Sequence record: OQ921725.1
Reading direction: 5' to 3' (one strand)
DNA length: 64,000 nucleotides
Below are positions 1 through 64,000 of this stretch, piece by piece (within the stretch, counting starts at the first letter, position 1; each line of letters begins with the position of its first letter). The translations under genes and the position numbers were made by a program. Under the pieces are notes generated by a model that made no database searches, had not been told where the DNA came from, and saw only the letters and a list, made by a program, of their open reading frames with translations.

Positions 1-1050
1 TTTCTCACACTCGAAACCGGTACAACAGAATGTTGAAACCGCAGGTCACAGCGTTGTCCCGAATGTCGGAGTTTGCAGTGATCATGCTGCTGAGCTGCGG
101 AAACTCGGAATGCTCCCGGAGTGCAGCACGTCTAGCGCGCTCCCACATTGCAGGAACATGTGTGTAGGTATGTCTGATTTGAGAGGGAAGGGAAGGGTGT
201 GGGAAGAATGCGAAGCTGAGGGGAAGTGATCAGCACACATGAGCACGTGAGTACACATGTGAGCAGTGAGCGGGAGCGCACGGGGGAGCACGTGAACGGG
301 GAGGGATGCGGGAGCGCGCGGGAGCGGGAGCGTTCGCCCCGGAGAGACGCGCGCACGGTGTCTCTCGGGTGCCTGTCGGGTGTCTGGCCAGACTGCCCGG
401 ATCACTCGCACGGGAGCACGTGAGCAACGGGGATCACTCGGTATGCAGGGTGCGCATGATCATGTGTGTATCTGTGCAGGTGAGCGCACGTGAGCGGGAG
501 CGGGAGCGCGCGGGAATTCAGGGGAATGCGGGAGCACTCGGAACGGGAATGCGCGGGTATCTCGATATCGGTATTTCGCATTCACGTCTGTACTGCTCAC
601 ACCTATTACACACATACACATGAACCTATGCAGTGCAAGGAAAGCGGGAGGTGAGAGAAAAGGAAAGCGAGGGGAAACGGGGAGCGCATTCGGAATTGGT
701 ATAGCTGCTATCTCTCGCCACTCACACAACGAATGCGGGGAGGAATGCAACAGATGGAATGCAGGGGGAATGCGCAGCAATGGGAAGGATGGAAAGCAGG
801 GGGGATTAAGAGCTAGCTAATGCAGGGATATCTAGGCTCTATTCACTAGCTCTATATCTCACGTCAATGCACACACATATGCACAATGAATACACATGGA
901 TATGCAAGGGAATGCGAGCGGGAGTGCGAGCGGTGCAGGTGGGAGAAAACCTGCGGGAAAATTCGCGGGAAATTCTGTCGGAATTCTCTCACGGTAGAAA
1001 ACCAAATGCGGAATTGAATTTGAATTTGGGTCCCAGGTTAGGACCATCCA
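1..1050. repeat. Non-coding, purine-skewed low-complexity region with dispersed short repeats (possible genome-end, packaging or origin region)
   Basis: GAGCACGTGA at 241, 286 and 414; GAGCGGGAGCG-type units near 268, 318 and 493; GAATT cluster at 960-1025; ORFs here lack the GC3-rich codon usage of the real genes. Confidence 0.6.
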
Positions 1051-1071
1051 TCCATCTCCGCACTTTTCGCT

Positions 1072-1275
1072 TCAGCCGTTTTGTCCCCACGGTTCCGGTT
1101 CCGCGCGTTCCTTCTCCTTCAGCCACTGCCGGTGTGTGAAGATCACGCATTCCATCGAGCAGAACGGATCCCCGGAGAGCGTCCAGTACACGGGTCCTTC
1201 TCCGGTCGCGTCGTCGTCCGGCGGGATCTCGTCACCGCAGCGGGGGCAGCGCGCGGAATCAGTAGGAGTAGTCAT
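1072..1275 (-). CDS. Small CxxC zinc-ribbon hypothetical protein
   Basis: MTTPTDSARCPRCG...PFCSMEC; start chosen at the ATG at 1275. Confidence 0.5.
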   Translation of the reverse strand: MTTPTDSARCPRCGDEIPPDDDATGEGPVYWTLSGDPFCSMECVIFTHRQWLKEKERAEPEPWGQNG

Positions 1276-1377
1276 CGCAGATTCCCAGCTTCTTGAGGAC
1301 CCAGTGGAACGGACTTCTGAGGCGAAGGCAGCGGGGGCACACCAGTGCATTCCCCAGCCATGCTTTCGTGCGCGTTC

Positions 1378-1707
1378 TCACCGGCACTCGTTCAGCGCGT
1401 AGGGGATCATCGCGGTCGCCTCCGGCTGGGAGTAGCCCGCCGCCTCAATCGCCGCCAGCATGAGCCGGTAGTCCGGGGAAGAACTCGCGGTCGCGGTTCC
1501 TCCGATCTCACCCTCACCGGGAAGGGGACCGGCGGCTGCCGCGCAGACGGCCGCCTGCTCATCCCAGGTCATGTCGTTCCAGCGCTCGGAAACCTTCTTC
1601 AGGTCCGCCGAGGCCGTCGGTGAGGGCTCGGGGGTGTCCGAACCCCCGCCGGAACACGCTGTGAGCGCCGCCAGGAGCACGGGAACGACCAGCAGGGACC
1701 TCTTCAT
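1378..1707 (-). CDS. Putative lipoprotein
   Basis: AAGGAG RBS; MKRSLLVVPVLLAALTAC signal peptide with lipobox followed by an S/P/T-rich linker. Confidence 0.75.
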   Translation of the reverse strand: MKRSLLVVPVLLAALTACSGGGSDTPEPSPTASADLKKVSERWNDMTWDEQAAVCAAAAGPLPGEGEIGGTATASSSPDYRLMLAAIEAAGYSQPEATAMIPYALNECR

Positions 1708-1859
1708 GGGGTGCTCCTTGGGGAAAACCATCCGGGATACCCGGAATCCTAAGTCCTGAGCCCGGAAAAATCTCGCCGCGCACCCCTATATGGGCCGAAC
1801 TCCAGTTCGATTACAGGTTCCCCTTGGGAACGTCACCCCGAGTAGGGGATGGTGGGTTC

Positions 1860-2066
1860 ATGGACGTCACCGACATCAACGAGTTCAGGAAGAAGAGCGC
1901 TGCAAGGGAAGGAGGTTACGACGGTGCCGTATGCCGCTTCTGCGGTGAGGCGTGGTTCCAGCTCAACGGAGATCCGGTCGGCCTGGTGTGCGTCTCCGAG
2001 GACGGCTCGATCACGGGATACGCCGGATACCTGTACTGCTCCTCATGCGGGAGGCCCCATCGGTGA
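1860..2066 (+). CDS. Small double-CxxC zinc-finger protein
   Basis: CRFCGEAWF...YCSSCG. Confidence 0.55.
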   Translation: MDVTDINEFRKKSAAREGGYDGAVCRFCGEAWFQLNGDPVGLVCVSEDGSITGYAGYLYCSSCGRPHR

Positions 2067-2134
2067 TCCGATGTGCTACCCGCGTAGAGCTTCTTTCGCG
2101 CAGAGTTAGTTACGCCCAGATGTAACTTTCTCTG

Positions 2135-2449
2135 CTACGAGCCTTCGCAGTGTTCGGAGGTTTCCAGCGGAGAGGGCCCCGTGCCCAGGAAGCCGATGCC
2201 TGCGCCGGAGGTGTAGACGACATCGATGTCCGAACCCTCGCGTCCCGGCAAGGCCAGCTTCACCCGGTCCGCCTCGACCGCCGCGAAGCGCAGCTCCTCG
2301 CGATGCGTGTCCAGGAAGCCGCCCCAGATGTACAGGCCACGGTTCTTGCTGGAGTCGATGAACGCCGTCACGCCGACGGTCTCGCCGTCCAGGGTGAGCA
2401 CCGCAGGGCCCACGTAGAAATCCATCGCCATGGGGTGATCATGCAACAC
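2135..2449 (-). CDS. DUF4873-like beta protein, paralogue 1
   Basis: YVGPAVLTLDG...WGGFL...GTGPSPL pattern shared with 2833-3141 and 3138-3410. Confidence 0.5.
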   Translation of the reverse strand: MLHDHPMAMDFYVGPAVLTLDGETVGVTAFIDSSKNRGLYIWGGFLDTHREELRFAAVEADRVKLALPGREGSDIDVVYTSGAGIGFLGTGPSPLETSEHCEGS

Positions 2450-2500
2450 ATTGCGCCTTCCCTCCCGGCATCAGGAGAGAAGGCGCAACGCTGGTGCCGT

Positions 2501-2842
2501 TCAGCTTCGGACCGGAGGCACCTTTTCGGTTGTCTCCGGCTCTTGCCCGGATGCTCCGGAATCACTCAGGTCGCGATCCTCCAGGATGTCCCAGGGGATC
2601 TGCGCACCGTCCGCGAGCGCCGTCAGGGCCTGCTCGCTCAGCGAAACAGGGACGTCCTGATAGATCCACACCAGCCGGACCGGAGTGCCGCCGTAGTCCT
2701 GCCGGAGCAGGCCGATGCACCTTTCCTCCACGTCCCGTTTCGCGAACGGATCCGTCCAGGCGAAGTCGTCCACCTGCGTGGTGGTGAACGGCGTACCGGT
2801 GCGCTTCTTCGCACCGAGGACCACCAGCGTCTTCATGCCCAC
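2501..2842 (-). CDS. Hypothetical protein
   Basis: ORF with RBS in a tightly packed leftward operon. Confidence 0.55.
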   Translation of the reverse strand: MGMKTLVVLGAKKRTGTPFTTTQVDDFAWTDPFAKRDVEERCIGLLRQDYGGTPVRLVWIYQDVPVSLSEQALTALADGAQIPWDILEDRDLSDSGASGQEPETTEKVPPVRS

Positions 2843-3141
2843 CTCTCCTTCCCGGTTCTGTCCGCCGCCCCGAACGGGGGTTCTCCGTGGCCGGTGACGG
2901 CCAGCGGGCCGTCGGCCGGATCGCCCTCGGTGATCGTCACGTAGGTCTCGGGGCCGCCGATCGTCAGAAAGACGTGGTCCGAATGGAGGATCAGGCCCCG
3001 GTCGCGGGTGGAGATCACGTGCAGCAGGCCGCCCCAGTAGCAGATGTCCTCGCCCTGGTAGGAGGCGAGCTGCACGACGCCGTCGACCGTCCTGCCCTCG
3101 ATCACCACGAAGGCGGGACCCTCGTACCGGTCGAGAATCAC
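2833..3141 (-). CDS. DUF4873-like beta protein, paralogue 2
   Basis: YEGPAFVVIEG...YWGGLL...VTGHGEPPF. Confidence 0.55.
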   Translation of the reverse strand: MILDRYEGPAFVVIEGRTVDGVVQLASYQGEDICYWGGLLHVISTRDRGLILHSDHVFLTIGGPETYVTITEGDPADGPLAVTGHGEPPFGAADRTGKERWA

Positions 3142-3410
3142 TTCAGCTCCGGAGGGACGGCGCGCAGACCGGAGATTCTGAGGACCGGGGATTCTTCGTT
3201 CGTGCGGCGCGGAGAGAAGGAGTGCGGGTCTTCCGTGTTGAAGGTGAGGAAGCGGTTGTTGAACCGGGCCTCCATCACCAGCTCCGCACCGGCCGTCGAG
3301 CGCATCGTCAGGAAGCCGCCCCAGAAACCCTCCACCGCCACCAGGTGGGCCTTCGCGTTCAGCAGCGCGTCACCGGCTACGACGAGGACTTCGCCGTCGT
3401 ACGTCCTCAC
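3138..3410 (-). CDS. DUF4873-like beta protein, paralogue 3 (more diverged)
   Basis: GTG start at 3410; TYDGEVLVVAG...FWGGFL...LRISGLRAVPP; 4-nt overlaps with both neighbours. Confidence 0.45.
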   Translation of the reverse strand: MRTYDGEVLVVAGDALLNAKAHLVAVEGFWGGFLTMRSTAGAELVMEARFNNRFLTFNTEDPHSFSPRRTNEESPVLRISGLRAVPPELK

Positions 3411-3544
3411 AGGTCCCCCAGGGTTTCCTTGCGGTAGCGGGCGCGCTCGTGGGCCCGGATGGTCTTCTCGCTGAGCAGGGAGGAGACGACGCCGGAGACC
3501 GTGCCGATCAGGCAGGCCAGCAGCAGGAGCAGCCAGGGGCTCAC
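3407..3544 (-). CDS. Small membrane protein
   Basis: MSPWLLLLLACLIGTVSGVVSSLL hydrophobic helix; GTGA overlaps. Confidence 0.55.
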   Translation of the reverse strand: MSPWLLLLLACLIGTVSGVVSSLLSEKTIRAHERARYRKETLGDL

Positions 3545-4323
3545 ACCTTCCTCCAGCCCGGGATCCACTCTCCCTGGTCGTTGACCTCGTAGTCGCCGAA
3601 GAGCAGTGGGCACTCCTGCTGCATGATCCGGCCGATCCGGTCGAAGACGATGCGGATCTCCTCCTCGGCACCGGCCGCCGTGCGGGACTCGATGGTGTGC
3701 CGCAGGGTGCGGATGTTCGCGCTCCAGACCATGCCGGTGGCCACGCCCTCCGGGGCGAACCGGCGCATGAAGGACGTCTTGTGCTTCTTCTCGGAGAACG
3801 GGACGCCCGGGTCGTCGAGCCCGAAGTGCTCCGCCATCCAGCCCTGGAACTCCTCCATCTCCTTCAGGAGACGGGTCGCCCGTTCCTTCAGCTCCTCGTC
3901 CTGGTCGGTCCAGTCCGGGAACCAGAACGGGAGGTCGGTCAGGCGTACGAAGCGCAGCGACTCCTGAGAGATCGCCGTGCCGACCCGGTGCCGGACCTGC
4001 TCGTGTGTGAAGACGCGGCTCACGTTGTGCAGGGCGAAGGTGAACTGGGCGTGCTCCAGGACGGAACCGTGCCGGGAGGAGAGGATGTTCTCCAGGTACT
4101 TGCCCTGGTCCTCGCGGATCCTCGTCACGTTCTTGTTGAGACCCGGTTCCCAGCTCCGGTAGCAGAAGCGGCCCGCGAACTCCGCGAGGTTCTGGGCGTC
4201 GTCGTCCTCGTCGATCCGTCCGAGCCAGCTCTCGCCGCCGACCTCGTTCAGGTACTCCTCGATCTCGTCGTAGTCCAGTGCCGGAGCACTGATCAGGTAC
4301 ACCCGGGGCTGCACACTCTGCAC
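3541..4323 (-). CDS. thyX: FAD-dependent thymidylate synthase ThyX
   Basis: HGSVLEH, FTHEQVRHR...ISQESLRF (RHRx7S signature); GTG start after GGAGAAGGAG. Confidence 0.95.
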   Translation of the reverse strand: MQSVQPRVYLISAPALDYDEIEEYLNEVGGESWLGRIDEDDDAQNLAEFAGRFCYRSWEPGLNKNVTRIREDQGKYLENILSSRHGSVLEHAQFTFALHNVSRVFTHEQVRHRVGTAISQESLRFVRLTDLPFWFPDWTDQDEELKERATRLLKEMEEFQGWMAEHFGLDDPGVPFSEKKHKTSFMRRFAPEGVATGMVWSANIRTLRHTIESRTAAGAEEEIRIVFDRIGRIMQQECPLLFGDYEVNDQGEWIPGWRKV

Positions 4324-4415
4324 GCTCTTCTCCTTCTCCGCCCGGCTTCCTGCCGGGTCTGTCCGTTCAGCGGCGTGAGGATCCATCCTCGCACCTTCCT
4401 GCGTATTTCCGCAGA

Positions 4416-5132
4416 TTACTCCTGGGTTTTCAGCCCCCACGCCAGCACATTCGTGAGCCCTGGCGTCTGGGCCACCGGGTCGTGCGGCCAGTCGCGCAGA
4501 TCGGCATCCTCCAGCTCGGGCCACGGAGAGCCGCGCTCGATCAGGTGCTGGAGCAGGACATGGAACGGCGCGGTCGCCGGGAGCTGGTGGCGCAGGCCCG
4601 CATGGGTGAGGCCGTGCCGGATGAGCAGACCGGGCAGCGGGGCCGAGGAGGGCAGGTTCATGCGGTCGCAGAGCGCTTCCGAGACAGCCTGGTACGGGCC
4701 GCGCGGCAGGTTGCGGGCCGGGTAGTCGTCGGGGGCCTCCACGAGCAGCACCCCGCCGGGCTTCAGCCACCTCACCAGGTTCGACAGGACGTTCCCCGCG
4801 AACGAGGGGAGCCAGCGGGCGTGCACCAGGCCGAACCGGCGCGGCGGGAAGACCATCGGATCCTCCGGTCCGGCGATACGGACCTCGATGCCCTCCTCGC
4901 GGGTGCCGTTGAAGGGGTCGGCGAAGGGGTCGCGGTCGGCCAGGACGGTCCGGCCATAGAGGCTGAGAGCCCGTGCGGCTCCGGGCGCCCCGAAGGTCAG
5001 GAAGGGGCCCTCGGGAGCGAAGTACTCCATCAGTTCGTCCAGGACGGGGAAGGCGGCGTCGTCCAGGGCGGCCGAGAGCAGGCGTGAGTCGAAGAGCTTC
5101 ATGTCCTGCACGTACCCGTCAGGTGTTGTCAC
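4416..5132 (-). CDS. Class I SAM-methyltransferase-fold protein with degenerate motif I
   Basis: FGLVHARWL...[14 protein letters not shown] matches post-motif IV; motif I reduced to LTFGAPG. Confidence 0.6.
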
Positions 5133-5463
5133 TGGGTGTCCCTGTGGTTTCGTCGAGAATCACGATGTCGGCCGACGGACCCCTGAAGTACGGCGGCTTC
5201 GGGTGGCCCTTCACCGCGCTGGAGAACGGGAAGACCCTCGACTGGGTCCACCACATGCCCGTCACGGAGTCCATGTGGCGCCAGCCCGGATGCGGGCCGG
5301 GCTTCAGGTCGCAGGTCCAGTGGGTCACCTGGTCGCCGCAGAAATGCGGGGTCTGAGCCAGTGTGGAGGTCGCCTGGCGCAGGCACTCGATGTACTGCTC
5401 CAGGGTGGCCGCCTGGATGGCACGGGCCAGGATCTGCTCAGGGCGCTTCTTGCGCTTGGTCAC
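5119..5463 (-). CDS. Hypothetical protein
   Basis: GTG start overlapping the upstream stop (GTGA); [17 protein letters not shown]. Confidence 0.5.
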
Positions 5464-5822
5464 AAGACGTCGGCTTCCTCGTCGGTGGTCAGCCGCTCCA
5501 TGCTCCAGCGGCCGTCCTTCAGGAACATGCGGAACCGGCCCGGCCTGCCCTCCGGCGGACCCGGCATGCCCATCAGGGCCAGGTGCAGTTCGCAGTCCAT
5601 CAGGGCGTCGTCGATGCGCTCGCGCAGCGGATGGCGGATGGTGAACCCGGCGCCGCTGAAGTGCACCACATGGTCGGTCTGGTCGTCCTGGAGGATCCGG
5701 TGCACCGAGTGCGGGTCCGGGCAGTCGTCGCCCATGCAGATGATGCGGTTGACCACCCGCATCTCCTCCGCGTAGAGCGTCTGATTGCCACAGGTGGGGC
5801 AATACCCTTCGAGCAGGATCAC
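5460..5822 (-). CDS. Cys/His-rich hypothetical protein
   Basis: CPTCG...CMGDDC...H; coupled overlaps. Confidence 0.55.
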
Positions 5823-6271
5823 GTCTCGCCCTTTCCGTAGTAGCCGAACTCGTAGATCTTGTTCACGATCCGGGCCGCCAGGTCGCCGACCAGGTAGGCC
5901 AGGATCTCCTCCCGGCTCATGTCCTCATGGGCCGAGCCGTCCTTCAGGCAGTCCTGGTTGTAGATGCTCATCGCCGCGTGCACCACTTCGTGGCTGACCA
6001 CGCTGGTGCCGAGGGCACCGTCGTACATCCGGATGTGGGCCGCCATGGGACTGCGCTTCTCGCTGCCGTCGGCGCCGATGCGCAGGACGTCGATCGTATG
6101 GGTCACGCCGTGGGCCAGGTAGTACTCGTCCTCACGGATGTACCCCTCGCGCTGGCTGTGCTTCAGGGCCGCATCACGCATCGATCCCGCGTCCGAGTAG
6201 ATGGAGACCCGAACGAACCGGCGGCTGCCGGAATGGCGGGTACTCACCCGGAACGACTTCTCCAGGGCCAC
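5819..6271 (-). CDS. HExxH-motif protein (possible zincin-like metalloprotein)
   Basis: [10 protein letters not shown] followed by EEILAYL. Confidence 0.5.
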
Positions 6272-6330
6272 GAAGTTCTCCTTTCCCCGGATGGATTCTA
6301 CCGGCGGAAGGGGGTGCGTAGACTGCCGTC

Positions 6331-7230
6331 ATGATCTGCACTTTCATCCCTCCGCACATGTCGAAGAAAGTCGCCGAGACCGACAAGTCTTTCAATGCCG
6401 GGATCAAGGTCGACACCACCCTGCGGGCCGACCGGCTCACCGCCGTCGCCCCCTCCGGTCCGATCCGCGTCTACACCGCCTCCAACAAGGTGGCCATCCC
6501 CGGCTCGCTCGTCCAAGGCGGTGACGACGAAGCGGCTGAGCGGGTCAAGGGCAACGCCTACCTGATCAGCCAGCTCCTGGGGACCGACGAGTTCCCCGAC
6601 GGAGTGGTGCACTACGGCCGGGAGTACGCCAACGCCTTCTTCAACGGCAGCTACCTCGTCTTCGGCGAGGGTGACGGAGCCGTGTTCGGCGACTTCACCA
6701 AGGCGCTCGACATCATGGCCCACGAGTTCGGCCACGCCCTCGTATCGCTCGGGCCGGGCCTCATCTACTCCGGTGAGTCCGGCGCCCTGAACGAGCACCT
6801 GGCCGACGTCTTCGGCGCCTGTGTCCAGCAGTGGGTGAAGCAGGACCAGCACGACTGGCGCATCGGTGAGGAGATCCTGGTCGACGGCCACTCGGCGGTC
6901 CGGCACATGCTGAATCCGGGCACCGCGTATGACAACGACGTGCTGGGCCGGGACCCGCAGCCGGGCCACATGGACCAGTACAAGAAGATCCGGGCCGACA
7001 ACGGCGGGGTGCACATCAACTCCGGCATCCCCAACCGGGCCTTCGCCCTGCTCTGCGAGAAGACCGGGGAGCCGAGCTGGGGACGGCCGCTGGCGATGTG
7101 GCGCCGGGCGATGGAAGATCTCGGACCGCGCTCGACCTTCAAGCAGCTCGCGCTGGCCACGTGGACACACTCCGGCGGGCTGAACCCTGCGGTGCGCGAG
7201 GCATGGGCCGAGGTCGGCATCTCGATCTGA
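6331..7230 (+). CDS. M4 (thermolysin-family) protealysin-like metalloprotease
   Basis: HYGREYANAFFNG, AHEFGH, GALNEHLAD, DNGGVHINSGIPNRAF; N-terminal CTFIPPHM resembles the short PPL propeptide of protealysin-like enzymes. Confidence 0.92.
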   Translation: MICTFIPPHMSKKVAETDKSFNAGIKVDTTLRADRLTAVAPSGPIRVYTASNKVAIPGSLVQGGDDEAAERVKGNAYLISQLLGTDEFPDGVVHYGREYANAFFNGSYLVFGEGDGAVFGDFTKALDIMAHEFGHALVSLGPGLIYSGESGALNEHLADVFGACVQQWVKQDQHDWRIGEEILVDGHSAVRHMLNPGTAYDNDVLGRDPQPGHMDQYKKIRADNGGVHINSGIPNRAFALLCEKTGEPSWGRPLAMWRRAMEDLGPRSTFKQLALATWTHSGGLNPAVREAWAEVGISI

Positions 7231-7233
7231 CCG

Positions 7234-7260
7234 GTTCGGTTTCCCGGGGCCGGACCGAAC
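7234..7260 (+). terminator. Hairpin after the protease gene
   Basis: GTTCGGT...ACCGAAC inverted repeat immediately after the stop codon. Confidence 0.4.
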
Positions 7261-7309
7261 AACTTCCGTTGGCGCGTGGAACGGCGCGGCAACAGGACGG
7301 GGCGTTGCG

Positions 7310-7591
7310 TTGCAGTGGTGGAGCTGGGTGCTGACGGCCGTGGGCGTCTTCGGCCTGTGGCTGGCGGGCAGGAAGAGCCCCTGGGGCTGGGCGGTGGGCC
7401 TGGCGGCTCAGGGGCTCTGGCTCGCGTACGCCATCAGTACGAGGCAATACGGTTTCCTCGTCTCGGCGGGCGCGTACGGATGGGTATATCTCAAGAACTT
7501 CCGTGCGTGGCGCAGGCCCGTTTCTCCTGAATCCGGCCAGGCCCGTGATGGTCTGGATTCATGGCAGAAACCCAAGAGATCATCGTCGTGA
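7310..7591 (+). CDS. Small PnuC-like membrane protein
   Basis: WSWVLTAVGVFGLWLAGRKSPWGWAVGLAAQGLWLAYAI...QYGF pattern. Confidence 0.65.
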   Translation: MQWWSWVLTAVGVFGLWLAGRKSPWGWAVGLAAQGLWLAYAISTRQYGFLVSAGAYGWVYLKNFRAWRRPVSPESGQARDGLDSWQKPKRSSS

Positions 7592-7727
7592 TGGACATGG
7601 ACCGGGAAGCGGTCCGGTTGTGGTTCGAGAAGATCCAGAGCCAGGCCCGGCATCCGCAGTACCAAGGAGGTATCAAGATCCTAGGGCCACTGAAAACCGA
7701 GCGCTGACCTGGACGTTCATCGATCGT

Positions 7728-7958
7728 TTATCCGACGATGCTCACGATCTCGACCGTTCCGTCCTCACTGATGAAGGCCATCTTCTTGCCCTTGTCGACC
7801 TCACGCTCGACCAGTCCGTACACGCTGACGGCCCGGTTCACCACGTCGACCTGCTTGAGCTGGACATGGCTCATCAGCCAGTCGAGTTCGGTCGTGGCCC
7901 TCACCGTGAAGGCGATCGTCGCCCGGCGCCCCACCAGCGGCTTGACATCCTCGACCAT
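7728..7958 (-). CDS. Ribbon-helix-helix (CopG-like) DNA-binding protein
   Basis: Alternating strand RATIAFT, then helices and VDVVNRAVSVY. Confidence 0.55.
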   Translation of the reverse strand: MVEDVKPLVGRRATIAFTVRATTELDWLMSHVQLKQVDVVNRAVSVYGLVEREVDKGKKMAFISEDGTVEIVSIVG

Positions 7959-8025
7959 GCGATCCTCCTCGTGTCTCTTCTCCTGAGCACAGGTTACACC
8001 GAATCGGCACTGAATCGAAACTGAA

Positions 8026-8619
8026 GTGGTGAGGACATTGGCACACGACTCGCTCGCTCAGGTGATGGTGGACTACGCCGCGCAGGGCATGACGCTTGCG
8101 CAGATCGCCGCCCGGACTGGGATGGAGATCGAGGCCGTCCACGAGCGGATGAACGCGTACCTCGAAGACCAGGCGACGAGCATGTCCATCGTGCAGATGC
8201 GCATGCTCCAGCTCGCCCGGCTGGAGAGGATCCTCGGCGCCCTGTGGCAGCAGGTGATGGACGGAGACCTCCTCACCCAGGGGCGCAACGCGAAGAACCT
8301 GATCGAGACGGTCCGCGAGATCACCGAACTGATGGACCTGAAGAAGGACCGGCTGCGCGACGAACAGATCCGGCTCACACAGGCGCAGACCCAGCTCGTC
8401 ACCACGGCGATCGAGGCCATCCGGGTGGGCATGCTGGAGAAGGTCGTCGACCTGCTGCCCGAGGAATCCCGGGAGGCCGTCGAGCAGATGTGGGGCGAGG
8501 TCTTCCCCGCCATGGCCGCCGACGCCATCGCCCGCAACTCGGCCGCGATCGTCAAGGTGGGCGGCAACAGCACGACCGGACCCATCGAGCTGGAGCCGGT
8601 GATGGAGGAGTTCGACTGA
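8026..8619 (+). CDS. N-terminal HTH helical protein, putative terminase small subunit
   Basis: GMTLAQIAARTGMEIEAVHERM HTH followed by long helices; rightward and upstream of TerL. Confidence 0.45.
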   Translation: MVRTLAHDSLAQVMVDYAAQGMTLAQIAARTGMEIEAVHERMNAYLEDQATSMSIVQMRMLQLARLERILGALWQQVMDGDLLTQGRNAKNLIETVREITELMDLKKDRLRDEQIRLTQAQTQLVTTAIEAIRVGMLEKVVDLLPEESREAVEQMWGEVFPAMAADAIARNSAAIVKVGGNSTTGPIELEPVMEEFD

Positions 8620-8963
8620 TGCCCCTCGATGCGTACGTGGAGCGCTGGGCGCAGAACCCCGACGGCGGCGGCGTGTTCACCGGTCAGCGCGACCTGATCC
8701 TCGCCCACGACCAGGACTGCGAGTCGCTGAAGAACGCCTGGTTGCCGCGCCGGAAGGGGGTCTCCTGCCCGAGTGATCTGATGGAGTGCGAGACCTGCGG
8801 CATCACGTTCTTCTGGGAGGGGCTGACCGGTCTGTTCGACGACTGCCCCGAATCGTTCTGGTACTTCTGCCGCTGCTGCGCCGCGAAGGCTCTCGCGTGC
8901 CCCTGTGGTGGCGACTGCGTTCATGATACGAATGGACAAACTCTGTCGCCTGCTGTTGACTGA
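8619..8963 (+). CDS. Cys-rich hypothetical protein
   Basis: TGATG coupling; CETCG, CRCC, CPCGGDC. Confidence 0.55.
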   Translation: MPLDAYVERWAQNPDGGGVFTGQRDLILAHDQDCESLKNAWLPRRKGVSCPSDLMECETCGITFFWEGLTGLFDDCPESFWYFCRCCAAKALACPCGGDCVHDTNGQTLSPAVD

Positions 8964-8968
8964 ACCGC

Positions 8969-9361
8969 ATGAAGCAGATAGTCAACGGACTGGCGACACG
9001 CGGCGAAGACTCCTGGCTGACGAGCACGCAGGGGCTGCCTGACGGCAAGCAGGCCCTGTCCATGGGGAAGAACTGGAAGCAGGCCCAGGCTCTCCTCCAG
9101 CAGGCGGCCGAACTGGCACTGAAGGCTCCGCCCGGATCGGTGACGGTCGATCTCAGGCTGGAGGATCCGGAACTTCAGCAACTGGTCGACGAGGTGCACC
9201 GCACCCGGGGCCTTCTGCGGGACGCCAAGTTCCACTACGACGCCGCCCTGGGGGCTGCGGCACGCGGACTCACGAAACGGGCGACCGTCAGGGACGTGGC
9301 GGCAATGCTGGGCTGCTCACACCAGCACGTGGCGAAGCTGGCGCAGAAGACCTCGCCCTGA
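8969..9361 (+). CDS. HicB-like antitoxin domain with C-terminal HTH
   Basis: ATRGEDSWLTSTQGLP...ALSMGKNWKQAQALLQQA (partial RNase H-like HicB pattern); ATVRDVAAMLGCSHQHVAKL HTH. Confidence 0.6.
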   Translation: MKQIVNGLATRGEDSWLTSTQGLPDGKQALSMGKNWKQAQALLQQAAELALKAPPGSVTVDLRLEDPELQQLVDEVHRTRGLLRDAKFHYDAALGAAARGLTKRATVRDVAAMLGCSHQHVAKLAQKTSP

Positions 9362-9538
9362 CCCGGCGGCGCGGCAGGGGCTCGCCCGACTCCATCCGTC
9401 TCTTGAGGGCGAGCCCGAAGTTCTGCCACAGCTCCCAGCACTTGCAGAACTGGTTGTGGCCCTGACGGTAGTGCCGGGACTTCAGTCGCATCTGCTTGCG
9501 ATAGCGCTTGTTCATCGCGCCCCTCACGTCCTTCCTGG

Positions 9539-10120
9539 GTGGAGCTGTACCATCTTCTCGTGACGACCATCGGCGAAATCATCTATGACGAGCTGCCCGC
9601 TTTCATGGAGCGGACCGGCAAGAAAACTCTCCGAATCCTCGAAGTCGGCGTTCTGCGGAATCTGGACGACGACCACCTGAAGGGTGATGGTCATTCGACC
9701 CTCGCCTTCGCCCGCCTCCTGAAGGAACACCCGGGAAGCGCGTACGTCGGCATCGACCTGGAGCCGCACGAGGCACGGCGTGCCGTGGACTCGGAGGGCC
9801 TGGGCCACTTCTGCGACTTCTACGCCGGGGACTCCGTGGCCACCATGGAGGAGCTGAAGATCGACGGCGAGAAGTTCGACGTGATCTACCTCGACGCCGA
9901 CAACGACGGCGCGGCCACCATGCGGGAGTACCTGCTGGCGCTCGACCTCGTCACCAGTCCGGGCCTGATCATGGGTGACGACATGAACACCGACCACCGC
10001 GAGGTCCGCAAGGGCCGGGTGCTCATTCCCTACCTGCGCGAATCCGGCGCCGACTTCAAGCTGCGCAAGCGGCACACCCCGTGGGACACCCGCGACATTC
10101 TCGTCCAGGAGATCTCGTGA
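9539..10120 (+). CDS. Class I SAM-dependent methyltransferase (Methyltransf_24-like)
   Basis: ILEVGV, YVGIDL, GDSV, FDVIYLDAD, GLIMGDD. Confidence 0.8.
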   Translation: MELYHLLVTTIGEIIYDELPAFMERTGKKTLRILEVGVLRNLDDDHLKGDGHSTLAFARLLKEHPGSAYVGIDLEPHEARRAVDSEGLGHFCDFYAGDSVATMEELKIDGEKFDVIYLDADNDGAATMREYLLALDLVTSPGLIMGDDMNTDHREVRKGRVLIPYLRESGADFKLRKRHTPWDTRDILVQEIS

Positions 10121-10422
10121 GCAAGGACATCGCTTCCGTCGGCCGCGCCGTGCATTACACCTCGCTGGGGTCCGCACCGCAGGACGGCGTCCAGCAGTAC
10201 CTCTCGAAGTGCCGGGCGGCCACCATCACCGAGGTCGTCGATCTGGCGGCGGGCATCGTGCACCTCACGGTCATGAACCCGGAGGGCTTCCAGTTCGCGA
10301 AGGACGTCGTCTTCGACGTCGAGCGACTGGCTCTGAACGGGGAGGCGACCCCGGGCACCTGGCACTGGCCGGAAAAGCCGGTGGCCCCGCTCGTGAGCGG
10401 GGCCGGACCGAAGGAGCTGTGA
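10117..10422 (+). CDS. Conserved phage hypothetical protein
   Basis: GTGA coupling; SVGRAVHY...AATITEV...GTWHWPE. Confidence 0.6.
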   Translation: MSKDIASVGRAVHYTSLGSAPQDGVQQYLSKCRAATITEVVDLAAGIVHLTVMNPEGFQFAKDVVFDVERLALNGEATPGTWHWPEKPVAPLVSGAGPKEL

Positions 10423-10537
10423 TGTGGGCGATGACGCGCTGGCGGTGCATCTGCGGGCGGCACCATGCGCCCTGGTGGCGCACCGTCCAGGCGCCGTCGT
10501 GCACGGCCGTGAAGCCGTGGGTGAAGCGGCCGGAGAT

Positions 10538-10762
10538 TCAGAAGGCCACGTAGAGGATCCGGACCCCGTCACCGGTCCGCTCGAAGTCCAGCTCCACCCC
10601 GCAGGGCAGCTCGACCATGAGCACGTTCATCGACCGGTGGACGGCCGAGGCCGGAACCGAGTCGGCGAACATCACCGGGATCTCGGACTCGATCCGGCCA
10701 CGGATCGCAGGGTCAGAATCCTCCACAGCCTGCCAGGCAGGTGCCATCCAGGTGACCCGCAC
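10538..10762 (-). CDS. Small protein with weak RelE/ParE-like pattern
   Basis: MRVTWMAPAWQAVEDSDPAIRGRIESEI...VRILYVAF. Confidence 0.4.
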   Translation of the reverse strand: MRVTWMAPAWQAVEDSDPAIRGRIESEIPVMFADSVPASAVHRSMNVLMVELPCGVELDFERTGDGVRILYVAF

Positions 10763-10765
10763 GGG

Positions 10766-11230
10766 TCAGTTGTCGTAAGCGGAGGGCACGCCGACGAACT
10801 GCTGCCGGACCCAGCCCTGGTACAGGTTGCCCCAGCCGCCGTTGCCCTTGGTGATCTGCTTGACGTAGATGAGCTTGGTGCCGTCGGCGGTGGTGGTCTT
10901 CCGGTCGAGGTACTGGAAGGTGTCACCCTCACCCATGCCGGAACCGAGGTCGCGACCGTTCTGGTCACGGAAGATCAGGCCGCCCGTGCCGGGCGCCGGA
11001 GCGTTCGCGTAGCGCTCGCCGCCGGACTCCTTCTTGATCGTGACGTCCGGGCACGTGGTGACCTTGGCGCGCTCCTTCTTGCCGGTCTGCGGGTTGGTCA
11101 CCATCTCGTAGGTGACCTTGGCCTCGGCGCCAGGGCCGCAGGTGGAGTCGGCGGCGGCGGTGCCCGCGAAGGCGAGAGAGCCGGTCAGGGCGACAGCGGC
11201 GGCACCGGCCGCGATGGTCTTCTTGTTCAT
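10766..11230 (-). CDS. Secreted protein with C-terminal SH3b-like domain
   Basis: Signal peptide MNKKTIAAGAAAVALTGSLAFAGTAAA; C-terminal GWVRQQFV. Confidence 0.65.
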   Translation of the reverse strand: MNKKTIAAGAAAVALTGSLAFAGTAAADSTCGPGAEAKVTYEMVTNPQTGKKERAKVTTCPDVTIKKESGGERYANAPAPGTGGLIFRDQNGRDLGSGMGEGDTFQYLDRKTTTADGTKLIYVKQITKGNGGWGNLYQGWVRQQFVGVPSAYDN

Positions 11231-11322
11231 GCTCTCGGGGTTCCTCTCCGAAGTGGGGGCTTGCTGTATCCATCAGACCACATGACCTAGGCCAAATTCA
11301 AGTTCCACGAAAGCGAGAAGTC

Positions 11323-11514
11323 ATGGATATCGCCCCGGTCGGCACGATCACGATTCCCCGAACCTGCGGAGACGTACCCTGCGGGCAGTGTGAGCCCTGT
11401 CGCAGGAGGGCGATGCTGAACATGGCATCGTACGCACTGCGGTCGGAAACAGAAGAAGGCGGCCCGAAGGCCGCCCTCTCTGAACTTCTCGAAGCTCTCG
11501 GACTGCGTGGCTAG
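11323..11514 (+). CDS. Small Cys-rich hypothetical protein
   Basis: CGDVPCGQCEPC. Confidence 0.4.
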   Translation: MDIAPVGTITIPRTCGDVPCGQCEPCRRRAMLNMASYALRSETEEGGPKAALSELLEALGLRG

Positions 11515-11882
11515 CAGCGCGTTCCTTCCTCGGAGAGGGACCGGTTCAGGATCTCCTCGACCTCCAGGCGATCCAGATCACTGAACGCCGGGGCCCGGAG
11601 GATGACCTTCTCGCACCCCTCACGGCTGGTCCATCCCGTGCGCATGAGGGCAGCGAGACCCGTCAGGGCCTCGGCGATGTCGGTGGCAGTGGACTCCTTG
11701 CGGCGCAGCACGCCCATCACCCGGCGCGCGTACGCCTGGGCGTGGCCGTGACGGACCGATCCGCGCGGGCAGACGTCATGCGTGACGGTCCAGCCGGATG
11801 CGTGCGACCCCTGGACGTTGCCCTCTCCGGCTGGCACCCGTCCCTGGCAGACGCCACATGGTTTCGGGTACATATTCCTCAT
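11511..11882 (-). CDS. Hypothetical protein with N-terminal CxxC...HxxC
   Basis: PKPCGVCQGRV...VTHDVCP. Confidence 0.55.
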   Translation of the reverse strand: MRNMYPKPCGVCQGRVPAGEGNVQGSHASGWTVTHDVCPRGSVRHGHAQAYARRVMGVLRRKESTATDIAEALTGLAALMRTGWTSREGCEKVILRAPAFSDLDRLEVEEILNRSLSEEGTRC

Positions 11883-11951
11883 GTTTTTGAGGATGACACA
11901 CCGTGCCGCAAAAGGAAAGTCCGATTGGGGGCGGGAAGTTCAGGGAACTCG

Positions 11952-12152
11952 CTACTCTTCGCGCACTCGCGCTTCCACGGCTGCGGCGGCCAAGTTCCAT
12001 GCCTGCTTCAGCCGTTCGTTCTGCTCTTCCCAAGTGGGCATCTTGGTGCCCGAGAACGTGGTCCAGCCGACGCTCTCTCCGTACGCCTCGTATGCCACAC
12101 GTCCCAGTTCAGCAGCCACCCTTGCCTCCTCATGAGGAAGGGACCCGGCCAA
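11952..12152 (-). CDS. Small hypothetical protein
   Basis: LGRVAYEAY...MPTWEEQ...AWNLAA. Confidence 0.55.
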   Translation of the reverse strand: MAGSLPHEEARVAAELGRVAYEAYGESVGWTTFSGTKMPTWEEQNERLKQAWNLAAAAVEARVREE

Positions 12153-12165
12153 TCGGCCGGGTCCC
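12140..12165. terminator. Perfect 11-bp hairpin
   Basis: GGGACCCGGCC-AATC-GGCCGGGTCCC. Confidence 0.55.
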
Positions 12166-12251
12166 CGTGAGTCTCAGCCCCAGGAAGTGGAGTCCGCGCT
12201 GCCCAGTGCTGCGCGGGTGGGGCATCACAAGGTTACCGAAAATGTTCCCCG

Positions 12252-14660
12252 GTGAGGAATGCTGTACGCGTCGCAGCAGAAAGGAACGGCATGTCCTCAC
12301 ACGAAGAGCGGATCGCCGCCGAGGCGGAGGCATACTTCCGCAATCAGGCGCGACAGGCCGGATGGGTCAACGATCCCGTGGGGTGGGCCAGGGATGTTCT
12401 CGGCGTCCATCTGTGGAGCAAGCAGCAGGAAATCTGCTCCTCCCTCATCCGGAACAAGCGCACGGTAGTCGCCTCCTGTCACGGCACCGGCAAGGCGCTC
12501 GGGCTGGACGAGCTGGTCCACACCCCGTCGGGCCCCGTGAGGATGGGGGAGATAACCGAGGGCATGAAGGTGCTGGGCTCCGACGGCTCGCCGGTCGAAG
12601 TGGTCGCTGTCACGGGCGAACACAAGGCCGAGAGTTACGTCGTCCGTCTGGAAAGGGGTGGCGCCCACGAGGAGATCGTCGCCTCGGCCGATCACGCCTG
12701 GCCGGTGCTCGACCTTCAGGGCCTCGCCGACATCCAGCTCAAGTCCGACCGGGCGGGCGTACCGGTGGAGACCGGTTTGTGGATGCACAAGGCGAAGACC
12801 ATGACCACCAAGCAGATCGCCAAGCTGCGGCCCGGCACGGTCGTTGTTCCCGGCCGGTCTCCGGAGATCCTTCCCCGGGGTCTGACGTGGTCGGCAGATG
12901 AGGCGATGCAAGCCCTGCTCGCCGAACGCGGCGGACTTGACCCTCACGGACGTACCGCGCTGCTCTGGAAGACGCGCCAGGGCGAGCCGGAGGAGATCTC
13001 CTCGGTGCGGGCCAGGATGCGCGAGGCGGGCGTCCAGACGATCTACCGGCGCGAGCGGCAGTACGGCATCACCATGCGGCACCTGGCGCTGATGGGATCT
13101 CACGCCCCAACCCTTCTGCCGGATGCCAATCAGCGGGCTATCGCCCTGTCGCACCTCCTGCTGACCCAGGGCTCCTGGGGTGACGACGGCTGGCGGATCA
13201 CGTCCGTGAAGCCGGTCGGCGAGCGGGACGTGCAGTGCATCCAGGTGGACTCGCCCGACCACCTCTACCTCTGCGGCGAGCGCGGAATCCCCACCCACAA
13301 CTCGATGATCGCTTCGGTGCTCGCGTGCTGGTGGGTGTCGACGAAGCCACCGGGCCAGGCGATCGTCGTCTCAACGGCGCCGACCTACGCCCAGGTCAAC
13401 AAGATCCTCTGGGAGGAGATCCGCAAGCACCACTCGAACGCCTCGCGCGGCGAATACCCGATGCCGGGCCGCGTGACCCAGGCCGATGAGTGGAAGCTGG
13501 GCGACGGGCAGATCGTCGGCTTCGGCCGGAAGCCCGCCAAGGGCGACCGCCACTCCTTCCACGGTATCCACCGCCGGTACGTGCTGGCCCTGCTCGACGA
13601 GGCGTGCGGTATCCCCGAGGAGATCTGGACCGGTGTCGAGGCCATCACCACGAACATCGGCTGCCGGATCCTGGCCATCGGAAACCCCGACGACCGGAAC
13701 ACGGACTTCGGCAAGAACTTCATGGAGCAGAAGACCGCGCACCTGTGGAACCGGATCTCGATCCCGGCGTCGAGCACGCCGAACTTCACGGGCGAGCCGG
13801 TGCCGAAGCTGCTGAACGAAGTCCTCGTCTCGCGCGACTGGGTGCAGGAGCGTCTGGACGACTGGGGCGAGAAGGACCCGCGCTACATCGCGAAGGTGCT
13901 GGCCAAGTTCCCCGAGCAGAGCATGTCGTCGCTGTTCGCCCCCTCCCTGGTGGCCGACGCGGTCGACGAGTCCCCGACCCCGTCGCTGTACTCGGTGCTG
14001 CGCCTGGGTGTCGACGTCGCGCGTTTCGGCTCCGACAAGACGGTGGTCGCCTCGTACTCCGGCGTGACCGCGCAGATCGAGGAGTCCTGGTCCGGGACTG
14101 ACACGGTGTCCTCGGCCCACAAGGTTCTCCAGATCGCCGAGCGCCTGAAGGAAGAGCGCAAGGCGCCCTGGGTGGAGATCCGGGTGGACGCCGTCGGCCT
14201 GGGTGCCGGTGTCGTCGACACCCTGAACGCCCGAGCGATGCTTCTGCCGGACCCCTGGTTCACGGTCTACGAGATGCACGGATCGGCCGCGCCCCCGGTG
14301 AACGTCGGTGGCTCGGTCTACGGCTTCTACAACGCGAGGGCGTACTGGTTCGAGCAGGTCCGGCAGAAGATGCGCAACGGCTCGGTGAAGTTCATCGACC
14401 CTGACGAGCTGATCACCGACGACCTGAAGATGGTCTTCTACTCGATCAAGAACGGGCGCCTGCTCATCGCCTCCAAGGAGGACATGCGCAAGGAGTACGG
14501 CAAGTCCCCCGACTACGCCGACGCCATCGCCTACGCGGTCGCCCCGGTGGCCGAGGGTCTTCAGCAGGGAGACGTGCTGACCGAGACGGCTGAGAACATG
14601 GCCGGTTCGCTGGTCGAGGAGAACGAGTACTTCGCCGAGGAGATGATCTCGCCCTACTGA
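12252..14660 (+). CDS. terL: Terminase large subunit containing an intein
   Basis: Walker A SCHGTGK|S split by the intein; Walker B ALLDEACG; IGNP; nuclease motif LGVDVARFGSD; SPDYADA. Probable start is the ATG at 12291. Confidence 0.95.
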   Translation: MRNAVRVAAERNGMSSHEERIAAEAEAYFRNQARQAGWVNDPVGWARDVLGVHLWSKQQEICSSLIRNKRTVVASCHGTGKALGLDELVHTPSGPVRMGEITEGMKVLGSDGSPVEVVAVTGEHKAESYVVRLERGGAHEEIVASADHAWPVLDLQGLADIQLKSDRAGVPVETGLWMHKAKTMTTKQIAKLRPGTVVVPGRSPEILPRGLTWSADEAMQALLAERGGLDPHGRTALLWKTRQGEPEEISSVRARMREAGVQTIYRRERQYGITMRHLALMGSHAPTLLPDANQRAIALSHLLLTQGSWGDDGWRITSVKPVGERDVQCIQVDSPDHLYLCGERGIPTHNSMIASVLACWWVSTKPPGQAIVVSTAPTYAQVNKILWEEIRKHHSNASRGEYPMPGRVTQADEWKLGDGQIVGFGRKPAKGDRHSFHGIHRRYVLALLDEACGIPEEIWTGVEAITTNIGCRILAIGNPDDRNTDFGKNFMEQKTAHLWNRISIPASSTPNFTGEPVPKLLNEVLVSRDWVQERLDDWGEKDPRYIAKVLAKFPEQSMSSLFAPSLVADAVDESPTPSLYSVLRLGVDVARFGSDKTVVASYSGVTAQIEESWSGTDTVSSAHKVLQIAERLKEERKAPWVEIRVDAVGLGAGVVDTLNARAMLLPDPWFTVYEMHGSAAPPVNVGGSVYGFYNARAYWFEQVRQKMRNGSVKFIDPDELITDDLKMVFYSIKNGRLLIASKEDMRKEYGKSPDYADAIAYAVAPVAEGLQQGDVLTETAENMAGSLVEENEYFAEEMISPY
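12495..13301 (+). mobile_element. Class 3 intein (269 aa) with degenerate endonuclease region
   Basis: Starts ALGLDELVHTPSG; block B SADHAW; block F VQCIQVD; ends IPTHN followed by S. Confidence 0.9.
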
Positions 14661-14723
14661 CGGAATCCTCAAAGTGAGCTGTAGTTCCAGGAGCACCATG
14701 TGCACGGAACTCAAGGAGGACGA

Positions 14724-15146
14724 GTGGACATCCAGACCTGCCCGCGCCGGATGCGGGAGATGGGCCCCTGGGAGAGGTCGAGCGGCCAGGACGAGTGGCG
14801 CGACGAGCCCCGCCGGGGCGGCGAGGCGGTGCCGTACTGCTCATTCTGCGGATCTCTGCACCCGGGCAAGTTCCTGGAACTGATCGCCGAGGGGTGGGAG
14901 GTGGGGCCGACCGACAAGAACTACAAGGCGTACCTGCATCCGCCGCGCGGCAAGGACGGCGAGCAGTCCCATGAGGTCCGGGCGAAGTTCTATTACCAGC
15001 ACCTGTCGGGCGCCCAGCAGCAGCAGTTCATCGACCTCTACAACCGCCAGGTCATGCAGATCTCCTACCCGGGGCACTTCTACGTGCTGCCGTTCTTCAT
15101 GCGGATCGCACCGGAGGATCCGGTACCCGGCAACGGATCGGTGTGA
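14724..15146 (+). CDS. Conserved phage hypothetical protein
   Basis: GGAGG RBS and GTG start; CSFCGSLHP. Confidence 0.6.
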   Translation: MDIQTCPRRMREMGPWERSSGQDEWRDEPRRGGEAVPYCSFCGSLHPGKFLELIAEGWEVGPTDKNYKAYLHPPRGKDGEQSHEVRAKFYYQHLSGAQQQQFIDLYNRQVMQISYPGHFYVLPFFMRIAPEDPVPGNGSV

Positions 15147-15394
15147 TGTACGACCACGCCGAAGCGGCCCGCCGCAGGATCATCGCCAGGTCTCGGGATG
15201 CCGGACCGGTCGGCAGGAAGTACGTGGAACTCGCGAACCTCCTTATGACCGGCCCGGATTCGCCACTCAGGACCAGCGCCCTGAAGAAGCTGGCCGACTC
15301 CTGCGACAATGCAATCGCTCTGGTGGAAAAGGTCCGCCAATCCCCGGGAAACCCCTCCGTCAGACGCAGGTCGCCAGGTCAATCGAGCAGTTAA
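15143..15394 (+). CDS. Hypothetical protein
   Basis: GTGA coupling to the upstream gene. Confidence 0.45.
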   Translation: MMYDHAEAARRRIIARSRDAGPVGRKYVELANLLMTGPDSPLRTSALKKLADSCDNAIALVEKVRQSPGNPSVRRRSPGQSSS

Positions 15395-15403
15395 GGTGAT
15401 CGC

Positions 15404-17143
15404 ATGCAGATGCCGAAGCCCCTCGAAGAGATGTCTCACACGGAAATCACGACCTTCGTGAGCAACCTCGAAGCGCGCAACGAGGAGCTGATGGGTCTCG
15501 TCTCCGACGAGATGCGGGAGGCCGGTGAATTCGGCCGTGCCCAGCTCGCCCTCGAAGACATCGGATGGCGCCCGCTGATGGGACTCTCCGACAGCGCGAA
15601 CTCCTTCACACTCGACTCCCTTCATCACGCGAGCGAGCTGTGCCGGGCCGTGGCCACCGTGAATCCGCTCGTCGGCCGTGGCCTGCGCGTGCGCACCGGG
15701 TATGTCTGGGGGTCCGGCGTCTCCGTCGTGCCGAAGGAGTTCATCCAGGGACCGGGACGGCCCAGGACGGTGAACCTGGAGCCCGAACTTCCCGAAGGGA
15801 TCAACGAGGTGCTGACCGGCACACTCGCCCAGCTCGAACTGGAGCGGACCTCGGGTACCGACGGCAACCTCTTCTTCCTCGTGGACCGCCGGACCAAGGA
15901 AGTCCTGCGTGTGCCGTTCGAGGAGATCACGGAAGGCGTCAGCCAGCGGGGCAACCGGGAACGCCTGTTGTACATCCGGCGCACCTGGAACGACTGGGAT
16001 CTGGAGCTGGACTTCGAGGCCAACATCGAGCTGAACCCGATCACCGCCCCGAAGGCGGCAGCACGCGGGCGCACCTGGATGAAGGCTGACCGGGACAGTC
16101 CGTCAGGGGGATCCACCCGGGCCGGGTTCTCCTTCCGCGACGTCTGGTACCCGACGCCCGCTGGCATCCGGGCGCTCGGCCGCAACCGGGGCGCCGCGCA
16201 GATCGCGGGCGACAAGGTGGACCACACGAAGGTTCTCGTCCACGTTCCCTTCAACCGGCTCACCGGATGGCGATGGGGGATCCCCGACGTGCTGCCTGCC
16301 GTCTGGTGGACGAAGGCATACAAGGAATACCTGGAGAACTGCGCCACGCTCACCAAGGCGTACGCCAGGTTCGCCTGGAAGGTGACATCGGACCGGTCGC
16401 GATCCGTACGCCGCACCGCCGCCGCGATGGCCCAGGCTCCGCGAACCGACCCCTCCACCGGTCAGCCGCTGAACGTCGGCGCCTCGGCCGTACTGGGGGC
16501 GGGTCAGGATCTGTCGGCCGTCGGCGGCAACACGAAGGTGGACTTCGACGCCGGTCGCCCGCTGGCCGCGATGATCGCAGCCGCCCTCGACGTCCCCCTT
16601 CCGGCCCTGCTGGAGGATCCCTCGATCGCGAACAACGCGGCGGCCACCTCTCTGGACACCTCCACGATTCTCGTGATGCAGGCCCGGCAGAAGGTCATGG
16701 ACGACATGTTCCGCGAGATCTTCAAGACGCTGGGCCTGAGGGTCCGCCTCCGGTGGCCCGAGATCTCCGAAGAGCCGGTTCACCGTCGGCTCCAGGCGCT
16801 CGACATGGCGATCCGCCTCGGCCTCTTCTCGGCCGACGAGGCGCGGGCCATGGTTGTCGATGCGTGGGGCGACAAGTGGGAGGACTTCGGCCGCGAGGCG
16901 CCCGATGTTGAGGAACTTCCCTACGTCGCTGGCGGAGGCGGCCAGGGTGAACCTCCGAAGACGGAGGACTCTAATTCCTCGGAAACCCCCGGTAATTCCG
17001 AAGAAACTGGAACCTCCGGTACGGGCGGCCCCGGTGCTCCAGCACCCCTGAAGGCAGGAAATTCCCGTTCAACCGACGCCCCGAAGCAGCCTGAACCGAT
17101 GTCCTACGCGGACCACGAACTGCGAGACGAATCAACTTCATAG
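15404..17143 (+). CDS. Portal protein
   Basis: 579 aa directly after TerL; NPLVGRGL, DGNLFF, RWGIPDVLPA; low-complexity S/T/G/P C-terminus. Confidence 0.85.
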   Translation: MQMPKPLEEMSHTEITTFVSNLEARNEELMGLVSDEMREAGEFGRAQLALEDIGWRPLMGLSDSANSFTLDSLHHASELCRAVATVNPLVGRGLRVRTGYVWGSGVSVVPKEFIQGPGRPRTVNLEPELPEGINEVLTGTLAQLELERTSGTDGNLFFLVDRRTKEVLRVPFEEITEGVSQRGNRERLLYIRRTWNDWDLELDFEANIELNPITAPKAAARGRTWMKADRDSPSGGSTRAGFSFRDVWYPTPAGIRALGRNRGAAQIAGDKVDHTKVLVHVPFNRLTGWRWGIPDVLPAVWWTKAYKEYLENCATLTKAYARFAWKVTSDRSRSVRRTAAAMAQAPRTDPSTGQPLNVGASAVLGAGQDLSAVGGNTKVDFDAGRPLAAMIAAALDVPLPALLEDPSIANNAAATSLDTSTILVMQARQKVMDDMFREIFKTLGLRVRLRWPEISEEPVHRRLQALDMAIRLGLFSADEARAMVVDAWGDKWEDFGREAPDVEELPYVAGGGGQGEPPKTEDSNSSETPGNSEETGTSGTGGPGAPAPLKAGNSRSTDAPKQPEPMSYADHELRDESTS

Positions 17144-17176
17144 CATCCTGCCGAGACTTTTGGCCTCGGATGCTAT
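17140..17176. terminator. Imperfect hairpin between portal and protease genes
   Basis: ATAGCAT/ATGCTAT and CCGAG/CTCGG arms. Confidence 0.35.
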
Positions 17177-17211
17177 TACGCTGTGCTCGTCGATGATCAG
17201 TGAGGGGGCTC

Positions 17212-18291
17212 ATGTCCACGGAAACCCTGCGGGAAACCGCGATCCTCTCCGAGGACGCCCAGTCGCCGGAGAAGGGCATCTGGCGTGCACTCCTCATCGC
17301 TGCCGACGTGCAGGGCTCCAGTGGGTACTACCCCGCCGAAGTGCTGAAGCGGGATGGCGCTCGCGCCTTTCCCGCCGGGACTCACATCTACTTCGACCAC
17401 CCTTCCGAGTCGGAAGAGATGGACCTCCCCGAACGCAGCGTCCTGAAAATCGCCGGGTACCTTCTCGACGACGCGACCTTCGAAGAGACACCAGAAGGAC
17501 GCGGGCTCTTCTCCCGAATCCAGTTCACGGAGAAGGCCAAGCCGATCGCCAAGGAGCTGCACAGCGTGATCGGTCTCTCGATCCGTGCAGCAGGCCAGAT
17601 CGAGGAGACCGCTGGGCAGCGTATTGTGCGCAGCATTCAGCAAGGTCTCTCTGTTGACCTCGTCACCCGCGCTGGAGCGGGAGGAAGGCTCGTCACCATG
17701 ACCGAGTCGGCCACGCCGGAGTCCCCTCCGGCCGAGCAGACCGCGAGCACCGCCGCCCCGGCCGCGAGTGCAGCGATTCCGTCCACCATCGGCACCGGCA
17801 CCCTCCTCAGCGAGGTCGCCGCCCTCAAGGACACCCTCTCCGACCGCGTCGAGCAGCTTTCGGTCGACGTCGCGCGCATGTCTTCGCAGCTTCAGGAGTC
17901 GCGCCGCGAGGCCGAGAAGCAGATGCGGGAGAGCGTCAAGCTCCAGGAGACGATCACGTACCTGCGTGACCGCGCCGAGACCGCCGACAAGGCGCTCAAG
18001 GAGAGCAAGACGACCGGTGACGTCCTCACCGAACTCCTGGAGGCGAAGCTGCCGCTTCCCTCCATGATCCGCATCGCGCAGTCCTACCGTCCGGACCAGG
18101 ACCTGCACGAGTCGATCACCCACGAGCGCGAGTACCTGAAGCAGCTCCGACGGGAGACCGAGCGCGGCGCGCTCAACGAGGGCCGCGAGCCGTCGGGCCT
18201 CGGCCTGACCGAGTCCTCGACGTCCTTCTCCTCCACGGGCGACAGCGATCTCGCCGAGATCCGAAGCCTGCTGGGCGGAGGTGCCTACTGA
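17212..18291 (+). CDS. Capsid maturation protease fused to scaffolding domain
   Basis: YYPAEVLKRD...YFDHP...IGLSIRA...SVDLVTRAGAGG, then a coiled coil; lies between portal and capsid genes. Confidence 0.85.
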   Translation: MSTETLRETAILSEDAQSPEKGIWRALLIAADVQGSSGYYPAEVLKRDGARAFPAGTHIYFDHPSESEEMDLPERSVLKIAGYLLDDATFEETPEGRGLFSRIQFTEKAKPIAKELHSVIGLSIRAAGQIEETAGQRIVRSIQQGLSVDLVTRAGAGGRLVTMTESATPESPPAEQTASTAAPAASAAIPSTIGTGTLLSEVAALKDTLSDRVEQLSVDVARMSSQLQESRREAEKQMRESVKLQETITYLRDRAETADKALKESKTTGDVLTELLEAKLPLPSMIRIAQSYRPDQDLHESITHEREYLKQLRRETERGALNEGREPSGLGLTESSTSFSSTGDSDLAEIRSLLGGGAY

Positions 18292-18779
18292 TGGCCACGA
18301 ACGAGATCTTCAAGTACGCGGACTGGATCTCCCTTCCGCTGCCGCTCCGGGGCAGTGACCCGGCGGTCAACGACGACCCCACGATCAACGGCGACCCGGT
18401 CAAGATCGGCTCGATCGTCGGCTTCGCGCAGGAGGTCGGCGGCAAGCCGGTCACCTACACGACCGGCATGACCACGGTCTCCGTCGCGCGCAACACCGCG
18501 AACTCGCTGGAGCCGGGCTGGGCGTCCATCGCCCTCACCGGTGCCTTCGCCTTCCCGGTCACGGGCTGGGACGCGGAGGAGATGGGCTCCGGTACGCCGG
18601 TCGGCATCAACGTCGCCGCCGGTTCGACGCGCGCCACGCTGGTCGCGAACTCCGAGGCCGACGGGTGGTTCGGCGTCATCGTCGGCCAGACCACGGCCGG
18701 GGTTCCGATCGTCCGAGTCGTCCAGCCCACGCCGGGCGACGCCAACGCAGTGGCCGACAAGCTGGCCACCGGTTCCTGA
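18291..18779 (+). CDS. Capsid decoration (cement) protein, DUF2190-like
   Basis: GDPVKIGSIVGFA...ASIALTGAFAFPV; immediately before the capsid gene. Confidence 0.65.
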   Translation: MATNEIFKYADWISLPLPLRGSDPAVNDDPTINGDPVKIGSIVGFAQEVGGKPVTYTTGMTTVSVARNTANSLEPGWASIALTGAFAFPVTGWDAEEMGSGTPVGINVAAGSTRATLVANSEADGWFGVIVGQTTAGVPIVRVVQPTPGDANAVADKLATGS

Positions 18780-18796
18780 GAGGAGGAATCTGAGAC

Positions 18797-20110
18797 ATGA
18801 GCGCGATCACCTTCCTCGACGGAATCAAGGCGACCACGAACCCCGAGTTCGAGCGCATCGCCGAGGCCCACAACAAGCGTCGGGTCGCCCTCCGCGAGTC
18901 GGCGGACTCCCGCCTGCTGAAGCTCAACAAGGCCGTCGAGTTCCTGCGCCTCAAGCGTGAGGCGGAGTTCGGCTCCCCGGTCGCGATGGGCCGCCTGCGC
19001 GAGGCCGTCTCCAGTGGCGACTTCCCGCTGCTGTTCCAGTCGATCTCGCAGGCGAGCATGCTCGGCCAGTACGCGGATCTGCCGCAGCAGTGGCCGACCT
19101 TCTCGGTGCGCACCACGGTTCCGGACTTCCGTCCGGCCCGCATGGTCCGCTGGGACACCGTGGCCGGTCAGTCGCAGACGACCGACTACAACGGCGGCGC
19201 CGAGCGTCACGTCCGGGCCCTGCCGCGCATCCCGGAGCTGACGGAGTACCCGACCTTCAACCTCACCACCGAGGGCACGGACTACTTCGTCAACAAGTAC
19301 GGCGCCCGCTTCCCCTTCTCGTGGGAAGCGTTCATGAACGACGAGCTGCGGGTTCTCCAGCAGCTTCCCACCGAGATGGCGCGGTGGGCGCGCGACACCG
19401 AGGACGTGCTGACGACCGGTGTTCTGGCCACGGCAACGGGCCCGAACGCGGACTTCTTCAACACGACCGAGGACTTCGGCGGTCAGGCCCCGGCGGGCAA
19501 CTACGTGCCGGGCAACCCGCCGCTGACGCTCGACGCGCTGGAGCACGCGATCAACTACATCGGGATGCGGCAGGTCAACGGCCGCCAGGTCCGGGTGCAG
19601 AACTTCGTGCTCCTCGTTCCGCCGTCTCTCGCGCTCACGGCGCAGGAGATCGCCCAGGGAACCACGTACCTCCGGGTGCGCCAGCTTCCCGACGGCACGG
19701 AGATGCGCCAGAACGTCTCCTCGCCGGTCGCGGGTCGCTTCACGGTCGTGGAGTCCCCGTGGCTGCCGCTCATCGACACCTCGGCGAACGCCGCCTCGAC
19801 CTGGTACCTGGTTCCGGCCGGTGGCCAGACGGAGCGCGGCCCGGCCATCGTCACCGCGTTCCTGCGCGGTCACGAGACCCCCGAGGTCCGCGTGATGGGC
19901 GACACGGGCCGTGCGCTCGGCGGCGGCGAGATCAACGCCTTCGAGGGCTCGTTCTCCCACGACGACATCCAGTACCGGGTCCGCTCGATCATCGGCGCTG
20001 CCGGTATCGACGCCTCGGCGGTGGCGGTCTCGCTGGGCACGGGCGAGGAGGCGGCGCTGTCCATGGCCTCCATCGGCGGCGGCTCGGTCTCGGGTCCCTC
20101 GGGTTCCTGA
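18797..20110 (+). CDS. Major capsid protein
   Basis: 437 aa; strong RBS GAGGAGG; highly biased codons; YGARFPFSWEAFMNDEL, LLVPPSL; followed by a hairpin. Confidence 0.9.
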   Translation: MSAITFLDGIKATTNPEFERIAEAHNKRRVALRESADSRLLKLNKAVEFLRLKREAEFGSPVAMGRLREAVSSGDFPLLFQSISQASMLGQYADLPQQWPTFSVRTTVPDFRPARMVRWDTVAGQSQTTDYNGGAERHVRALPRIPELTEYPTFNLTTEGTDYFVNKYGARFPFSWEAFMNDELRVLQQLPTEMARWARDTEDVLTTGVLATATGPNADFFNTTEDFGGQAPAGNYVPGNPPLTLDALEHAINYIGMRQVNGRQVRVQNFVLLVPPSLALTAQEIAQGTTYLRVRQLPDGTEMRQNVSSPVAGRFTVVESPWLPLIDTSANAASTWYLVPAGGQTERGPAIVTAFLRGHETPEVRVMGDTGRALGGGEINAFEGSFSHDDIQYRVRSIIGAAGIDASAVAVSLGTGEEAALSMASIGGGSVSGPSGS

Positions 20111-20189
20111 ACCGGTGAAGCCGGGCGGCGGGTGACCCGGGATTGATCCCGACCGCCCCTGCCCGGTCCCCGTTCCTGCCGGGCAGCGA

Positions 20190-20221
20190 GAGGGTCCCCC
20201 ATGTGCGACTGGGGGGCCCTC
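20190..20221 (+). terminator. Intrinsic terminator-like hairpin downstream of the capsid gene
   Basis: GAGGGTCCCCC-loop-GGGGGGCCCTC followed by TT. Confidence 0.55.
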
Positions 20222-20486
20222 TTCGCGTGCAATTGCATGATGAGAGCCAGCAGGAACTGGCGTAAAGCCCCCCACCTCGGGTATCTTATGGGTGTGGCGA
20301 GGACTCACCCTCCCCGCCCAAGAAGGAACCGTCCTTGTGCGAGTCCCCAGGACTCCGTCACGGCCACGTTTCTTCTCCTTTCCGAAGAGCCCCCGCCGCA
20401 AGGTGGGGGCTTCCGGATTTTCTGGGCCGTTTTCCAGGCGTTTGCCCCCAATGCCGTACGCTCCTCCTGAGAGACAAGGAGTGACC

Positions 20487-21302
20487 GTGGCAACACCCGA
20501 CGAGACGCGGGATCTCAGGATCGCAGCTCTCCGGGAAGCGGCGGGCACCTTCGCCACCACCCTGCCGGAGCCGGGTGAGTACACCGACGCGGCGACGCAG
20601 GTGATGCTGGAGAGGGCGAACCGCTTCTACGGCTGGCTCGTTGGCGTAACCCGGCTCATCCTCAGAGTCGGCCCAGCGGTCGGCGAAGACTCCGACGTGA
20701 CCTGGCCGAAGCACACTGCCGAAGAGGGAGAAACCGTGCAGATCAACACTGGCGAGAAGTTCAGCGTCGCGATCGACACCCGGGACGCGGCGGGCTACCC
20801 GACCGACGCCACCGTGGAGTGGTCGGTGGCCGACGAGACGATCGCGACCGTCCAGCTCGACGCGGGCGACGACCAGAAGGGCTGGGTCATCTCCGGCGCC
20901 CCGGGCAGCACCGTGCTGACCGTACGCGTCACCGACGTCGAGCCCCCACTGGAGGCGACCCTGGCCGTGGACGTGGTTCCCGCCGGGACCGCGACCGTCC
21001 AGATCAACGCCGGTCCGGCCGTTCCGGAGCAGGACCCGCAGCCCGACCCGCTGGCGCTCACCGTCACCGAGGACACCTCCGACGCCTCTCGCATGACGGT
21101 CACCGTCACCGTCGACAACAAGGGCGAGGGCGCGGTCTCCGTGGATCCGGGCGACGGCAGCGGCGTCCTGGCCAACCCGGGCGACGGCACGCCGGTCACC
21201 CACGTCTACACGGCGCCGGGCGACTACACCCTCGTGGTCACCGACGACGACAACGCCACCCGTGGCGGCAGTCAGGCCGTGACGGTTCCGTTCACCGCCT
21301 GA
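20487..21302 (+). CDS. Ig-like plus PKD domain virion protein (Hoc-like accessory)
   Basis: VEWSVADETIATV...GAPGSTVLTV (Big_2-like); VDPGDG...HVYTAPGDYTLVVTD (PKD-like). Confidence 0.75.
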   Translation: MATPDETRDLRIAALREAAGTFATTLPEPGEYTDAATQVMLERANRFYGWLVGVTRLILRVGPAVGEDSDVTWPKHTAEEGETVQINTGEKFSVAIDTRDAAGYPTDATVEWSVADETIATVQLDAGDDQKGWVISGAPGSTVLTVRVTDVEPPLEATLAVDVVPAGTATVQINAGPAVPEQDPQPDPLALTVTEDTSDASRMTVTVTVDNKGEGAVSVDPGDGSGVLANPGDGTPVTHVYTAPGDYTLVVTDDDNATRGGSQAVTVPFTA

Positions 21303-21313
21303 CCCGGAAGACA

Positions 21314-21350
21314 CCGAAGGCCCGGCTCCCCCGAGGGGCCGGGCCTTCGG
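21314..21350. terminator. Bidirectional terminator between convergent operons
   Basis: CCGAAGGCCCGGC...GCCGGGCCTTCGG 13-bp stem. Confidence 0.75.
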
Positions 21351-21355
21351 CATGC

Positions 21356-21784
21356 TCACAGTCCGCAGATGCACTCCGGCCGACCAGGCGCCCGGAACCG
21401 GCAGCGGCCCGGGACGTGGGGCTCATGCCTGCACAAGGCGCAGTTCTCCGGGATGAGCGCCCTTGTGTCGGAGACGACGCGCTGTTCGGCCAGACCCTGG
21501 TCCGGGTCGAACTCCAGCTCAGGCGATCCGGCCAGGTTCTCCATGCCCTCGATGTGATCTCCTCGCTCCAGGCGGGCCTGGGTGAGGTACGTGAACAGAT
21601 CGAGGGATTCTTCCCAGGCGTCCTTCAGGGCGTCACGACCGTTGTCGGTCTCCAGGATCCGGCCGTACTTCCTCTTGCCGTAGGCGCGACGCTCCTGAAT
21701 CGCCAGGATCATGATCTCCTGCACCGGCAGCTTGCCCGGCTTGGGTGCGGGCTGATCCCTCTCGGGATCTCTGACGTCAGCCAC
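21356..21784 (-). CDS. All-alpha NTP-pyrophosphatase (MazG-like) candidate
   Basis: ERRAYGKRKYG...DALKDAWEESLDLFTYL (EExxD acidic motif). Confidence 0.45.
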   Translation of the reverse strand: MADVRDPERDQPAPKPGKLPVQEIMILAIQERRAYGKRKYGRILETDNGRDALKDAWEESLDLFTYLTQARLERGDHIEGMENLAGSPELEFDPDQGLAEQRVVSDTRALIPENCALCRHEPHVPGRCRFRAPGRPECICGL

Positions 21785-21986
21785 GAAGCTCCTCCTCGAA
21801 CGACACCTGCACGTTGAAGTTGCGGTGACCCAGCAGCATGGCGAGCAGGTCGGTGATGCCGTCCTTCGCCTCGGTCCTGCTGTGCCCTTCTGCGGTTGCC
21901 GCCCCGAAGTGCGGCGGGTTGTCCACCGAGACGACCCACTTCTTGCCTTGATCGTTCCAGCGCCCCTGCGCCGTAAAGCTCTCCAC
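21777..21986 (-). CDS. Stand-alone HicB-like N-terminal domain
   Basis: RBS AAGGAAG; FTAQGRWNDQGKKWVVSVD...ATAEGHSRTEAKDGITDLLAML. Confidence 0.6.
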   Translation of the reverse strand: MESFTAQGRWNDQGKKWVVSVDNPPHFGAATAEGHSRTEAKDGITDLLAMLLGHRNFNVQVSFEEELRG

Positions 21987-22239
21987 GTCTTCCTTTCTCA
22001 GGAGCGGCGCCAGCCGCCCCACCTCTCTGAAAGCTCTTTCGCCGTGCGCCACCGGAGGCAGCGCATCAGCTTGCTCCACACGGAGCGCACTCCGTACGTC
22101 CGGGGTGCGGCGTGTTCACCCATTGCGCGCTTCCCTCTCGCGCTGCTGCTGGTTGACGTCGCGCCGGGCCGCCTCCCGCTCACTCTCCGGCCAGCGGAAC
22201 ACCGCCCACCACAGTTCGGTCAGACGGTCCAGCGCGGGT

Positions 22240-22872
22240 TCACGTCCTGGTGGGGTTCGGCGGGAGACCCAGACGGGCACGAAGCTCACGATTCTCCTCC
22301 TCCAGGTACTGCATCCTCAGCTCCTCATCGGCCGCCGAGCCCTCACGCACGTATGCGTAGTGCTCGCCGAAGTGGCCACCGTCGGGACCGACCGGCTCGG
22401 CGCATTCGAAGGTGCGGCCCGCCTCCGTCCAGGTGTGGCCGCAGAGAACCCGGCGGCACCGGCTGTCCACCTTCTCCTCACCGGACGTCAGGAACAGTTC
22501 CAGCTTGTCGGCCACGTGGCCCCTGCCGATGTCCCCTTCAGCGTCCTTGCGGAGCGTCTGGACGTAGACGCTGAGCAGCCTTCTGGCCGTCTGCCACTGC
22601 TGGCTCCGGTGCGACACCAGAACGGCGTGCTGCCGGAGGTCTTCCAGATTCTCCTCGTGCATGTGGGCTTCGCAGGCAAGTCCCTTGTCGACGCACTTCA
22701 GGAGTTCTTCCAGACGGGTCAGCCGGGCCTGCGGGTCCAGCTCCAGGAGGCGGTGCCACCACTGGCCGGGCGTGAGGCACACCCCTTCAGCGGGCTCGCT
22801 GCGGTCCTCTCCTGCGCGCAGTCTCTCGATCTGCCCCGTCAGGTCATGCACCGTGTTCAGGTCTTCCAGCAT
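22240..22872 (-). CDS. Hypothetical protein
   Basis: ATG at 22872 coupled to the upstream stop; helical content plus a CGH...C...HFGEH motif. Confidence 0.6.
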   Translation of the reverse strand: MLEDLNTVHDLTGQIERLRAGEDRSEPAEGVCLTPGQWWHRLLELDPQARLTRLEELLKCVDKGLACEAHMHEENLEDLRQHAVLVSHRSQQWQTARRLLSVYVQTLRKDAEGDIGRGHVADKLELFLTSGEEKVDSRCRRVLCGHTWTEAGRTFECAEPVGPDGGHFGEHYAYVREGSAADEELRMQYLEEENRELRARLGLPPNPTRT

Positions 22873-23279
22873 CACGCCTCTTCTCCGTATTCGGGATCGC
22901 GCAGATGCGAAATGATCTGCTGCCATTCCCGATCGATCTCCATGCGCTCCTCGCGCGTGATCGGCCTGGGCCGCCGATACCTGTACCGAGTGCATACCGC
23001 TTCGTCGTGCAGGTAGCCGGTGTCGTCGAACTGAAGGCAGCAGGGATTCAGGGGATCCTGCTCGATCCCCTTCTTCGCCCGATCCCACCACTCGATCTCG
23101 GCCTCTCGGCGATCCGCCCTGCCCTTCTGCCGCCAGCCGCTCCAGAGCAGGAAGGTCGCGACATACAGCGTGATGATAGAGAGGGGCCACAGGCCAGCCA
23201 CCATGAACAGAACGCTCACGACGACGCAGCCGAGCGACGCGGAGAAATCCCGGAGCGCGTTCTTCTGGTGACTGGCCAT
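22872..23279 (-). CDS. Membrane protein
   Basis: Two N-terminal hydrophobic segments. Confidence 0.6.
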   Translation of the reverse strand: MASHQKNALRDFSASLGCVVVSVLFMVAGLWPLSIITLYVATFLLWSGWRQKGRADRREAEIEWWDRAKKGIEQDPLNPCCLQFDDTGYLHDEAVCTRYRYRRPRPITREERMEIDREWQQIISHLRDPEYGEEA

Positions 23280-23291
23280 GGCTCACTTCCT

Positions 23292-23666
23292 TCAGCTCGG
23301 CGGGAGCGCCTTCGGTACGCCGGGGCAGGTGACGGCCGTGCCGTCCATGGAGATGCGCTCAGTGAGCGGTACGTCGATCGGGCTCCGGCCGCAGCACGGC
23401 ATCAGCCCCGACCCTTCGGGCGGGCAGGCGTGGACGATGGTGTCCTCCTCGCCGATCACGAGCGTGCTCAGCCGCTCGAACTCGGTCGACAGGACGGCCA
23501 GGGCCCGCCCCACCGACTCCATTGCGGCACGCACGTCACCGAGATCGACGGCCAGCTTCTCCAGGCGCTCGGCGTCGCTCACCTGCTCGGGCTCGGGTTC
23601 CTGCTCGACCCCCGGGAGCGGCACGCTGATCGTGTCCTCTTCGGCGGTCGTCTTGTCCTCGTTCAC
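23292..23666 (-). CDS. Hypothetical protein
   Basis: Coiled coil followed by HACPPEG...PCCGR...VTC. Confidence 0.55.
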   Translation of the reverse strand: MNEDKTTAEEDTISVPLPGVEQEPEPEQVSDAERLEKLAVDLGDVRAAMESVGRALAVLSTEFERLSTLVIGEEDTIVHACPPEGSGLMPCCGRSPIDVPLTERISMDGTAVTCPGVPKALPPS

Positions 23667-23914
23667 GATTCTTCCTCCTCGCCACGGCGCCGCAGTTCGT
23701 TCACGTGGCTGCCGTCGTACCTGACCTTGTCCAGACCGGCCACGCCGAGAGAGGTGACCATCCGGTCGACCTCGTGCAGCGCCGCAGCGGCGAGCTGCGG
23801 GTTCTCGAACTGGCCGGTCTTCTGCATCCGCTCGTACTCGTCGATCAGCAGGGCACTGGCCACGCGGAGCTGACGCAGGCTGATCTCCAGGGCGCGAACG
23901 CGCTCGTCACTCAT
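23663..23914 (-). CDS. Hypothetical protein
   Basis: RBS GGAGAGG; GTGA overlap. Confidence 0.55.
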   Translation of the reverse strand: MSDERVRALEISLRQLRVASALLIDEYERMQKTGQFENPQLAAAALHEVDRMVTSLGVAGLDKVRYDGSHVNELRRRGEEEES

Positions 23915-24251
23915 CGTCTTCCTCTCCAGGCTCCGGGATCCGGTAGCCCTTGCGGCCGAGCTGGAAAGCCAGACGGCCGATGGCCTCACTGTCTGCGGGT
24001 TCGCCTTCCGCCCATTCGGCCACCACCTGAAGGACTTCGCGGGCCGCCCGGTCGGTGGGCAGGAACCTCACCCAGTCGATCTTCCGGCCGTTGTGGTCCT
24101 TCATCGTGTCCAGCTCGACGGGGCCGTAGAACCTGCCCTGCATGTTGGCGACCGGGACGAACCAGGGCTCGTTGCCCGGATCCCAGAAGGCCATCACGTA
24201 GCCGTCGTCGGAAAGCCTGAACTCCCAGCGGGTGCGGGAAGGAATGATCAT
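23907..24251 (-). CDS. Hypothetical protein
   Basis: ORF in a coupled operon. Confidence 0.55.
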   Translation of the reverse strand: MIIPSRTRWEFRLSDDGYVMAFWDPGNEPWFVPVANMQGRFYGPVELDTMKDHNGRKIDWVRFLPTDRAAREVLQVVAEWAEGEPADSEAIGRLAFQLGRKGYRIPEPGEEDDE

Positions 24252-24943
24252 CCCGACAGCCCCCAGTCGGCACGGCGCACCCGGAGCAGCCAGCGCTCGA
24301 CCGCAGCGACGTCGGGCTCACCCAGGATGGCCGTCTTCGTCGAGTCGAACCGGACCTCCGCCTGGCGCATGTACTTCTCGGCGCGCGAAGGGTCGTCTGC
24401 GATCTGGCTGCCCACCTGAAAGACCCAGTCCGGATCGATCTCACTGGCGTTGCTGCGCAGGTTCACCACCAGCTCGCCGGAGCGGTAGAGGTGGAAGCCC
24501 TGCTCGACCAGGCGCACCAGGTGCCGGGCGTGCTTCTCCGTGCGCTTGCGGGTGTCGGCCGAGAAGCTGCCGTCACCCCGGTTCCTCAGCCGCTCGAACT
24601 GACTGGTGGCGTAGCCGAGGTAGGAGTCGCGCACCTTCTTGGCCGACAGGAACGAGCGCCGGAGTCCGATCAGGTCGTCCCCCAGGTTGTCGACGTACTC
24701 GTACCGGTCCAGCCACAGCAGCTCGGAAACCGACGGGTTGCCGTTCAGACAGAGCGTGACGAACTTCTTTGCCTCGTGCAGCGTCGTGTCGGGGTCCTTT
24801 GAAACCACCGACTCCTGCACTTTTCCGAGGCCGAGAACTTCGCTCGTCGGCGCCGCGAAAACCCCCATGTAGTCCACATCAGAATTCTCGTGGTTCAGTC
24901 CGTATGCCGTGGAACCCACGACACCTTTCAGCAGAACATTCAC
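24248..24943 (-). CDS. Pol-beta superfamily nucleotidyltransferase (RlaP/Nuc-transf-like)
   Basis: GVVGSTAYGL...SDVDYMGVF; HEAKKF...LNGNP...ELLW; KHARHLVRL. Confidence 0.85.
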   Translation of the reverse strand: MNVLLKGVVGSTAYGLNHENSDVDYMGVFAAPTSEVLGLGKVQESVVSKDPDTTLHEAKKFVTLCLNGNPSVSELLWLDRYEYVDNLGDDLIGLRRSFLSAKKVRDSYLGYATSQFERLRNRGDGSFSADTRKRTEKHARHLVRLVEQGFHLYRSGELVVNLRSNASEIDPDWVFQVGSQIADDPSRAEKYMRQAEVRFDSTKTAILGEPDVAAVERWLLRVRRADWGLSG

Positions 24944-25601
24944 GTTTCTCTCCTCTCCGCCTTACGGTACTTACGGGAGCTGACGGGAGCTGACGGGAGT
25001 CCTGCTCCTCGTCCGGCTCCTCCTCGTCGGGTGGTGGCGGGAAGCCCATCTTCTCCAGGGTCCAGCCCAGGTCGCCCGTGTCGTATCCGGCTCCGTCGTT
25101 GACGTCAGCGATCCACTTCCAGACCGCCCTCGCCAGGTCGTCGCGCTGCTGCTCGGCCTTCACGCGCGCCTCGTGGGGCGTCATCGCGTCGAAGGCGTCG
25201 CGCTGCACCGTGATGATGTACTTGTCGGTGGACTCGGCCACCTTCACGCCCATTTCTACCTTGTCGCCACGGTTGGCCAGGTGGTCCACGCGATCGGTGA
25301 GAACCGTCTCGGAGTAGTTCGGCCCGGCGCCGATCAGGCCCCGGCAGGCGCCGACCCACATCGCGACCATCTCGCGGGCGGGCTCCAGGTCCATCGTCGC
25401 GGTGCCGTTGCGGTACTCGGCGGCCCGGATGCCGACCTGCGCCATCTGCTCCGTGATCCACCGCTGGGCGACCGCATCCTCCAGGAGGGCTTCGACCACC
25501 TGCTGCGCGTCAGCCTCGGGGAGCTTCTTCGCCGCCTTCGGGCTGACCTGCTTCAGCAGTTCCAGAAGAACGCCACCCAGACCTTCTGTCGCTTCGCTCA
25601 C
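24879..25601 (-). CDS. Hypothetical protein whose C-terminus is extended through a 10-bp repeat
   Basis: 240-aa ORF whose last ~65 nt overlap the nucleotidyltransferase gene. Confidence 0.6.
   Translation of the reverse strand: MSEATEGLGGVLLELLKQVSPKAAKKLPEADAQQVVEALLEDAVAQRWITEQMAQVGIRAAEYRNGTATMDLEPAREMVAMWVGACRGLIGAGPNYSETVLTDRVDHLANRGDKVEMGVKVAESTDKYIITVQRDAFDAMTPHEARVKAEQQRDDLARAVWKWIADVNDGAGYDTGDLGWTLEKMGFPPPPDEEEPDEEQDSRQLPSAPVSTVRRRGEKRECSAERCRGFHGIRTEPREF
24973..24999. repeat. 10-bp tandem repeat (ACGGGAGCTG, about 3 imperfect copies)
   Basis: TTACGGGAGC TGACGGGAGC TGACGGGAGT read directly. Confidence 0.85.
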
Positions 25602-25909
25602 GTGCCCCTCTTCTCCAGTCTGATCTTGGAATCCTGAATGCCGACCCTCACCCGGAACTCGTGCGCGCAGGGATCCACCTTCATGATGACCGCCGCGTCG
25701 TCCATGGCGAGCACGGGCGGTTCAGTCCGCATACCGATGTAGCCCGCCTCGCCCTTGCATTCGGGGCAGCGCGGCGCCCTGTTGTCGCAGGTGACGATCT
25801 CCGGGTGCTCGGTGACCAGATCCCCGGAGGGAAGGAGAAGCGGAAGCATGCCGCAGCAGACCACCGGGTTCTCCTTCCCGTCCCCGTCCAGCACTTCGTG
25901 GATCTTCAC
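25598..25909 (-). CDS. Cys-rich hypothetical protein
   Basis: CCG...VTC...CPECKG. Confidence 0.55.
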   Translation of the reverse strand: MKIHEVLDGDGKENPVVCCGMLPLLLPSGDLVTEHPEIVTCDNRAPRCPECKGEAGYIGMRTEPPVLAMDDAAVIMKVDPCAHEFRVRVGIQDSKIRLEKRGT

Positions 25910-25910
25910 G

Positions 25911-26177
25911 TCACCATCCGCCCGGGACCGTCAGGCCGGTCGCCTTCTTCTCCACCGGGCACTCGTCCTCGGGGCACCGGTCCGTGTCGCGGACCATGAT
26001 GAGGTGCTTCAGGCTGCGCTCGCCGCTGGCGAACGCCACGTCTCCGTCGGCATCCCGGGCGACGATCCAGTCCGTGCCAGCCGCCTCGATCTTCACGCAG
26101 TCGTAGTGATCCCGGCCGAATCCGCCCTGGGCGAATCCGTGGATCACGTCACCGATCTTCAGCGGTTCTCCGCTCAC
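25911..26177 (-). CDS. Hypothetical protein
   Basis: GFAQGGFGRDHYDCVKIEA. Confidence 0.6.
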   Translation of the reverse strand: MSGEPLKIGDVIHGFAQGGFGRDHYDCVKIEAAGTDWIVARDADGDVAFASGERSLKHLIMVRDTDRCPEDECPVEKKATGLTVPGGW

Positions 26178-26193
26178 GACCCTTCCCTCTTCC

Positions 26194-26712
26194 TCACCAC
26201 CAGTGGCGGTAGATGTAGTTCCCTCGCGGCAGTTCTCCGCGCCGGATCAGATCGGCGATGACACCGCCCAGTGATGGAGTGAATGCGCGGGCGGCGAAGA
26301 ACTCGCTCTCGAAGACAGCCCCTTCGAGGTCCATGTGTTCCGGCGGGTTGGCGTCCACCGTCACGTCCTCGGGGTGCTCGGCGATCTTGATGCTCAGCCA
26401 GTAGTCGAGCTGGGTCACGCCCTGCTTGACCTTCGACTCTCCTGCCTCGCGGTCCCAACCCAGGTAGATCTCGGTCTGGTCGAAGCCGTACAGCTCCTCC
26501 TCGAAGTCATCTTCCGAGGCGAACATGTACACCTTCTCCGCGTCATTGCAGAGGTTGGGACTATCCCTCTGACAGCCGCGCAAGGAGTTGTACTTCTTGC
26601 CGTAGACCCGCGAGGCGATCACGTCGATGGGGATGTAGCCGGATCCGTCGCCGACTTCGGCATGCGGATCCAGCGTGAAGTAGCTGACCGCTTCGTACTG
26701 TGCAGACGTCAT
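26194..26712 (-). CDS. Acidic hypothetical protein
   Basis: ATGA overlap with the upstream gene. Confidence 0.6.
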   Translation of the reverse strand: MTSAQYEAVSYFTLDPHAEVGDGSGYIPIDVIASRVYGKKYNSLRGCQRDSPNLCNDAEKVYMFASEDDFEEELYGFDQTEIYLGWDREAGESKVKQGVTQLDYWLSIKIAEHPEDVTVDANPPEHMDLEGAVFESEFFAARAFTPSLGGVIADLIRRGELPRGNYIYRHWW

Positions 26713-27116
26713 TGTGCGCTCACCCCTCCTTCCCACTGTTTGACGATCTTTTGCGCCATCCTTCTCGCGTGGATCACGAGATATTCGAAGGCGCCGTACC
26801 GGTCGATCTCCTCCAGTGCCGCGTTGAAGAGATCGATCACCATCCGAACGAACCGGGGATCCATCAGTGCGATGAGCTGCGCATCGGTCAGGGTCACCTC
26901 GTTATTCGGGTCCGACATGCAGTCACCCATGACCATGTCGCCGCGCTCGTTCATCACCCCGACCACACGCCGGTCGTCCTCGGCCTCTTCGACCGCGAGC
27001 TGCCAGTCCATCCCCGAGTCGTTGCCGGAGACGGTGTACAGCCGCATGAGGATCTTGCGCGCGGCCCGGATCTCATTCCTGGCGGCTTCGACCTCGGCCG
27101 CATCGAGCACGGCCAT
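26709..27116 (-). CDS. Hypothetical protein
   Basis: TGATG coupling. Confidence 0.6.
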   Translation of the reverse strand: MAVLDAAEVEAARNEIRAARKILMRLYTVSGNDSGMDWQLAVEEAEDDRRVVGVMNERGDMVMGDCMSDPNNEVTLTDAQLIALMDPRFVRMVIDLFNAALEEIDRYGAFEYLVIHARRMAQKIVKQWEGGVSAQ

Positions 27117-27463
27117 CAGTTGCTCAGATCCGCGATGATCCGGAAACCGATCGCGTTGACCGGCGGGATCTCGGCCTGTCGCAGGAAGCGCTGGATCTGA
27201 CCGCGCCAGACCGCCATCTGCTCCTCGGTGAAGTCGGCCATGTCGACCGGGTGCGGCTTCAGCGGCTCGGCGCTCTCGCAGTACGTGGTGATGAACAGCT
27301 CCTGGCTGGCGTAGCTGCCCGCCTCCAGGTAGCCGAGGTCGGCCCCGGTCTCCGCGTTGTACTTCCGCAGGGCGCCCTTCTCTTCCAGGAGTTCCTTGAA
27401 GTGGCTGCCGACCTTCACACAGAAGGCCAGGTAACCCCTCGCGTACTGCCTCACGAAATCCAC
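27116..27463 (-). CDS. Hypothetical protein
   Basis: RBS AAGAGGA and GTG start. Confidence 0.55.
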   Translation of the reverse strand: MDFVRQYARGYLAFCVKVGSHFKELLEEKGALRKYNAETGADLGYLEAGSYASQELFITTYCESAEPLKPHPVDMADFTEEQMAVWRGQIQRFLRQAEIPPVNAIGFRIIADLSN

Positions 27464-27951
27464 TCCTCTTGGCGGGGTGCGATGTTCAGGATCTGGGCGC
27501 TCGTGCAGGGCCAGGAAACGCGGCGGCCCATGCGGTAGAACTCGTCGGAACCGGTGTCCTGGTTGCGGACCTTGACCCACTTCCAGTCGACACAGCGGGC
27601 GCAGACCTTCCGGCTCACGTTGGCCCGGTTCGCGCCGTACTCGTCGGTGGGCCGGTGCCCGAAGTCGTTGTCGGCGACGAGCTGAACCGCGATCTCCTGG
27701 AAGCGCGGGTAACAGACGGCGCAGGGCTCCAGGTCGCGGATCGCGGCCAGGTCGATCGAGATCGCCTCGGCGGCCGGAGGCTTGTCCCCGGCACAGCCGC
27801 AGTACGGGTCGCCGCATCGGCAGGCGAAGATCATGTGGCCAGCCCCACGGGCCCGGCACTCGGGGTCCTCGTGGAAACGCCTCGCCCTGCGGGAGACGTA
27901 GACCGTGTTGGATCCCTCGGTGAGCGACATCAGCGCGACGGCGAGCTTCAC
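27451..27951 (-). CDS. Cys/His metal-binding hypothetical protein
   Basis: RFHEDPEC...LEPCAVC...CARC...WPC. Confidence 0.55.
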   Translation of the reverse strand: MKLAVALMSLTEGSNTVYVSRRARRFHEDPECRARGAGHMIFACRCGDPYCGCAGDKPPAAEAISIDLAAIRDLEPCAVCYPRFQEIAVQLVADNDFGHRPTDEYGANRANVSRKVCARCVDWKWVKVRNQDTGSDEFYRMGRRVSWPCTSAQILNIAPRQEEWIS

Positions 27952-28241
27952 TTCTCGCCACCCTTCGCGGACTCTTTCGCCAGCTTCTCCTGGTGCGCCT
28001 TCTCGGCATCGATGTCGGCCTTCAGGTCCAGCCGCTCGTAGGTCATCCAGCGGCCGGTGTCCTTCTGCCACTCGTAGACCGTCACGCGGATGATCCGGCT
28101 GGAGCCCTCACGGATCAGCTCGCGCTCGCCGTTGATGCCCGCGTAGCAGGTGGACTTCGAACGGAACTTCTTCTCCGGGAGCGGCGCCGCCGCCGTGAAC
28201 GGCACGTACTTCCAGGTGTAGGTGGGCCTCTTCGTCGCCAC
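27948..28241 (-). CDS. Hypothetical protein
   Basis: RBS GAGAGGAG; GTGA overlap. Confidence 0.6.
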   Translation of the reverse strand: MATKRPTYTWKYVPFTAAAPLPEKKFRSKSTCYAGINGERELIREGSSRIIRVTVYEWQKDTGRWMTYERLDLKADIDAEKAHQEKLAKESAKGGEK

Positions 28242-28268
28242 GTTCCTTCTCCTCTCCGATTCCGCCCG

Positions 28269-28433
28269 TCAGCCGGGCGGCTCTTCTCGCATCCGCGCCA
28301 TCAGCTCATCCAGCGAGCCGACCGGCGGGGTGCGGCCGTCCCCGAAGGTGACGACCCTCCATGCTCTGTACTGGTCGAGAGCCCACTGGCCGGGGTCAAC
28401 CCCTTCCGGTGGACCTTCTGCGTCCATGCACAT
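28269..28433 (-). CDS. Small hypothetical protein
   Basis: RBS GGGAGG. Confidence 0.4.
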   Translation of the reverse strand: MCMDAEGPPEGVDPGQWALDQYRAWRVVTFGDGRTPPVGSLDELMARMREEPPG

Positions 28434-28538
28434 GCGCTTCCTCCCTTCCACCCGGCGAGCCGGGCCGCATGGAGGATAGCGCACTGTTCGAATGGAACTT
28501 GCCTGTGAAACAGGAATGTTCGATATGCAGGTATCCGG

Positions 28539-28895
28539 TTACTGCGAGTTTGCGACGGCCGCAACCGCAACGGTCTTGCCCTCGGGCCCGACGTGGGGCG
28601 AGAGGAGCTTCACGAGAACCGGCATCTTCGGCTCGTTGCGGTGCATGGCCGCCCGGGTCTCCAGCAGTCCGGCCCCGCGCAGTGCCGCCACCTGCTTGAT
28701 GATCGTGGTGGCTCCGGCGTTGCGACCGGCGATGCCGGGGTGGAGCTGCATCAGCCCGTCCAGCGTCACCGGGAAGTACTCGTCCTCAGCACCCGCCTCT
28801 CGCGAGGCCGCGTCGAGGATCACGTAGAGCCGGAAGGCGCCGTGCGGGACGTTCGGGGTCAGGGCTGCCGCGAGGACGCGGTCGGTCGGCTGCAT
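28539..28895 (-). CDS. Winged-HTH DNA-binding protein, paralogue 1
   Basis: ALTPNVPHGAFRLYVIL...TIIKQVAALRGAGLL. Confidence 0.6.
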   Translation of the reverse strand: MQPTDRVLAAALTPNVPHGAFRLYVILDAASREAGAEDEYFPVTLDGLMQLHPGIAGRNAGATTIIKQVAALRGAGLLETRAAMHRNEPKMPVLVKLLSPHVGPEGKTVAVAAVANSQ

Positions 28896-28951
28896 GTGCT
28901 TCTCCTTTCCGAGAACCACAGTACACCCTTTTCCACCGTCGAGCGCAAGGC

Positions 28952-29389
28952 TTAGCGAGAAGAACGAATCCAGCCAGGCTTGTCCAGCAGGGCTTGCTTG
29001 ACCTGCTTCAGGGTCGATTCGGGATCCTTGCGCAGCTCCAGAAGCCGAAGGTGCAGCTCGGCCTTCGACCACTGAGGACCGATGATCTCGATCAGGCCCT
29101 CTTCTTGCAGCTCGCGTAGTGCATCCCGGAAGGCGGTCTCCCCGAGTGGCTTACCTCGAACTCCAGGAACCAGCTCCTTCAGCAGAGGAACAGAGGTGGC
29201 TGTGGTTCGCTCGCGGTTGATCTCGCCATTCAGCAAGAAGGCCAGAGCGGCATACACCCGAAACGAGTTGTGAGTCAGGTTGCGGTTCACGAGAGCGTCG
29301 CAGATGCGCGCTTCGACAGGGTTCACGATCTCCTCCTTTACCGAGAACTCTATCAGATTTCCGTGAGCATCACGTACCTCCTTCACCAC
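28952..29389 (-). CDS. Winged-HTH DNA-binding protein, paralogue 2
   Basis: ALVNRNLTHNSFRVYAAL...AFRDALRELQEEGLI. Confidence 0.65.
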   Translation of the reverse strand: MVKEVRDAHGNLIEFSVKEEIVNPVEARICDALVNRNLTHNSFRVYAALAFLLNGEINRERTTATSVPLLKELVPGVRGKPLGETAFRDALRELQEEGLIEIIGPQWSKAELHLRLLELRKDPESTLKQVKQALLDKPGWIRSSR

Positions 29390-30160
29390 GAAGCCGCCTG
29401 CGCCCGCCTGACGGCCTCAGCCACCCACCGACCGCCGCAGGGCCGCACCGACCCCTACGCGCGCCCTGGAGCGCCGCCCAGCCGCCTTCCGGGCCTCACC
29501 CTGCCGACCGCCTCAGCCACCAGATCTTTTTGGAGCGAAGCGACTCCTCCGTCCTCCCGCCGCCAGGCCGGGCGCCAGCCCGGATGGCGGGCCCTTGCCT
29601 ACAGGTACAGACAGGAGAGAGGAGGATGTTTCTGTTCTTAAAGAGTGGGTGGTTCCGCAGGTCAGGGCATAAGTCGGGGGTTCGATGCTCTCGTTTTTCC
29701 GGACGACTGGCAGCCAAAGTTAATCGCTATGAATGGCTACGAATCGGACACTACATACCCCTCCCTGCCCCCGGACTGCCAGGGTCCAATGTCGACATTG
29801 AAGCCCCTGCTCGCCCGACGCCCGCTACACCATCTGACCTGCGCATATGTGCACGCAGTGATGACTCCCCCTTGGCAGATTCGGGATACCCCTCAACTTC
29901 CAAGTCAGATTCGGTCCCCGAACCAAATGAAACCGCAGGTCAGGGGAGTCATACCCTCGACGGGTATTAATTCGGACTTATTGGCAATAAACTCCTCAAC
30001 TCGGGCCGCCCTTGTTGGTGGCATGTCAAGTTGACCGTCTGGACCACCCGTCGAATCAGGACATCCTGGGAGGATCTTCGTACCTTCGAAGGCTGTCGAC
30101 AGCGGGCTGACCATGGAGGTGGCGCCCCGTACGATCAGGGACAACAGACCCGGGAGGTGG
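29390..30160. promoter_or_regulatory. Non-coding divergent control region or candidate origin
   Basis: About 770 bp with no credible ORF between divergent operons; CGCAGGTCA x3; GCCTCAGCCACC x2 (29414, 29510); AT-rich patch near 29965-29990. Confidence 0.55.
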
Positions 30161-30163
30161 CTG

Positions 30164-30652
30164 ATGGCAGCCGTAGGAACGACCGCTTCGCAGGACGTGT
30201 ACCCGCCGGATTTCGGATCCGTGATCGGTCAGATCCGCGCCCTCGTGCCGGACGTCGAGCAGGTCGACTACTCGGACTCCGGCATCGCGGAGTACATGTT
30301 CAGTGACGCCCACCTGCGCGGGCTGTACACGATCGCCATCGGGGAGGGGTCGGCGAGGATCTACCGGGCGGCGGCATCGGCTCTTCGGGCGCTCGCCGTT
30401 TCCGAAGGTCTGATCCAGAAGGTCATCCGTACCGAAGACCTTCAGACCGACGGCGCGAAGCTGGCCGGTGCCCTGCTCGCCGGAGCGAAGCAGCTCGAAG
30501 ACCGGGCGGATGCGGCCGACGAGGATTCCGAGATCATGATGATCGTGGACTTCCAGCCGGTGCCGCAGGACGGCTTCCCCTTCGCTCTGCACGGTTTCCC
30601 GCAGGGATGGATGGTGGGAATCGGCGGCTCTACTCTCGCGCGCTGGCTGTGA
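30164..30652 (+). CDS. Head-to-tail adaptor
   Basis: GQIRALVPD...MFSDAHL...AAASALRALA...TEDLQTDGAKLA. Confidence 0.8.
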   Translation: MAAVGTTASQDVYPPDFGSVIGQIRALVPDVEQVDYSDSGIAEYMFSDAHLRGLYTIAIGEGSARIYRAAASALRALAVSEGLIQKVIRTEDLQTDGAKLAGALLAGAKQLEDRADAADEDSEIMMIVDFQPVPQDGFPFALHGFPQGWMVGIGGSTLARWL

Positions 30653-30724
30653 CAAGGGAGATCCGGGATTCGGGTGAAGATTCCCTGAACTTGGATCCTA
30701 CTGGCGCGTAGGCGGGTAGCTTCC

Positions 30725-30943
30725 ATGGATCCAGCTTCTGGGAGAGCAGGGACCATGGAAAAGAAGGAATACGAGCCGCCGATCACCGTCTCCGAGGGAG
30801 GTGGAAAGATCACCATCTCCTACGATCAGACCGAGGTCTCCATCCCTGAGAACGGACCGGTACCCAGCGGCACCCCACCCCTCGCCTGCCGCATCTTCAA
30901 CGCGCTGAAGTGCGATCTTCCGGGGCGTCTGCGTGCAGAATAG
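30725..30943 (+). CDS. Small hypothetical protein
   Basis: 72-aa ORF between connector genes. Confidence 0.45.
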   Translation: MDPASGRAGTMEKKEYEPPITVSEGGGKITISYDQTEVSIPENGPVPSGTPPLACRIFNALKCDLPGRLRAE

Positions 30944-30948
30944 GCCCC

Positions 30949-31518
30949 ATGGCCTCACTCAACAGGCGCAGCGCCCTGGATCCCCGCTGGCAACTGCACC
31001 AGCGGTCGGTTCCTCGCGGCCACATGAACGCGGCGGTGGAGATCTTTCGCAGGCCGTCGCAGGGTGGCGAGTACGGCTTCGACCCCATCTCCGGCGGCCT
31101 GACGATTCCCGATGGGCAGGGTGGAGAGAAGTTCCCTGAGCTGATCCTGCTCTACCGGGGTCCGGGCCGCATCGCGAACAACAAGGACTGGCGTGCCCGG
31201 GTCAGGACCCAGCGCGGCGACATGGGTACGGACCACGCGATCCGCGTCCAGGTGCCGATCCGTACGTGCCCCCCGGTCCATGCCAACGATCTGGTGCGCG
31301 CCCTCGAACCGGACCCGAACGATCCGGAACTCGGTCATCTGGTCCTCGGAGATCCGGAACTGGTCCATTACCTTTTCCACGTACGCAACCCGCTCATGTC
31401 CTCGAACGCATGGCTGAGGAATGTCCTCTGTGACGTGGACGCGGCGCACCCGCAGACGCTGCCGCCACCTTTCACCATGGAGGTCACCACCTTGAGCAAC
31501 GGGGTGATGGGTCCTTGA
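30949..31518 (+). CDS. Head-to-tail stopper (head closure protein)
   Basis: Position after the adaptor; LYRGPGRI...VQVPI...NDLVR pattern. Confidence 0.65.
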   Translation: MASLNRRSALDPRWQLHQRSVPRGHMNAAVEIFRRPSQGGEYGFDPISGGLTIPDGQGGEKFPELILLYRGPGRIANNKDWRARVRTQRGDMGTDHAIRVQVPIRTCPPVHANDLVRALEPDPNDPELGHLVLGDPELVHYLFHVRNPLMSSNAWLRNVLCDVDAAHPQTLPPPFTMEVTTLSNGVMGP

Positions 31519-31537
31519 CCAGGGGAGAGGTAGCCAC

Positions 31538-32452
31538 GTGGGCCTGAAGATTGCGCTGCTCAGCCGGGACAATGGCGTGGGTCTGTCGCTGGATACCGCA
31601 CTGCTCACCGAGCTTTTCGAGTCGGCTGGGCATGAGGTCGAATTCCACGACTGGCAGGCCAAGGAGATGCCCAGGACGGACGTCGCCTTTCACCTGGAGC
31701 TGGTCAGCCGGAATCTCGCTCAGTTCGCCGACAAGAACATCGCCATTCTGAATTTGGAATGGTATCCACGGGAGTGGATGAAGTACCTTCCGGCGTTCGA
31801 CCAGATCTGGGCGAAAAGCCACTACGCCCTGCGGTTCTGTCGCAACCGGGGAGGCAAGAACGTCCAGCTCACGGGCTTTCTGGGGACGGATCTCCATGAC
31901 CCTGACGTGAAGCGCGAGCTGAAGTGCATGCACCTGCGCGGCAGGTCCGGCATGAAGGGCACCGAGCAGGTGATCGGGGCCTGGCAGAAGGACTCCACGT
32001 TGCCCCCGCTTACGATCATCTCGAAGGACGAGGTGCACATTCCCGCCGGACTGGAGGACCGCATCACGGTCGTCCTGTCGCCTTCCGACGAGGAGCGCAA
32101 CCGGCTGATGAACGAGGCGCAGATCCACGTCTGCCCTTCCATCGCCGAGGGGTGGGGCCACTACATCACCGAGGCCATGTCGGTGGGGGCGATCGTGGTG
32201 ACGACCGACGCGTCCCCGATGAACGAGCACATCAGACCGGAGTGGGGCTACCTCGTCGGGGTGACCAGCACGCGCAATCACCACCAGGCGATCCTCACGT
32301 ACACCTCCCCGACGCTGATCGCCGAGGCGGTCCGGCGGGCCGCTGCTCTCACGCCGGAGCGTCGCGAGCAGATCGGGAACGAGGCACGCGCCCGCTTCCT
32401 GAAGCGCAATGCAGAGTTCAGGGAAATCGCACTGAGGCTGGTGGAGCGGTGA
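31538..32452 (+). CDS. GT-B fold glycosyltransferase (GT4-like)
   Basis: HVCPSIAEGWGHYITEAMSVGAIVVTTD (Ex7E motif). Confidence 0.9.
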   Translation: MGLKIALLSRDNGVGLSLDTALLTELFESAGHEVEFHDWQAKEMPRTDVAFHLELVSRNLAQFADKNIAILNLEWYPREWMKYLPAFDQIWAKSHYALRFCRNRGGKNVQLTGFLGTDLHDPDVKRELKCMHLRGRSGMKGTEQVIGAWQKDSTLPPLTIISKDEVHIPAGLEDRITVVLSPSDEERNRLMNEAQIHVCPSIAEGWGHYITEAMSVGAIVVTTDASPMNEHIRPEWGYLVGVTSTRNHHQAILTYTSPTLIAEAVRRAAALTPERREQIGNEARARFLKRNAEFREIALRLVER

Positions 32453-33279
32453 AGCACACGGTTCTGGTTCCGGCGTGGCGCAGGCCCGACATGCTCCACG
32501 CCTGCCTCACCAGGCTGGCCAAGGCGGCGGCCGGATACAACGTTCGGGTGGTGGTCACGCTCGACCGGAAGGGAACTCTCGAATGCCGCCAGGTGGCCGA
32601 GTCCTTTTCCACGTCGTTCTCTGAGATATTCCTGCGCGTGATGCACCACCATCAGTTCCACGGGAATTCCTACAACGTGCTGTCGGGCCTCAAGGATGCC
32701 CTGGCGATCGAGGCCGATCTGATTCACGTGGTCGAGGACGACATCATGGTCTCACTCGGCTACTTCGCGTACCACGAGGCCGCTCACGCGGCTGCCCCTG
32801 ACGCCTTCTCGGTGAGCGCGTGCCGGAACCAGAACCTGACAGGCGAACCCCCGGCGGCGGCGTACCGGCATCCGTCCTACCAGTCGCTGGGCGTGTCCTT
32901 CCGCCCGGCGGTGGCACGCAAGGCGGTCGAGCACAACAAGCCGGTCTACTACGGCGATATGGTCGGGTACTGCCGCCGGACCTTCCCCGGCAGCCGGATC
33001 CCGCCGGGACATGCCGAGCAGGACGGGCTGTTCAACCGCATCCGAGAGCGCGAGCGCGGTGTGACGGTGTACCCGGCACAGCCCCGGGCTTTCCATGCCG
33101 GGTTCTACGGGTACAACCGGACCGGCCGGAAACTCTCGGGCTCGATCGAGCGCCGGTCGGAGAAGATCCTCTCGATGACCTCGGAAGAGATGAACGCGAT
33201 GGCGGGCCTGATGAAGGACCATGAGGTCATCGACCTGGATGAGAATCTGCCGGTCGACGAGGTGAGGGAGGCCCTGTAA
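32449..33279 (+). CDS. GT-A fold glycosyltransferase (GT2-like)
   Basis: TVLVPAWRRPDMLHACL; IHVVEDDIMV (DxD-like); GTGA-coupled to the GT-B gene. Confidence 0.8.
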   Translation: MKHTVLVPAWRRPDMLHACLTRLAKAAAGYNVRVVVTLDRKGTLECRQVAESFSTSFSEIFLRVMHHHQFHGNSYNVLSGLKDALAIEADLIHVVEDDIMVSLGYFAYHEAAHAAAPDAFSVSACRNQNLTGEPPAAAYRHPSYQSLGVSFRPAVARKAVEHNKPVYYGDMVGYCRRTFPGSRIPPGHAEQDGLFNRIRERERGVTVYPAQPRAFHAGFYGYNRTGRKLSGSIERRSEKILSMTSEEMNAMAGLMKDHEVIDLDENLPVDEVREAL

Positions 33280-33686
33280 TGGCGTATATCGGGATCAAGT
33301 ACAACTACCGGTTCGGCGGCGCGCAGCGGTACTACGGCGGCGGCTCGCCGAACGGCGCCTTTGACATCGGGCTCTCCGCGTTCGTCATCGACCACCTGAA
33401 CAAGTCGAGGCAGAAGCTCGTTCTGGAGATGTCGAACGCCCGGCGCCGGGGCGAGGGTCTGGTGCGGGCGAAGTCGCGCGTGGACACCGGCCGGATGAAG
33501 TCCTCGGTCACTGGTACCGGCGACTTCGGTACGGACATCCTGAAGATCAGCTTCGGATGGGAGCAGAACAACCCGTACTACGCCCCGTTCCAGGAGTTCG
33601 GTACCCGCAACGGCATCACGCCGATGATGGCCGTGCTCGACGCCTTCAACCAGGTGACGGCAGAACTCCAGGCGCGGCTCAAGTGA
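33279..33686 (+). CDS. HK97 gp10-like neck / tail completion protein
   Basis: SRVDTGRMKSSV...YAPFQEFGT...PMM; TAATG coupling. Confidence 0.8.
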   Translation: MAYIGIKYNYRFGGAQRYYGGGSPNGAFDIGLSAFVIDHLNKSRQKLVLEMSNARRRGEGLVRAKSRVDTGRMKSSVTGTGDFGTDILKISFGWEQNNPYYAPFQEFGTRNGITPMMAVLDAFNQVTAELQARLK

Positions 33687-33717
33687 CTCCGGATCCACGC
33701 CCTGAAGGGGGTGAACG

Positions 33718-34203
33718 ATGACCTCCCTGCTGGACTGGCAGCTCGCCATCTACAACCGGCTCGACACCGGACTGCCGAACACACCTGTTTTCCTGGAAGG
33801 CGTTCCTGAGAACACCGACGTCATCAAGGACCCCTCGGGCTTCTACAAGCCGAGCGTCATCCTCTGGTTCGGCCAGGCATTCGACATCTCCGGATTCGGA
33901 GGCCGCCTCTCCGTCGCTGACCTCTGCGGAATTTCCGGAGAAGACAAGGGCATCACGAAGAAGGCCGGGTTCATCGTCGAATCCGTTGCGCCATCCGGTC
34001 TTTCGCTGCTTCAGCTCGCCCAGGCGTGCCGGGATCTGCTGGTTGGATACACGCCCGCAGACCAGGGTGAGATCAGTGAAGCCGGATCGGGAACGGTGCG
34101 CGATCCGTACCCGGTTGGTGTCGGCGACACGCTGCGTTTCTACCTGGCGATCGGGTTCCAGGGTGTCGTGAATGTCAGCCAGCACACCGGAACCGGTTCG
34201 TGA
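33718..34203 (+). CDS. Tail terminator
   Basis: Position between the neck protein and major tail protein. Confidence 0.65.
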   Translation: MTSLLDWQLAIYNRLDTGLPNTPVFLEGVPENTDVIKDPSGFYKPSVILWFGQAFDISGFGGRLSVADLCGISGEDKGITKKAGFIVESVAPSGLSLLQLAQACRDLLVGYTPADQGEISEAGSGTVRDPYPVGVGDTLRFYLAIGFQGVVNVSQHTGTGS

Positions 34204-34295
34204 AGAATTCGCTTCGGGCGCCCAGCGTCCCAGGCAGGGGCTTTCGCGGTTAGACTCCGGTCAGGCACGATCATGCCTTCCGGCCGGAGGTACGA

Positions 34296-34862
34296 ATGGC
34301 AGCAGTGAAGAGCCTCCCCCCGTCGCTCACCATCTGGTGGGTCGACGAATCGGACCAGACGTCCGAGGGGTACGAGGGCACGTACGGCGAGGGTTTCGCG
34401 GACATCGACCACCCGACCGCCGCAGAGATCAACGCGGGTCTGAACATCTCGTGCGCACTGACCACCGACATCACGCTCGGCTGGACGGACCGCGACACGG
34501 ACGACACGCGTGGCCTCTGTGACGACTCGAACGTGGCGACCCCGACCGCGAAGAACTACGAAGGCCAGCTCAACGTCTTCCTGGACCGCGACCCGAACAA
34601 GCTCGACCCGTCGATCTACAACGACGTGATGCGCCTGTTCAAGAAGCCCCTCCGTTCGGGGTTCCTGGTCCAGCGGATCTCGAAGCACCCCGTTCGTGAC
34701 CCGAACGCGGTGGACGACGACTGGGTCACGGTCTTCAAGTTCCTCTCCGGTGACCCCAACGTCATCAACGACGCGACCGCCCCCCTTCAGCTTCAGCCGA
34801 CCATGTACGCCCAGGGCCAGTCCTCGGACGGCCTTGTGCAGGTCGGCAGCACCGCGAGCTGA
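34296..34862 (+). CDS. Major tail (tube) protein
   Basis: PTAAEINAGLNISCAL...TRGLCD...YEGQL; highly biased codons. Confidence 0.85.
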   Translation: MAAVKSLPPSLTIWWVDESDQTSEGYEGTYGEGFADIDHPTAAEINAGLNISCALTTDITLGWTDRDTDDTRGLCDDSNVATPTAKNYEGQLNVFLDRDPNKLDPSIYNDVMRLFKKPLRSGFLVQRISKHPVRDPNAVDDDWVTVFKFLSGDPNVINDATAPLQLQPTMYAQGQSSDGLVQVGSTAS

Positions 34863-34888
34863 CAACCCGTACGACCGAAGGAACGGAC

Positions 34889-35689
34889 ATGGCGCAGGAC
34901 ATTGCGGAGCCGGGCAACCCGGAGCCCGGCCCCGACAACTTCAGCTTCGAGGACTACCTGGAGGGGAACTCCACGTTCCCCGTGTTCGAGCACACCGCCT
35001 TCCTGGACCAGCGCAGCGGCTCCGAACTCGGTGGCGTGCTCGAAGAACTGGAAGGTCTGGTCGAGAGCCTGGAGCGCGTCGAGAAGGACATCCGCAAGCG
35101 CACCGAGACCTCCGCGAACTCCTTCGTGGACTCGGTGCTGGATGCCCTTCAGGAGGAGCGCACCGAGCTGGAGGAGAAGATCGACAAGCTCTCCGAGCGG
35201 GTCGAGGAACTGAAGACGAAGATCGTGAAGTCGGGCATCACGCTCGTCTTTCAGGTCAAGACGCCGGAGGAGCTGGGGACGGTCACCCGTGAGGCGACCC
35301 GCCAGTTCCACAAGGAGAACCCGCACTACAAGGACGCGAGCGAGAACGACCTCGACTACATCACGGCCCGCAGCCGGTACACGCTGACCGCGCAGATCTC
35401 GCACTTCTGCACGGAGATCAAGCTGCCCGACGGCCGCGTGGTGCCGCCGCCGAACCGCAGCGGCGCCGACCTGCTCCTGAAGAAGCTCATCGCCTCCGAG
35501 ACGATGCGCCTGATGGAGTCCGTGGGCACCGGCCTGTCGGCCTCGCGCGACTGGGCCGACAAGCTCGATGCCGGGTTTCCTGGCGGAAGCTCTCACCTGG
35601 AAGAAATCGGCATGGGTGCGACCGCTGTTGAAGACGGCGAGATCGTGGTCCGTGCCCCCGCTGACCATGCTGACGGGACAGCCCTCTGA
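34889..35689 (+). CDS. Tail assembly chaperone (G product)
   Basis: Between the major tail and tape measure genes; acidic and coiled-coil. Confidence 0.8.
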   Translation: MAQDIAEPGNPEPGPDNFSFEDYLEGNSTFPVFEHTAFLDQRSGSELGGVLEELEGLVESLERVEKDIRKRTETSANSFVDSVLDALQEERTELEEKIDKLSERVEELKTKIVKSGITLVFQVKTPEELGTVTREATRQFHKENPHYKDASENDLDYITARSRYTLTAQISHFCTEIKLPDGRVVPPPNRSGADLLLKKLIASETMRLMESVGTGLSASRDWADKLDAGFPGGSSHLEEIGMGATAVEDGEIVVRAPADHADGTAL

Positions 35690-36002
35690 GTGGTCCGACG
35701 AGCGCAACCGCAAGCTGGCCATGGCCCTGACGATCCTGGAGGAGGAGACGTGCAAGTCCTGCGGCACTCCTGCCTGGATCGGAATGTCGACGAACAACGA
35801 GATCGTCTTCGACCTGAAGGGCGCCGTCTGCTACGGCTGCGCGGAGATCGAGAAGGACCGCGAGGACAGCGAGAAGCGGCGCGGGAAGATCCGCCAGAAG
35901 GGGGAGACCCGTTACGTCTCTGCACGTAACGTATGGGGCGCGGATACTCCGCTCCCCTCCCGGGCGCACTCCTACCAGCACGACATGCCGGACGGCGACT
36001 GA
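35568..36002 (+). CDS. Tail assembly chaperone, frameshifted T segment
   Basis: Overlaps the G gene in the +1 frame with no RBS; WSDERNRKLA...EETCKSCGTPAW. Confidence 0.75.
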   Translation: MPGFLAEALTWKKSAWVRPLLKTARSWSVPPLTMLTGQPSEWSDERNRKLAMALTILEEETCKSCGTPAWIGMSTNNEIVFDLKGAVCYGCAEIEKDREDSEKRRGKIRQKGETRYVSARNVWGADTPLPSRAHSYQHDMPDGD

Positions 36003-36015
36003 AGCGGAGGTCTAG

Positions 36016-39000
36016 GTGGCATCGAGCTTCGATGCGACAGCTCGCATCAACCTGGACATCCGTGCCTTCGCCCAGGGCGCCCAGGCCGTCACGAAGTCCG
36101 GCGGCCAGATGGAGAAGGTCTTCTCCAACCTGAACACGGTTCTGAGCAAGGTCGCTCTCGTGGAGAGCGGCCTTGCCGCCAAGCTCCGCACCTCGCTCAG
36201 CGTCTACAACTCGATCACCTCGGCGACGAAGAACTACGCCTCCGCCGTTCAGGCCCTCCAGAAGAACGAGGCGAACAGCGCCAACGGTGCGAAGCTGATG
36301 ACGCAGGCGTTCCAGCAGCTCCGCTCGGCGCTCGCCTCGGTTCAGGGCCTGAGCGAGAAGGAGTACGCGCGCCTGTCTCGCACGGTCACCCTGTACGAGA
36401 AGCTGGCGAACGTCATCCGCACCCTGGCGTCGGCACAGAAGAACATGTCGTCGATCACCCAGAACGCGATCCAGGCGGAGCAGAAGGAAGCCCAGGCCAA
36501 GCAGAAGGCGGCCGAGGTCGCCCAGCGGCTCGCACTCGAAGAGCAGAAGCTGGCGATCCAGCGGGAGAAGCTGGCCCAGTCGGCGCAGCGCATCGCCCTC
36601 CAGGAGCAGGCGCTGGCCGCCGCCCGCGCCCGGACCGCCCAGGCGACCCAGAGCGCCCACCAGTCAACGGTCTCCTACTCGGGCTCCACGTTCGCCCTGC
36701 GCAACACCGTGGGCGAGCTGGAGAGTGCCTTCCAGTCGCTGTTCAACGTCCTGTCGAAGGTGCCCACGGCGCTCGCCGGAGCGGCCATCTCCCAGGAGGC
36801 CGCGTTCGCCCAGGTGGCCCGTGTCGTCGGCGAGGCCGAGGCCGCCTCGGTCGGTCTGCTCGCGAGGTTCCAGGAGATCGCCCAGCAGGCGCCGATCTCC
36901 TTCGAGGAAGTCGCCCGTATCGGTCAGCTCGGTGCCGCGATCGGCATCTCGGAACAGAACCTCGGAGACTTCACCGACACCATCGTGAAGTTCTCGCTGA
37001 CCACGGGCGTGGCGGCCGACGAGGCGACACTGCTTCTCGGTCGTATCGCGCAGATGCAGGACGTGCCGATCTCCGAGATCGATCAGCTCGGCTCCGCGAT
37101 CCTCGCCCTCGGTACCGCGTCGGCCGCGACCGATCAGGAGATCCTGCGCGTCAACGCCTCGATCGCCACCGTGTCGAACCTGTTCGGCCTCACTGCCCAG
37201 CAGACGGCCGGTCTCTCCGCAGCCCTGGCCACCCTCCAGGTCCGGCCCGAGCTGTCGCGTGGTGCTCTGACCCGTGTGTTCAACGAGCTGTCCACGGCCG
37301 TCTCCGACGGCGGTACCGAGCTGAGCAAGCTGGCCAAGGTCATGGGTATGACCGACAGCGAGGTCTCGAAGCTCTACAACAACCCGGCCACCCGAGGCGA
37401 CTTCCTGCTGGCCTTCATTCAGGGCCTGAGCCGGGCCGCCGGAGCGGGCGGTGACGTCCAGGGCGTACTGCGTGAACTTGGCGTCAACGCGGTCCGCGAC
37501 ATCGACGTGTTCTCCCGTCTGGCCAACAACGCCGACATCGTCAGCGAGTCCTTCGACCGGGCGAACCAGGAGTTCGCCAAGGGCACCGAGCTGAACCGGC
37601 AATCGAAGGGCATCTACGAGACCACGGCGGCCGAACTCCAGAACCTCTCCGACGCCTTCCAGACGCTGCTCGCCACGCTCGGTGGCCCGCTGGCCACGGC
37701 CATCGGTTCCGTCGCGGGCAGCCTGGCCAACGTCATCGGCTTCCTCGCGCACCTCGGCCCGGTCGTGCCGATCGTCGGTACCCTCGGCGCCCTGGCGGTC
37801 ACGGCCGCAGCCGGGTGGGCCCTCTACCAGGTGGCCCTGTCCAAGACGATCCAGTCCCTGATCGCGGCCCGCGAACTTCAGGAGCGCCTGAAGGTCAGCA
37901 CGCTGAGCGCCCGCGTGGCGCTCGACATCTACCGCAACGGCTTCCAGGGGACGACGGCGGCCCAGGCTGCCGCTGCCAACTCCCAGCGTCAGCTCACGAC
38001 GAGCACCGATGTGCTGACTGCATCGCTGGCCGCCTCATCCAAGGCCATTCAGGGATATGCGCTGACTGCTAGTCAGTCGGCTGGTGGCCTGAATGCCCTG
38101 GGCCTGGCCAGCGCCAATGCGGCACGCGGGCAGGATGCGTTGTTCGCCTCGACGCTGCTGACGCAGAACTCGATGAAACAGCTCACCGCACAGTCGACGG
38201 CCTCGGCTCTGGCCATGGCCTCGGTTTCGAACGTGAACAAGAACCTCGCCTTGACGCAGACCCAGATGGCGAACTCTTCCAGGGTGTTTGCCGGTCAGAC
38301 GGCCATTGCGGCAACAGCCGTGAATGGTCTGAACACGGCCTCCTTGCGGACGGTCCCCGCCACCAACCAGATGTCGAACTCCATTCGCAGCGCGGCGACG
38401 GCCGGTGCCCAGATGGGTGCTGGCATGAACGTGGCGGCCATCTCCAGCACTACGGCGGCGGGCGCCTTCACCCGGGCGACCACCGGCATCACGGCATCCG
38501 GCCTGGCGGCCCGAGCGGCGGCGTTCGCCTTCGGCCCCTGGGGTATCGCCATCGCCACGGCGGGCATCCTGCTGGGACCGCTCATCGGCAAGATGTTCGA
38601 CTTCCGCTCGGAGTCCGAGAAGATCGCCGACGCGGCGTTCGAGGCGAGCGGCGGCACGCAGGCTCTGGCCAACGCGATCAAGGCCGACACCGATGCGGCG
38701 GTGCTCGCGGCCGGTGGCGTCAGGCAGTACAACGCGGCCATCAAGGACGGCTCGAAGAGCGCCCTGGACGCCATCGGTGTCTACCGCACGGTCACCACCA
38801 CGAAGGGCGACCTGGCGGATGCCGACGTGCGCTCGGCCGAGGCGGCGCGTACCGAAGCCAAGGAGCGGCTGCGGGCGATCGAGGCCACCAAGGGATCGAA
38901 GGAGGCCCTGGAGGAGCAGGCCAAGGGGCACGGCACCGGAGCCCAGGCGGCGCAGCGCTACCTTCGCGAGATCGCGAAGGAAGAGGGCGTCATCAACAAG

Positions 39001-41235
39001 ACGACCGAGGCGCTGGGCGAGAACACGGCGGCCATCGGCGAGAACACCAAGCAGTGGCTGCTCGACACCGCGCAGGCAGCGGTGGAGACCTCGAAGCTGG
39101 CCGACGGAAGCGACCTGAGCCGTCGTTCCCTCGAACAGCTCGGCGAGGCGGGTGTCAACGTCGGCGACCTGCTGGAGACCTCCCTCTCTGATCCCGACAA
39201 GGCGCTCAAACAGCTCGACGCGGCGATCAAGGAGGTTGGCAAGACGGCCGACAACTACGCGCCGTCGGGATCCGGCAAGCTCGGTGAGCAGATCAACAAT
39301 GAGGCGGCTGCGGCCATCCGCCTGAAGAGCTTCCTGGAGGCCCTGCGTACGACGATCTCCGCCGAGGACAGCGCCTCGACGAAGCTCTCGATCACGAAGG
39401 GTCTGCTGGCTGACGCGCTCGACGAGACGGGCACCTCGGCCAGCTCGGCGAGCGGCAAGATCAAGCTGACGAAGTCGGCCCTGGAAGACCTGGACACCAC
39501 GGGTGAAGAGGCGCAGCAGGCGATCGATCAGCTCGCGACCTCGTTCGAGAAGTTCGGCACTCCGCTCGATGCCTTCAAGTCGGCGGCCGAGTCGGCATTC
39601 GGCAAGGCCGAGGACGCGATCGATAAGTTCTCGCTGAAGACCAAGGGTGGTCTGGACGCCTATATCAAGGAACTGGAGAAGATCGCCAAGGCGCAGCGCG
39701 ACTGGTCTGCGAACCTGATCAAGATCTCCGCGACCCTCGGCCCGGAGGTCGCCGAACAGTTCCGCAAGATGGGGCCCGAAGCGGCGCCCGCCGTTGCCGA
39801 GCTGGCCAACCTCTCGGCGAAGGAGCTGGAGAAGCTAGGCCCGCGTCTGGCCGAGATCGGCGGCGACGCCACCAGCAACCTTGCGGCGGCCATCATTCAG
39901 AACTCCGGGAAGATCGAGAACGCCACTCTCCAAACCCGCACGATCATCGCCGATGTCTTCGGCAACCTGATCGACAAGGCGAAGACCAGCGAGGACTTCG
40001 CCGACGTGTCGAACCAGTACGCCGACCTGGTGGCCAAGCTCGGCAAGCTCAAGGGTGTGAAGATCGACATCTCGGCCGACGACGCCAAGGCGTTCAAGTC
40101 GCTCAACGACCTGAGTCTGTACATCGACCTGGTGGCCAAGAAGAAGATCAAGCCCGAAGTCGCCATCGACATCATCAAGGCCCAGGGCGACATCACCAAG
40201 CTCCAGGAGCTGCTGAAGAACACGAACCTGAACAAGGAGGGCAAGGCCACCCTCAACACCCTTCTCTTCCAGGCGCAGATCACTCAGCTCACCACGTTCG
40301 TGGACGGCCTGGAGGCGGAGGGCAAGCTCGACGCCAAGGGCAAGGGCAAGCTGAGCGACGAGGAGTACCGGGCGAAGGTGCTCGCGCTGACCGAGTTCCT
40401 GGCGTCCTCGGAAGGCCAGGGCCTGCTCAACCCGAAGGGCAAGGCTCAGCTCGACGACAAGGCGTACCGGGCCCAGATGACGGCTCTCGCCCAGCTCATC
40501 CTGGGCAAGGAGGCAGCCGGTGAGTTCGACGTCAACGGCGACGGCAAGCTCGACGACGACGAATTCAAGGCCCTTCTGGAAGCCCTGAAGCGGGCGGTCG
40601 CCGACGCGAACAAGGGCAAGCTGAACCCGAAGGGCACCGTCACGCTGGCCGGTGTCAGCACCTTCAACCGGCAGCTCGGCGGAATCGTCCAGGCCGCATA
40701 CACGGCCGGTGGCCGCATCACCAACGCCCTGACCAGGTCGGCCACCGTTTCGGTGGGCTACTACTACTACCAGAAGAACTCCCCGCCGAAGAGCTACGCG
40801 GCGGCCAACGGCGGTTGGATCAACGGACCCGGTGGCCCGAAGTCCGACGTGATTCCGGCGATGCTCTCGAACGGCGAGTTCGTCGTGAACGCGGCTTCGG
40901 CCAAGCGCTTCGGTGCCTTGCTGGAGATCATCAACCGGTCGGGCGGCCGGGGCTTCGGCGGTGTCGCCAAGCGTCTGCTGGACTCCGGGGTGACGGGCGG
41001 CTCGAAGCAGGTACGGGCCCGGCAGGGCGGCGCCGGGACGACGATGCTCGGCGGCAGTAGCGCGGTGCAGCAGGTGCCGCCGGAGAGCGTGTCGGTGTTC
41101 ACTGCCCGGCTGGCGATGCCGAACACGGGGCCGACGAACGTCTTCAACATCAACAACCAGTACCCGCAGGCGGAGCCCACGTCGACTACGATCAACAGGT
41201 CGCTGGCCTACGCAGCGACGATCAGCGGGGTGTGA
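36016..41235 (+). CDS. Tape measure protein (1739 aa)
   Basis: Ala-rich helical sequence; AFAQVARV, GQLGAAIGI; C-terminal ANGGWINGPGGPKSDVIPAMLSNGEFVV. Confidence 0.95.
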   Translation: MASSFDATARINLDIRAFAQGAQAVTKSGGQMEKVFSNLNTVLSKVALVESGLAAKLRTSLSVYNSITSATKNYASAVQALQKNEANSANGAKLMTQAFQQLRSALASVQGLSEKEYARLSRTVTLYEKLANVIRTLASAQKNMSSITQNAIQAEQKEAQAKQKAAEVAQRLALEEQKLAIQREKLAQSAQRIALQEQALAAARARTAQATQSAHQSTVSYSGSTFALRNTVGELESAFQSLFNVLSKVPTALAGAAISQEAAFAQVARVVGEAEAASVGLLARFQEIAQQAPISFEEVARIGQLGAAIGISEQNLGDFTDTIVKFSLTTGVAADEATLLLGRIAQMQDVPISEIDQLGSAILALGTASAATDQEILRVNASIATVSNLFGLTAQQTAGLSAALATLQVRPELSRGALTRVFNELSTAVSDGGTELSKLAKVMGMTDSEVSKLYNNPATRGDFLLAFIQGLSRAAGAGGDVQGVLRELGVNAVRDIDVFSRLANNADIVSESFDRANQEFAKGTELNRQSKGIYETTAAELQNLSDAFQTLLATLGGPLATAIGSVAGSLANVIGFLAHLGPVVPIVGTLGALAVTAAAGWALYQVALSKTIQSLIAARELQERLKVSTLSARVALDIYRNGFQGTTAAQAAAANSQRQLTTSTDVLTASLAASSKAIQGYALTASQSAGGLNALGLASANAARGQDALFASTLLTQNSMKQLTAQSTASALAMASVSNVNKNLALTQTQMANSSRVFAGQTAIAATAVNGLNTASLRTVPATNQMSNSIRSAATAGAQMGAGMNVAAISSTTAAGAFTRATTGITASGLAARAAAFAFGPWGIAIATAGILLGPLIGKMFDFRSESEKIADAAFEASGGTQALANAIKADTDAAVLAAGGVRQYNAAIKDGSKSALDAIGVYRTVTTTKGDLADADVRSAEAARTEAKERLRAIEATKGSKEALEEQAKGHGTGAQAAQRYLREIAKEEGVINKTTEALGENTAAIGENTKQWLLDTAQAAVETSKLADGSDLSRRSLEQLGEAGVNVGDLLETSLSDPDKALKQLDAAIKEVGKTADNYAPSGSGKLGEQINNEAAAAIRLKSFLEALRTTISAEDSASTKLSITKGLLADALDETGTSASSASGKIKLTKSALEDLDTTGEEAQQAIDQLATSFEKFGTPLDAFKSAAESAFGKAEDAIDKFSLKTKGGLDAYIKELEKIAKAQRDWSANLIKISATLGPEVAEQFRKMGPEAAPAVAELANLSAKELEKLGPRLAEIGGDATSNLAAAIIQNSGKIENATLQTRTIIADVFGNLIDKAKTSEDFADVSNQYADLVAKLGKLKGVKIDISADDAKAFKSLNDLSLYIDLVAKKKIKPEVAIDIIKAQGDITKLQELLKNTNLNKEGKATLNTLLFQAQITQLTTFVDGLEAEGKLDAKGKGKLSDEEYRAKVLALTEFLASSEGQGLLNPKGKAQLDDKAYRAQMTALAQLILGKEAAGEFDVNGDGKLDDDEFKALLEALKRAVADANKGKLNPKGTVTLAGVSTFNRQLGGIVQAAYTAGGRITNALTRSATVSVGYYYYQKNSPPKSYAAANGGWINGPGGPKSDVIPAMLSNGEFVVNAASAKRFGALLEIINRSGGRGFGGVAKRLLDSGVTGGSKQVRARQGGAGTTMLGGSSAVQQVPPESVSVFTARLAMPNTGPTNVFNINNQYPQAEPTSTTINRSLAYAATISGV

Positions 41236-41238
41236 GCG

Positions 41239-42081
41239 GTGGCGACGGCATACAAGATCAACGGATACACCATCGGCGGCAAGGCCATCACTTCCGGCAT
41301 GTACCTCCTGGAGGGCACCGAGTACGCCCCCGCCCTGGCGCCGCGACGTGCCGTCATCGAGGTGCCGAACACGCACTACGCGATTCCCCAGTGGGACGAT
41401 CCGCTGTCGCAGATCACCGTCTCCCTGAAGATCCGCATCGTTGACCTCACGCCCGAGGCTCTGGCCTCGCGCTGGAACACCCTGATGGGCCTGCTCGGGA
41501 TGGGCACGAACCAGCCCATCACCCTTACCCGGGTCCGGGGGACGATCGAGGAGACAGCCGACGCCCAGCTCGTCTCGATGAACACCCCGGACTTCTCCTG
41601 CCCGAGCGACCGGGCCGACGCGACGATCATCTTCAACGTCCCGGGCGGAGCCTGGCGCGGCGCCGAGACCACGGTTACGTTCTTCAACAGCTCCTCGAAC
41701 ACCCTGGCCAACGCACTCGCCTCGACGGTGCCGATCGCAGACGCCCTCCTGCTGCTGAAGGGCCCGGCCACATCTCTCACGGTTACCGACAACACCTCGA
41801 CTACCACGGTCTTCTGGGGCGACGGCTCCTCGTCGGTCAGCTCGGCGCAGTGGCTGCTGATCGACCCCCGCTACATGCGGGCCCGCCTTCAGTCCTCGGA
41901 AGTCTGGACTTTCACCACGGGAACGAACGTCACGGGCGCTCTGGAATTCCGTGGAAACGGGCCCTTGACTTTCACGTCGCGCGGCTCCGGTTCTTTCGGG
42001 AACAGGACCGGTACATTCACCGTTACAACTGCTGGCGGAAACAACGGAGTGCAGGTGCGATCCAGGTACGCGGTGGTGTGA
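41239..42081 (+). CDS. Distal tail protein (Dit-like)
   Basis: First gene after the tape measure gene; beta-rich. Confidence 0.7.
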   Translation: MATAYKINGYTIGGKAITSGMYLLEGTEYAPALAPRRAVIEVPNTHYAIPQWDDPLSQITVSLKIRIVDLTPEALASRWNTLMGLLGMGTNQPITLTRVRGTIEETADAQLVSMNTPDFSCPSDRADATIIFNVPGGAWRGAETTVTFFNSSSNTLANALASTVPIADALLLLKGPATSLTVTDNTSTTTVFWGDGSSSVSSAQWLLIDPRYMRARLQSSEVWTFTTGTNVTGALEFRGNGPLTFTSRGSGSFGNRTGTFTVTTAGGNNGVQVRSRYAVV

Positions 42082-42084
42082 CAT

Positions 42085-45000
42085 ATGGCGCTGGTGAATA
42101 CGCTGGTCGTTCGCTTCCGGGCGTACGCCGCGAACGGTGCGGCGATCGGCATCCTTCCGCATCCGCTTTCCTGGGAAGCGGGCATCCCGCTCAACGACAT
42201 GCCTTCGTTGACGATGACCTACCCGGACGGCTCGGACGCGGCGAACCTACTGAAGTCGCCCTGTGAAGTAGCGCTTGAGCTGCGCGATCCCAGCACCGGA
42301 ACATTCACCGAGCACCCCGGGTGCCGGTTCATGAACGTCCGCCGGTCCTTCGATCTGGCGGCCCGGCCGCGCATCCTCTCCTTCACGATGCCGTCGTACG
42401 GATGGCAGCTCAAGAAGGTCCGCTGGATGGACCCGGACAACCCGCGCCTGAACAAGGACGGGCAGATCGCCTACAAGACGGCCGTCTCCCCGGCGCTTCC
42501 CGTCAAGGACATCATCGACTTCGCCAGGAACCGTGGAAACATCCCTGGTCTGACGTACGACTTCACGGGAAGCGTCGACTCCGCAGGCACCGCCTGGGGT
42601 GTCACGATGAAGGGCAACTTCGACTACGGCCAGGACGCCTGGTCGATGATCGACGCCCTTTCCCGGCAGGGCTTTTTCGACTGGCGGATGAACAAGCGCG
42701 TCCTCCAGATGTACAAGGCCGACACGACGCTGCGCCGCCAGCTCGACACCGACACGGGCGTGCACGTCCACAGCATGGTCGGCACCACCGAGGAGCCGGT
42801 CGAGCGAACCTGGGAAGACCTCGCCGGATTCATCGTGGCCGTCGGTGACCAGCAGCTCATCTCCGGCATGGTCGAAGCGCCGGACTCCGTCGAGTACCCC
42901 TGGGGCAAGTGGGACGAATCGATCTCCGCCTCGGGCGTCACCGACGTTCAGACTCTCGCTCAGATCACCGACAACCTGCTGCTCACGAAGTACAAGAGCC
43001 GTACTCAGTACACGAAGAAGTTCGTCTGGACCGAGGGCGCCCCGGTGCCTCTTGTGGACTACCGGCCGGGCGACTTCATCCGGGCCATGAGCGACGCGAC
43101 CTCTGGGGCCCAGAAGGCGTCGATGCGCGTCTACCAGATCACCCTCTCCGGGACGGATCCGTACGGCGTCGGTGTGGCGCTCACCCTCAATGACCGGTTC
43201 ACCGACCGCGCCCTCCAGACGGAGCGCTGGGTTTCCCGCGTGTCGGGCGCAGGCGGTCCCACGGGTGGCGGAGGGACGGGCGCTGGCACGAAGCCGCAGA
43301 AGCCCGCCCCGATCGACTCCACGCCCCCCAAGGCGCCGATTCTGAACTCGGTGACCAACGAGCCGTACTTCTCCTCCCTGGGCGACCCGGTCTCGATGGC
43401 CGACGTGGCGTTCCAGGTGGCCACCAAGGACGTCGAGAACCGCACGATCGACATCCTGCGGTACAACGTGGCCGCGCGCCGGTCGGACTTCAACTGGCAG
43501 CAGGCGTTCACCGTCCAGGTGACGCAGCCCGATTCGCCGTCCACCGGTCAGGTCATTCACGCCAAGGTGCCCCTGCTGGACTCGGGCTACAGCTACGAGT
43601 TCCGGGTGCAGGCGATCCGCGACTCCGGCTACGCCTCGGACTGGTCGAACGCCATCACGCAGACGATGGGCTACCCGACCACGGCCCCCGAGATCCCGTC
43701 GGCGCCGATCCTGTCGACAAAGCTCAGCACGGTGAAGGCCGAGTGGGACGGCAAGGACAAGAACGGCGCCGCCTACCCGGCCGAGTTCCGTGAGGTACAG
43801 GTCGAAGCCTCGACGAACAACTCGACCTGGTTCCACGTCGGGGACATCTTCTCCGGCGGCGCCGGACTCATCATGAGCGGCAAGGGCGGCCTGCCGACCT
43901 GGAACGTCGGCAACACCGTCTACGTGCGCTTCAAGGCGATGAACAGCGCCTCGGTCATCTCGGCCGTCTCCGCCGTCAGCTCGATCGTTGTACTCGGCGT
44001 CAGCGGCCCGGACATCGCGGCGAACACGATCACGGCGAACAACATCGCCACCGGCACTCTGACGGCCGAGCAGATCAAGGCACACAGCCTGACCGTCGAG
44101 AACCTGGCCGTCGGCAACCCGGCCAACCTGGTCGTCGACCCCACGTTCTCCTCCGCACCGCTGAACACCGCACGCCTGGCGCAGGCAACGGGATCCTCCG
44201 GCAGCGGTGTCGCCTGGACCATCACGGCGGCCGGTGCCGTCAGGATCGACAACAACTCGGGCGCGAACAACTTCAACCGGTTCGGCTTCACCAACAACAC
44301 GCTGGTGAACTACCCGCTCCAGACGTTCCCGGGTCCGAGCCTGAGCAGCAACGAGCTGGCGATCCCCTTCACGCGGCCCGGCAACACAGACGGCGTTTCG
44401 ACGGGAAGCATCAAGTGCCGGTTCGTCGTCACCGCGACCGGCATCCCGGCCAGCCCGGGGGCCGCGACGATCAACGTGGCCATGCTGTCGCGCCAGTTCC
44501 AGAGCAGTGGTGCGCCCATCTCCACCTCCGGCACCATCCGGCCGGACTTCACCATCTCGGCGAACGGCACGTACACCGTCGAGTCGACGACCGGGTGGAA
44601 CCCGGCGGCCGGGACCGTCAGCTACATCCCTTACCTGTACGTGAAGTTCGAGAACACGGTGGATCCGGCCGTGGCGCTGGAGTTCACGCAGATCGAGATC
44701 TGGCAGGAGCAGTCGGTCTTCATCGGCAACGGCCTGATCAAGACTCCCCTGCTCGCGGCCAACGCGGTGACCACCGACGTCCTGAACGCCGACGCCATCA
44801 CGGCGAAGCACTCGATCAAGTCGGCGTACTACGAGATGACCAGTCAGTCCGGTGGTGCCACCATCAAGATCACCGAGAACGCGAACTTCAACGGTCAGTC
44901 CGGCATCCGGTGGGACGGCCTGACGAACTACGGACCTCGCATCTTCCAGGCCGATGCCTCCGGTACGGGCGGCTGGGACCCGCGAGGCTTCGTTATCACG

Positions 45001-45405
45001 GGTCCGGAGCAGACGGTGAACTCCTCCGGTCGCGTCGACATGCAGTTCGCGTACGGAGTCGGCAACTCGAAGATCTCTCGTCAGTACGGTTCGGAGACGA
45101 TCTCCGTCCAGGGCATCTACTGGGATTCCTCGGTTGCCCGTTTCCGCATCGGCGGCATGTTCAATACCGGCCACTTCCAGAACGATATGTTCCGCATGGA
45201 CCGCGTGGGCTTCCAGAACGGTACGTACTCGTACGGATCGGTGACTACCCGCCGGTACTACCCGATCCTCTGCCCCAACGGCGGCTCGACTCCCACAACC
45301 AGTTCGATCTACCAGTTCCCCAGCGGAACCGAGGGTGGATTCCAGTACGTTTCCAGCTCGGGAGTGAGCGAAGTATTCTTCATCGCCATGTGTGGAACCC
45401 CGTGA
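42085..45405 (+). CDS. Large tail-tip protein (hub plus FnIII-like repeats plus putative receptor-binding region)
   Basis: 1106 aa; PPKAP...YEFRVQAIRDSGYASDWS and YVRFKAMNSA FnIII patterns; GNLVVDPTF-like segment. Confidence 0.75.
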   Translation: MALVNTLVVRFRAYAANGAAIGILPHPLSWEAGIPLNDMPSLTMTYPDGSDAANLLKSPCEVALELRDPSTGTFTEHPGCRFMNVRRSFDLAARPRILSFTMPSYGWQLKKVRWMDPDNPRLNKDGQIAYKTAVSPALPVKDIIDFARNRGNIPGLTYDFTGSVDSAGTAWGVTMKGNFDYGQDAWSMIDALSRQGFFDWRMNKRVLQMYKADTTLRRQLDTDTGVHVHSMVGTTEEPVERTWEDLAGFIVAVGDQQLISGMVEAPDSVEYPWGKWDESISASGVTDVQTLAQITDNLLLTKYKSRTQYTKKFVWTEGAPVPLVDYRPGDFIRAMSDATSGAQKASMRVYQITLSGTDPYGVGVALTLNDRFTDRALQTERWVSRVSGAGGPTGGGGTGAGTKPQKPAPIDSTPPKAPILNSVTNEPYFSSLGDPVSMADVAFQVATKDVENRTIDILRYNVAARRSDFNWQQAFTVQVTQPDSPSTGQVIHAKVPLLDSGYSYEFRVQAIRDSGYASDWSNAITQTMGYPTTAPEIPSAPILSTKLSTVKAEWDGKDKNGAAYPAEFREVQVEASTNNSTWFHVGDIFSGGAGLIMSGKGGLPTWNVGNTVYVRFKAMNSASVISAVSAVSSIVVLGVSGPDIAANTITANNIATGTLTAEQIKAHSLTVENLAVGNPANLVVDPTFSSAPLNTARLAQATGSSGSGVAWTITAAGAVRIDNNSGANNFNRFGFTNNTLVNYPLQTFPGPSLSSNELAIPFTRPGNTDGVSTGSIKCRFVVTATGIPASPGAATINVAMLSRQFQSSGAPISTSGTIRPDFTISANGTYTVESTTGWNPAAGTVSYIPYLYVKFENTVDPAVALEFTQIEIWQEQSVFIGNGLIKTPLLAANAVTTDVLNADAITAKHSIKSAYYEMTSQSGGATIKITENANFNGQSGIRWDGLTNYGPRIFQADASGTGGWDPRGFVITGPEQTVNSSGRVDMQFAYGVGNSKISRQYGSETISVQGIYWDSSVARFRIGGMFNTGHFQNDMFRMDRVGFQNGTYSYGSVTTRRYYPILCPNGGSTPTTSSIYQFPSGTEGGFQYVSSSGVSEVFFIAMCGTP

Positions 45406-45411
45406 GGAACG

Positions 45412-46182
45412 ATGGCTGAAATCGACGTGATCCGGCACGTAATCCGACCGCACCAGCCCGCCAAGGGTGAGGAGTACGACCCGACGCAGGACATGCTCAT
45501 CGTCGTACACCGGAACCCCAACAACCCGGACGATCCGGTCGAGTTCGGCCATCACATCCGGATGAGCGTGGTCGCCTACCGCAAGGAGATGTGGGGGCTG
45601 GGGGACTATGCCAGCACCATCGACATGGAGCTGAAGGATCTGGAGCGGTACTACGCCCGGGAGTCGGACGACGAGGACTACGGCGTCCACCCGCTGGCGA
45701 CCATCACGGAGCACTACTTCGACGTACCGCCGGTCCGCATGAAGTCCTTCGGTCCGGACTACGTCATGGACCGGGTCGAATCGCAGCTCACTGCCCTGCC
45801 GGGGACCACGGACGGTGCGGTGAAGATGTGCCTGGACACGGTGTTGTCAGGGATTGAGGACGTAAAGGGATGCCTGGCGTCGGACCAGCAGCAGACCTTC
45901 CCCTGCCGGGGGATGACTGGGCTGTCCACGGATACAGTCGGCGCCCGGGGCGACACGATGACACGCATGGAGGAGCAGACCCAGCGCCTGACGCTGGTTC
46001 CCTCGGCTCCCCTCGACGAGGTGCGCCAGCTCCTGACCGACCGGGAGGGTGAGCTGGAGACCGCCCGGACCGGGTTTGTGGACCACGCCCTGATGACCAG
46101 CAACGTGCCGGAGATCATGCGCAAGCGGGTGGTGGCCGCCGCCGTCAGGCGCGGCATTCTGGAGGAGAACACGTGGATGTAG
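45412..46182 (+). CDS. Hypothetical protein (tail-associated?)
   Basis: 256-aa ORF at the end of the tail operon. Confidence 0.6.
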   Translation: MAEIDVIRHVIRPHQPAKGEEYDPTQDMLIVVHRNPNNPDDPVEFGHHIRMSVVAYRKEMWGLGDYASTIDMELKDLERYYARESDDEDYGVHPLATITEHYFDVPPVRMKSFGPDYVMDRVESQLTALPGTTDGAVKMCLDTVLSGIEDVKGCLASDQQQTFPCRGMTGLSTDTVGARGDTMTRMEEQTQRLTLVPSAPLDEVRQLLTDREGELETARTGFVDHALMTSNVPEIMRKRVVAAAVRRGILEENTWM

Positions 46183-46187
46183 GAACG

Positions 46188-46352
46188 GTGTCCTCGGAGG
46201 ACGTGCTGAGTTCGTACGAACGCCAGCTCACCGAGGCTCACAGAAAGATCGCCATGCTGGAGGCCGCACTGGAGCGCGAGCGCCGGGCCGCCTCGCAGGC
46301 CCGTATCGTCAGTCAGCAGTCCGATCAGGCCGATCCGCAGGAGATGCCGTGA
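46188..46352 (+). CDS. Small coiled-coil protein
   Basis: YERQLTEAHRKIAMLEAAL; GTGA coupling. Confidence 0.5.
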   Translation: MSSEDVLSSYERQLTEAHRKIAMLEAALERERRAASQARIVSQQSDQADPQEMP

Positions 46353-46822
46353 CCGACCTCCAGATCCCGCCGGACGGTGTGATCGCGAAGCTCCCCTTCG
46401 AGATCCCCCAGCCGGGCGACTTCCCCACCATCGGCGGGGTGCGCGTCTACTTCACCTTCGGACAGGACAACCCCAGCCCGTTCCAGCCCAGGCTCCTGCT
46501 GGACGGCGTGAACTACACGCTCACCGAGAGCGCCACCGGGCCGATGAGTCGGACCTTCATCGCGCAGCTCCCCGCGCCGATGGATGCCCCGCAGCAGGCC
46601 GAGGTCTGGGTGAACGAGGGGATCTCGCTGGAGCCCGGCTGCATCATCACCGCGTACGCCTGGGGTGCTCAGACCGAGTCCGGCACGGGTGCTCTGAACC
46701 CGGACGAGGGCGGGGAGCCCAGCACGATGACCGAGACCATCGAGCTGGGCACTGTCACGGTGCTGACGTGGCCTGAGTGGAACCGCCTCACGGGCGCGAA
46801 CGAGGGACTGGAGGGCTCGTAG
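46349..46822 (+). CDS. Hypothetical beta-rich protein
   Basis: Last rightward gene of the tail operon. Confidence 0.55.
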   Translation: MTDLQIPPDGVIAKLPFEIPQPGDFPTIGGVRVYFTFGQDNPSPFQPRLLLDGVNYTLTESATGPMSRTFIAQLPAPMDAPQQAEVWVNEGISLEPGCIITAYAWGAQTESGTGALNPDEGGEPSTMTETIELGTVTVLTWPEWNRLTGANEGLEGS

Positions 46823-47336
46823 CCCGGCCGCCCCTCGGGTAGGCGACACGGCAGACGGGCAGATACCTCAGCCGCGTCAGGAGTGACACGGCGTGGCGCA
46901 GCGAGTCCCTGACGTGGCGCTGGGCGTGCTCGTGGCCCATGTGAAGGCCCAGCGCCTCCAGCACCTCGTCGGGGACCATGTGCTTGGCCTCCACGGGCTC
47001 CTGTGCATGCACGGCTTCGAACAGCTTCCGCTCGAAGGCGAGCTGTTCCACCGATCCGATGACACGCAGGGCCGTGACGTCCTTCTGGGCCGCGTTGTTG
47101 CGCAGGTGGAAGTTCTCGTACAGGAGCTGGTGCCTTCCGGGGAACCGGCTGCTCCACTCGACGAGCTTCATCGACGGCATCGCGGAGTCCTGCTCCAGCC
47201 GTGGGTCGTAGGGCACTGTGGCCCAGTCGACCAACTCGAACTCGCGTGGCCGGATGTGCAGCAGGCTCATCCCGGTCTGGCCTCCGGGGTCCATGTTGTT
47301 GAGGAAGTACCCCTGCGCCGCGATCTCCGGATCCAT
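46788..47336 (-). CDS. RuvC-like Holliday junction resolvase
   Basis: MDPGGQTG...LLYENF...HVRDSLRHA RNase H-fold acidic triad. Confidence 0.7.
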   Translation of the reverse strand: MDPEIAAQGYFLNNMDPGGQTGMSLLHIRPREFELVDWATVPYDPRLEQDSAMPSMKLVEWSSRFPGRHQLLYENFHLRNNAAQKDVTALRVIGSVEQLAFERKLFEAVHAQEPVEAKHMVPDEVLEALGLHMGHEHAQRHVRDSLRHAVSLLTRLRYLPVCRVAYPRGGRATSPPVPRSRP

Positions 47337-47517
47337 CTGAACATCCCTTCTCTTTCCGATAATTGGTGCCTAATGAGCGAAAAGTCCTGGCGATACGTGC
47401 ACGCATGGCCGGTTCCCCTCACCGACACGGAGGGCAACCGGCACGAGGTGCAGTACCAGGAGAACGCCGAGACCCGGCAGGTGCGGTACGTACACCTGCC
47501 GAGCTGCTGGTGCCGGG

Positions 47518-49485
47518 CTACGCCGCCTTCTCGTAGCAGCCGATCCACGCCCGCGACGACGGGCTCGCACCACACGTGATCGGGACGGTCTCGAAGAAGG
47601 TCGTCAGCGCCTTCATGGCCTTCGCTGAGATCTCCTCGACGCGCTCCTCGGGGACCTCCAGCACGATCTCGTCATGGATCACGAGAACCAGCATCTCCAG
47701 CACCTCACGGTCCATCCGCAGCAGCCCGTCGCACAGGAGGTCCCGAGTCGTCGACTGACCGACCTGGGCGGGCGCCTGCGTGTACTCCTGGCCCGGGATG
47801 ACCCGCAGCGGGCGCCCCCACTTGCTGGGCACCAGGCCGGTCTGCTCGGCCTTCCGGCGGATCCGGTCGCGCCAGCGGCACAGCACCGGGAAGGCCCGCT
47901 TCATCCCGTCGTCGAACTTCCTGGTGGTCTCCAGCGGCAGCCCGGTGTGAGCCGAGGCGCCCTTCGGGCCCTGGCCGTAGTTCCAGGCGTGGGTGATGGC
48001 CTTCGCCTTGCCGCGTGCCTCGTCGTCTCGGCTTCCGAAGACCCGGAAGGCGACCTCGCGGTGCATGTCCATGCCGGGCCGGGCGAGCTTCATGTACTCC
48101 GGGTCCTGGCACCATCCGGCCACAGCTCGGGCGTCGACCTGGTCGAGGTCGATGGCGATGAAGACGTGCCCTCGCTTCGCCTTGAACATCTTGCGCTGGA
48201 GCAGCGCCGCACCGCGCTTGCCGATGTTCGTCACCGACGGCTTGATGTGGGCCCAGCGGCCGGATGCCTGAATGTCGCCGATCTGCGGGTGCACGCGGCC
48301 GTCGGGGCAGACGTTCTCCAGTACCTCTTCGGCCTTGGCGCTCGCCGAACCGACCATGATGGCCGCCTCGCACAGCTCCAGCACCTCGGGATTGTCGGCG
48401 TACTTCCGGCTCAGGCCAGGGATGGACTCCTGACCGCGCAGCCATGCGTCCTTGCCGAGGGCGTCTTTGGAGAGGGCGAGCTTGCCGCCGTTCAGGGTGT
48501 AGGGGACGTCCTCGTCACGGACTCCGGCCCGGCGCAGTGCCCGTTCGAAGGCGTCGCGCCCTTCGGTCGTGGTGAGTGGCGAGGCGCCGATCGTCTTGCT
48601 GCGCCACTTCCAGCCCATGCGCAGGTCGGGACACGGCCGCAGGAACAGCGACTCGTACAGCGAGCGCACCCGCTTGCCGTGCTTGGTGGTGCGTGGGATC
48701 CGCACCTCGACGCGTTCCTGCCAGCGGACCTCGGAGTGCGGCAGCGGCACCCCGGCTTTCTCGTGCAGCAGTTCGTACGCCTTGCTGCGCTGCTGTTCGG
48801 CCAGCTTGATCTGCCGGTGGACCTCGTCCATGTCGACGCCGAGACCCTTGAGGTACATGCCGTTCTGGATCGCCGAGATCAGCATCTCGCGCTTGACCAC
48901 GGGAATAAGGTTCCGGCGGTATGCCCGGCGCCCCATCTCGCGGTACACGTCACGCCCGGCAATGAGGTCGCCCCGCAGGTAGTCCCAGTACTCGGCCAGT
49001 TTCTGCGGGATCTTGTCGTAGCCGCCGTACTGCGCGGCCATGCGCGGCAGGTGGTCGGTCTTCCCCTCGAATCCGTAGCGCTCGGCCACGTCGTTGAGCC
49101 GGTAACTGATCCGCAGATCGGACGGAGTCAGGCCGCGCCGCGCGAGCGCCTTGAAGTTGAGCTTCACGCCGGGCCGCAGCTTCGGGTACGGCGGGTTGAT
49201 GGTGCGCTCGCCCACGAGGGTGTCGACAGCCTTCTCGGCCAGTTCGTGGTAGTTCGCGCCGCAGTGCACGGCCAGGGCCACGAGGTCGAACCCGAGGACG
49301 TTGTGCCCGTAGATCACGTTCGCGTCGCGCAGAACGTCCAGCAGATCCTGCGGGTTCGTCGAGATCTGCGGCTCTCCGTCGTCGATCACCCAGCCGACGA
49401 GCCGGACGAACGGTCCTTCGTAGCCCCCCTTGAAGAGCAGGTCGGCGCTGGCGGTCTCGATGTCGAAGCCGACTACACCGGCCAT
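47518..49485 (-). CDS. polA: Family A DNA polymerase with 3'-5' exonuclease
   Basis: ExoI FDIET; GHNVLGFD; motif A IDLDQVDAR; motif B KAITHAWNYG; motif C VIHDEIV. Confidence 0.95.
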   Translation of the reverse strand: MAGVVGFDIETASADLLFKGGYEGPFVRLVGWVIDDGEPQISTNPQDLLDVLRDANVIYGHNVLGFDLVALAVHCGANYHELAEKAVDTLVGERTINPPYPKLRPGVKLNFKALARRGLTPSDLRISYRLNDVAERYGFEGKTDHLPRMAAQYGGYDKIPQKLAEYWDYLRGDLIAGRDVYREMGRRAYRRNLIPVVKREMLISAIQNGMYLKGLGVDMDEVHRQIKLAEQQRSKAYELLHEKAGVPLPHSEVRWQERVEVRIPRTTKHGKRVRSLYESLFLRPCPDLRMGWKWRSKTIGASPLTTTEGRDAFERALRRAGVRDEDVPYTLNGGKLALSKDALGKDAWLRGQESIPGLSRKYADNPEVLELCEAAIMVGSASAKAEEVLENVCPDGRVHPQIGDIQASGRWAHIKPSVTNIGKRGAALLQRKMFKAKRGHVFIAIDLDQVDARAVAGWCQDPEYMKLARPGMDMHREVAFRVFGSRDDEARGKAKAITHAWNYGQGPKGASAHTGLPLETTRKFDDGMKRAFPVLCRWRDRIRRKAEQTGLVPSKWGRPLRVIPGQEYTQAPAQVGQSTTRDLLCDGLLRMDREVLEMLVLVIHDEIVLEVPEERVEEISAKAMKALTTFFETVPITCGASPSSRAWIGCYEKAA

Positions 49486-49499
49486 CTCTTCCCCCTCCG

Positions 49500-50447
49500 T
49501 CAGGCGATTCCCGTGGTCGCGGGGAGGAGGTACTTCTCCTCCCACGAGTACAGCAGGTCGTAGTACCTGCCGCCGAGATGCCGGGCGCGATGTGGCCTAG
49601 GCAGCTCGGGGATGCACAAATGGTAGCAGTCTTCACCGTTTCTAGGGACGGGCGTCGCCGTGAAGATGTTCTCCTTCAGGAGCATTTCCGGGAACAGGTC
49701 GCGGACCCACTCCTGGCCGTAGACGTACGGCGCCAGCTCCACGTCCCGCTGACTCGCCATGCCCTGCCAGAACATCTGGTCCTCGCGCGAGCGCACCGAC
49801 AGCGTGTCCAGGTCCGGGCCGACCGGCGTGAACTGGACACCGCGCGATGGCTCCAGCAGGACCACCTTCGGGACGCCCGTGAGCCGGGACGCCATCGCCT
49901 CGGGCACGCCCTTGTCACGGACGATGTCGGCGGCGAACAGACGGAAGGCCGTGTCCCCGCGTGTCGCCGCCTCCAGGGCCAGGTGCACCACCCGCATGTC
50001 GCACGACCCGAGCACCCGCGTGGCCTGCATGCCCTCGGGCCGGACCATCCACTTCTGGCAGGTCGTCGAGGGCAGCTCGGTCATCTCCTCGAAGAAGGAG
50101 GAGCTGAAGAGCATCAGCGGGCTGAGCAGGGTCACCGCCGCCAGCCGACGTCGCCTGCTCCACCTGCGGCGGTTCACGTGGGCCCACCAGGTGAAGGAGA
50201 GGATCTGACCCCTCTCCGCCGGGCTGTACACGTGGAGCAGATCGACGTCGGCCGGGTTGGTGTTGTACGGGCTGCGGAAGACGGTCCGGTTGGGGGCGTC
50301 CATGACGCGCTCCACGGCCCTCACGAGGTGCGGGAAGCGGTGCAGTGAGGGAACGAGCGTCCTGGCCCGGGAGACGCGCTCCTGGGGCGTTCCGTAGCGG
50401 TCCCCGGGCGGCCTCCCCGGCGGGCGCCCGGTCGGCTTTCGGGCCAC
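49500..50447 (-). CDS. Hypothetical DNA-binding protein
   Basis: N-terminal KPTGRPPGRPP (AT-hook-like); HTH-like GVPEAMASRLTGVP. Confidence 0.55.
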   Translation of the reverse strand: MARKPTGRPPGRPPGDRYGTPQERVSRARTLVPSLHRFPHLVRAVERVMDAPNRTVFRSPYNTNPADVDLLHVYSPAERGQILSFTWWAHVNRRRWSRRRRLAAVTLLSPLMLFSSSFFEEMTELPSTTCQKWMVRPEGMQATRVLGSCDMRVVHLALEAATRGDTAFRLFAADIVRDKGVPEAMASRLTGVPKVVLLEPSRGVQFTPVGPDLDTLSVRSREDQMFWQGMASQRDVELAPYVYGQEWVRDLFPEMLLKENIFTATPVPRNGEDCYHLCIPELPRPHRARHLGGRYYDLLYSWEEKYLLPATTGIA

Positions 50448-50459
50448 GCTTCCTCCGGG

Positions 50460-52745
50460 TCAGCTCCGTGCGATCGGTACGTACCGCACCCTTCCGCGTT
50501 CCATCGTCTTGTGAATCAGGCCCGCCTTGGCGAGCACATGCAGGTCCGATTCGATGTCCCTCTCCTGGATCTTAGAGCGGAACCGTGAATAGATGTCCTG
50601 CTCCGTGACGCCCTCCTTCCGCGCCTGGATCGCGGTGAGGATTTCGTTCTGCCGGGCCGCCCATTCCGAGTGGAGAATCTTGCCCGCGACGCGCGCCGTC
50701 GAGCGGTACCACTCCTCGGTCAGGTGCATGGCCTTGAGCAGGTGCGGCATCCGTACGATCTTCTCGCGCTCGGACATCGCGATGAGGACGGCCATCTTCA
50801 TCATCGAGTCGCCCATGCGCGAGGTCGTGGGCAGCAGCACTTCGGCCAGTTCGTGCTTGTCGGCCGCCGCGTACAGCTCCCACTTGGCCTTCTGGAGACG
50901 CCGCCAGGTCGGGTCGTCGAAGGGGATCATCACCGTGTCGCCCGGCTTGGTCTCCTCCATCCAGAAGGCCCGCGCGGCGAACATGTCGTTGAGCAGCCCC
51001 TGGCGCATCACGTCGTCTGCCGGGGTCTGGCCGTCGAACTGTTCGGTGAACATGCCCTCTTCGGTCATCGGCGGCGGGTCGGCCTCCGCGATGAGGAATC
51101 GGGCCAGGTGGCCGGACTGGTAGTCGCCGATCGTCAGGTGTTCGGTGACCTGCTGGAGCGTGCCGCACAGGAACATCAGGAAGTTCGTGCGGATGACTGA
51201 CAGGTCGCGGTCTTCGTGTTCCTTCAGGTTGCCCACACGCAGGGCGATCCGGACGCGGCCGGTGAACAGCTCCGTCATGTGTTCACGCACACCCGCCAGG
51301 TACCGCTTTGCGGCCTGCTCGTACAGCAGACCGTGCGCCTCGTCCCGGTAGAACACCGAGGATCGGCCGTTGCGGTCGGGCAGGATGACGCTCAGGGCTT
51401 CCGAGGTCACGTCGGAACCCAGCAGGTACGGGAAGGTGTCGTTGGACAGCTCGTCCAGGAAGTCGACCCACATCATCATCGCGGTCGTCTTCCGGGCCCG
51501 GGTGGTCGGGCCGAGGATGAAGAACCAGAGCGTGAGGTTGGTGTCGAACTTCGTGGGGCACTTGCCGAACTCGCCCAGCACGGTGGACAGGACCGTTGCG
51601 GCGCCAGCCCGGTGGTAGCAGGACGGTGCGTCGGTGCGCGTCTCGGCCCACTGCTGGTACCGGTCGACGAAGGTGTCCATCGGGACCTTGTCGCGCTCCT
51701 CGGGCAGGAGGATCGACACGGCCTCGGCGAAGTCGGCGAGCTTCTTCTCTGGGTTCTCTTCGCTCTCGTCGGCCTCCTTGCGGAAGCCGATGTCGGAGAA
51801 GCTGTTGCGCTTGGGCTGGTTGTCGGGGTGGTCGTACGCCTTGCAGAGCTGCTGCCACAGCTCACCTTCCGGCCGCCCGTCGATCTTGTACTTGTTGCAC
51901 TTCGCCGACCACGCGATGTGCATGGCTGTGATGCGGGAGACGTTCAGCCGGGACAGCAGGCTGAGCAGCTTCCACAGGGTCTTCGACCGGTCCTGGTCCG
52001 GCTTCAGGTCGGCCGCGTACAGGTCGTGAACCTCGGGGCTGGAGCGGAACACCTCGGCCGACTCGCGGATCGACTGCTGGGAGAAGTACCAGTCGCTCTT
52101 CGGCGGCATGTCGCTGGCGACGCTCGGCCGGTCCTGGGTGCTGTAGGGCGGATAGACGCTGGCCAGCGCCTTCATCGTGTACGTGGCGCCCATCTTCGGC
52201 TGGGGTACCTGCCAGCGCGGGCGGCCGTGCCGGGAGTACTTGTTGTTCGCGGTGCCCGGCACGCGCAGGAGCTGGCCAGCATCCCAGCCGCTGGGGTCGC
52301 AGCCGTCGCGGGTGTGCTCGGAGGCGATGGCCCGGGAGATGTCGATGAGCTGCTGTGGGTCGTCGGTCTCGGTGACCCAGTACAGGTGATGGCGCCCCTC
52401 GGACGTCTCGACCGCCATCGTCGGTTCGACCTTCAGGCGGTCCAGGGGCAGCGTGTCGGCGTCGGCGTAGGCGGCCCACTGGTGGGCGATGTTGCTGCCC
52501 TTGCGGCTGCTCCGGGTGCGAAACAGGGCGGGCACCGTGTAGACGTCCTTGTCGCTGCTGCCCAGGCAGAAGGCGACGAGGTCATCCCGCTGCGAGGGCC
52601 ACGCGAAGAAAGTGGTCTGCGTCGGGCCCGTCTTTTCATCCGGGTCGTACACGCCGCCCGGGAACAGTGAGATCGCGACGAAGCCCAGATCCTTTCCGTC
52701 GTCGTTGTTCTTCGGAAAGAGGGTGTCGAAGAAGACGAAGCTCAC
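50460..52745 (-). CDS. DNA primase-helicase fusion
   Basis: YADAD...VETSEGRHHLYW...LLRVPGTAN (RepB/AEP primase); P-loop ILGPTTRARKTT and RDEAHG. Confidence 0.85.
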   Translation of the reverse strand: MSFVFFDTLFPKNNDDGKDLGFVAISLFPGGVYDPDEKTGPTQTTFFAWPSQRDDLVAFCLGSSDKDVYTVPALFRTRSSRKGSNIAHQWAAYADADTLPLDRLKVEPTMAVETSEGRHHLYWVTETDDPQQLIDISRAIASEHTRDGCDPSGWDAGQLLRVPGTANNKYSRHGRPRWQVPQPKMGATYTMKALASVYPPYSTQDRPSVASDMPPKSDWYFSQQSIRESAEVFRSSPEVHDLYAADLKPDQDRSKTLWKLLSLLSRLNVSRITAMHIAWSAKCNKYKIDGRPEGELWQQLCKAYDHPDNQPKRNSFSDIGFRKEADESEENPEKKLADFAEAVSILLPEERDKVPMDTFVDRYQQWAETRTDAPSCYHRAGAATVLSTVLGEFGKCPTKFDTNLTLWFFILGPTTRARKTTAMMMWVDFLDELSNDTFPYLLGSDVTSEALSVILPDRNGRSSVFYRDEAHGLLYEQAAKRYLAGVREHMTELFTGRVRIALRVGNLKEHEDRDLSVIRTNFLMFLCGTLQQVTEHLTIGDYQSGHLARFLIAEADPPPMTEEGMFTEQFDGQTPADDVMRQGLLNDMFAARAFWMEETKPGDTVMIPFDDPTWRRLQKAKWELYAAADKHELAEVLLPTTSRMGDSMMKMAVLIAMSEREKIVRMPHLLKAMHLTEEWYRSTARVAGKILHSEWAARQNEILTAIQARKEGVTEQDIYSRFRSKIQERDIESDLHVLAKAGLIHKTMERGRVRYVPIARS

Positions 52746-52785
52746 CCGCGTCCCTCCCTTTCTCGTGCGACTTTCCGGACGCAGA

Positions 52786-52815
52786 ACGGGCGGGACCCCG
52801 GAAGGCCCCGCCCGT
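52786..52815 (-). terminator. Hairpin between the acidic protein and primase genes
   Basis: ACGGGCGGG...CCCGCCCGT. Confidence 0.5.
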
Positions 52816-52866
52816 CATGAACCGGGCGGATAACCGATCGTATCCGCCCAGCTCATCTTGCTGCGA

Positions 52867-54078
52867 TCAGAGGTTCTTGGCGCCCGCGAACTCGTCGAGG
52901 CCGCCGCCCTCGCCGTCCTCGTCCTTGGCCACCTCGGTCCACTGCGTGCCCAGCCAGACGGCGGTGACCGTCTTGCCGGTGCGCAGGAGGACGTCCACGA
53001 ACACGCCCGGCGTCTTGTCCTGCGCGATGGCGCCGACCGTGCCCCAGGTGATCTCGCCGGAGACCGTCTCGCCGTTGCGCATCTCGACCTCGACCTTGCG
53101 CTCCGGCACCGGCAGGAACTTGGTCTTCAGGTAGTCGGTGGTCTGCGCGTAGTCCTCCATCAGCGGCGCGGAGTTCTCGCCCCGGTCGGCGATGGCGTAG
53201 ACCCGGTCGTCGACCTTGACCAGCAGCTTCTCGTTGCCCTCCCAGACCTGGCCGGAGCCGTCGTTGAGGATGTAGCCGCTGCCGTCCTGCGGGGAGAAGA
53301 CGGTGACCGGGGCGCCGGTCTCGGTGTCGACCAGCACGTTGATCGGCTGGTTGTTGCCGTCGAGGCGCGGGCGGCTCTTGGTCTTCGTGGACAGCGTGAT
53401 GCACGCCATCACGACCTTGCCCTCGATCCGCTTGGCGATCTCCGGCATCGTCTTGAGGCTGACCTTCTCGCCGGGCTGCGTGGCGCTGGCGGCGACGCGC
53501 AGGGTGCGGCCGTCCTCGTTCTTGTAGCCCTTGCGGCCGGAGCGCTGCTCCTTGAAGAAGGCCGTCTTGATCGTGAGCGCGGGGCTCTCGATCTCGTACG
53601 GGTACCGGCGCTGGCCGAACTCCGGGGCGACGTGGTTGGCCTCGCAGATGAAGTACGGCAGCTCCATCTCGGTGACGACCTCGGTGGCGCCGGTCTGAAG
53701 GGCGGCCTCGACCTGGTCGAACGGCACGTAGACGCGCTTCTTGCCGTCCTCGCCGACCTTCACCGCGACGCAGACCTTGGAGGAGAGGCGCGGGGTGTGC
53801 TTCTCCTTGAACTCGGCCACCGAGATCCGGATCGGGACCCACATCTTGTCCTTGAGGCCCACGTCGAGCGGGTTGACGTAGGTGTTGCCCGCCTCGTAGA
53901 CGCGCACCTCCTCGTCGGACTCCTCCTCCTCCAGCTCCATCTCGGCGCCCGCGAAGAGGTCGTCCAGCTCGGCGTCCAGGTCGACACCCGCGAGGACGTC
54001 GCCCTCGGCCGGGGCCGCGTCGTTCACGTCGGCACCCTCGGGCTGGTTGAACGGGTCGAACTCGGTGTTGTCGCTCAT
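52867..54078 (-). CDS. Acidic, highly expressed replication-module protein (SSB-like candidate)
   Basis: Very biased codons; acidic N- and C-termini; lies between the RecT-like and primase genes. Confidence 0.5.
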   Translation of the reverse strand: MSDNTEFDPFNQPEGADVNDAAPAEGDVLAGVDLDAELDDLFAGAEMELEEEESDEEVRVYEAGNTYVNPLDVGLKDKMWVPIRISVAEFKEKHTPRLSSKVCVAVKVGEDGKKRVYVPFDQVEAALQTGATEVVTEMELPYFICEANHVAPEFGQRRYPYEIESPALTIKTAFFKEQRSGRKGYKNEDGRTLRVAASATQPGEKVSLKTMPEIAKRIEGKVVMACITLSTKTKSRPRLDGNNQPINVLVDTETGAPVTVFSPQDGSGYILNDGSGQVWEGNEKLLVKVDDRVYAIADRGENSAPLMEDYAQTTDYLKTKFLPVPERKVEVEMRNGETVSGEITWGTVGAIAQDKTPGVFVDVLLRTGKTVTAVWLGTQWTEVAKDEDGEGGGLDEFAGAKNL

Positions 54079-54109
54079 GGTGTCCTTGTCCTTGTCCTTG
54101 TGGTCCGCG

Positions 54110-55267
54110 TCAGGCACGGAGGGAGTTGACGATGGATTCCAGGTGGAGGCTCAGCGGCGCCGAGGCGTCGCCATGGCTCACCACCTCGTCTCCCTTGCCC
54201 GCTTCGCGCGCCGCCTCCTGGACGGCGTAGATGCGGGAGATCTTGTCGTCGGTGGACAGGCTGTCATCCCCGACGGTGCGCTCGGCCCAGTCGGCGAGCT
54301 GCTGCGGCGAGCCCTTCTCGGCCGCCTTGCGGGCGGCGTCGAGCATGGCCTTCTGCTTCCGGCTGCCGCCCTTGGTGACGTCGATGACCTCACCGTTGAT
54401 CGGCACGCCCTCCTCGGTCACCTCGGCCCCCAGCTCTTCGGGAGTGTAGGCGGCGGAGGCCATGGCCAGGTGGTCGTGGTCGTCCTCGGAGAGGGACAGG
54501 CCCATCTCGCCGAGGATGTTCTTGACGCCGAGGATCACGTCGATCGCACCGTCTCGCACCACACCCGACTTGGCCCGGCTCTTCAGCATCTCGGGGCCGT
54601 AGTTCTGCCAGGTGCTCTTCGAGTTGAGGCCGATCTGGTTGGCTCGCGCCATCGACCACACCGACTCGAACCGGACCAGCTTGGCCAGATCGAAGTTCGT
54701 GGTGCCGATGGAGTCGCGCAGCTCGTCGAAGTTGTACTGCCCGTGCAGTGCGGCGAGCTGCTTACGCAGGGCCGCGATCTCCTCGGGAGACGCCTTCTCA
54801 TCGAACTCGGCAAGGGCCCGGAGGTCTTCGATCCTCTCCAGGATCTGGCCGCGCTGCATCTTGTACAGGCGGTCCATGTCCTCCAGCCGGGCCAGCTTCT
54901 GGCGCCGCTCCTCCTCGCGCATCTTCTGGAAGCGCTGGAGGTCTTCGTCGGACGTCTTGCGCACCAGCACGGCGGTCGCCTTCACGGCGTTGCCCTCGAT
55001 GTGCACGGTGTGCCCGGCGGCGACGGCGAGCGCCTGCATCAGGTGGGCGCTCATGCCCGCCTTCAGGCGGCCCTTGCCGTCGGGGAAGACGAAGATGTGC
55101 TGGAAGGAGGACATCGGGTCGATGCCCAGGGCGGCGCCGAAGCGCATCATGTACTCGGCGGAGGCCGCATCACCTGCGATGTGCTCCGGCATCAGCTTCG
55201 ACTTCGACAGCCGCGCTGCTTCGGCGGGATCCACCTCGCCGGTCGTACGACGGACAAGCTCAGTCAT
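54110..55267 (-). CDS. RecT-like ssDNA annealing protein with an internal coiled-coil insertion
   Basis: GAALGIDPMSSFQHIFV; WQNYGPEMLKSRAKS; YTPEELG. Confidence 0.7.
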   Translation of the reverse strand: MTELVRRTTGEVDPAEAARLSKSKLMPEHIAGDAASAEYMMRFGAALGIDPMSSFQHIFVFPDGKGRLKAGMSAHLMQALAVAAGHTVHIEGNAVKATAVLVRKTSDEDLQRFQKMREEERRQKLARLEDMDRLYKMQRGQILERIEDLRALAEFDEKASPEEIAALRKQLAALHGQYNFDELRDSIGTTNFDLAKLVRFESVWSMARANQIGLNSKSTWQNYGPEMLKSRAKSGVVRDGAIDVILGVKNILGEMGLSLSEDDHDHLAMASAAYTPEELGAEVTEEGVPINGEVIDVTKGGSRKQKAMLDAARKAAEKGSPQQLADWAERTVGDDSLSTDDKISRIYAVQEAAREAGKGDEVVSHGDASAPLSLHLESIVNSLRA

Positions 55268-55350
55268 GCGTGCCTCGTTTTCAGTGCTTGTTCTTGTGTC
55301 GTTTTTGGTTCGCGTGGCGTCGTGTTCTTGTGTCTCCACTCTACCACTAT

Positions 55351-57186
55351 TTAGCCGCGCAGCCTAGGCCGAATCGAGCAGGGGAAGCACTCGGGGTGCG
55401 GAGCCAGCTCGTTGATCTTGCCCGTGCGCACGAGAGATGCCAGGTGAGCAGCCCGGTTGATGACACCCTGGGCCACGTCGGGCCGGTAGGCGCACGAGGC
55501 CACCCAGATGTCACTCACGTTGTTCGAGTCCCGGGGGATGAACGCGAGGACAGCGTAGTCCGCTTCCCGCCCCATCGCCCGCAGTCCGTACAGGTACAGC
55601 ATCGTCTGGCCCATGTACTCCGACGGCACGCCGCCCGAGTGCTCCTCGGACCGGGACATCAGCAGAACCATCCGGCCCAGATCCGCCTCGGTCAGCAGCC
55701 CGGCCCGGTCCATCGCCTTGAGCTTGGTCAGGTCTTCGCGCTCCGGGGCGGTGAGCCCGTGGACGTAAGCGCCGGGACCGGCCTGCGTCTGGTACTTCTT
55801 CAGCTTCTTCAGGTCGGTTGTGTTGTGGGTCACGACCATCGACTTGGTGCACAGGTACGTACTGTCGGGTGAGTCGACCTTGATGCACTGCGTCGGAACA
55901 GTCTCGACAGGCTCCACGGACTGAATCAGTCGCTGACTGCCTCGAACCTCAGAAGTCACGTCTACGCGATCAGCCTTGACGGAGGAGAGGAACGGATTGA
56001 GGCCACCTACTGGCGTGAAGGAAACCATGTAGGCAGTGACCTCCTTTCCAAACCCCTTGCGTTGCACGGCATTGAACGCGGCACGCTGCCCCAGACCGAC
56101 CAGCAGTTCGTACACCGACTCGGCCAAGGCCCGGTCGGTGACCTCGAAGACGGCCTTCCGGCGCGTCCTGTTCCAGGTCCCATCGGTGTCCATCAGACCC
56201 CGCAGCAGGTCGAGACGCTGCTGTCGCGACGCGCGAAGGTAGGCGGCCGGAACGAACTTTCGGTCGGCCATGCCGCACTTCTTGAGGAGCCCGATCAGGC
56301 CGCGCACGGTGCGTGTCGGAGAGCCCTTTTCGGCCGTACCGGCGTCGGCCGGTCCGACGTCGAATCCACGCTCCTGGATGTGCTGGAACATCTCGTCATC
56401 GGGCTTGCTGATGCGGCCCGTGCCCACTGACCCGTCACCGAGCCAGCAACCGAGGACGTATGGGTCGATCGGGAGCTGCGCGTCGGTCAGTTCCAGCGGC
56501 TGGGCGTTGGCGATCCGGTACCGGCTCTGGCCGTTACTGAGCTTGAGAGTGTTTTTGATCTCTTCGGTGCCCAGCACCTTGGAGATCGCACGGGCTCCAC
56601 TGCCGGAGATGACGGCCCACAGGTGCTCGTTGTCGGCGACCACCGTCTGACCGTCGTCGAACGTGATGCGGTAACAGGGGCGATGGTGGATCTCCGACTT
56701 GCCGAGCACCTTGCACGGCTTGCCATCTGATCCGATGAGCAGGTCGCCCACGCGAACGTCGCCCATGGTCGTCCATCCGGTCGGCGTCGGGAGGGGTGTA
56801 TCCAGCGCCAGCCCCTTCCAGTCGACCAGGGTCTTCTTGCGTGGCAGGAAGACGTCCACGTGGCCCCGCACCAGACCGATGCCCGGGATCTCCGCGACAT
56901 CGACGGTGATCTCCTGCTCGGCGTGGGCGTACACGCTGGGCAGGTCGCGCTCCAGCTTCTCGTGCACCGCAGTGCCGAGCCATGCCTTGAGGCTGAACCC
57001 CCGCTCGGTGTGGGAGCCCATGCCCAGTGAGGCGGCGATCTTCCGGGCCACGCAGATGTCGCACTTGTCGGCGAGGTCACTGGGCCCGGGAGCCCGTTGC
57101 TTGTCGCGCGCCGAGGGCCGGGTGATGGTGGCTACCGCGATTCCCTCGACGAAAGTGCGAATATTTTCCTGATCTTCTGCTGTCAT
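55351..57186 (-). CDS. Cas4-like PD-(D/E)xK exonuclease containing an intein
   Basis: GPSDLADKC, GTAVHE, GHVD, VDWK|TT, QTMLY, C-terminal CFPC. Confidence 0.85.
   Translation of the reverse strand: MTAEDQENIRTFVEGIAVATITRPSARDKQRAPGPSDLADKCDICVARKIAASLGMGSHTERGFSLKAWLGTAVHEKLERDLPSVYAHAEQEITVDVAEIPGIGLVRGHVDVFLPRKKTLVDWKGLALDTPLPTPTGWTTMGDVRVGDLLIGSDGKPCKVLGKSEIHHRPCYRITFDDGQTVVADNEHLWAVISGSGARAISKVLGTEEIKNTLKLSNGQSRYRIANAQPLELTDAQLPIDPYVLGCWLGDGSVGTGRISKPDDEMFQHIQERGFDVGPADAGTAEKGSPTRTVRGLIGLLKKCGMADRKFVPAAYLRASRQQRLDLLRGLMDTDGTWNRTRRKAVFEVTDRALAESVYELLVGLGQRAAFNAVQRKGFGKEVTAYMVSFTPVGGLNPFLSSVKADRVDVTSEVRGSQRLIQSVEPVETVPTQCIKVDSPDSTYLCTKSMVVTHNTTDLKKLKKYQTQAGPGAYVHGLTAPEREDLTKLKAMDRAGLLTEADLGRMVLLMSRSEEHSGGVPSEYMGQTMLYLYGLRAMGREADYAVLAFIPRDSNNVSDIWVASCAYRPDVAQGVINRAAHLASLVRTGKINELAPHPECFPCSIRPRLRG
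55822..56814 (-). mobile_element. Class 3 intein (331 aa) with LAGLIDADG homing endonuclease
   Basis: GLALDTPLPTPTGW; ADNEHLW; LGCWLGDG and LLRGLMDTDG; TQCIKVD; VVTHN followed by T. Confidence 0.92.
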
Positions 57187-57195
57187 GTCGCAACC

Positions 57196-57903
57196 CTACA
57201 CCGGGGCACTGACACTGGCGGCCAGCTCGCGGCCAGGACCCAGCAGGTCGTCCCACGAGCCGTCCGTTCCGGCCTCCCGGTAGAGCTTCAGCCTGGCCAA
57301 CGACTCGGCCGACCCGGCGTACCTCGTGATCCGCGCGGGCTTCTCGTGCCACAGGTGGTACAGAGGTGCCCGTCCTCGCCAGGAAGGTCCGTAGATCCCG
57401 TTCAGGGCCACGGCCCACGCCTCGTCCTCCTGGCCCCAGCCGACGAACCGTGGGTCGAGAGGGCAGTTCAGGTAGACCTCGCGCCGCAGCACCGTGATTC
57501 CGCCGCCCTCGAAACCCTTGTAGGGCCGCTGATCGAGCCAGCGGAGCTGCCCGGTGAAGGAACCGGGGTTCGCCCCTTCGAAGATGTGGTTCGTGGCCAC
57601 CTGGCTCATCCGGTACACCTTCAGGTGCGGGACGGCCCAGGCGGCGCCCTGCTGCACGGCGCGTACGGCCTGCTTCAGGCCCGGGGTGATGGAGTCCGCG
57701 TCGGCGATGACCACGATCGGCTCGGTGCAGGAAGCCAGTGCGGTGGCTACGGCCTTTGCCTTGCACCATGGCTGTTCACTGAACCCGACCTGGATCCTGG
57801 GACTTTCCAGCTCGCTGGCATACCAGGACTTCACGTACTCCAGCGCCTGCTTGCGCCACGGCGTTTCGTTCCCGTAAGGGATCAGGACGGCGATGTCGTT
57901 CAT
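57196..57903 (-). CDS. GT-A glycosyltransferase (GT2/GT7C-like)
   Basis: IAVLIPY; VIADADS (DxD); GGITV...FVGWGQED. Confidence 0.85.
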   Translation of the reverse strand: MNDIAVLIPYGNETPWRKQALEYVKSWYASELESPRIQVGFSEQPWCKAKAVATALASCTEPIVVIADADSITPGLKQAVRAVQQGAAWAVPHLKVYRMSQVATNHIFEGANPGSFTGQLRWLDQRPYKGFEGGGITVLRREVYLNCPLDPRFVGWGQEDEAWAVALNGIYGPSWRGRAPLYHLWHEKPARITRYAGSAESLARLKLYREAGTDGSWDDLLGPGRELAASVSAPV

Positions 57904-57919
57904 GGCCGTATCCTGGCAC

Positions 57920-57960
57920 GGAAACGGGCCACCGCTCAGGGGACGGCGGGGCCCGTTTCC
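57920..57960 (-). terminator. Terminator-like hairpin
   Basis: GGAAACGGGCC...GGCCCGTTTCC. Confidence 0.6.
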
Positions 57961-57973
57961 TGCATCCGGAGGA

Positions 57974-58681
57974 TCAGCCCTCGAAGCTGAAGTCCTCGTC
58001 GTCGTCGCCGGAGGGGCGGGAGGCCAGGTACTTCGCCTTGTCCTCGTCGGTCGCCCGGCGGACGGTCAGCGTCGGCCCGTTGTCCTTGAGGCACGCGTCC
58101 AGCTTGTCGGGCTCGTGCTCGAAGAGCTTGCGCGCCATGGTGGCATCGGGCTTCGGCAGGAGGATCCGCTTGTAGTCTTCGGCCGAGAGGTTGCGCTTGG
58201 CGGTGGGGGCGTCGAACTTCGTGCCCGAGGTGTAGACCAGGGCCACGCCGTCCTGGATGTCGATGCCCAGGTTGCCGCCCCGGCGGTACTTCGCGACGGC
58301 CTTGGCGCGCTCGACCAGGTCGGCGGCCTCCTTCTTGATGCGCTCCTGCTCCAGGATGAACACGGCCAGCGCCGCGTCGTCGAGGTTGTCGATGTCGTCG
58401 GGGTTCATGCCGCTCCAGTTGTTCTCCGGCGCCTTGACGGCGTGGGGGTGGTCCTCCGGGAGGGCCGCCAGCGGCACGTAGCCGTTGTCCTGCGGCTGGC
58501 CGTCGGAGGCCAAGTACTCCGAGTGGATGAGCGAGGCGCGCACGGTGCGGCGGCGACCCAGGCTGCCGTCGCTGACCGTGGCGATGTTCGCCTCGCGGCT
58601 GTCCTTGTCGAGTACGGCAACGACCTTCTTCGTGCGGACGTTGAAGTAGAGCTGGTTGCCGACGATGTTGTCCAGGCTCAC
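57974..58681 (-). CDS. Highly expressed hypothetical protein
   Basis: Strong codon bias; own upstream promoter and hairpin. Confidence 0.65.
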   Translation of the reverse strand: MSLDNIVGNQLYFNVRTKKVVAVLDKDSREANIATVSDGSLGRRRTVRASLIHSEYLASDGQPQDNGYVPLAALPEDHPHAVKAPENNWSGMNPDDIDNLDDAALAVFILEQERIKKEAADLVERAKAVAKYRRGGNLGIDIQDGVALVYTSGTKFDAPTAKRNLSAEDYKRILLPKPDATMARKLFEHEPDKLDACLKDNGPTLTVRRATDEDKAKYLASRPSGDDDEDFSFEG

Positions 58682-58696
58682 GTTTTTCCCCTTCCG

Positions 58697-58757
58697 AAGC
58701 CCCGTGTTCCGGGGCTTGTGAGTACTACTCTACCAGGGATCTGCGAGATTTTCGCAA
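58697..58757 (-). promoter_or_regulatory. Putative sigma70-type leftward promoter with operator-like palindrome and leader hairpin
   Basis: Minus strand TTGCGA-19 nt-TAGAGT; TGCGA-N5-TCGCA at 58742-58756; AAGCCCCG-TGTTC-CGGGGCTT hairpin at 58697-58717. Confidence 0.45.
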
Positions 58758-58780
58758 GTCTCTGTTCTGAGAATCGAGGA

Positions 58781-59278
58781 TCAGCCTTCGTCCTCGTTTT
58801 CGGGCATCTCGATGCTGAAGGAAACCCTCCACCCCAGAATCCGCAGCGCCGCCTGGATCGTCGAGATCGGGTGATCCGCGATGTGCCGGGCGAGGCTGTC
58901 GGCCGAGGGGTTGTCGGGCTCCTCCGTGTTCAGTTCGAACGTACGCCATGCCTCTGACATCGCCCGCTGGGCGCCGTACCGCTCGGACTTCTCCAGGGCG
59001 TCGGCGTAGTGCAGGTACGAGGCGTTCAGGGCGGCCGTCAGGCGCCGCTTGGCCTCGCCTTCGGTCATGTCCCCGGGCAGCCCGGAGAAGGCCGCGTCGT
59101 AGGCCGCGTCGAGCGCGCCCGGGACCGCCACGGCCCGCATGCCGACCGGGACGACTGCGGCCAGCGGACGACCGTCCTCGGTCAGGTAGAAGATCTCGCC
59201 GTTCTCGTGTGCCCGCCTGGCCAGCTCCTCGGTACGGTCGCAGCATCCGCGCACCGGTACGTCCTGCTCCTGCTTCAT
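58781..59278 (-). CDS. Protein with Phd/YefM antitoxin-like N-terminus
   Basis: ELARRAHENGEIFYLTEDGRPLAAVVPV. Confidence 0.55.
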   Translation of the reverse strand: MKQEQDVPVRGCCDRTEELARRAHENGEIFYLTEDGRPLAAVVPVGMRAVAVPGALDAAYDAAFSGLPGDMTEGEAKRRLTAALNASYLHYADALEKSERYGAQRAMSEAWRTFELNTEEPDNPSADSLARHIADHPISTIQAALRILGWRVSFSIEMPENEDEG

Positions 59279-59292
59279 GGCCTTCCCCTCTC

Positions 59293-59838
59293 CTACAGCC
59301 CGGCGGCCCACGCCGCGAGCGTCTTGAAATCCCCGTCGAGCAGCCCGGTCCTCGGGCTGACGTAGTGCAGCAGGGTGGAGCCCTGGTGGTTGACGGCGAC
59401 GTGCTCGCGGTCGCCGTCGTGGATCTCGTCGTCGATCCAGGCGAAGGGCCGCCCATCGGCCCACACGACGATGTGCGGCGTCTTCCAGAAGACGCCGTCG
59501 GTGCGGCCGGACTTCTCCGGGTGCGGATCGTTGGCCCAGAAGTCCACGTACTCCAGCTCGGGGAGCCCGATCAGCGGGCCGATCCACTCGTTGGCCTCGG
59601 GGCCCCACATGCTGGCCCACACCAGATCGAAGTACTCGGCCAGCTTCAGCAGCTCGACACCGTGCGACTCGTTGAGCCAGACGCGCAGCGGCTTGCCGTA
59701 GACGTTCGTCCAGTGCTCGCCGTTCTGGTCGGTGGGGTTGAGGCGGTGCGTGCTGTACCCCTCGGGGCGGCGGTGCGGCTTCGCGGCGTGCGGGTTCAGC
59801 GGCCCGTCCACGTCGATCAGCAACAGCGGCTTGGTCAT
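59293..59838 (-). CDS. HAD-superfamily phosphatase (HAD_SAK_2-like)
   Basis: LLLIDVDGPLN; LVWASMW; FAWIDDE. Confidence 0.85.
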   Translation of the reverse strand: MTKPLLLIDVDGPLNPHAAKPHRRPEGYSTHRLNPTDQNGEHWTNVYGKPLRVWLNESHGVELLKLAEYFDLVWASMWGPEANEWIGPLIGLPELEYVDFWANDPHPEKSGRTDGVFWKTPHIVVWADGRPFAWIDDEIHDGDREHVAVNHQGSTLLHYVSPRTGLLDGDFKTLAAWAAGL

Positions 59839-59859
59839 CTCTTCTCCAGTCCGGGCGGA

Positions 59860-59883
59860 CGGGCCCCGCCTCAGCGGGGCCCG
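59860..59883 (-). terminator. Hairpin
   Basis: CGGGCCCCGC-CTCA-GCGGGGCCCG. Confidence 0.5.
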
Positions 59884-59924
59884 GGAACGCCACCTTCTCG
59901 TATGACGCGCCAACGGCGCGGATC

Positions 59925-60269
59925 TCACTGCGGGGGTCGAATCCCCAGTCGCTCGTAGACCTCTTCCATGGGAGGCGCCAGCTTCAGCTCCGGCCATTCC
60001 AGCCGTTCGCCACCCTCGTGCTCGAACGGCGGCGGGTCACCCAGGTCGATCCTGGTCATGAAGTGCTTGCCCTCCAGGGACATCACGTCCGTGGTACCGG
60101 CAGCCTGAAGGAATGGTTCGGCGTGCGTGAGCACCGCGCGCCGGAGGGACCATGAGGCAACGACCCAGACCTTGCGGGGGTCGTCGTCTTCGCAGTCCAT
60201 CCGGTCGTGATCCTCTTCGGCCTTCAGGATGTACACAGGGCTCGGCAGGAAGCGGTGCCCCTCGGCCAT
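59925..60269 (-). CDS. Hypothetical protein
   Basis: TGATG coupling. Confidence 0.55.
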   Translation of the reverse strand: MAEGHRFLPSPVYILKAEEDHDRMDCEDDDPRKVWVVASWSLRRAVLTHAEPFLQAAGTTDVMSLEGKHFMTRIDLGDPPPFEHEGGERLEWPELKLAPPMEEVYERLGIRPPQ

Positions 60270-60895
60270 CAGTCCTCCAGGCGCTCGACGCCGGAGGCCA
60301 CCCGTACGGCCCTGGAATGGGTCAGCAGGAAGTCGTGGACCTCCTTGTCCCAGCGGGCGTCGTAGAGGGCGTGGTGGGCCTTCTCGACGTACTTCTCGGG
60401 CAGCCGCAGGCCGTTGGGGAGGTGGTCGTCCTCGACGCCCGCCAGCATCTCCAGGGAGGCCAGGTCGAGGAACGGGTGCTTCGGCACCGAGGGCGGCATC
60501 ACGCCGAACCAGTCGTTGCCGAAGAGGTTGTGGATCCGCTGCATGTCCTGGGTGCAGTGATCCGCGACGAAGCCGATCCGGTACTTGTACTTCTGCTTGT
60601 CGGTGAGGCCGTCGAAGTAGGAGCCGACCGCCGACTGGATGGCCGTGTAGGGCACCACGTACGGGCTGCTGCGGTCGAGCGAACCGTCGGCCCGCAACGG
60701 CAGCTTGGACCAGATGTGGTCGCGCCGGAACGGGTCGGAGCAGAAGTCCTCGCGGTCCGCGTCGGCGTTCACCAGGTACAGCCAGTCGTGGTCGGCCTGG
60801 AGGGCGGTGGAGACGAGTCCGCCGGGCGTGTGGTTGTCGGGGGTGAACTCGGAGTCGCCGTAGACGAACTCGAAGCCGGGATAGGTGGCCTTCAT
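60269..60895 (-). CDS. DEDD 3'-5' exoribonuclease (Rv2179c/DUF5051-like)
   Basis: VYGDSEF...LVSTAL...DHIWSKLP...HHALYDARW. Confidence 0.7.
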   Translation of the reverse strand: MKATYPGFEFVYGDSEFTPDNHTPGGLVSTALQADHDWLYLVNADADREDFCSDPFRRDHIWSKLPLRADGSLDRSSPYVVPYTAIQSAVGSYFDGLTDKQKYKYRIGFVADHCTQDMQRIHNLFGNDWFGVMPPSVPKHPFLDLASLEMLAGVEDDHLPNGLRLPEKYVEKAHHALYDARWDKEVHDFLLTHSRAVRVASGVERLED

Positions 60896-60909
60896 CTTCT
60901 CGCTTTCCG

Positions 60910-61161
60910 CTATCGGTTGATCTTGCCGCCGCAGAACATGCAGCTCGGGTCGATGTTGTCGATCGTGATCTCGAAGACGCAGCGCTCGATCGGGGACTCT
61001 GGGCAGATGTGATGGGAGTCCAGGAGGGTTGCGTCGGGGCACCCGAGAAGAGCTGCCAGCTCGTCGAGGAAGTCGCGTTCGATCTGGCCACGCCGCTGGG
61101 AGAGGGCGAAGATCTGCTCGTTGATCCGGCCGATCTCCGCTCTCTTGCCCAGCAGTGACAC
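60910..61161 (-). CDS. Small hypothetical protein
   Basis: Coiled coil plus HICPESP...CMFCG. Confidence 0.5.
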   Translation of the reverse strand: MSLLGKRAEIGRINEQIFALSQRRGQIERDFLDELAALLGCPDATLLDSHHICPESPIERCVFEITIDNIDPSCMFCGGKINR

Positions 61162-61187
61162 CAGGGACTTGCCCTGCCACTCGGATC

Positions 61188-61556
61188 TCACGTGACGCTC
61201 GGGTCCTGTACGTAGGCACGGGCCGCCGCAAGGACGTCCCCGCCGTACCCCAGACCGATCTCCGTGGTGGGGCACCCGTCCGGGTAGTCGCCCCCGTTGT
61301 GGTTCTCCAGGTGCGGATTCATGCCGATCATCCAGGCGCGGGCGATGTCGACCCCTTCCGCCTTGCGCAGGATCTGGAACACCTCATACCCGGTGCGCAG
61401 CTTGGCCTCGTCCTCGACGTTCGGGGGCGCAACCAGCCAGCGCTTCAGCGGCGCCGCACCCGGCATGCCGCACATCTCACCGAGCAGGGACGGCCCCAGC
61501 CAGTCGGTCAGGGACCGGATCACCTGGTGGATCTCCGGGACATTCTCCTGCGTCAT
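61188..61556 (-). CDS. Xre/MbcA/ParS-like antitoxin-domain protein
   Basis: N-terminal HTH-like helices; EGVDIARAWMIGMNPHL...VLAAARAYV. Confidence 0.6.
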   Translation of the reverse strand: MTQENVPEIHQVIRSLTDWLGPSLLGEMCGMPGAAPLKRWLVAPPNVEDEAKLRTGYEVFQILRKAEGVDIARAWMIGMNPHLENHNGGDYPDGCPTTEIGLGYGGDVLAAARAYVQDPSVT

Positions 61557-61564
61557 CTCTCTCC

Positions 61565-61777
61565 TCATGGAACGACGTCCTGCTGGTTCTCCTCCAGCCA
61601 GGCCGCCATGACGGCGGCCCGACGGTGCGCCCGGCTGGGCTTCGGGCTCACCCAGGGCATCCCCGGCCGGTTGCGCCCGGGACAGTGCACGGTCTGGTCG
61701 CCACGCCGGTAGGCGTGGCCGACGTGGTTGAACGGCTGCCACAGGTGACAGGCGATGCGAGGTGTCGGCTGGCCCAT
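61565..61777 (-). CDS. Small hypothetical protein
   Basis: TGATG coupling. Confidence 0.4.
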   Translation of the reverse strand: MGQPTPRIACHLWQPFNHVGHAYRRGDQTVHCPGRNRPGMPWVSPKPSRAHRRAAVMAAWLEENQQDVVP

Positions 61778-62196
61778 CACTCCTCCTCGTCGCGCTCGAC
61801 GACGATGTGCCGCCGGATGGTGCCGGTGGTGCGCACCATCGTGTGGTTGTCGCTGACGACCTTCCAGCCGAAGCTCACGCCCTGGCCGTGGCTCTTGCCG
61901 AGGCACGAGCAGGTGCACTCCCGGCTCCGGGCGTTCCGGCACCGGGTGTCGCACCGCTCGGTCTGGCGGAAGTCCATGTAGACGTCGACCTTGCCGTACC
62001 GCTGGGCGAGCGCCTGGACGAGCGGACCGAAGTGATCGCGTGCGATCTCCCATCGCTTCGTCTCGCCGTTCCAGTCAGGCCGGATCCGACTGCCGAGCAC
62101 GCTCTTGAACCAGGCCCGGTTCGTCTTGGCGAAGGGCATCTTGATGACCAGACGCCCCTCGACGGGGCGCCACAGGGCCGGGGTTTCGTGCTTCAC
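61777..62196 (-). CDS. Cys-rich hypothetical protein
   Basis: CDTRCRNARSRECTCSCLGKSHG. Confidence 0.6.
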   Translation of the reverse strand: MKHETPALWRPVEGRLVIKMPFAKTNRAWFKSVLGSRIRPDWNGETKRWEIARDHFGPLVQALAQRYGKVDVYMDFRQTERCDTRCRNARSRECTCSCLGKSHGQGVSFGWKVVSDNHTMVRTTGTIRRHIVVERDEEE

Positions 62197-62735
62197 GAGT
62201 TCCACCCTTCGGCCAGCACCACGTAGGCGCCGGGGATCGGCTCGCCGAGCGTGCCGCGCTTCTTGCTGGAGAGGTGAACGGCCCGTGCGTTCCAGTCGCA
62301 CCGGTAGGCCCGCTGGAGACCGTCGCTGCCAGCTTCCTGGGCCACCCGCCGGGCGAACGCCTCGCCCCGCAGGACCGACCGATGCCGCTTCTTGTCGCAC
62401 GGGCAGTACGTGGGACGGGTGAAGTGGGAACCCTTGTCCAGCCCCGTCTCACCTTCGGCGAGAAAGCCCAGGAAGGCAGCCTCGTCGCACTCGATCCACT
62501 CGGTGATCCCCCGAGGAAGCGCGTACCTCTTCAGCTCCAGCCGCCCGTCATCCGTAAAACGGGCGGTGACCAGAGACTCGTCCATCCCGAAGGGGTTCCG
62601 GTGTCGCCCGTGGGCGAACTCCTGGAAGGTCTTCTTCAGGTAGCCGGTCTCGACGTTCCAGCCGAACTGGCGGAATCCTTCGAGGGACCCCGCCAGTTCG
62701 GCCTTCAGCCAGTCGCGGTCACTTCCCGAGGGCAT
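62193..62735 (-). CDS. Hypothetical protein
   Basis: YCPCDKKRH...AYRC...HLSSK motif. Confidence 0.55.
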   Translation of the reverse strand: MPSGSDRDWLKAELAGSLEGFRQFGWNVETGYLKKTFQEFAHGRHRNPFGMDESLVTARFTDDGRLELKRYALPRGITEWIECDEAAFLGFLAEGETGLDKGSHFTRPTYCPCDKKRHRSVLRGEAFARRVAQEAGSDGLQRAYRCDWNARAVHLSSKKRGTLGEPIPGAYVVLAEGWNS

Positions 62736-63999
62736 GGCCGCCGACCGGCGCCGGGTAGTTGTCGATCCACTTCAGGCCGCCACGGTCCAGGTGCTCCTGG
62801 GCCCGGGTGACCGCCACGTAGTGGATCATGGCCTCGTGCCGGTCGATGACCCCCGGCTCCATCTCCTGCGTGAGCGGGTTCTCGAACGGCTCCGGCTCGA
62901 AGAAGTCGTCGCCGATCTGGACCCTCTTCCACTCCAGACCCTTGATCGAGTGGCACGTGGTGACCGCGACGTCGTGCGGCTCGTTGTACCGGGCCATGCG
63001 GTTGCACGCGGCGATCAGGTCGCTGATTCCGTACACGTTGATCAGCTTCACGATCGCCTTCAGGTGGCCGCCGCCGGGCTCCTTGGTGTACTCGACCAGC
63101 TCGGCCCAGTTGTCGAAGGCGCTCAGCTCCAGGCTCCGCGCCTTCTTGCCCGCCATCAGGTCGCGAGCCGCGTAGGCGATGTCCAGGATCTGCTTGGTGC
63201 CCTTGACCATGGCGACCCGCTTGCCCGCCTTCAGGTAGCTGATCGCGTAGGTCATGGCGCCCGCGTTGGTCCGGGTGAGGACGACGTTCGGGTCCTCCAT
63301 GTCGTCCTCGGTCACCAGGTCGGAGATCGAGGAAAGGCCCTTGATCGTGACACCGGTCTCGGTGTGGGGCAGGTGCTTCATCGCCTCCTCGGCGACGCCG
63401 TCACCGAAGCGGAAGGACTGCGTGAGGTACAGGCGCGGGGCGTCGTACTTCATGATCTGGTCGGAGGCGCCACGCCAGGCGTACAGGGACTGCGCCGGGT
63501 CGCCGATGAGGATGCCCTGGGCGTGCTTCTGGTTCGCCAGGAACTTCATCGTGGCGTCGTTGCTGTCCTGCGCCTCGTCGATGAGGACGATGCCGTAGCC
63601 GTAGTCCTTGCCGCTCTCGGCGACCAGCTTGAAGGCGTGGTTCATCGTGAAGCGGAGCTGCGAGTTCGGCATGATCGACTGCTTCCACAGGGCCCATGCG
63701 AGCCTTGCGATGAAGGAGCGGGCCGCCGCCATGGCCGCCTCGCCGGGACCGGCGATCGGAATGTACACGTCCTTCTCGGTGATCTGGACGTGGTCCGAGT
63801 TGCAGAACCGCTCGATCGTGTCGGAGGCGAGCCGGGCCTGGGTGAACCCGTCGAGGACCAGCTTGTCGCCGAAGTCCTTCGGGGTCAGGTCCAGCTTCTT
63901 GGCGACCTCCTTGGCGGGAACCGCCGGGGCGTCGATCGCCATGCGGTCCTTGTGCGTGTTGGCGTACGCGCGCCAGGCGAGCTGGCTGGTGGTCCGGAC
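62719..63999 (-). CDS. UvrD-like SF1 helicase (5' end outside the window)
   Basis: LIDEAQD, IGDPAQSLYAWRGA, LTQSFRF, TCHSIKGLEW, YVAVTRA; frame open to the window edge. Confidence 0.92.
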   Translation of the reverse strand, partial: VRTTSQLAWRAYANTHKDRMAIDAPAVPAKEVAKKLDLTPKDFGDKLVLDGFTQARLASDTIERFCNSDHVQITEKDVYIPIAGPGEAAMAAARSFIARLAWALWKQSIMPNSQLRFTMNHAFKLVAESGKDYGYGIVLIDEAQDSNDATMKFLANQKHAQGILIGDPAQSLYAWRGASDQIMKYDAPRLYLTQSFRFGDGVAEEAMKHLPHTETGVTIKGLSSISDLVTEDDMEDPNVVLTRTNAGAMTYAISYLKAGKRVAMVKGTKQILDIAYAARDLMAGKKARSLELSAFDNWAELVEYTKEPGGGHLKAIVKLINVYGISDLIAACNRMARYNEPHDVAVTTCHSIKGLEWKRVQIGDDFFEPEPFENPLTQEMEPGVIDRHEAMIHYVAVTRAQEHLDRGGLKWIDNYPAPVGGHALGK

Positions 64000-64000
64000 G

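Follow-up and report, generated by a model that had tools for sequence, protein, structure and literature searches.

Streptomyces phage Frankenweenie carries an orphan homologue of RES-partnered antitoxins among five scattered antitoxin-like candidates

Many HicB proteins carry a DNA-binding C-terminus, and in Phd/YefM proteins the N-terminal part serves dimerisation and DNA binding while the C-terminal part binds the toxin. In the gp90/gp91 system of mycobacteriophage Adephagia, a small HicB-like protein of 65 aa (gp90) has been validated as a true antitoxin (PMC11373665). In the RES-Xre system MbcTA, the C-terminus of MbcA (Rv1990c; COG5642, PF09722) blocks the cleft of MbcT (PMC6436930). 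Orphan antitoxins of phages are already known in the literature and include an MbcA homologue, gp52 of Mycobacterium phage Ibhubesi, for which an anti-defence function was proposed as a speculation (Freire et al., 2019; PMC6436930). A precedent for counter-defence is provided by NADAR and DarG-like enzymes, orphan antitoxins with which phages oppose DarTG (PMC11825919, PMC11481870, PMC13309987).

The window analysed here, a stretch of 64,000 nucleotides, was 100% identical to bases 1-64000 of Streptomyces phage Frankenweenie (OQ921725.1), whose genome has 200 kb. Five intervals within it had been predicted to encode orphan antitoxin-like proteins of several families, and these coincide exactly with the deposited CDS gp20, gp37, gp82, gp87, and gp17, each labelled 'hypothetical protein' (Table 1). 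In agreement with the original prediction, searches with Pfam, PHROG and PADLOC revealed no cognate toxin adjoining any of the five genes, and no RES-like or HicA-like ORF was present in the entire 200 kb genome. Among the five candidates, gp87 alone appears, from its sequence relationships, to be a convincing stray copy of a bacterial antitoxin. The best joint explanation, to which a probability of about 0.5 is assigned, is that the five genes are independent: gp87 would be an orphan homologue of a RES-partnered antitoxin with an anti-RES role, gp20 and gp37 would represent a HicB-like fold class, and gp82 would be a replication-module protein.

Table 1. Position and main features of the candidate genes and of the genes overlapping two of them (coordinates refer to the window).
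Feature	Coordinates	Strand	Length (aa)	Description
gp17	7728-7958	-	76	Proposed RHH protein; accessory, on the strand opposite to its neighbours
gp20	8969-9361	+	130	b-b-b-a-b 'HicB-like' domain (about 8969-9166), long helix (about 9167-9271), HTH (about 9275-9346)
gp36	21356-21784	-	142	Downstream of gp37, 8-nt overlap
gp37	21777-21986	-	69	Single b-b-b-a-b domain, 'HicB-like' by fold class only
gp82	58781-59278	-	165	Phd/YefM-like half-domain (about 59141-59266) and conserved C-terminal domain; replication-module core gene
gp86	60910-61191	-	93	Follows gp87 with a 4-nt overlap ('toxin position'); Cys-rich C-terminus
gp87	61188-61556	-	122	Orphan homologue of Xre/MbcA/ParS-type antitoxins partnering RES-domain toxins; deposited CDS
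MbcA-aligning part of gp87	61203-61457 (approximate)	-		About residues 34-118 against MbcA 33-109 (HMMER); end of HTH region and C-terminal toxin-binding-type domain

The assignment of gp87 to the Xre/MbcA/ParS-like proteins was borne out by a profile match to MbcA and by the RES genes adjoining its bacterial relatives. When the gp87-family profile was compared with the PDB, MbcA (6fkg_C) was the best or only match (E 0.009), and a broader profile of 41 sequences retrieved it as the sole match (E 2.2e-4, 73 residues aligned). The two proteins are similar in size (122 aa in gp87 and 115 aa in MbcA) and in both an HTH-like region precedes a C-terminal domain; however, gp87 itself did not reach Pfam PF09722, which was matched by 1 of 27 relatives, marginally, and the phage genome encodes no RES partner for it. 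Compared with the cellular relatives, the phage clade has an insertion of about 12 residues, for which reason the bounds of the MbcA-aligning part are approximate, and a conserved C-terminal tail of its own. Of 80 bacterial loci encoding gp87 relatives, 77 had flanks long enough for assessment and 73 contained an adjoining, co-directional RES ORF; four MAG loci showed the canonical antitoxin-then-RES order. Streptomyces loci were scanned with the core pattern [RC]AWM[IV]GMN, and this invariant core of gp87 is common to the Streptomyces relatives; none of these came from S. scabiei, S. lividans or S. griseofuscus, the known hosts. Unlike the compact antitoxin-toxin operon of MbcTA, the Streptomyces loci have RES upstream, at a variable distance of approximately 0.5-0.75 kb, and WD40 and NTPase genes are also present. 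Such a long and variable spacer is atypical of a type II TA operon, and therefore the antitoxin role of the cellular protein is itself a putative one.

Among phages, tblastn with gp87 found only the seven Streptomyces phages of the cluster, and the gene is present in all seven isolates (7/7). Homologues with at least 53% identity were detected in 23 metagenomic clusters, and no RES gene was located within 3 kb of the gp87 relatives in nine viral contigs. The identity between gp87 and its counterpart in phage JustBecause was 60%, against a median of 80% for shared genes, which makes it the 9th most divergent among 75. On the basis of these comparisons, there is good support for gp87 being an orphan member of an antitoxin family that partners RES toxins; the gene is conserved throughout the cluster and diverges fast.

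The ancestor of gp87 was probably captured from Streptomyces. The protein, most likely made during infection, would bind a RES-domain NAD+-consuming toxin of the host and, in the manner of MbcA acting on MbcT, occlude its active-site cleft, and the bound toxin would no longer be able to halt infection. Toxin binding and neutralisation are proposed here, as is a function of the host RES loci against phages; in the literature surveyed, no demonstration of RES systems acting as phage defences was found. This proposal agrees with the published speculation on the phage MbcA homologue (PMC6436930): gp52 of Ibhubesi is likewise an orphan MbcA-type gene of an actinophage, to which the same logic applies, although it is not close to gp87 and belongs to a phage of another host genus. 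With the orphan antitoxins acting on DarTG, gp87 would share the concept of an antitoxin-type gene without toxin that neutralises a host TA defence. Those proteins, however, are modification-reversing enzymes (type IV logic), whereas gp87 would bind its target directly (type II logic). Since direct binding requires a specific interface, it is more difficult to carry over from one toxin to another.

Since gp87 has an HTH-like region and is positioned in the replication module, among genes of DNA metabolism, a purely regulatory role is possible. According to this alternative, gp87 (and gp20) would be ordinary phage transcription regulators in which the Xre/HTH part is under selection, and antitoxin ancestry would be a mere relic without toxin binding; the alignment with MbcA does reach into the last part of the HTH region, an HTH is evident at the C-terminus of gp20, and Xre-like phage repressors are many (PMC6436930). 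This alternative is considered unlikely, as conservation within the gp87 family is highest in the C-terminal domain of MbcA type and not in the HTH. In short relatives, the stretch matching the HTH region of gp87 is deleted while the C-terminal domain is kept (the one contig examined was phage-like), and in other viral contigs this domain is fused to larger proteins; moreover, the fast divergence of gp87 is more in keeping with a conflict gene than with a core regulator. A further alternative, judged very improbable, is that the phage has TA pairs of its own, in which the candidates would be the antitoxins and the overlapping downstream genes would encode toxins that escaped recognition (gp87-gp86 and gp37-gp36). 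The overlaps of 4 and 8 nt, respectively, and the antitoxin-then-toxin order would fit such pairs, complete HicB-then-HicA pairs occur in actinophages (PMC11373665), and Frankenweenie has a RelE-like pair (gp195-gp194). JustBecause also retains the order gp87-gp86, and so does a distant relative, there judged solely from the order and size of the genes. Nevertheless, genes throughout these Frankenweenie operons normally overlap by 4-8 nt, gp86 had no match in Pfam, PHROG, PADLOC or PDB and shows no toxin signature, and in another phage lineage the gene following the gp87-like one bears no relationship to gp86. A role of gp36 as HicA-type partner of gp37 was not supported: it was unmatched in Pfam and PADLOC, matched no toxin in PHROG or PDB, and was dissimilar to the Adephagia HicA gp91; in PHROG, its residues 20-77 matched families without a known function. 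In addition, JustBecause lacks gp36 and keeps gp37, whose homologue there ends the operon.

For gp20 and gp37, a HicB-like nature had been proposed. In the case of gp20, this was supported by PHROG 8245 ('HicB-like antitoxin'; E 3.8e-9), by the predicted fold (AF2 model, pLDDT 92.8), composed of a b-b-b-a-b domain, a long helix and an HTH, and by fold matches to BFVD proteins named HicB-like antitoxin (E 2e-4 to 7e-4), but not by HicB models or solved structures: no HicB match was obtained in Pfam, NCBIfam (relatives included) or the PDB sequence search, and no HicB chain was among the top 50 PDB matches of the fold search. HTH_23 was matched by 15 of 26 relatives. The gene is absent from the six sequenced relatives and, among 50,697 phage records, was found in Frankenweenie alone; 33 metagenomic clusters contain homologues, and the two that were examined have the gene at the corresponding position. 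For gp37, the fold topology agreed with the prediction (AF2, pLDDT 85), whereas Pfam, PHROG, NCBIfam, the other sequence searches and the PDB fold search gave no significant match. It is present in 7/7 isolates with 51% identity, and only four real homologues were recovered from 1.8 billion representatives.

Compared with Adephagia gp90, gp37 (69 aa) and the N-terminal domain of gp20 are alike in size and in b-b-b-a-b topology, and gp20, like many HicB proteins, also has a DNA-binding C-terminus; on the other hand, the hhalign probability with gp90 was only 3-12%, and no HicA is encoded by Frankenweenie, either adjacent or genome-wide. The modelled folds place gp20 and gp37 in a class that is named HicB-like by actinophage annotators. 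Toxins of HicA type may be the targets of both; alternatively, gp20 could be no more than a regulator that binds DNA. It is also conceivable, if somewhat doubtful, that they are small nucleic-acid-binding proteins of RNase H-like or dsRBD-like type outside TA biology, for which 'HicB-like' is an annotation habit. Their best PDB fold matches were RNase H and dsRBD domains (all non-significant), HicB profile matches are absent, the BFVD names come from annotators, and such small proteins are frequent across actinophages, mostly without a name. Against this, gp20 has the complete HicB-type architecture and the PHROG match mentioned above, and the validated Adephagia antitoxin belongs to the same class; in hhalign, gp37 aligned colinearly and in register, if weakly, with it and with the gp20 family.

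The Phd/YefM-like N-terminus proposed for gp82 was weakly supported by its relatives, of which 9 of 27 matched PF02604 (E about 1e-5), but gp82 itself had no match in Pfam or PDB. Three relatives scanned singly scored approximately 25 bits (cut-off 29.8) over model positions 3-42 of 74, so that about 40 N-terminal residues match the first half of the model. In place of the toxin-binding C-terminal part, gp82 has a conserved domain of about 110 residues without known relatives, and no Doc, YoeB or RelE neighbour; it is also unrelated to gp195, the partner of the RelE-like gp194. The gene is syntenic across isolates and metagenomic relatives, and its identity with JustBecause (81%) is average. 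Most likely, gp82 is a DNA-binding or dimeric protein of the replication module that reuses the N-terminal Phd/YefM fold, and it is probably not an antitoxin decoy. The RHH identity proposed for gp17 was not confirmed by Pfam, NCBIfam, PHROG, PADLOC or PDB; among phage records it was found in Frankenweenie alone, with one metagenomic homologue (54% identity) at the same position.

The idea of orphan antitoxins from several families therefore holds for gp87, while gp20, gp37, and gp82 are weaker look-alikes and gp17 is unconfirmed. The further proposal, that four or five of the genes form a decoy set jointly neutralising or repressing host TA modules (HicA, Doc/VapC/RelE, RES), is improbable. 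It would accommodate the true orphan homologue gp87, the lack of cognate toxins beside the candidates, the rank of gp37 and gp87 among the fastest-diverging shared genes, and the presence in the same genome of an orphan DarG-like macrodomain and a SpoT-like hydrolase, and orphan antitoxins are proven counter-defence against DarTG (PMC11825919). As a unit, however, the set is not supported. The genes are unclustered, in separate modules and on differing strands; gp17 and gp20 are accessory, with inconsistent co-occurrence, whereas gp37, gp82, and gp87 are cluster-wide. Because conservation and location differ, the five genes are not one system, and with scattered genes of unlike phyletic patterns, 'a set' is no observation. 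In addition, gp82 offers a sub-threshold half-domain in a replication-module gene that evolves at an average rate, gp20 and gp37 a fold class without matches to HicB models or solved HicB structures, and gp17 no family assignment.

Outside the window, gp194 encodes a RelE/ParE-like toxin and is preceded by a partner gene of its own, gp195; the Frankenweenie genome also encodes a SpoT-like hydrolase with an HD domain. Likewise outside the window, gp287 is an orphan DarG-like macrodomain (DarG match, E 2.2e-40), and thus the phage does carry antitoxin-type genes.

Streptomyces phage Frankenweenie (OQ921725.1; 200,048 bp; host S. scabiei RL-34) is 100% identical to the window over bases 1-64000, and six relatives, namely Kradal, EhyElimayoE, Quantum, Satis, JustBecause and Kela, were found at approximately 84-86% DNA identity. 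The five intervals proposed as orphan antitoxin-like genes (gp17, gp20, gp37, gp82, and gp87) match exactly the coordinates of deposited coding sequences and are therefore real annotated genes. Direct scans revealed no significant Pfam or NCBIfam match and no PADLOC match for any of the five, the sole direct profile match being that of gp20 to PHROG 8245 ('HicB-like antitoxin'; E 3.8e-9, full length). The original prediction that no recognisable cognate toxin adjoins these genes held, since Pfam and PHROG scans of the neighbours gp18, gp19, gp36, gp38, gp39, gp81, gp83, gp84, gp86, and gp88 showed none. Searches of the six-frame ORFs of the 200-kb genome with a RES HMM, with tblastn and with the HicA toxin of phage Adephagia as query returned noise only, and no cognate RES or HicA toxin was found elsewhere in the phage genome.

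Positions of the genes discussed, in OQ921725.1 (locus coordinates, where given, refer to the retrieved genomic loci L003-L005)
Gene	Position	Strand	Deposited annotation
gp15	7328-7591	+	
gp17	7728-7958	-	hypothetical protein
gp20	8969-9361	+	hypothetical protein
gp36	21356-21784	-	
gp37	21777-21986	-	hypothetical protein
gp79	55351-57186	-	Cas4 exonuclease and intron
gp82	58781-59278	-	hypothetical protein
gp83	59293-59838	-	
gp86	60910-61191	-	
gp87	61188-61556	-	hypothetical protein
gp133	85064-85606 (L003:19064-19606), outside the window		SpoT-like
gp194 + gp195	123497-124119 (L004:11497-12119), outside the window		RelE-like toxin (gp194)
gp287	163782-164243 (L005:5782-6243), outside the window	-	ADP-ribosyltransferase

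The analyses separate one well-founded assignment, that of gp87, from four weaker ones. The gp87 family comprises 34 clusters, including distant Streptomyces proteins named 'XRE family transcriptional regulator' by NCBI. Comparison of a 27-sequence family profile with the PDB gave as best match MbcA (Rv1990c; 6FKG chain C; E 0.009), the antitoxin of the MbcTA RES-Xre system, and when bacterial relatives were added, the resulting 41-sequence profile had MbcA (6fkg_C) as its sole PDB match (E 2.2e-4, 73 aligned residues). At the level of the family profile, gp87 is thus homologous to the C-terminal toxin-binding domain of MbcA/ParS proteins. The alignment begins at residue 33 and spans only the end of the HTH region, for which there was no Pfam HTH match; in the Pfam scans, PF09722 was not reached by gp87 alone and was touched only marginally by its relatives (one relative in the family scan). 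The gene is present in 7 of 7 cluster isolates and, with 60% identity to its JustBecause homologue against a median of 80%, ranks ninth in divergence among 75 shared genes. In short gp87 relatives, the stretch aligning to the HTH region of gp87 is deleted and the C-terminal domain is retained (the single contig examined is phage-like), and in three other viral contigs the MbcA-type C-terminal domain ends ORFs of approximately 190-350 residues, which together argues that the MbcA-type domain is the part of gp87 that phages select for. On the IMG/VR contigs L110, L111, and L112 (high-GC viral sequences of 47-156 kb), this domain is apparently fused to unknown N-terminal parts.

Genomic context analyses revealed that three cellular relatives of gp87 are each located directly downstream of a RES-domain gene (PF08808). 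An HMM built from the RES proteins neighbouring the relatives detected a same-strand adjacent RES ORF in 73 of 80 bacterial loci, which were taken from species-representative genomes, nearly all of Streptomyces; three of the seven loci without such an ORF are contigs too short to judge. The RES gene is upstream in 69 loci, at a variable distance (the median spacer to the match start being 748 nt), and immediately follows in four loci from MAGs of Acidimicrobiaceae and one proteobacterium, which corresponds to the canonical antitoxin-then-toxin order. A conserved hidden ORF in the spacer between the RES and MbcA-like genes was rejected, none of the candidates being conserved in more than 8 of 64 loci. 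On the phage side, no RES gene adjoins gp87 according to Pfam and PHROG scans of its neighbours, no RES-like ORF was detected in the 200-kb genome (best HMM E 3.5), and none is present within 3 kb in the nine viral contigs bearing a gp87 relative. The phage is thus without RES while the cellular relatives are RES-adjacent, and gp87 is therefore read as an orphan member of the RES-partnered MbcA-type family, and not as a TA module, with a probability of about 85%. The sole PDB match to MbcA and the RES adjacency of the cellular relatives likewise bear out the earlier description of gp87 as Xre/MbcA/ParS-like. As regards the overlapping gene gp86, a role as universal partner of gp87 was rejected because the gene after the gp87-like gene in another phage lineage is unrelated, and databases contain no gp86 relatives outside the phage group of Frankenweenie. 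The four cysteines in the C-terminal part of gp86 form two pairs, as might be expected of a small zinc ribbon.

Further inspection of the bacterial loci showed that a WD40 protein of approximately 780 aa is kept upstream of RES in 65 of 80 loci, that an AAA_16 NTPase precedes the WD40 gene in both independent Streptomyces genomes inspected (three loci), and that one module locus (L066) lies on a 498-kb plasmid. The NTPase-WD40-RES-MbcA-like locus resembles a mobile conflict system of the STAND type in which RES would be the effector. The order in Streptomyces (loci L006, L007, L012, and L017-L096) is AAA_16 NTPase, WD40, RES (~230 aa), a spacer of ~0.5-0.75 kb and MbcA-like, and the downstream flanks vary among these loci.

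By analogy with MbcA, gp87 may be a direct-binding inhibitor of host RES toxins, a reading for which the odds are about even. The C-terminus of MbcA sterically blocks the active-site cleft of its RES toxin, MbcT (Freire et al., PMC6436930), and an orphan MbcA homologue in phage Ibhubesi was speculated to be an anti-defence protein (Freire et al., 2019, PMC6436930); in those parts of the later literature covered by the search, this homologue is mentioned only in a review. Against inhibition counts that the RES and MbcA-like genes of Streptomyces are not a compact operon. No locus from the known host species (S. scabiei, S. lividans, and S. griseofuscus; recorded host strains RL-34, JI 1326, and ATCC 23916, respectively) was recovered among the 80 species-representative loci, and no demonstration of RES systems as phage defences was found in the literature searched. 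Should gp87 indeed block the RES toxins of the host, a phage would be making use of a natural orphan antitoxin of type II (binding type). This would provide a first concrete handle on whether RES/NAD+-depleting modules serve as antiphage defences in Streptomyces, and would mark the conserved NTPase-WD40-RES-MbcA-like locus as a candidate for an immune system. The concept itself is not new: phage orphan antitoxins have been established in the case of DarTG, and an anti-defence function of a phage MbcA homologue was already put forward in 2019. The advance is therefore incremental, and what appears to be new is the link to the conserved Streptomyces module.

The proteins gp20 and gp37 had been considered HicB-like, and their structural models agree with this as far as the fold is concerned. 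The AlphaFold2 model of gp20 (pLDDT 92.8) has strands at residues 3-11, 16-20, and 30-33, a helix at 36-50 and a strand at 58-64, followed by a 35-residue helix and a C-terminal helix-turn-helix (residues 103-126); HTH_23 was matched by 15 of 26 gp20 relatives. The gp37 model (pLDDT 85.1) shows the same b-b-b-a-b unit and nothing more. Both models therefore contain the N-terminal b-b-b-a-b (partial RNase H-like) domain, with the C-terminal DNA-binding domain present in gp20 (HTH) and missing from gp37, which is a bare domain. The same lack of a DNA-binding C-terminus is seen in Adephagia gp90 (65 aa), a validated small HicB-like antitoxin with its HicA toxin, gp91, next downstream (PMC11373665). 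The evidence that names HicB consists of PHROG 8245 and of labelled proteins in the viral fold library BFVD, in which gp20 had five matches at E <= 1e-3, two of them carrying the name 'HicB-like antitoxin', from Gordonia phage Skog (E 2.4e-4) and from Mycobacterium phage Nibb (E 7e-4 and an rmsd of 2.0 Å).

Searches with HicB references were negative for both proteins. Foldseek against the PDB gave no match at E <= 1e-3 and no HicB chain in the top 50, the weak top fold matches being RNase H and dsRBD domains. No Pfam or NCBIfam HicB model matched gp20, gp37 or their relatives, and neither family profile retrieved an antitoxin from the PDB; a designed 'Rop' helical protein, the top match of the gp20 profile, was judged a spurious coiled-coil similarity. 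Alignment with Adephagia gp90 by hhalign placed the helix-strand element in register with probabilities of 12% (gp37 family) and 3% (gp20 family), and the two families aligned with each other in register, not significantly. The b-b-b-a-b fold and, for gp20, the labels therefore stand, matches to a HicB model or a solved HicB structure do not, and 'HicB-like' is here a fold class and community label, not demonstrated family membership. No ORF resembling Adephagia HicA gp91 is present in the Frankenweenie genome, and no HicA match was obtained for the neighbours gp19 and gp36 by Pfam and PHROG, or for gp36 by PADLOC; gp21, next to gp20, is an annotated O-methyltransferase. An anti-HicA role of gp20 or gp37 is regarded as doubtful.

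In distribution, gp20 has no homologue in other phage records; homologues occur in 33 metagenomic clusters, of which several are represented by contigs of 186-206 kb. In the two clusters examined for context, the gene lies as in Frankenweenie, with the gp18 DNA-binding protein on one side and the O-methyltransferase on the other; this slot is empty in JustBecause. Some metagenomic homologues (P0016, P0023, P0029, and relatives; family alignment A1) have a conserved C-terminal extension of ~70 residues, 197-205 aa in total, which Frankenweenie gp20 lacks. Three candidate gp37 homologues (P0109, P0111, and P0112) were judged spurious, being short partial matches inside very long multi-stretch proteins. 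The gene gp36 overlaps the end of gp37, has no toxin match and is missing in JustBecause, where the gp37 homologue closes the operon. With E-values down to 4.6e-11, residues 20-77 of gp36 match several PHROGs without an assigned function as well as the C-terminal end of a PHROG for dNMP kinase; this small domain is widely shuffled among phages.

A Phd/YefM-like N-terminus had been attributed to gp82. In the Pfam scan, PF02604 was matched by 9 of 27 gp82 relatives (best E 1e-5) and not by gp82 itself, and three relatives scanned singly aligned to positions 3-42 of 74 at approximately 25 bits, under the gathering score of 29.8 bits. In Phd/YefM proteins, dimerisation and binding to the operator are functions of the N-terminal domain, and the toxin is bound by the C-terminal segment; the part kept by gp82 is therefore not the toxin-neutralising one. 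The remaining ~110 residues are the best-conserved part of the family, and the family profile had no PDB match, this C-terminal part included. No Doc, YoeB, RelE or VapC toxin lies beside gp82, the neighbours gp81 and gp83 not being toxins by Pfam and PHROG. The attribution thus survives as a sub-threshold N-terminal similarity of the relatives and fails for gp82 itself, for the toxin-binding segment and for an adjacent toxin. The replication module of all relatives contains the gene in a syntenic position, with neighbours encoding a HAD-like protein and an unknown protein, and the conservation of gp82 equals the genome average (81%, JustBecause). As an antitoxin decoy, gp82 is very improbable. 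Kinship with gp195, the partner of RelE-like gp194, was rejected, the two being unrelated; gp194 is 64 kb away and has gp195 as its own partner gene. In the replication module, gp82 is adjoined by gp83, whose match to PF18143, the HAD domain found in 'Swiss Army Knife' RNA-repair proteins, is weak and falls below the cut-off (E 2.5e-4).

For gp17, a putative ribbon-helix-helix (RHH; CopG/Arc/MetJ) protein according to the original prediction, no sequence match was found in Pfam, PHROG, NCBIfam, PADLOC or the PDB and no homologue in other phage records; a single metagenomic homologue (54% identity) occupies the equivalent position. The original prediction had joined four of the genes, and tentatively gp17, in a multi-family decoy set that neutralises or represses host TA modules. 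As a unit, this set was not upheld: the five genes are spread over different modules and over both strands, gp17 and gp20 being accessory insertions and gp37, gp82, and gp87 being cluster-wide, and co-occurrence of gp17 with gp20 is inconsistent in the metagenomic relatives. The small folds HTH, RHH, Phd-like, and b-b-b-a-b are generic, and the presence of several among ~300 unnamed genes is therefore unremarkable in itself. A coordinated antitoxin set of the kind proposed is thus improbable.

Other antitoxin-type genes were found outside the window. The product of gp287 is a macrodomain (Pfam Macro, E 7.7e-11; PADLOC DarG, E 2.2e-40, model positions 4-135 of 329) without DarT beside it, the six flanking genes having no Pfam match, and is probably a mis-annotated orphan DarG-like counter-defence enzyme; the annotation is accordingly corrected from ADP-ribosyltransferase to DarG-like macrodomain. 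Alarmone hydrolases are an enzyme type that serves as antitoxins of alarmone-synthetase toxins, and gp133, which has an HD hydrolase domain only (HD_4, 1.7e-8), may be a small alarmone hydrolase. With a weak ParE_toxin match (E 0.004) and the overlapping upstream gp195 (106 aa, without match), gp194 probably forms the phage's own type II TA pair of RelE/ParE type. DarG-type orphans have experimental precedent as phage counter-defence (PMC11825919, PMC11481870, PMC13309987). In view of gp287, gp133, gp194-gp195, and gp87, the general idea that the phage carries antitoxin-type genes is therefore reasonable, and it rests mainly on gp87 and on gp287. A wider proposal would have it that several antitoxin-type genes for counter-defence (gp87, gp287, and possibly gp20/gp37) were acquired independently by this cluster of large Streptomyces phages (184-200 kb), and that the Streptomyces NTPase-WD40-RES-MbcA-like module, which occurs in at least 65 genomes at species level as well as on a plasmid, is a hitherto uncharacterised antiphage system of the STAND type with a RES effector that gp87 disarms. 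As a whole, this proposal is rather unlikely.

Two further genes of the window were noted. The 87-aa gp15 aligns weakly (E 1.3e-4) and only in part, over model positions 8-68 of 175, with PF04973, a family of NMN/nicotinamide riboside transporters, and its JustBecause homologue is annotated PnuC-like; the length of gp15 is far below that of a full transporter, and a link to NAD+ is possible. The exonuclease gp79 has 611 aa, compared to 280 aa for the Cas4-family gene of JustBecause, and seems to hold a large insertion (intron, intein or homing element).

Follow-up and report, generated by a model that had tools for sequence, protein, structure and literature searches.

A glycosyltransferase pair in the connector–tail operon of Streptomyces phage Frankenweenie as a candidate virion glycosylation system

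The particle of the large Streptomyces soil phage Frankenweenie is probably sugar-coated, since its head-to-tail gene cluster includes two glycosyltransferase genes, gp60 and gp61, and a terminal Gly-Ser resembling that of the capsid protein of mycobacteriophage Che8 is found on five of its virion proteins. Virion O-glycosylation appears from sequence to be the best reading of this gene pair, and a reasonably probable one. A sequence-only reading of the same DNA had already proposed that the phage glycosylates its particle; this proposal is partly supported, by the position of the genes, the recurrence of the cassette and the conserved terminal Gly-Ser, and the enzymes are not relatives of the Che8-type ones.

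The gene pair and its operon

The window, i.e., the whole stretch of DNA that was analysed, corresponds to the first 64 kb of the 200 kb genome of Frankenweenie (OQ921725.1, cluster BM). Its origin had been read as probably environmental from the letters alone; Frankenweenie is in fact an isolated Streptomyces scabiei phage, and its particle is that of a prolate siphovirus. Both gp60 and gp61 are already named “glycosyltransferase” in the GenBank record. Their coordinates and reading frames had been correctly assigned, both with GTG starts (Table 1), and the two junctions described earlier were found again: the 4-base GTGA overlap between gp60 and gp61 at 32449-32452, and the TAATG junction between gp61 and gp62 at 33277-33281. 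The former overlap is preserved in JustBecause and Satis, and the latter, of 1 base, is preserved in Satis and replaced by a 6-base gap in JustBecause.

Table 1. Features of the window considered in this study, in order of position
Gene	Assignment	Coordinates	Strand	Remarks
gp21	Sugar-type O-methyltransferase, displaced third cassette member	9560..10120	+	Pfam Methyltransf_24 5e-13
gp33	Annotated head fibre protein, candidate acceptor	18291..18779	+	C-terminus ...ATGS
gp34	Major capsid protein, candidate acceptor	18797..20110	+	C-terminus ...GGGSVSGPSGS
gp57, gp58, gp59 (DUF6093)	Upstream connector-region genes	30164..31518	+	Same operon; tight spacing
gp60	GT-B glycosyltransferase, GT4 (retaining) type, 304 aa	31538..32452	+	EX7E at E204..E212
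gp61	GT-A glycosyltransferase, GT13-like (GnT-I/POMGnT1-like), 276 aa	32449..33279	+	E96-x-D98, H216, PRAxHAGF
gp62	Neck1/tail-completion (HK97 gp10-like)	33279..33686	+	Start overlaps gp61 stop
gp63	Neck-to-tail-tube (tail-terminator position), candidate acceptor	33718..34203	+	C-terminus ...GTGS
gp64	Tail tube protein, candidate acceptor	34296..34862	+	C-terminus ...VGSTAS; Phage_TTP_16 5e-26
gp72	Last tail-module gene, candidate acceptor	46349..46822	+	C-terminus ...LEGS
gp80	Third GT-A glycosyltransferase, replication module	57196..57903	-	Weak Pfam GT2 match

The pair is embedded in a block running from gp57 to gp72, the genes of which overlap or are closely spaced, and a scan for terminator-like sites between gp57 and the tail genes detected none above the shuffled expectation. 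The order gp57, gp58, gp59, GT-B, GT-A, gp62, gp63 and tail tube protein is retained in BM-like loci, and the pair is kept in the connector/tail operon of all seven BM phages and of about 14 BM-like metagenomic viral contigs. This position and this kept order are consistent with the late expression, together with and directed at virion proteins, that had been proposed for the two enzymes; gene position by itself is insufficient to fix their substrate. The pair had also been placed between a head-closure and a neck gene. Of these flanking genes, gp62 shows weak resemblances to Neck1/tail-completion and HK97 gp10 proteins (PHROG phrog_5, 8.9e-6; NCBIfam HK97-gp10, 0.0098, under the cut-off), and head closure is not established for gp59, which is DUF6093 in Pfam. 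Single-sequence searches of gp59, gp60, gp61 and gp62 against PDB sequences gave no significant match, and only profiles worked.

For gp60, the Pfam Glycos_transf_1 model is matched with 45.2 bits (E 9.5e-12), above the curated cut-off of 26.4. Its EX7E motif, E204-GWGHYIT-E212, is encoded at 32147-32173, and both glutamates are invariant in 25 homologues. The AF2 model (pLDDT 93.8) has as its top Foldseek matches PimA (2gej), BshA (3mbo) and the methylmannose-polysaccharide mannosyltransferase (7qsg), with TM scores of 0.76-0.78, and the chlorovirus GT-B protein 3oy2 is also among its fold matches. The initial call of a GT-B enzyme with an Ex7E motif is thus upheld, and fold, EX7E and gathering threshold together assign gp60 to CAZy GT4/Pfam Glycos_transf_1. 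Its family comprises 343 homologue clusters, all of about 300 aa. The two-Rossmann GT-B architecture, the EX7E motif and a soluble cytoplasmic character are common to gp60 and to the GT4 enzymes PimA, MshA, BshA and the mycobacterial methylmannose-polysaccharide mannosyltransferase, from which gp60 differs by its short length (304 aa), its reduced N-terminal domain and its own conserved motifs SRDNGVGLS, NLEW and QxWAKS. The glycosyltransferase of the methylmannose pathway is paired with an O-methyltransferase, as gp60 is.

The GT-A enzyme gp61 carries E96-D97-D98 at 32734-32742; across 28 homologues E96 and D98 never change, and the middle residue does. H216 is invariant as well, and a PRAxHAGF motif is present. 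With an AF2 model of pLDDT 95.9 and top Foldseek matches to 5ggf and 1fo8 (about 2e-11, TM 0.50-0.56), the earlier call of a GT-A enzyme with an EDD motif is borne out, the D97 position being the one that varies. Searched against PDB sequences, the gp61 profile retrieves POMGnT1 (1.5e-9) and GnT-I (1.1e-5), with alignment of the EDD and R-x-Y-H-x-G stretches, and EDD falls under the EED/EDD motif of 5ggf and 2am3. A GT-A fold with an EDD aligned to that of GnT-I/POMGnT1, which characterizes GT13, is thus found in gp61. The Pfam GNT-I model is matched by just two of 28 family members, weakly (best E 4.5e-4), and gp61 itself matches only Glyco_tranf_2_3 and Glycos_transf_2 in Pfam, both weakly. 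Because the GNT-I threshold is not reached, gp61 is termed GT13-like and not a GT13 member. The family classification that the sequence-only reading had suggested as a check therefore gives GT4 type for gp60 and GT13-like for gp61.

The GT13 enzymes GnT-I (MGAT1) and POMGnT1 share with gp61 the GT-A fold, the E-D-D metal/nucleotide motif and a C-terminal R-x-Y/F-H-x-G. In contrast, sequence identity is only 17-19% and the TM score only 0.50-0.56, and gp61 is a phage-encoded protein of 276 aa devoid of stem or membrane anchor. POMGnT1 and GnT-I, its closest solved relatives, modify glycans on proteins. The gp61 family, with 289 representatives (50% identity) at E<=1e-30, is a sizeable and unnamed one, and the solved structures nearest to it are those of glycoprotein-processing enzymes from animals.

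Recurrence of the cassette and further glycan genes

A gp61 relative lies within 4.2 kb of a gp60 relative in 39 of 40 informative IMG/VR loci. In viral loci the GT-B/GT-A pair is usually found inside virion gene clusters, and it is accompanied elsewhere by a sugar O-methyltransferase. The phages concerned include ones unrelated to the BM group. In actinophages of about 55 kb, for example, the succession is portal, MuF, a 439-aa protein, GT-B, methyltransferase and GT-A, followed by the major capsid genes, and a phage with a GC content of 0.36 carries the pair between its tail genes and its portal gene. At one locus, exactly the head-gene slot occupied by the actinophage cassette is filled by a different GT-B and an FkbM methyltransferase. 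No head or connector cluster is visible around the cassette in the Rhodococcus and Actinomadura contigs, and it adjoins an Amidase_2 lysin in the Actinomadura contig. When 50,697 phage records were searched by tblastn with gp60 and gp61, the seven BM phages alone were retrieved.

The third member of the cassette is displaced in Frankenweenie. The product of gp21, which is conserved in JustBecause as gp13, is 29% identical (E 6e-26) to the methyltransferase encoded between the GT-B and GT-A genes of the Actinomadura contig. No hydrophobic or membrane segment was detected in gp60, gp61 or gp21, the maximum 19-residue hydropathy remaining below 1.3. Homologues of gp80 (E 1e-22 to 1e-38) are located upstream of capsid genes in eight other actinophage loci, and the family retains DxD, GxGxED and HLWH motifs; gp80 is possibly part of the same glycan toolkit. 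Comparison of the gp80 profile with Maravista gp99 gave an hhalign probability of 29%. Outside the window, the paralogous pair gp170 and gp171 probably contributes to the same glycan system, gp170 as a nucleotide-sugar epimerase/dehydratase. The two-enzyme system originally described thus keeps its gp60/gp61 core and is larger, with gp21 and probably gp170/gp171. The annotation of gp170 as a UDP-glucose dehydrogenase was rejected, its Pfam match being to NAD-dependent epimerase/dehydratase, and gp104 was discarded as a further glycosyltransferase, its Pfam match being to the SLT lytic transglycosylase domain.

Terminal serines and the parallel with Che8

The C-termini of the virion proteins had been expected to be Ser-rich. 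What they share is in fact a single terminal Ser, usually preceded by Gly. This terminal Gly-Ser is kept in five BM virion-module proteins across three sub-lineages while the neighbouring residues change, the sole exception being the Frankenweenie tail tube, which ends in Ala-Ser. The last residues GPSGS of gp34 and ATGS of gp33 are preserved in JustBecause and Satis, with differences upstream of them in gp34. The gp63 end is GAGS in JustBecause and Satis and GTGS, DVGS, EVGS or AGNS in BM-like contigs, always with Ser; the gp64 end is STGS in JustBecause and Satis and STAS, STGS or ALAS in 14 BM-like contigs, all Ser-ended. That of gp72 reads GYGS in JustBecause and GEGS in Satis. A Gly-Ser end is found in 4 of 22 Frankenweenie virion-module proteins and in about 4 of 350 others (Fisher p 5.6e-4), in a post hoc comparison whose background consists of rough GC3-based ORF calls that miss several true genes and add shadow ORFs.

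Co-occurrence of glycosyltransferases with such C-termini, suggested as a check in the sequence-only reading, gave a mixed picture. Phage phiAsp2, of the same capsid lineage as Mask, encodes two glycosyltransferases, one of them Maravista-gp101-like, together with an O-methyltransferase, and its tail tube, its adaptor and two further proteins are Ser-ended. Mask, in this comparison of one genome per side, has no glycosyltransferase, and no Ser or Thr end was seen among 10 of its virion proteins. On the other side, of 46 loci in one capsid lineage, about 14 encode virion proteins that end in Ser and show no glycosyltransferase within the +-10 kb in view, a local test that is limited by flank length because the phiAsp2 enzymes lie 18 kb away. 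This distance suggests that the enzymes of these loci may also be located beyond +-10 kb.

The closest parallel is provided by mycobacteriophages. Freeman and colleagues reportedly described in 2023 the virion O-glycosylation of Che8, Corndog and Myrna, with the terminal Ser reportedly the modified residue of the Che8 proteins. The Che8 capsid protein gp6 (PDB 8E16) ends in ...KTGS, and in Maravista, a Che8 relative, the capsid ends in ...KTGS and the tail tube in ...SDGS. The O-glycosylation of these three phages (Cell Host Microbe 31:1216) is cited in PMC11256854 and PMC12363180, and it is already a standard interpretation in the published literature that a glycosyltransferase gene in an actinophage signals a glycosylated virion (PMC11256854, PMC13313380). 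As for the enzymes, no significant BLASTP match was obtained between Maravista gp99 and either gp60 or gp61, or between gp101 and gp61. Direct homology to the Che8-type (cluster F1) enzymes was rejected on these comparisons and on the tblastn search, which makes the Frankenweenie system an analogue and not a homologue. Both systems have phage-encoded cytoplasmic glycosyltransferases, capsid and tail-tube proteins as proposed targets, Gly-Ser ends on such proteins (in the Che8 capsid and in Maravista on the mycobacteriophage side) and an associated methyltransferase. However, the Che8-type enzymes are GT2/Glyco_transf_7C-like and GT25-like and are encoded at the far right end of the genome, whereas those of Frankenweenie, a GT4-type GT-B and a GT13-like GT-A, are encoded inside the connector operon; the host is a Streptomyces, and glycosylation is predicted here from sequence.

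Two more distant systems show comparable features. In serine-rich repeat adhesins, a cytoplasmic GT-B enzyme (GtfA/GtfB) starts on Ser and GT-A enzymes extend the glycan. This GT-B-then-GT-A logic is the same, but the acceptor consists of long Ser-rich repeats instead of one terminal Ser. The chlorovirus PBCV-1 encodes its own cytoplasmic machinery for capsid glycosylation, methylated sugars included; it is, however, a giant virus of eukaryotes, whose glycans are N-linked in an atypical way and whose enzymes differ.

Proposed pathway and competing substrates

The soluble gp60 and gp61 would be made alongside the late virion proteins and would act with gp21 in the cytoplasm of the host, before the particle is assembled or while it is, to place a short glycan, O-linked and partly methylated, on the Ser that ends the virion proteins. 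Likely to be modified in this way are gp33, the capsid subunit (gp34), gp63, the tail tube protein (gp64) and gp72. The retaining gp60 may use an NDP-sugar to attach an alpha-linked hexose or HexNAc, or to extend the glycan with one. The inverting gp61, probably metal-dependent via E96/D98/H216, would resemble GnT-I and POMGnT1 in transferring a beta-linked sugar onto another sugar, and gp21 would cap a hydroxyl with a methyl group. A hydrophilic coat over head and tail is the likely benefit.

Other substrates have to be considered. The fold does not reveal what a glycosyltransferase modifies, and the fold neighbours of gp60 include enzymes of small-molecule glycosylation (BshA, MshA and pterin glucosyltransferases). 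The pair could thus act on a small molecule such as a host antibiotic or a thiol, on a non-virion phage protein or on a host protein, with Gly-Ser serving assembly contacts or another modification, in line with the Ser-ended virion proteins also seen without a glycosyltransferase in view. This seems unlikely, as it leaves unexplained the repeated glycosyltransferase or glycosyltransferase/methyltransferase pairs in virion clusters of distant phages. Quite unlikely, too, is the modification of teichoic acid, of another wall glycopolymer or of a glycosylated receptor of the host envelope, by which late adsorption of progeny or competitors to the dying cell and its debris would be blocked. Wall polymers are indeed common targets of GT4 and GT-A enzymes, TarM and TarS appear among the lower-ranked Foldseek matches, homologues of gp60 are listed in one source under the name “glycosyltransferase involved in cell wall biosynthesis”, and the Amidase_2 lysin beside the Actinomadura cassette favours this interpretation. 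Yet the pair comes with no membrane segment, flippase or lipid-carrier enzyme, and it lies between connector genes instead of in a moron or lysis locus; the membrane-bound transferase and flippase partners of Gtr-type (serotype-converting/wall-polymer) systems were not found, the neighbours of gp60/gp61 being connector and tail proteins. Neither the terminal Gly-Ser nor the unrelated glycosyltransferase/methyltransferase pair in the same head-gene slot would be explained.

Glycosylation of hypermodified bases in the phage DNA, as a protection against restriction like that conferred by the T-even glucosyltransferases and newer 5hmC-glycosylating systems, is highly improbable. GT-B enzymes do exist among phage DNA glycosyltransferases, and genes for ThyX, a DNA methyltransferase and a dCMP deaminase are present in the genome; a preprint (10.1101/2023.12.21.572611) also reports viral glycosyltransferases by which a variety of glycans is attached to DNA. 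However, Pfam detects no hydroxymethylase or TET-like domain in gp11-13, by the DNA methyltransferase, or in gp81-83, by gp80. The pair belongs to a late structural operon, outside the replication module, and both the sugar O-methyltransferase and the GnT-I-like fold suggest that a glycan is extended from a sugar. A better candidate for a DNA role would be gp80, and even its homologues adjoin capsid genes.

Beyond virion O-glycosylation in Frankenweenie itself, it is put forward more tentatively, and with some doubt, that the cassette may be one of several interchangeable glycan-building sets located in or beside the virion clusters of many tailed phages, those of low-GC hosts included, all targeting a Ser or Thr as the last residue of capsid, tail-tube and connector proteins. 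Glycosylation of virions would in that case be widespread and predictable from sequence instead of a mycobacteriophage peculiarity, and a eukaryote-like GnT-I-type enzyme would gain a role in phage biology. To our knowledge, particle glycans have been demonstrated only in a few mycobacteriophages, in which they alter antibody recognition. Should the particles of BM phages, and of the many metagenomic phages carrying this cassette, also be glycosylated, by enzymes unrelated to the mycobacteriophage ones, the trait would have arisen or been acquired several times and would be much commoner than a single report implies. Terminal Gly-Ser, or Ser/Thr, together with the enzyme families would then allow modified virion proteins to be predicted by sequence, with a bearing on the interpretation of cryo-EM maps and virion proteomics, on particle stability and adsorption in soil, and on the choice of phages against plant-pathogenic Streptomyces or mycobacteria.

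The glycosyltransferase pair and its setting

Frankenweenie, a siphovirus of cluster BM with a 200,048 bp genome and a very long prolate head, was obtained from soil on Streptomyces scabiei RL-34. The window corresponds to the first 64 kb of its genome (OQ921725.1), since 3.4 kb surrounding gp60–gp61 match it at 100% identity with unchanged coordinates. The gp60–gp61 region is also found, at 79–81% DNA identity, in six other BM phages (JustBecause, Kela, Quantum, Satis, Kradal and EhyElimayoE); the founding BM genomes have been described previously (PMC6687918). Both genes are real and had already been annotated as glycosyltransferases, and the two junctions described in the sequence-only reading, the GTGA overlap between gp60 and gp61 and the TAATG between gp61 and gp62, are indeed present. 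That reading had also placed the pair between head-closure and neck genes. Since gp62 weakly resembles Neck1/HK97-gp10 and gp59 is a DUF6093 protein, the "neck" label is plausible, and "head-closure" is only putative.

The structural genes form two separate blocks. The second is closely spaced, includes the tail tube gene (gp64), and shows no terminator-like sites above shuffled expectation. A minus-strand block with its adjoining gap (21356–30163) separates the capsid genes from the connector genes. This 840-base gap has no annotated gene and is presumably a divergent promoter region; unannotated ORFs lie at 29270–29641 and 29645–30034. Downstream of the capsid gene lies gp35, in which a PKD/Ig-like domain is weakly matched; Frankenweenie and Satis have this gene, JustBecause lacks it, and its product may be an optional decoration protein. 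The portal protein ends in ...DESTS in Frankenweenie and JustBecause; the annotated Satis portal ends in ...ELRDE, without those last residues.

Coordinates of the features discussed (OQ921725.1 unless another locus is named)
Feature	Position	Strand	Remarks
gp21	9560–10120		O-methyltransferase homologue; E 6e-26 to cassette methyltransferase
Structural block 1	12291–21302		terminase to capsid
Portal protein	15404–17143
gp35	20487–21302
Opposite-strand block	21356–29326	-	21 genes, one a nucleotidyltransferase; follows capsid block
Gap before gp57	29327–30163
Structural block 2	30164–46822	+	gp57 to gp72
gp60	31538–32452		GT-B
gp61	32449–33279		GT-A
gp80	57196–57903	-	third GT-A; replication module, adjoins Cas4-type exonuclease
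gp104	68971–69606		L002 12971–13606, outside window
gp170 and gp171	111985–113783		L003 5985–7783, outside window
phiAsp2 enzyme set	L120 28287–31466		putative glycosyltransferase Pas33, 596-aa O-methyltransferase fusion Pas34, Pas35
Alternative pair	L077 4036–6349		~55-kb lineage

Enzyme families, cassette and toolkit

With Pfam Glycos_transf_1, gp60 scores above the curated threshold. Its homologues fall into 343 clusters, every one of about 300 residues, and have invariant motifs in common, including E204-x7-E212. The predicted model (pLDDT 93.8) superposes best on retaining GT4 enzymes, namely PimA, BshA, the methylmannose-polysaccharide mannosyltransferase and MshA. For gp61, the single sequence gives only weak GT2-type matches in Pfam; a profile of 24 homologues matches POMGnT1 (1.5e-9), GnT-I (1.1e-5) and GnT-II (5e-5), the gp61 E-D-D aligning under the EED/EDD of these enzymes and its invariant PRAxHAGF under their R-x-Y-H-x-G. 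The top fold matches of the gp61 model (pLDDT 95.9) agree with the profile, with moderate TM values of 0.50–0.56. Because Pfam GNT-I is matched weakly, and by only two of 28 members, the family is best called GT13-like, not GT13. It is sizeable, with 289 representatives at E<=1e-30 in an exhaustive profile search, and has no dedicated model among the Pfam and NCBIfam models scanned. No membrane-like segment is seen in gp60, gp61 or gp21.

Scanning IMG/VR with a gp60 profile gave 59 loci, 45 of them with a close relative. A gp61-family gene lies within 4.2 kb of this relative in 39 of the 45, and five of the remaining six are truncated shortly past the GT-B gene. In BM-like contigs the gene order gp57-58-59-GTB-GTA-gp62-gp63-tail tube is conserved. 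The order in the ~55-kb actinophages is portal, MuF, a 439-aa protein, GT-B, methyltransferase, GT-A, capsid hexamer and pentamer genes ("pentamer" as named in the annotation of phage Mask), and tail tube; in a phage of GC 0.36, the pair is flanked by the portal gene and tail genes. Contigs of Rhodococcus and Actinomadura, one of each, and a metagenomic phage of 56 kb carry a Methyltransf_24/RMNT_CmcI-type O-methyltransferase gene between the gp60-like and gp61-like genes. At one locus of the ~55-kb group (L077), the space that separates the head-morphogenesis genes from the capsid gene, taken up by the cassette in relatives, contains a GT-B of another type (Glyco_trans_1_2) and a methyltransferase of the FkbM type, a non-orthologous replacement. 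Sugar-building genes thus recur in virion clusters of several phage lineages, where unrelated enzymes can take each other's place.

The glycan system would exceed two genes, BM phages appearing to carry a dispersed toolkit of five to six. The methyltransferase homologue gp21 is conserved in JustBecause. gp171 and gp61 are paralogues (33% identity, E 3e-41; gp171 has EED for EDD), and all seven BM phages carry such a second copy. gp171 overlaps gp170, annotated as a UDP-glucose dehydrogenase; the domain found rules this out and is that of an NAD-dependent sugar epimerase/dehydratase. Both genes adjoin a second tail-fibre/tailspike cluster (gp166–169). The gp80 family keeps DxD, GxGxED and HLWH motifs, and in eight other actinophage loci a homologue immediately precedes the capsid genes; the virion proteins of those loci end in ...IPT or ...PT. 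The glycosyltransferase annotation of gp104 looks wrong, as Pfam reveals an SLT lytic transglycosylase domain.

Candidate acceptors and substrate

Five proteins of the Frankenweenie virion module have a C-terminal Ser after a small residue: gp33 (...ATGS), the capsid protein (...GPSGS), gp63 (...GTGS), the tail tube (...STAS) and gp72 (...LEGS). All five end in Gly-Ser in JustBecause and Satis, the residues just upstream being variable, and terminal Ser is found in 14/14 tail tubes and 6/6 gp63 proteins called in BM-like contigs. GS ends are enriched in the Frankenweenie virion module relative to a rough genome-wide background (p 5.6e-4, post hoc). In the work of Freeman et al. (2023), glycans were reportedly O-linked at the C-termini of capsid and tail tube. 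The Che8 capsid protein (PDB 8E16, identified as Che8 in PMC12494034) ends in ...KTGS. The same end is seen in the capsid of Maravista (cluster F1, genus Cheoctovirus as Che8), whose tail tube ends in ...SDGS. The gp60 and gp61 enzymes would be analogous, and are not homologous, to the Che8 set.

The best reading of these sequences is a cytoplasmic O-glycosylation of virion proteins at terminal Ser, with methylation, which we consider fairly probable. Since a fold does not reveal its substrate, three other targets keep some standing, all weaker than virion O-glycosylation. A small molecule or other target is improbable, and would leave the recurrence in virion modules unexplained. Modification of the host wall, slightly less credible still, lacks membrane partners and does not account for the position in virion clusters. 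Glycosylation of phage DNA is very unlikely, as no base-hydroxymethylating partner was found beside the DNA methyltransferase or gp80, and gp60 and gp61 lie in the late operon.

Putative glycosyltransferases were reportedly noted in some Streptomyces phages in the 2023 paper. Virion glycosylation is by now routinely deduced from a glycosyltransferase gene in an actinophage (PMC11256854, PMC13313380), and gp60 and gp61 had been annotated as glycosyltransferases before. What appears new is the predicted enzyme families (GT4-type, GT13-like and sugar O-methyltransferase), their occurrence as a cassette that is widespread in virion modules, the putative BM toolkit, and the terminal Gly-Ser/Ser/Thr signature apparently common to BM phages and Che8.

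The second capsid lineage

Among 46 loci of the ~55-kb lineage, Ser/Thr-ended proteins accompany a glycosyltransferase in view in 17 (eight cassette, one alternative pair, eight gp80-like; one locus has both cassette and gp80-like gene). In about 14 of the 46, proteins end this way with no glycosyltransferase within ±10 kb. The isolate closest to these loci, Actinoplanes phage phiAsp2, has genes for a glycosyltransferase and an O-methyltransferase and a third (Pas35, annotated hypothetical) that is homologous (E 1e-26) to gp101, the GT25-like glycosyltransferase of Maravista; they lie 18 kb from the capsid genes, a distance that would fall outside that view. In phiAsp2, Ser is the last residue of the tail tube, the adaptor and two further proteins. 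Another member of the lineage, Mycobacterium phage Mask, carries no gene annotated as a glycosyltransferase, nothing in it matches the enzyme references used, and terminal Ser or Thr is absent from all ten of its head, connector and tail-tube proteins. The pattern is thus two-sided, on few genomes and post hoc.

In this lineage (L014 12477–20137; L028–L041, L074–L101; phiAsp2 L120 8361–13562), the capsid hexamer protein ends in ...GCC[A/P/S], and the tail tube and a 183-aa connector-region protein have C-x-C just before their C-termini. A section heading in a preprint on the related phage Jabs describes a disulfide-cross-linked capsid.
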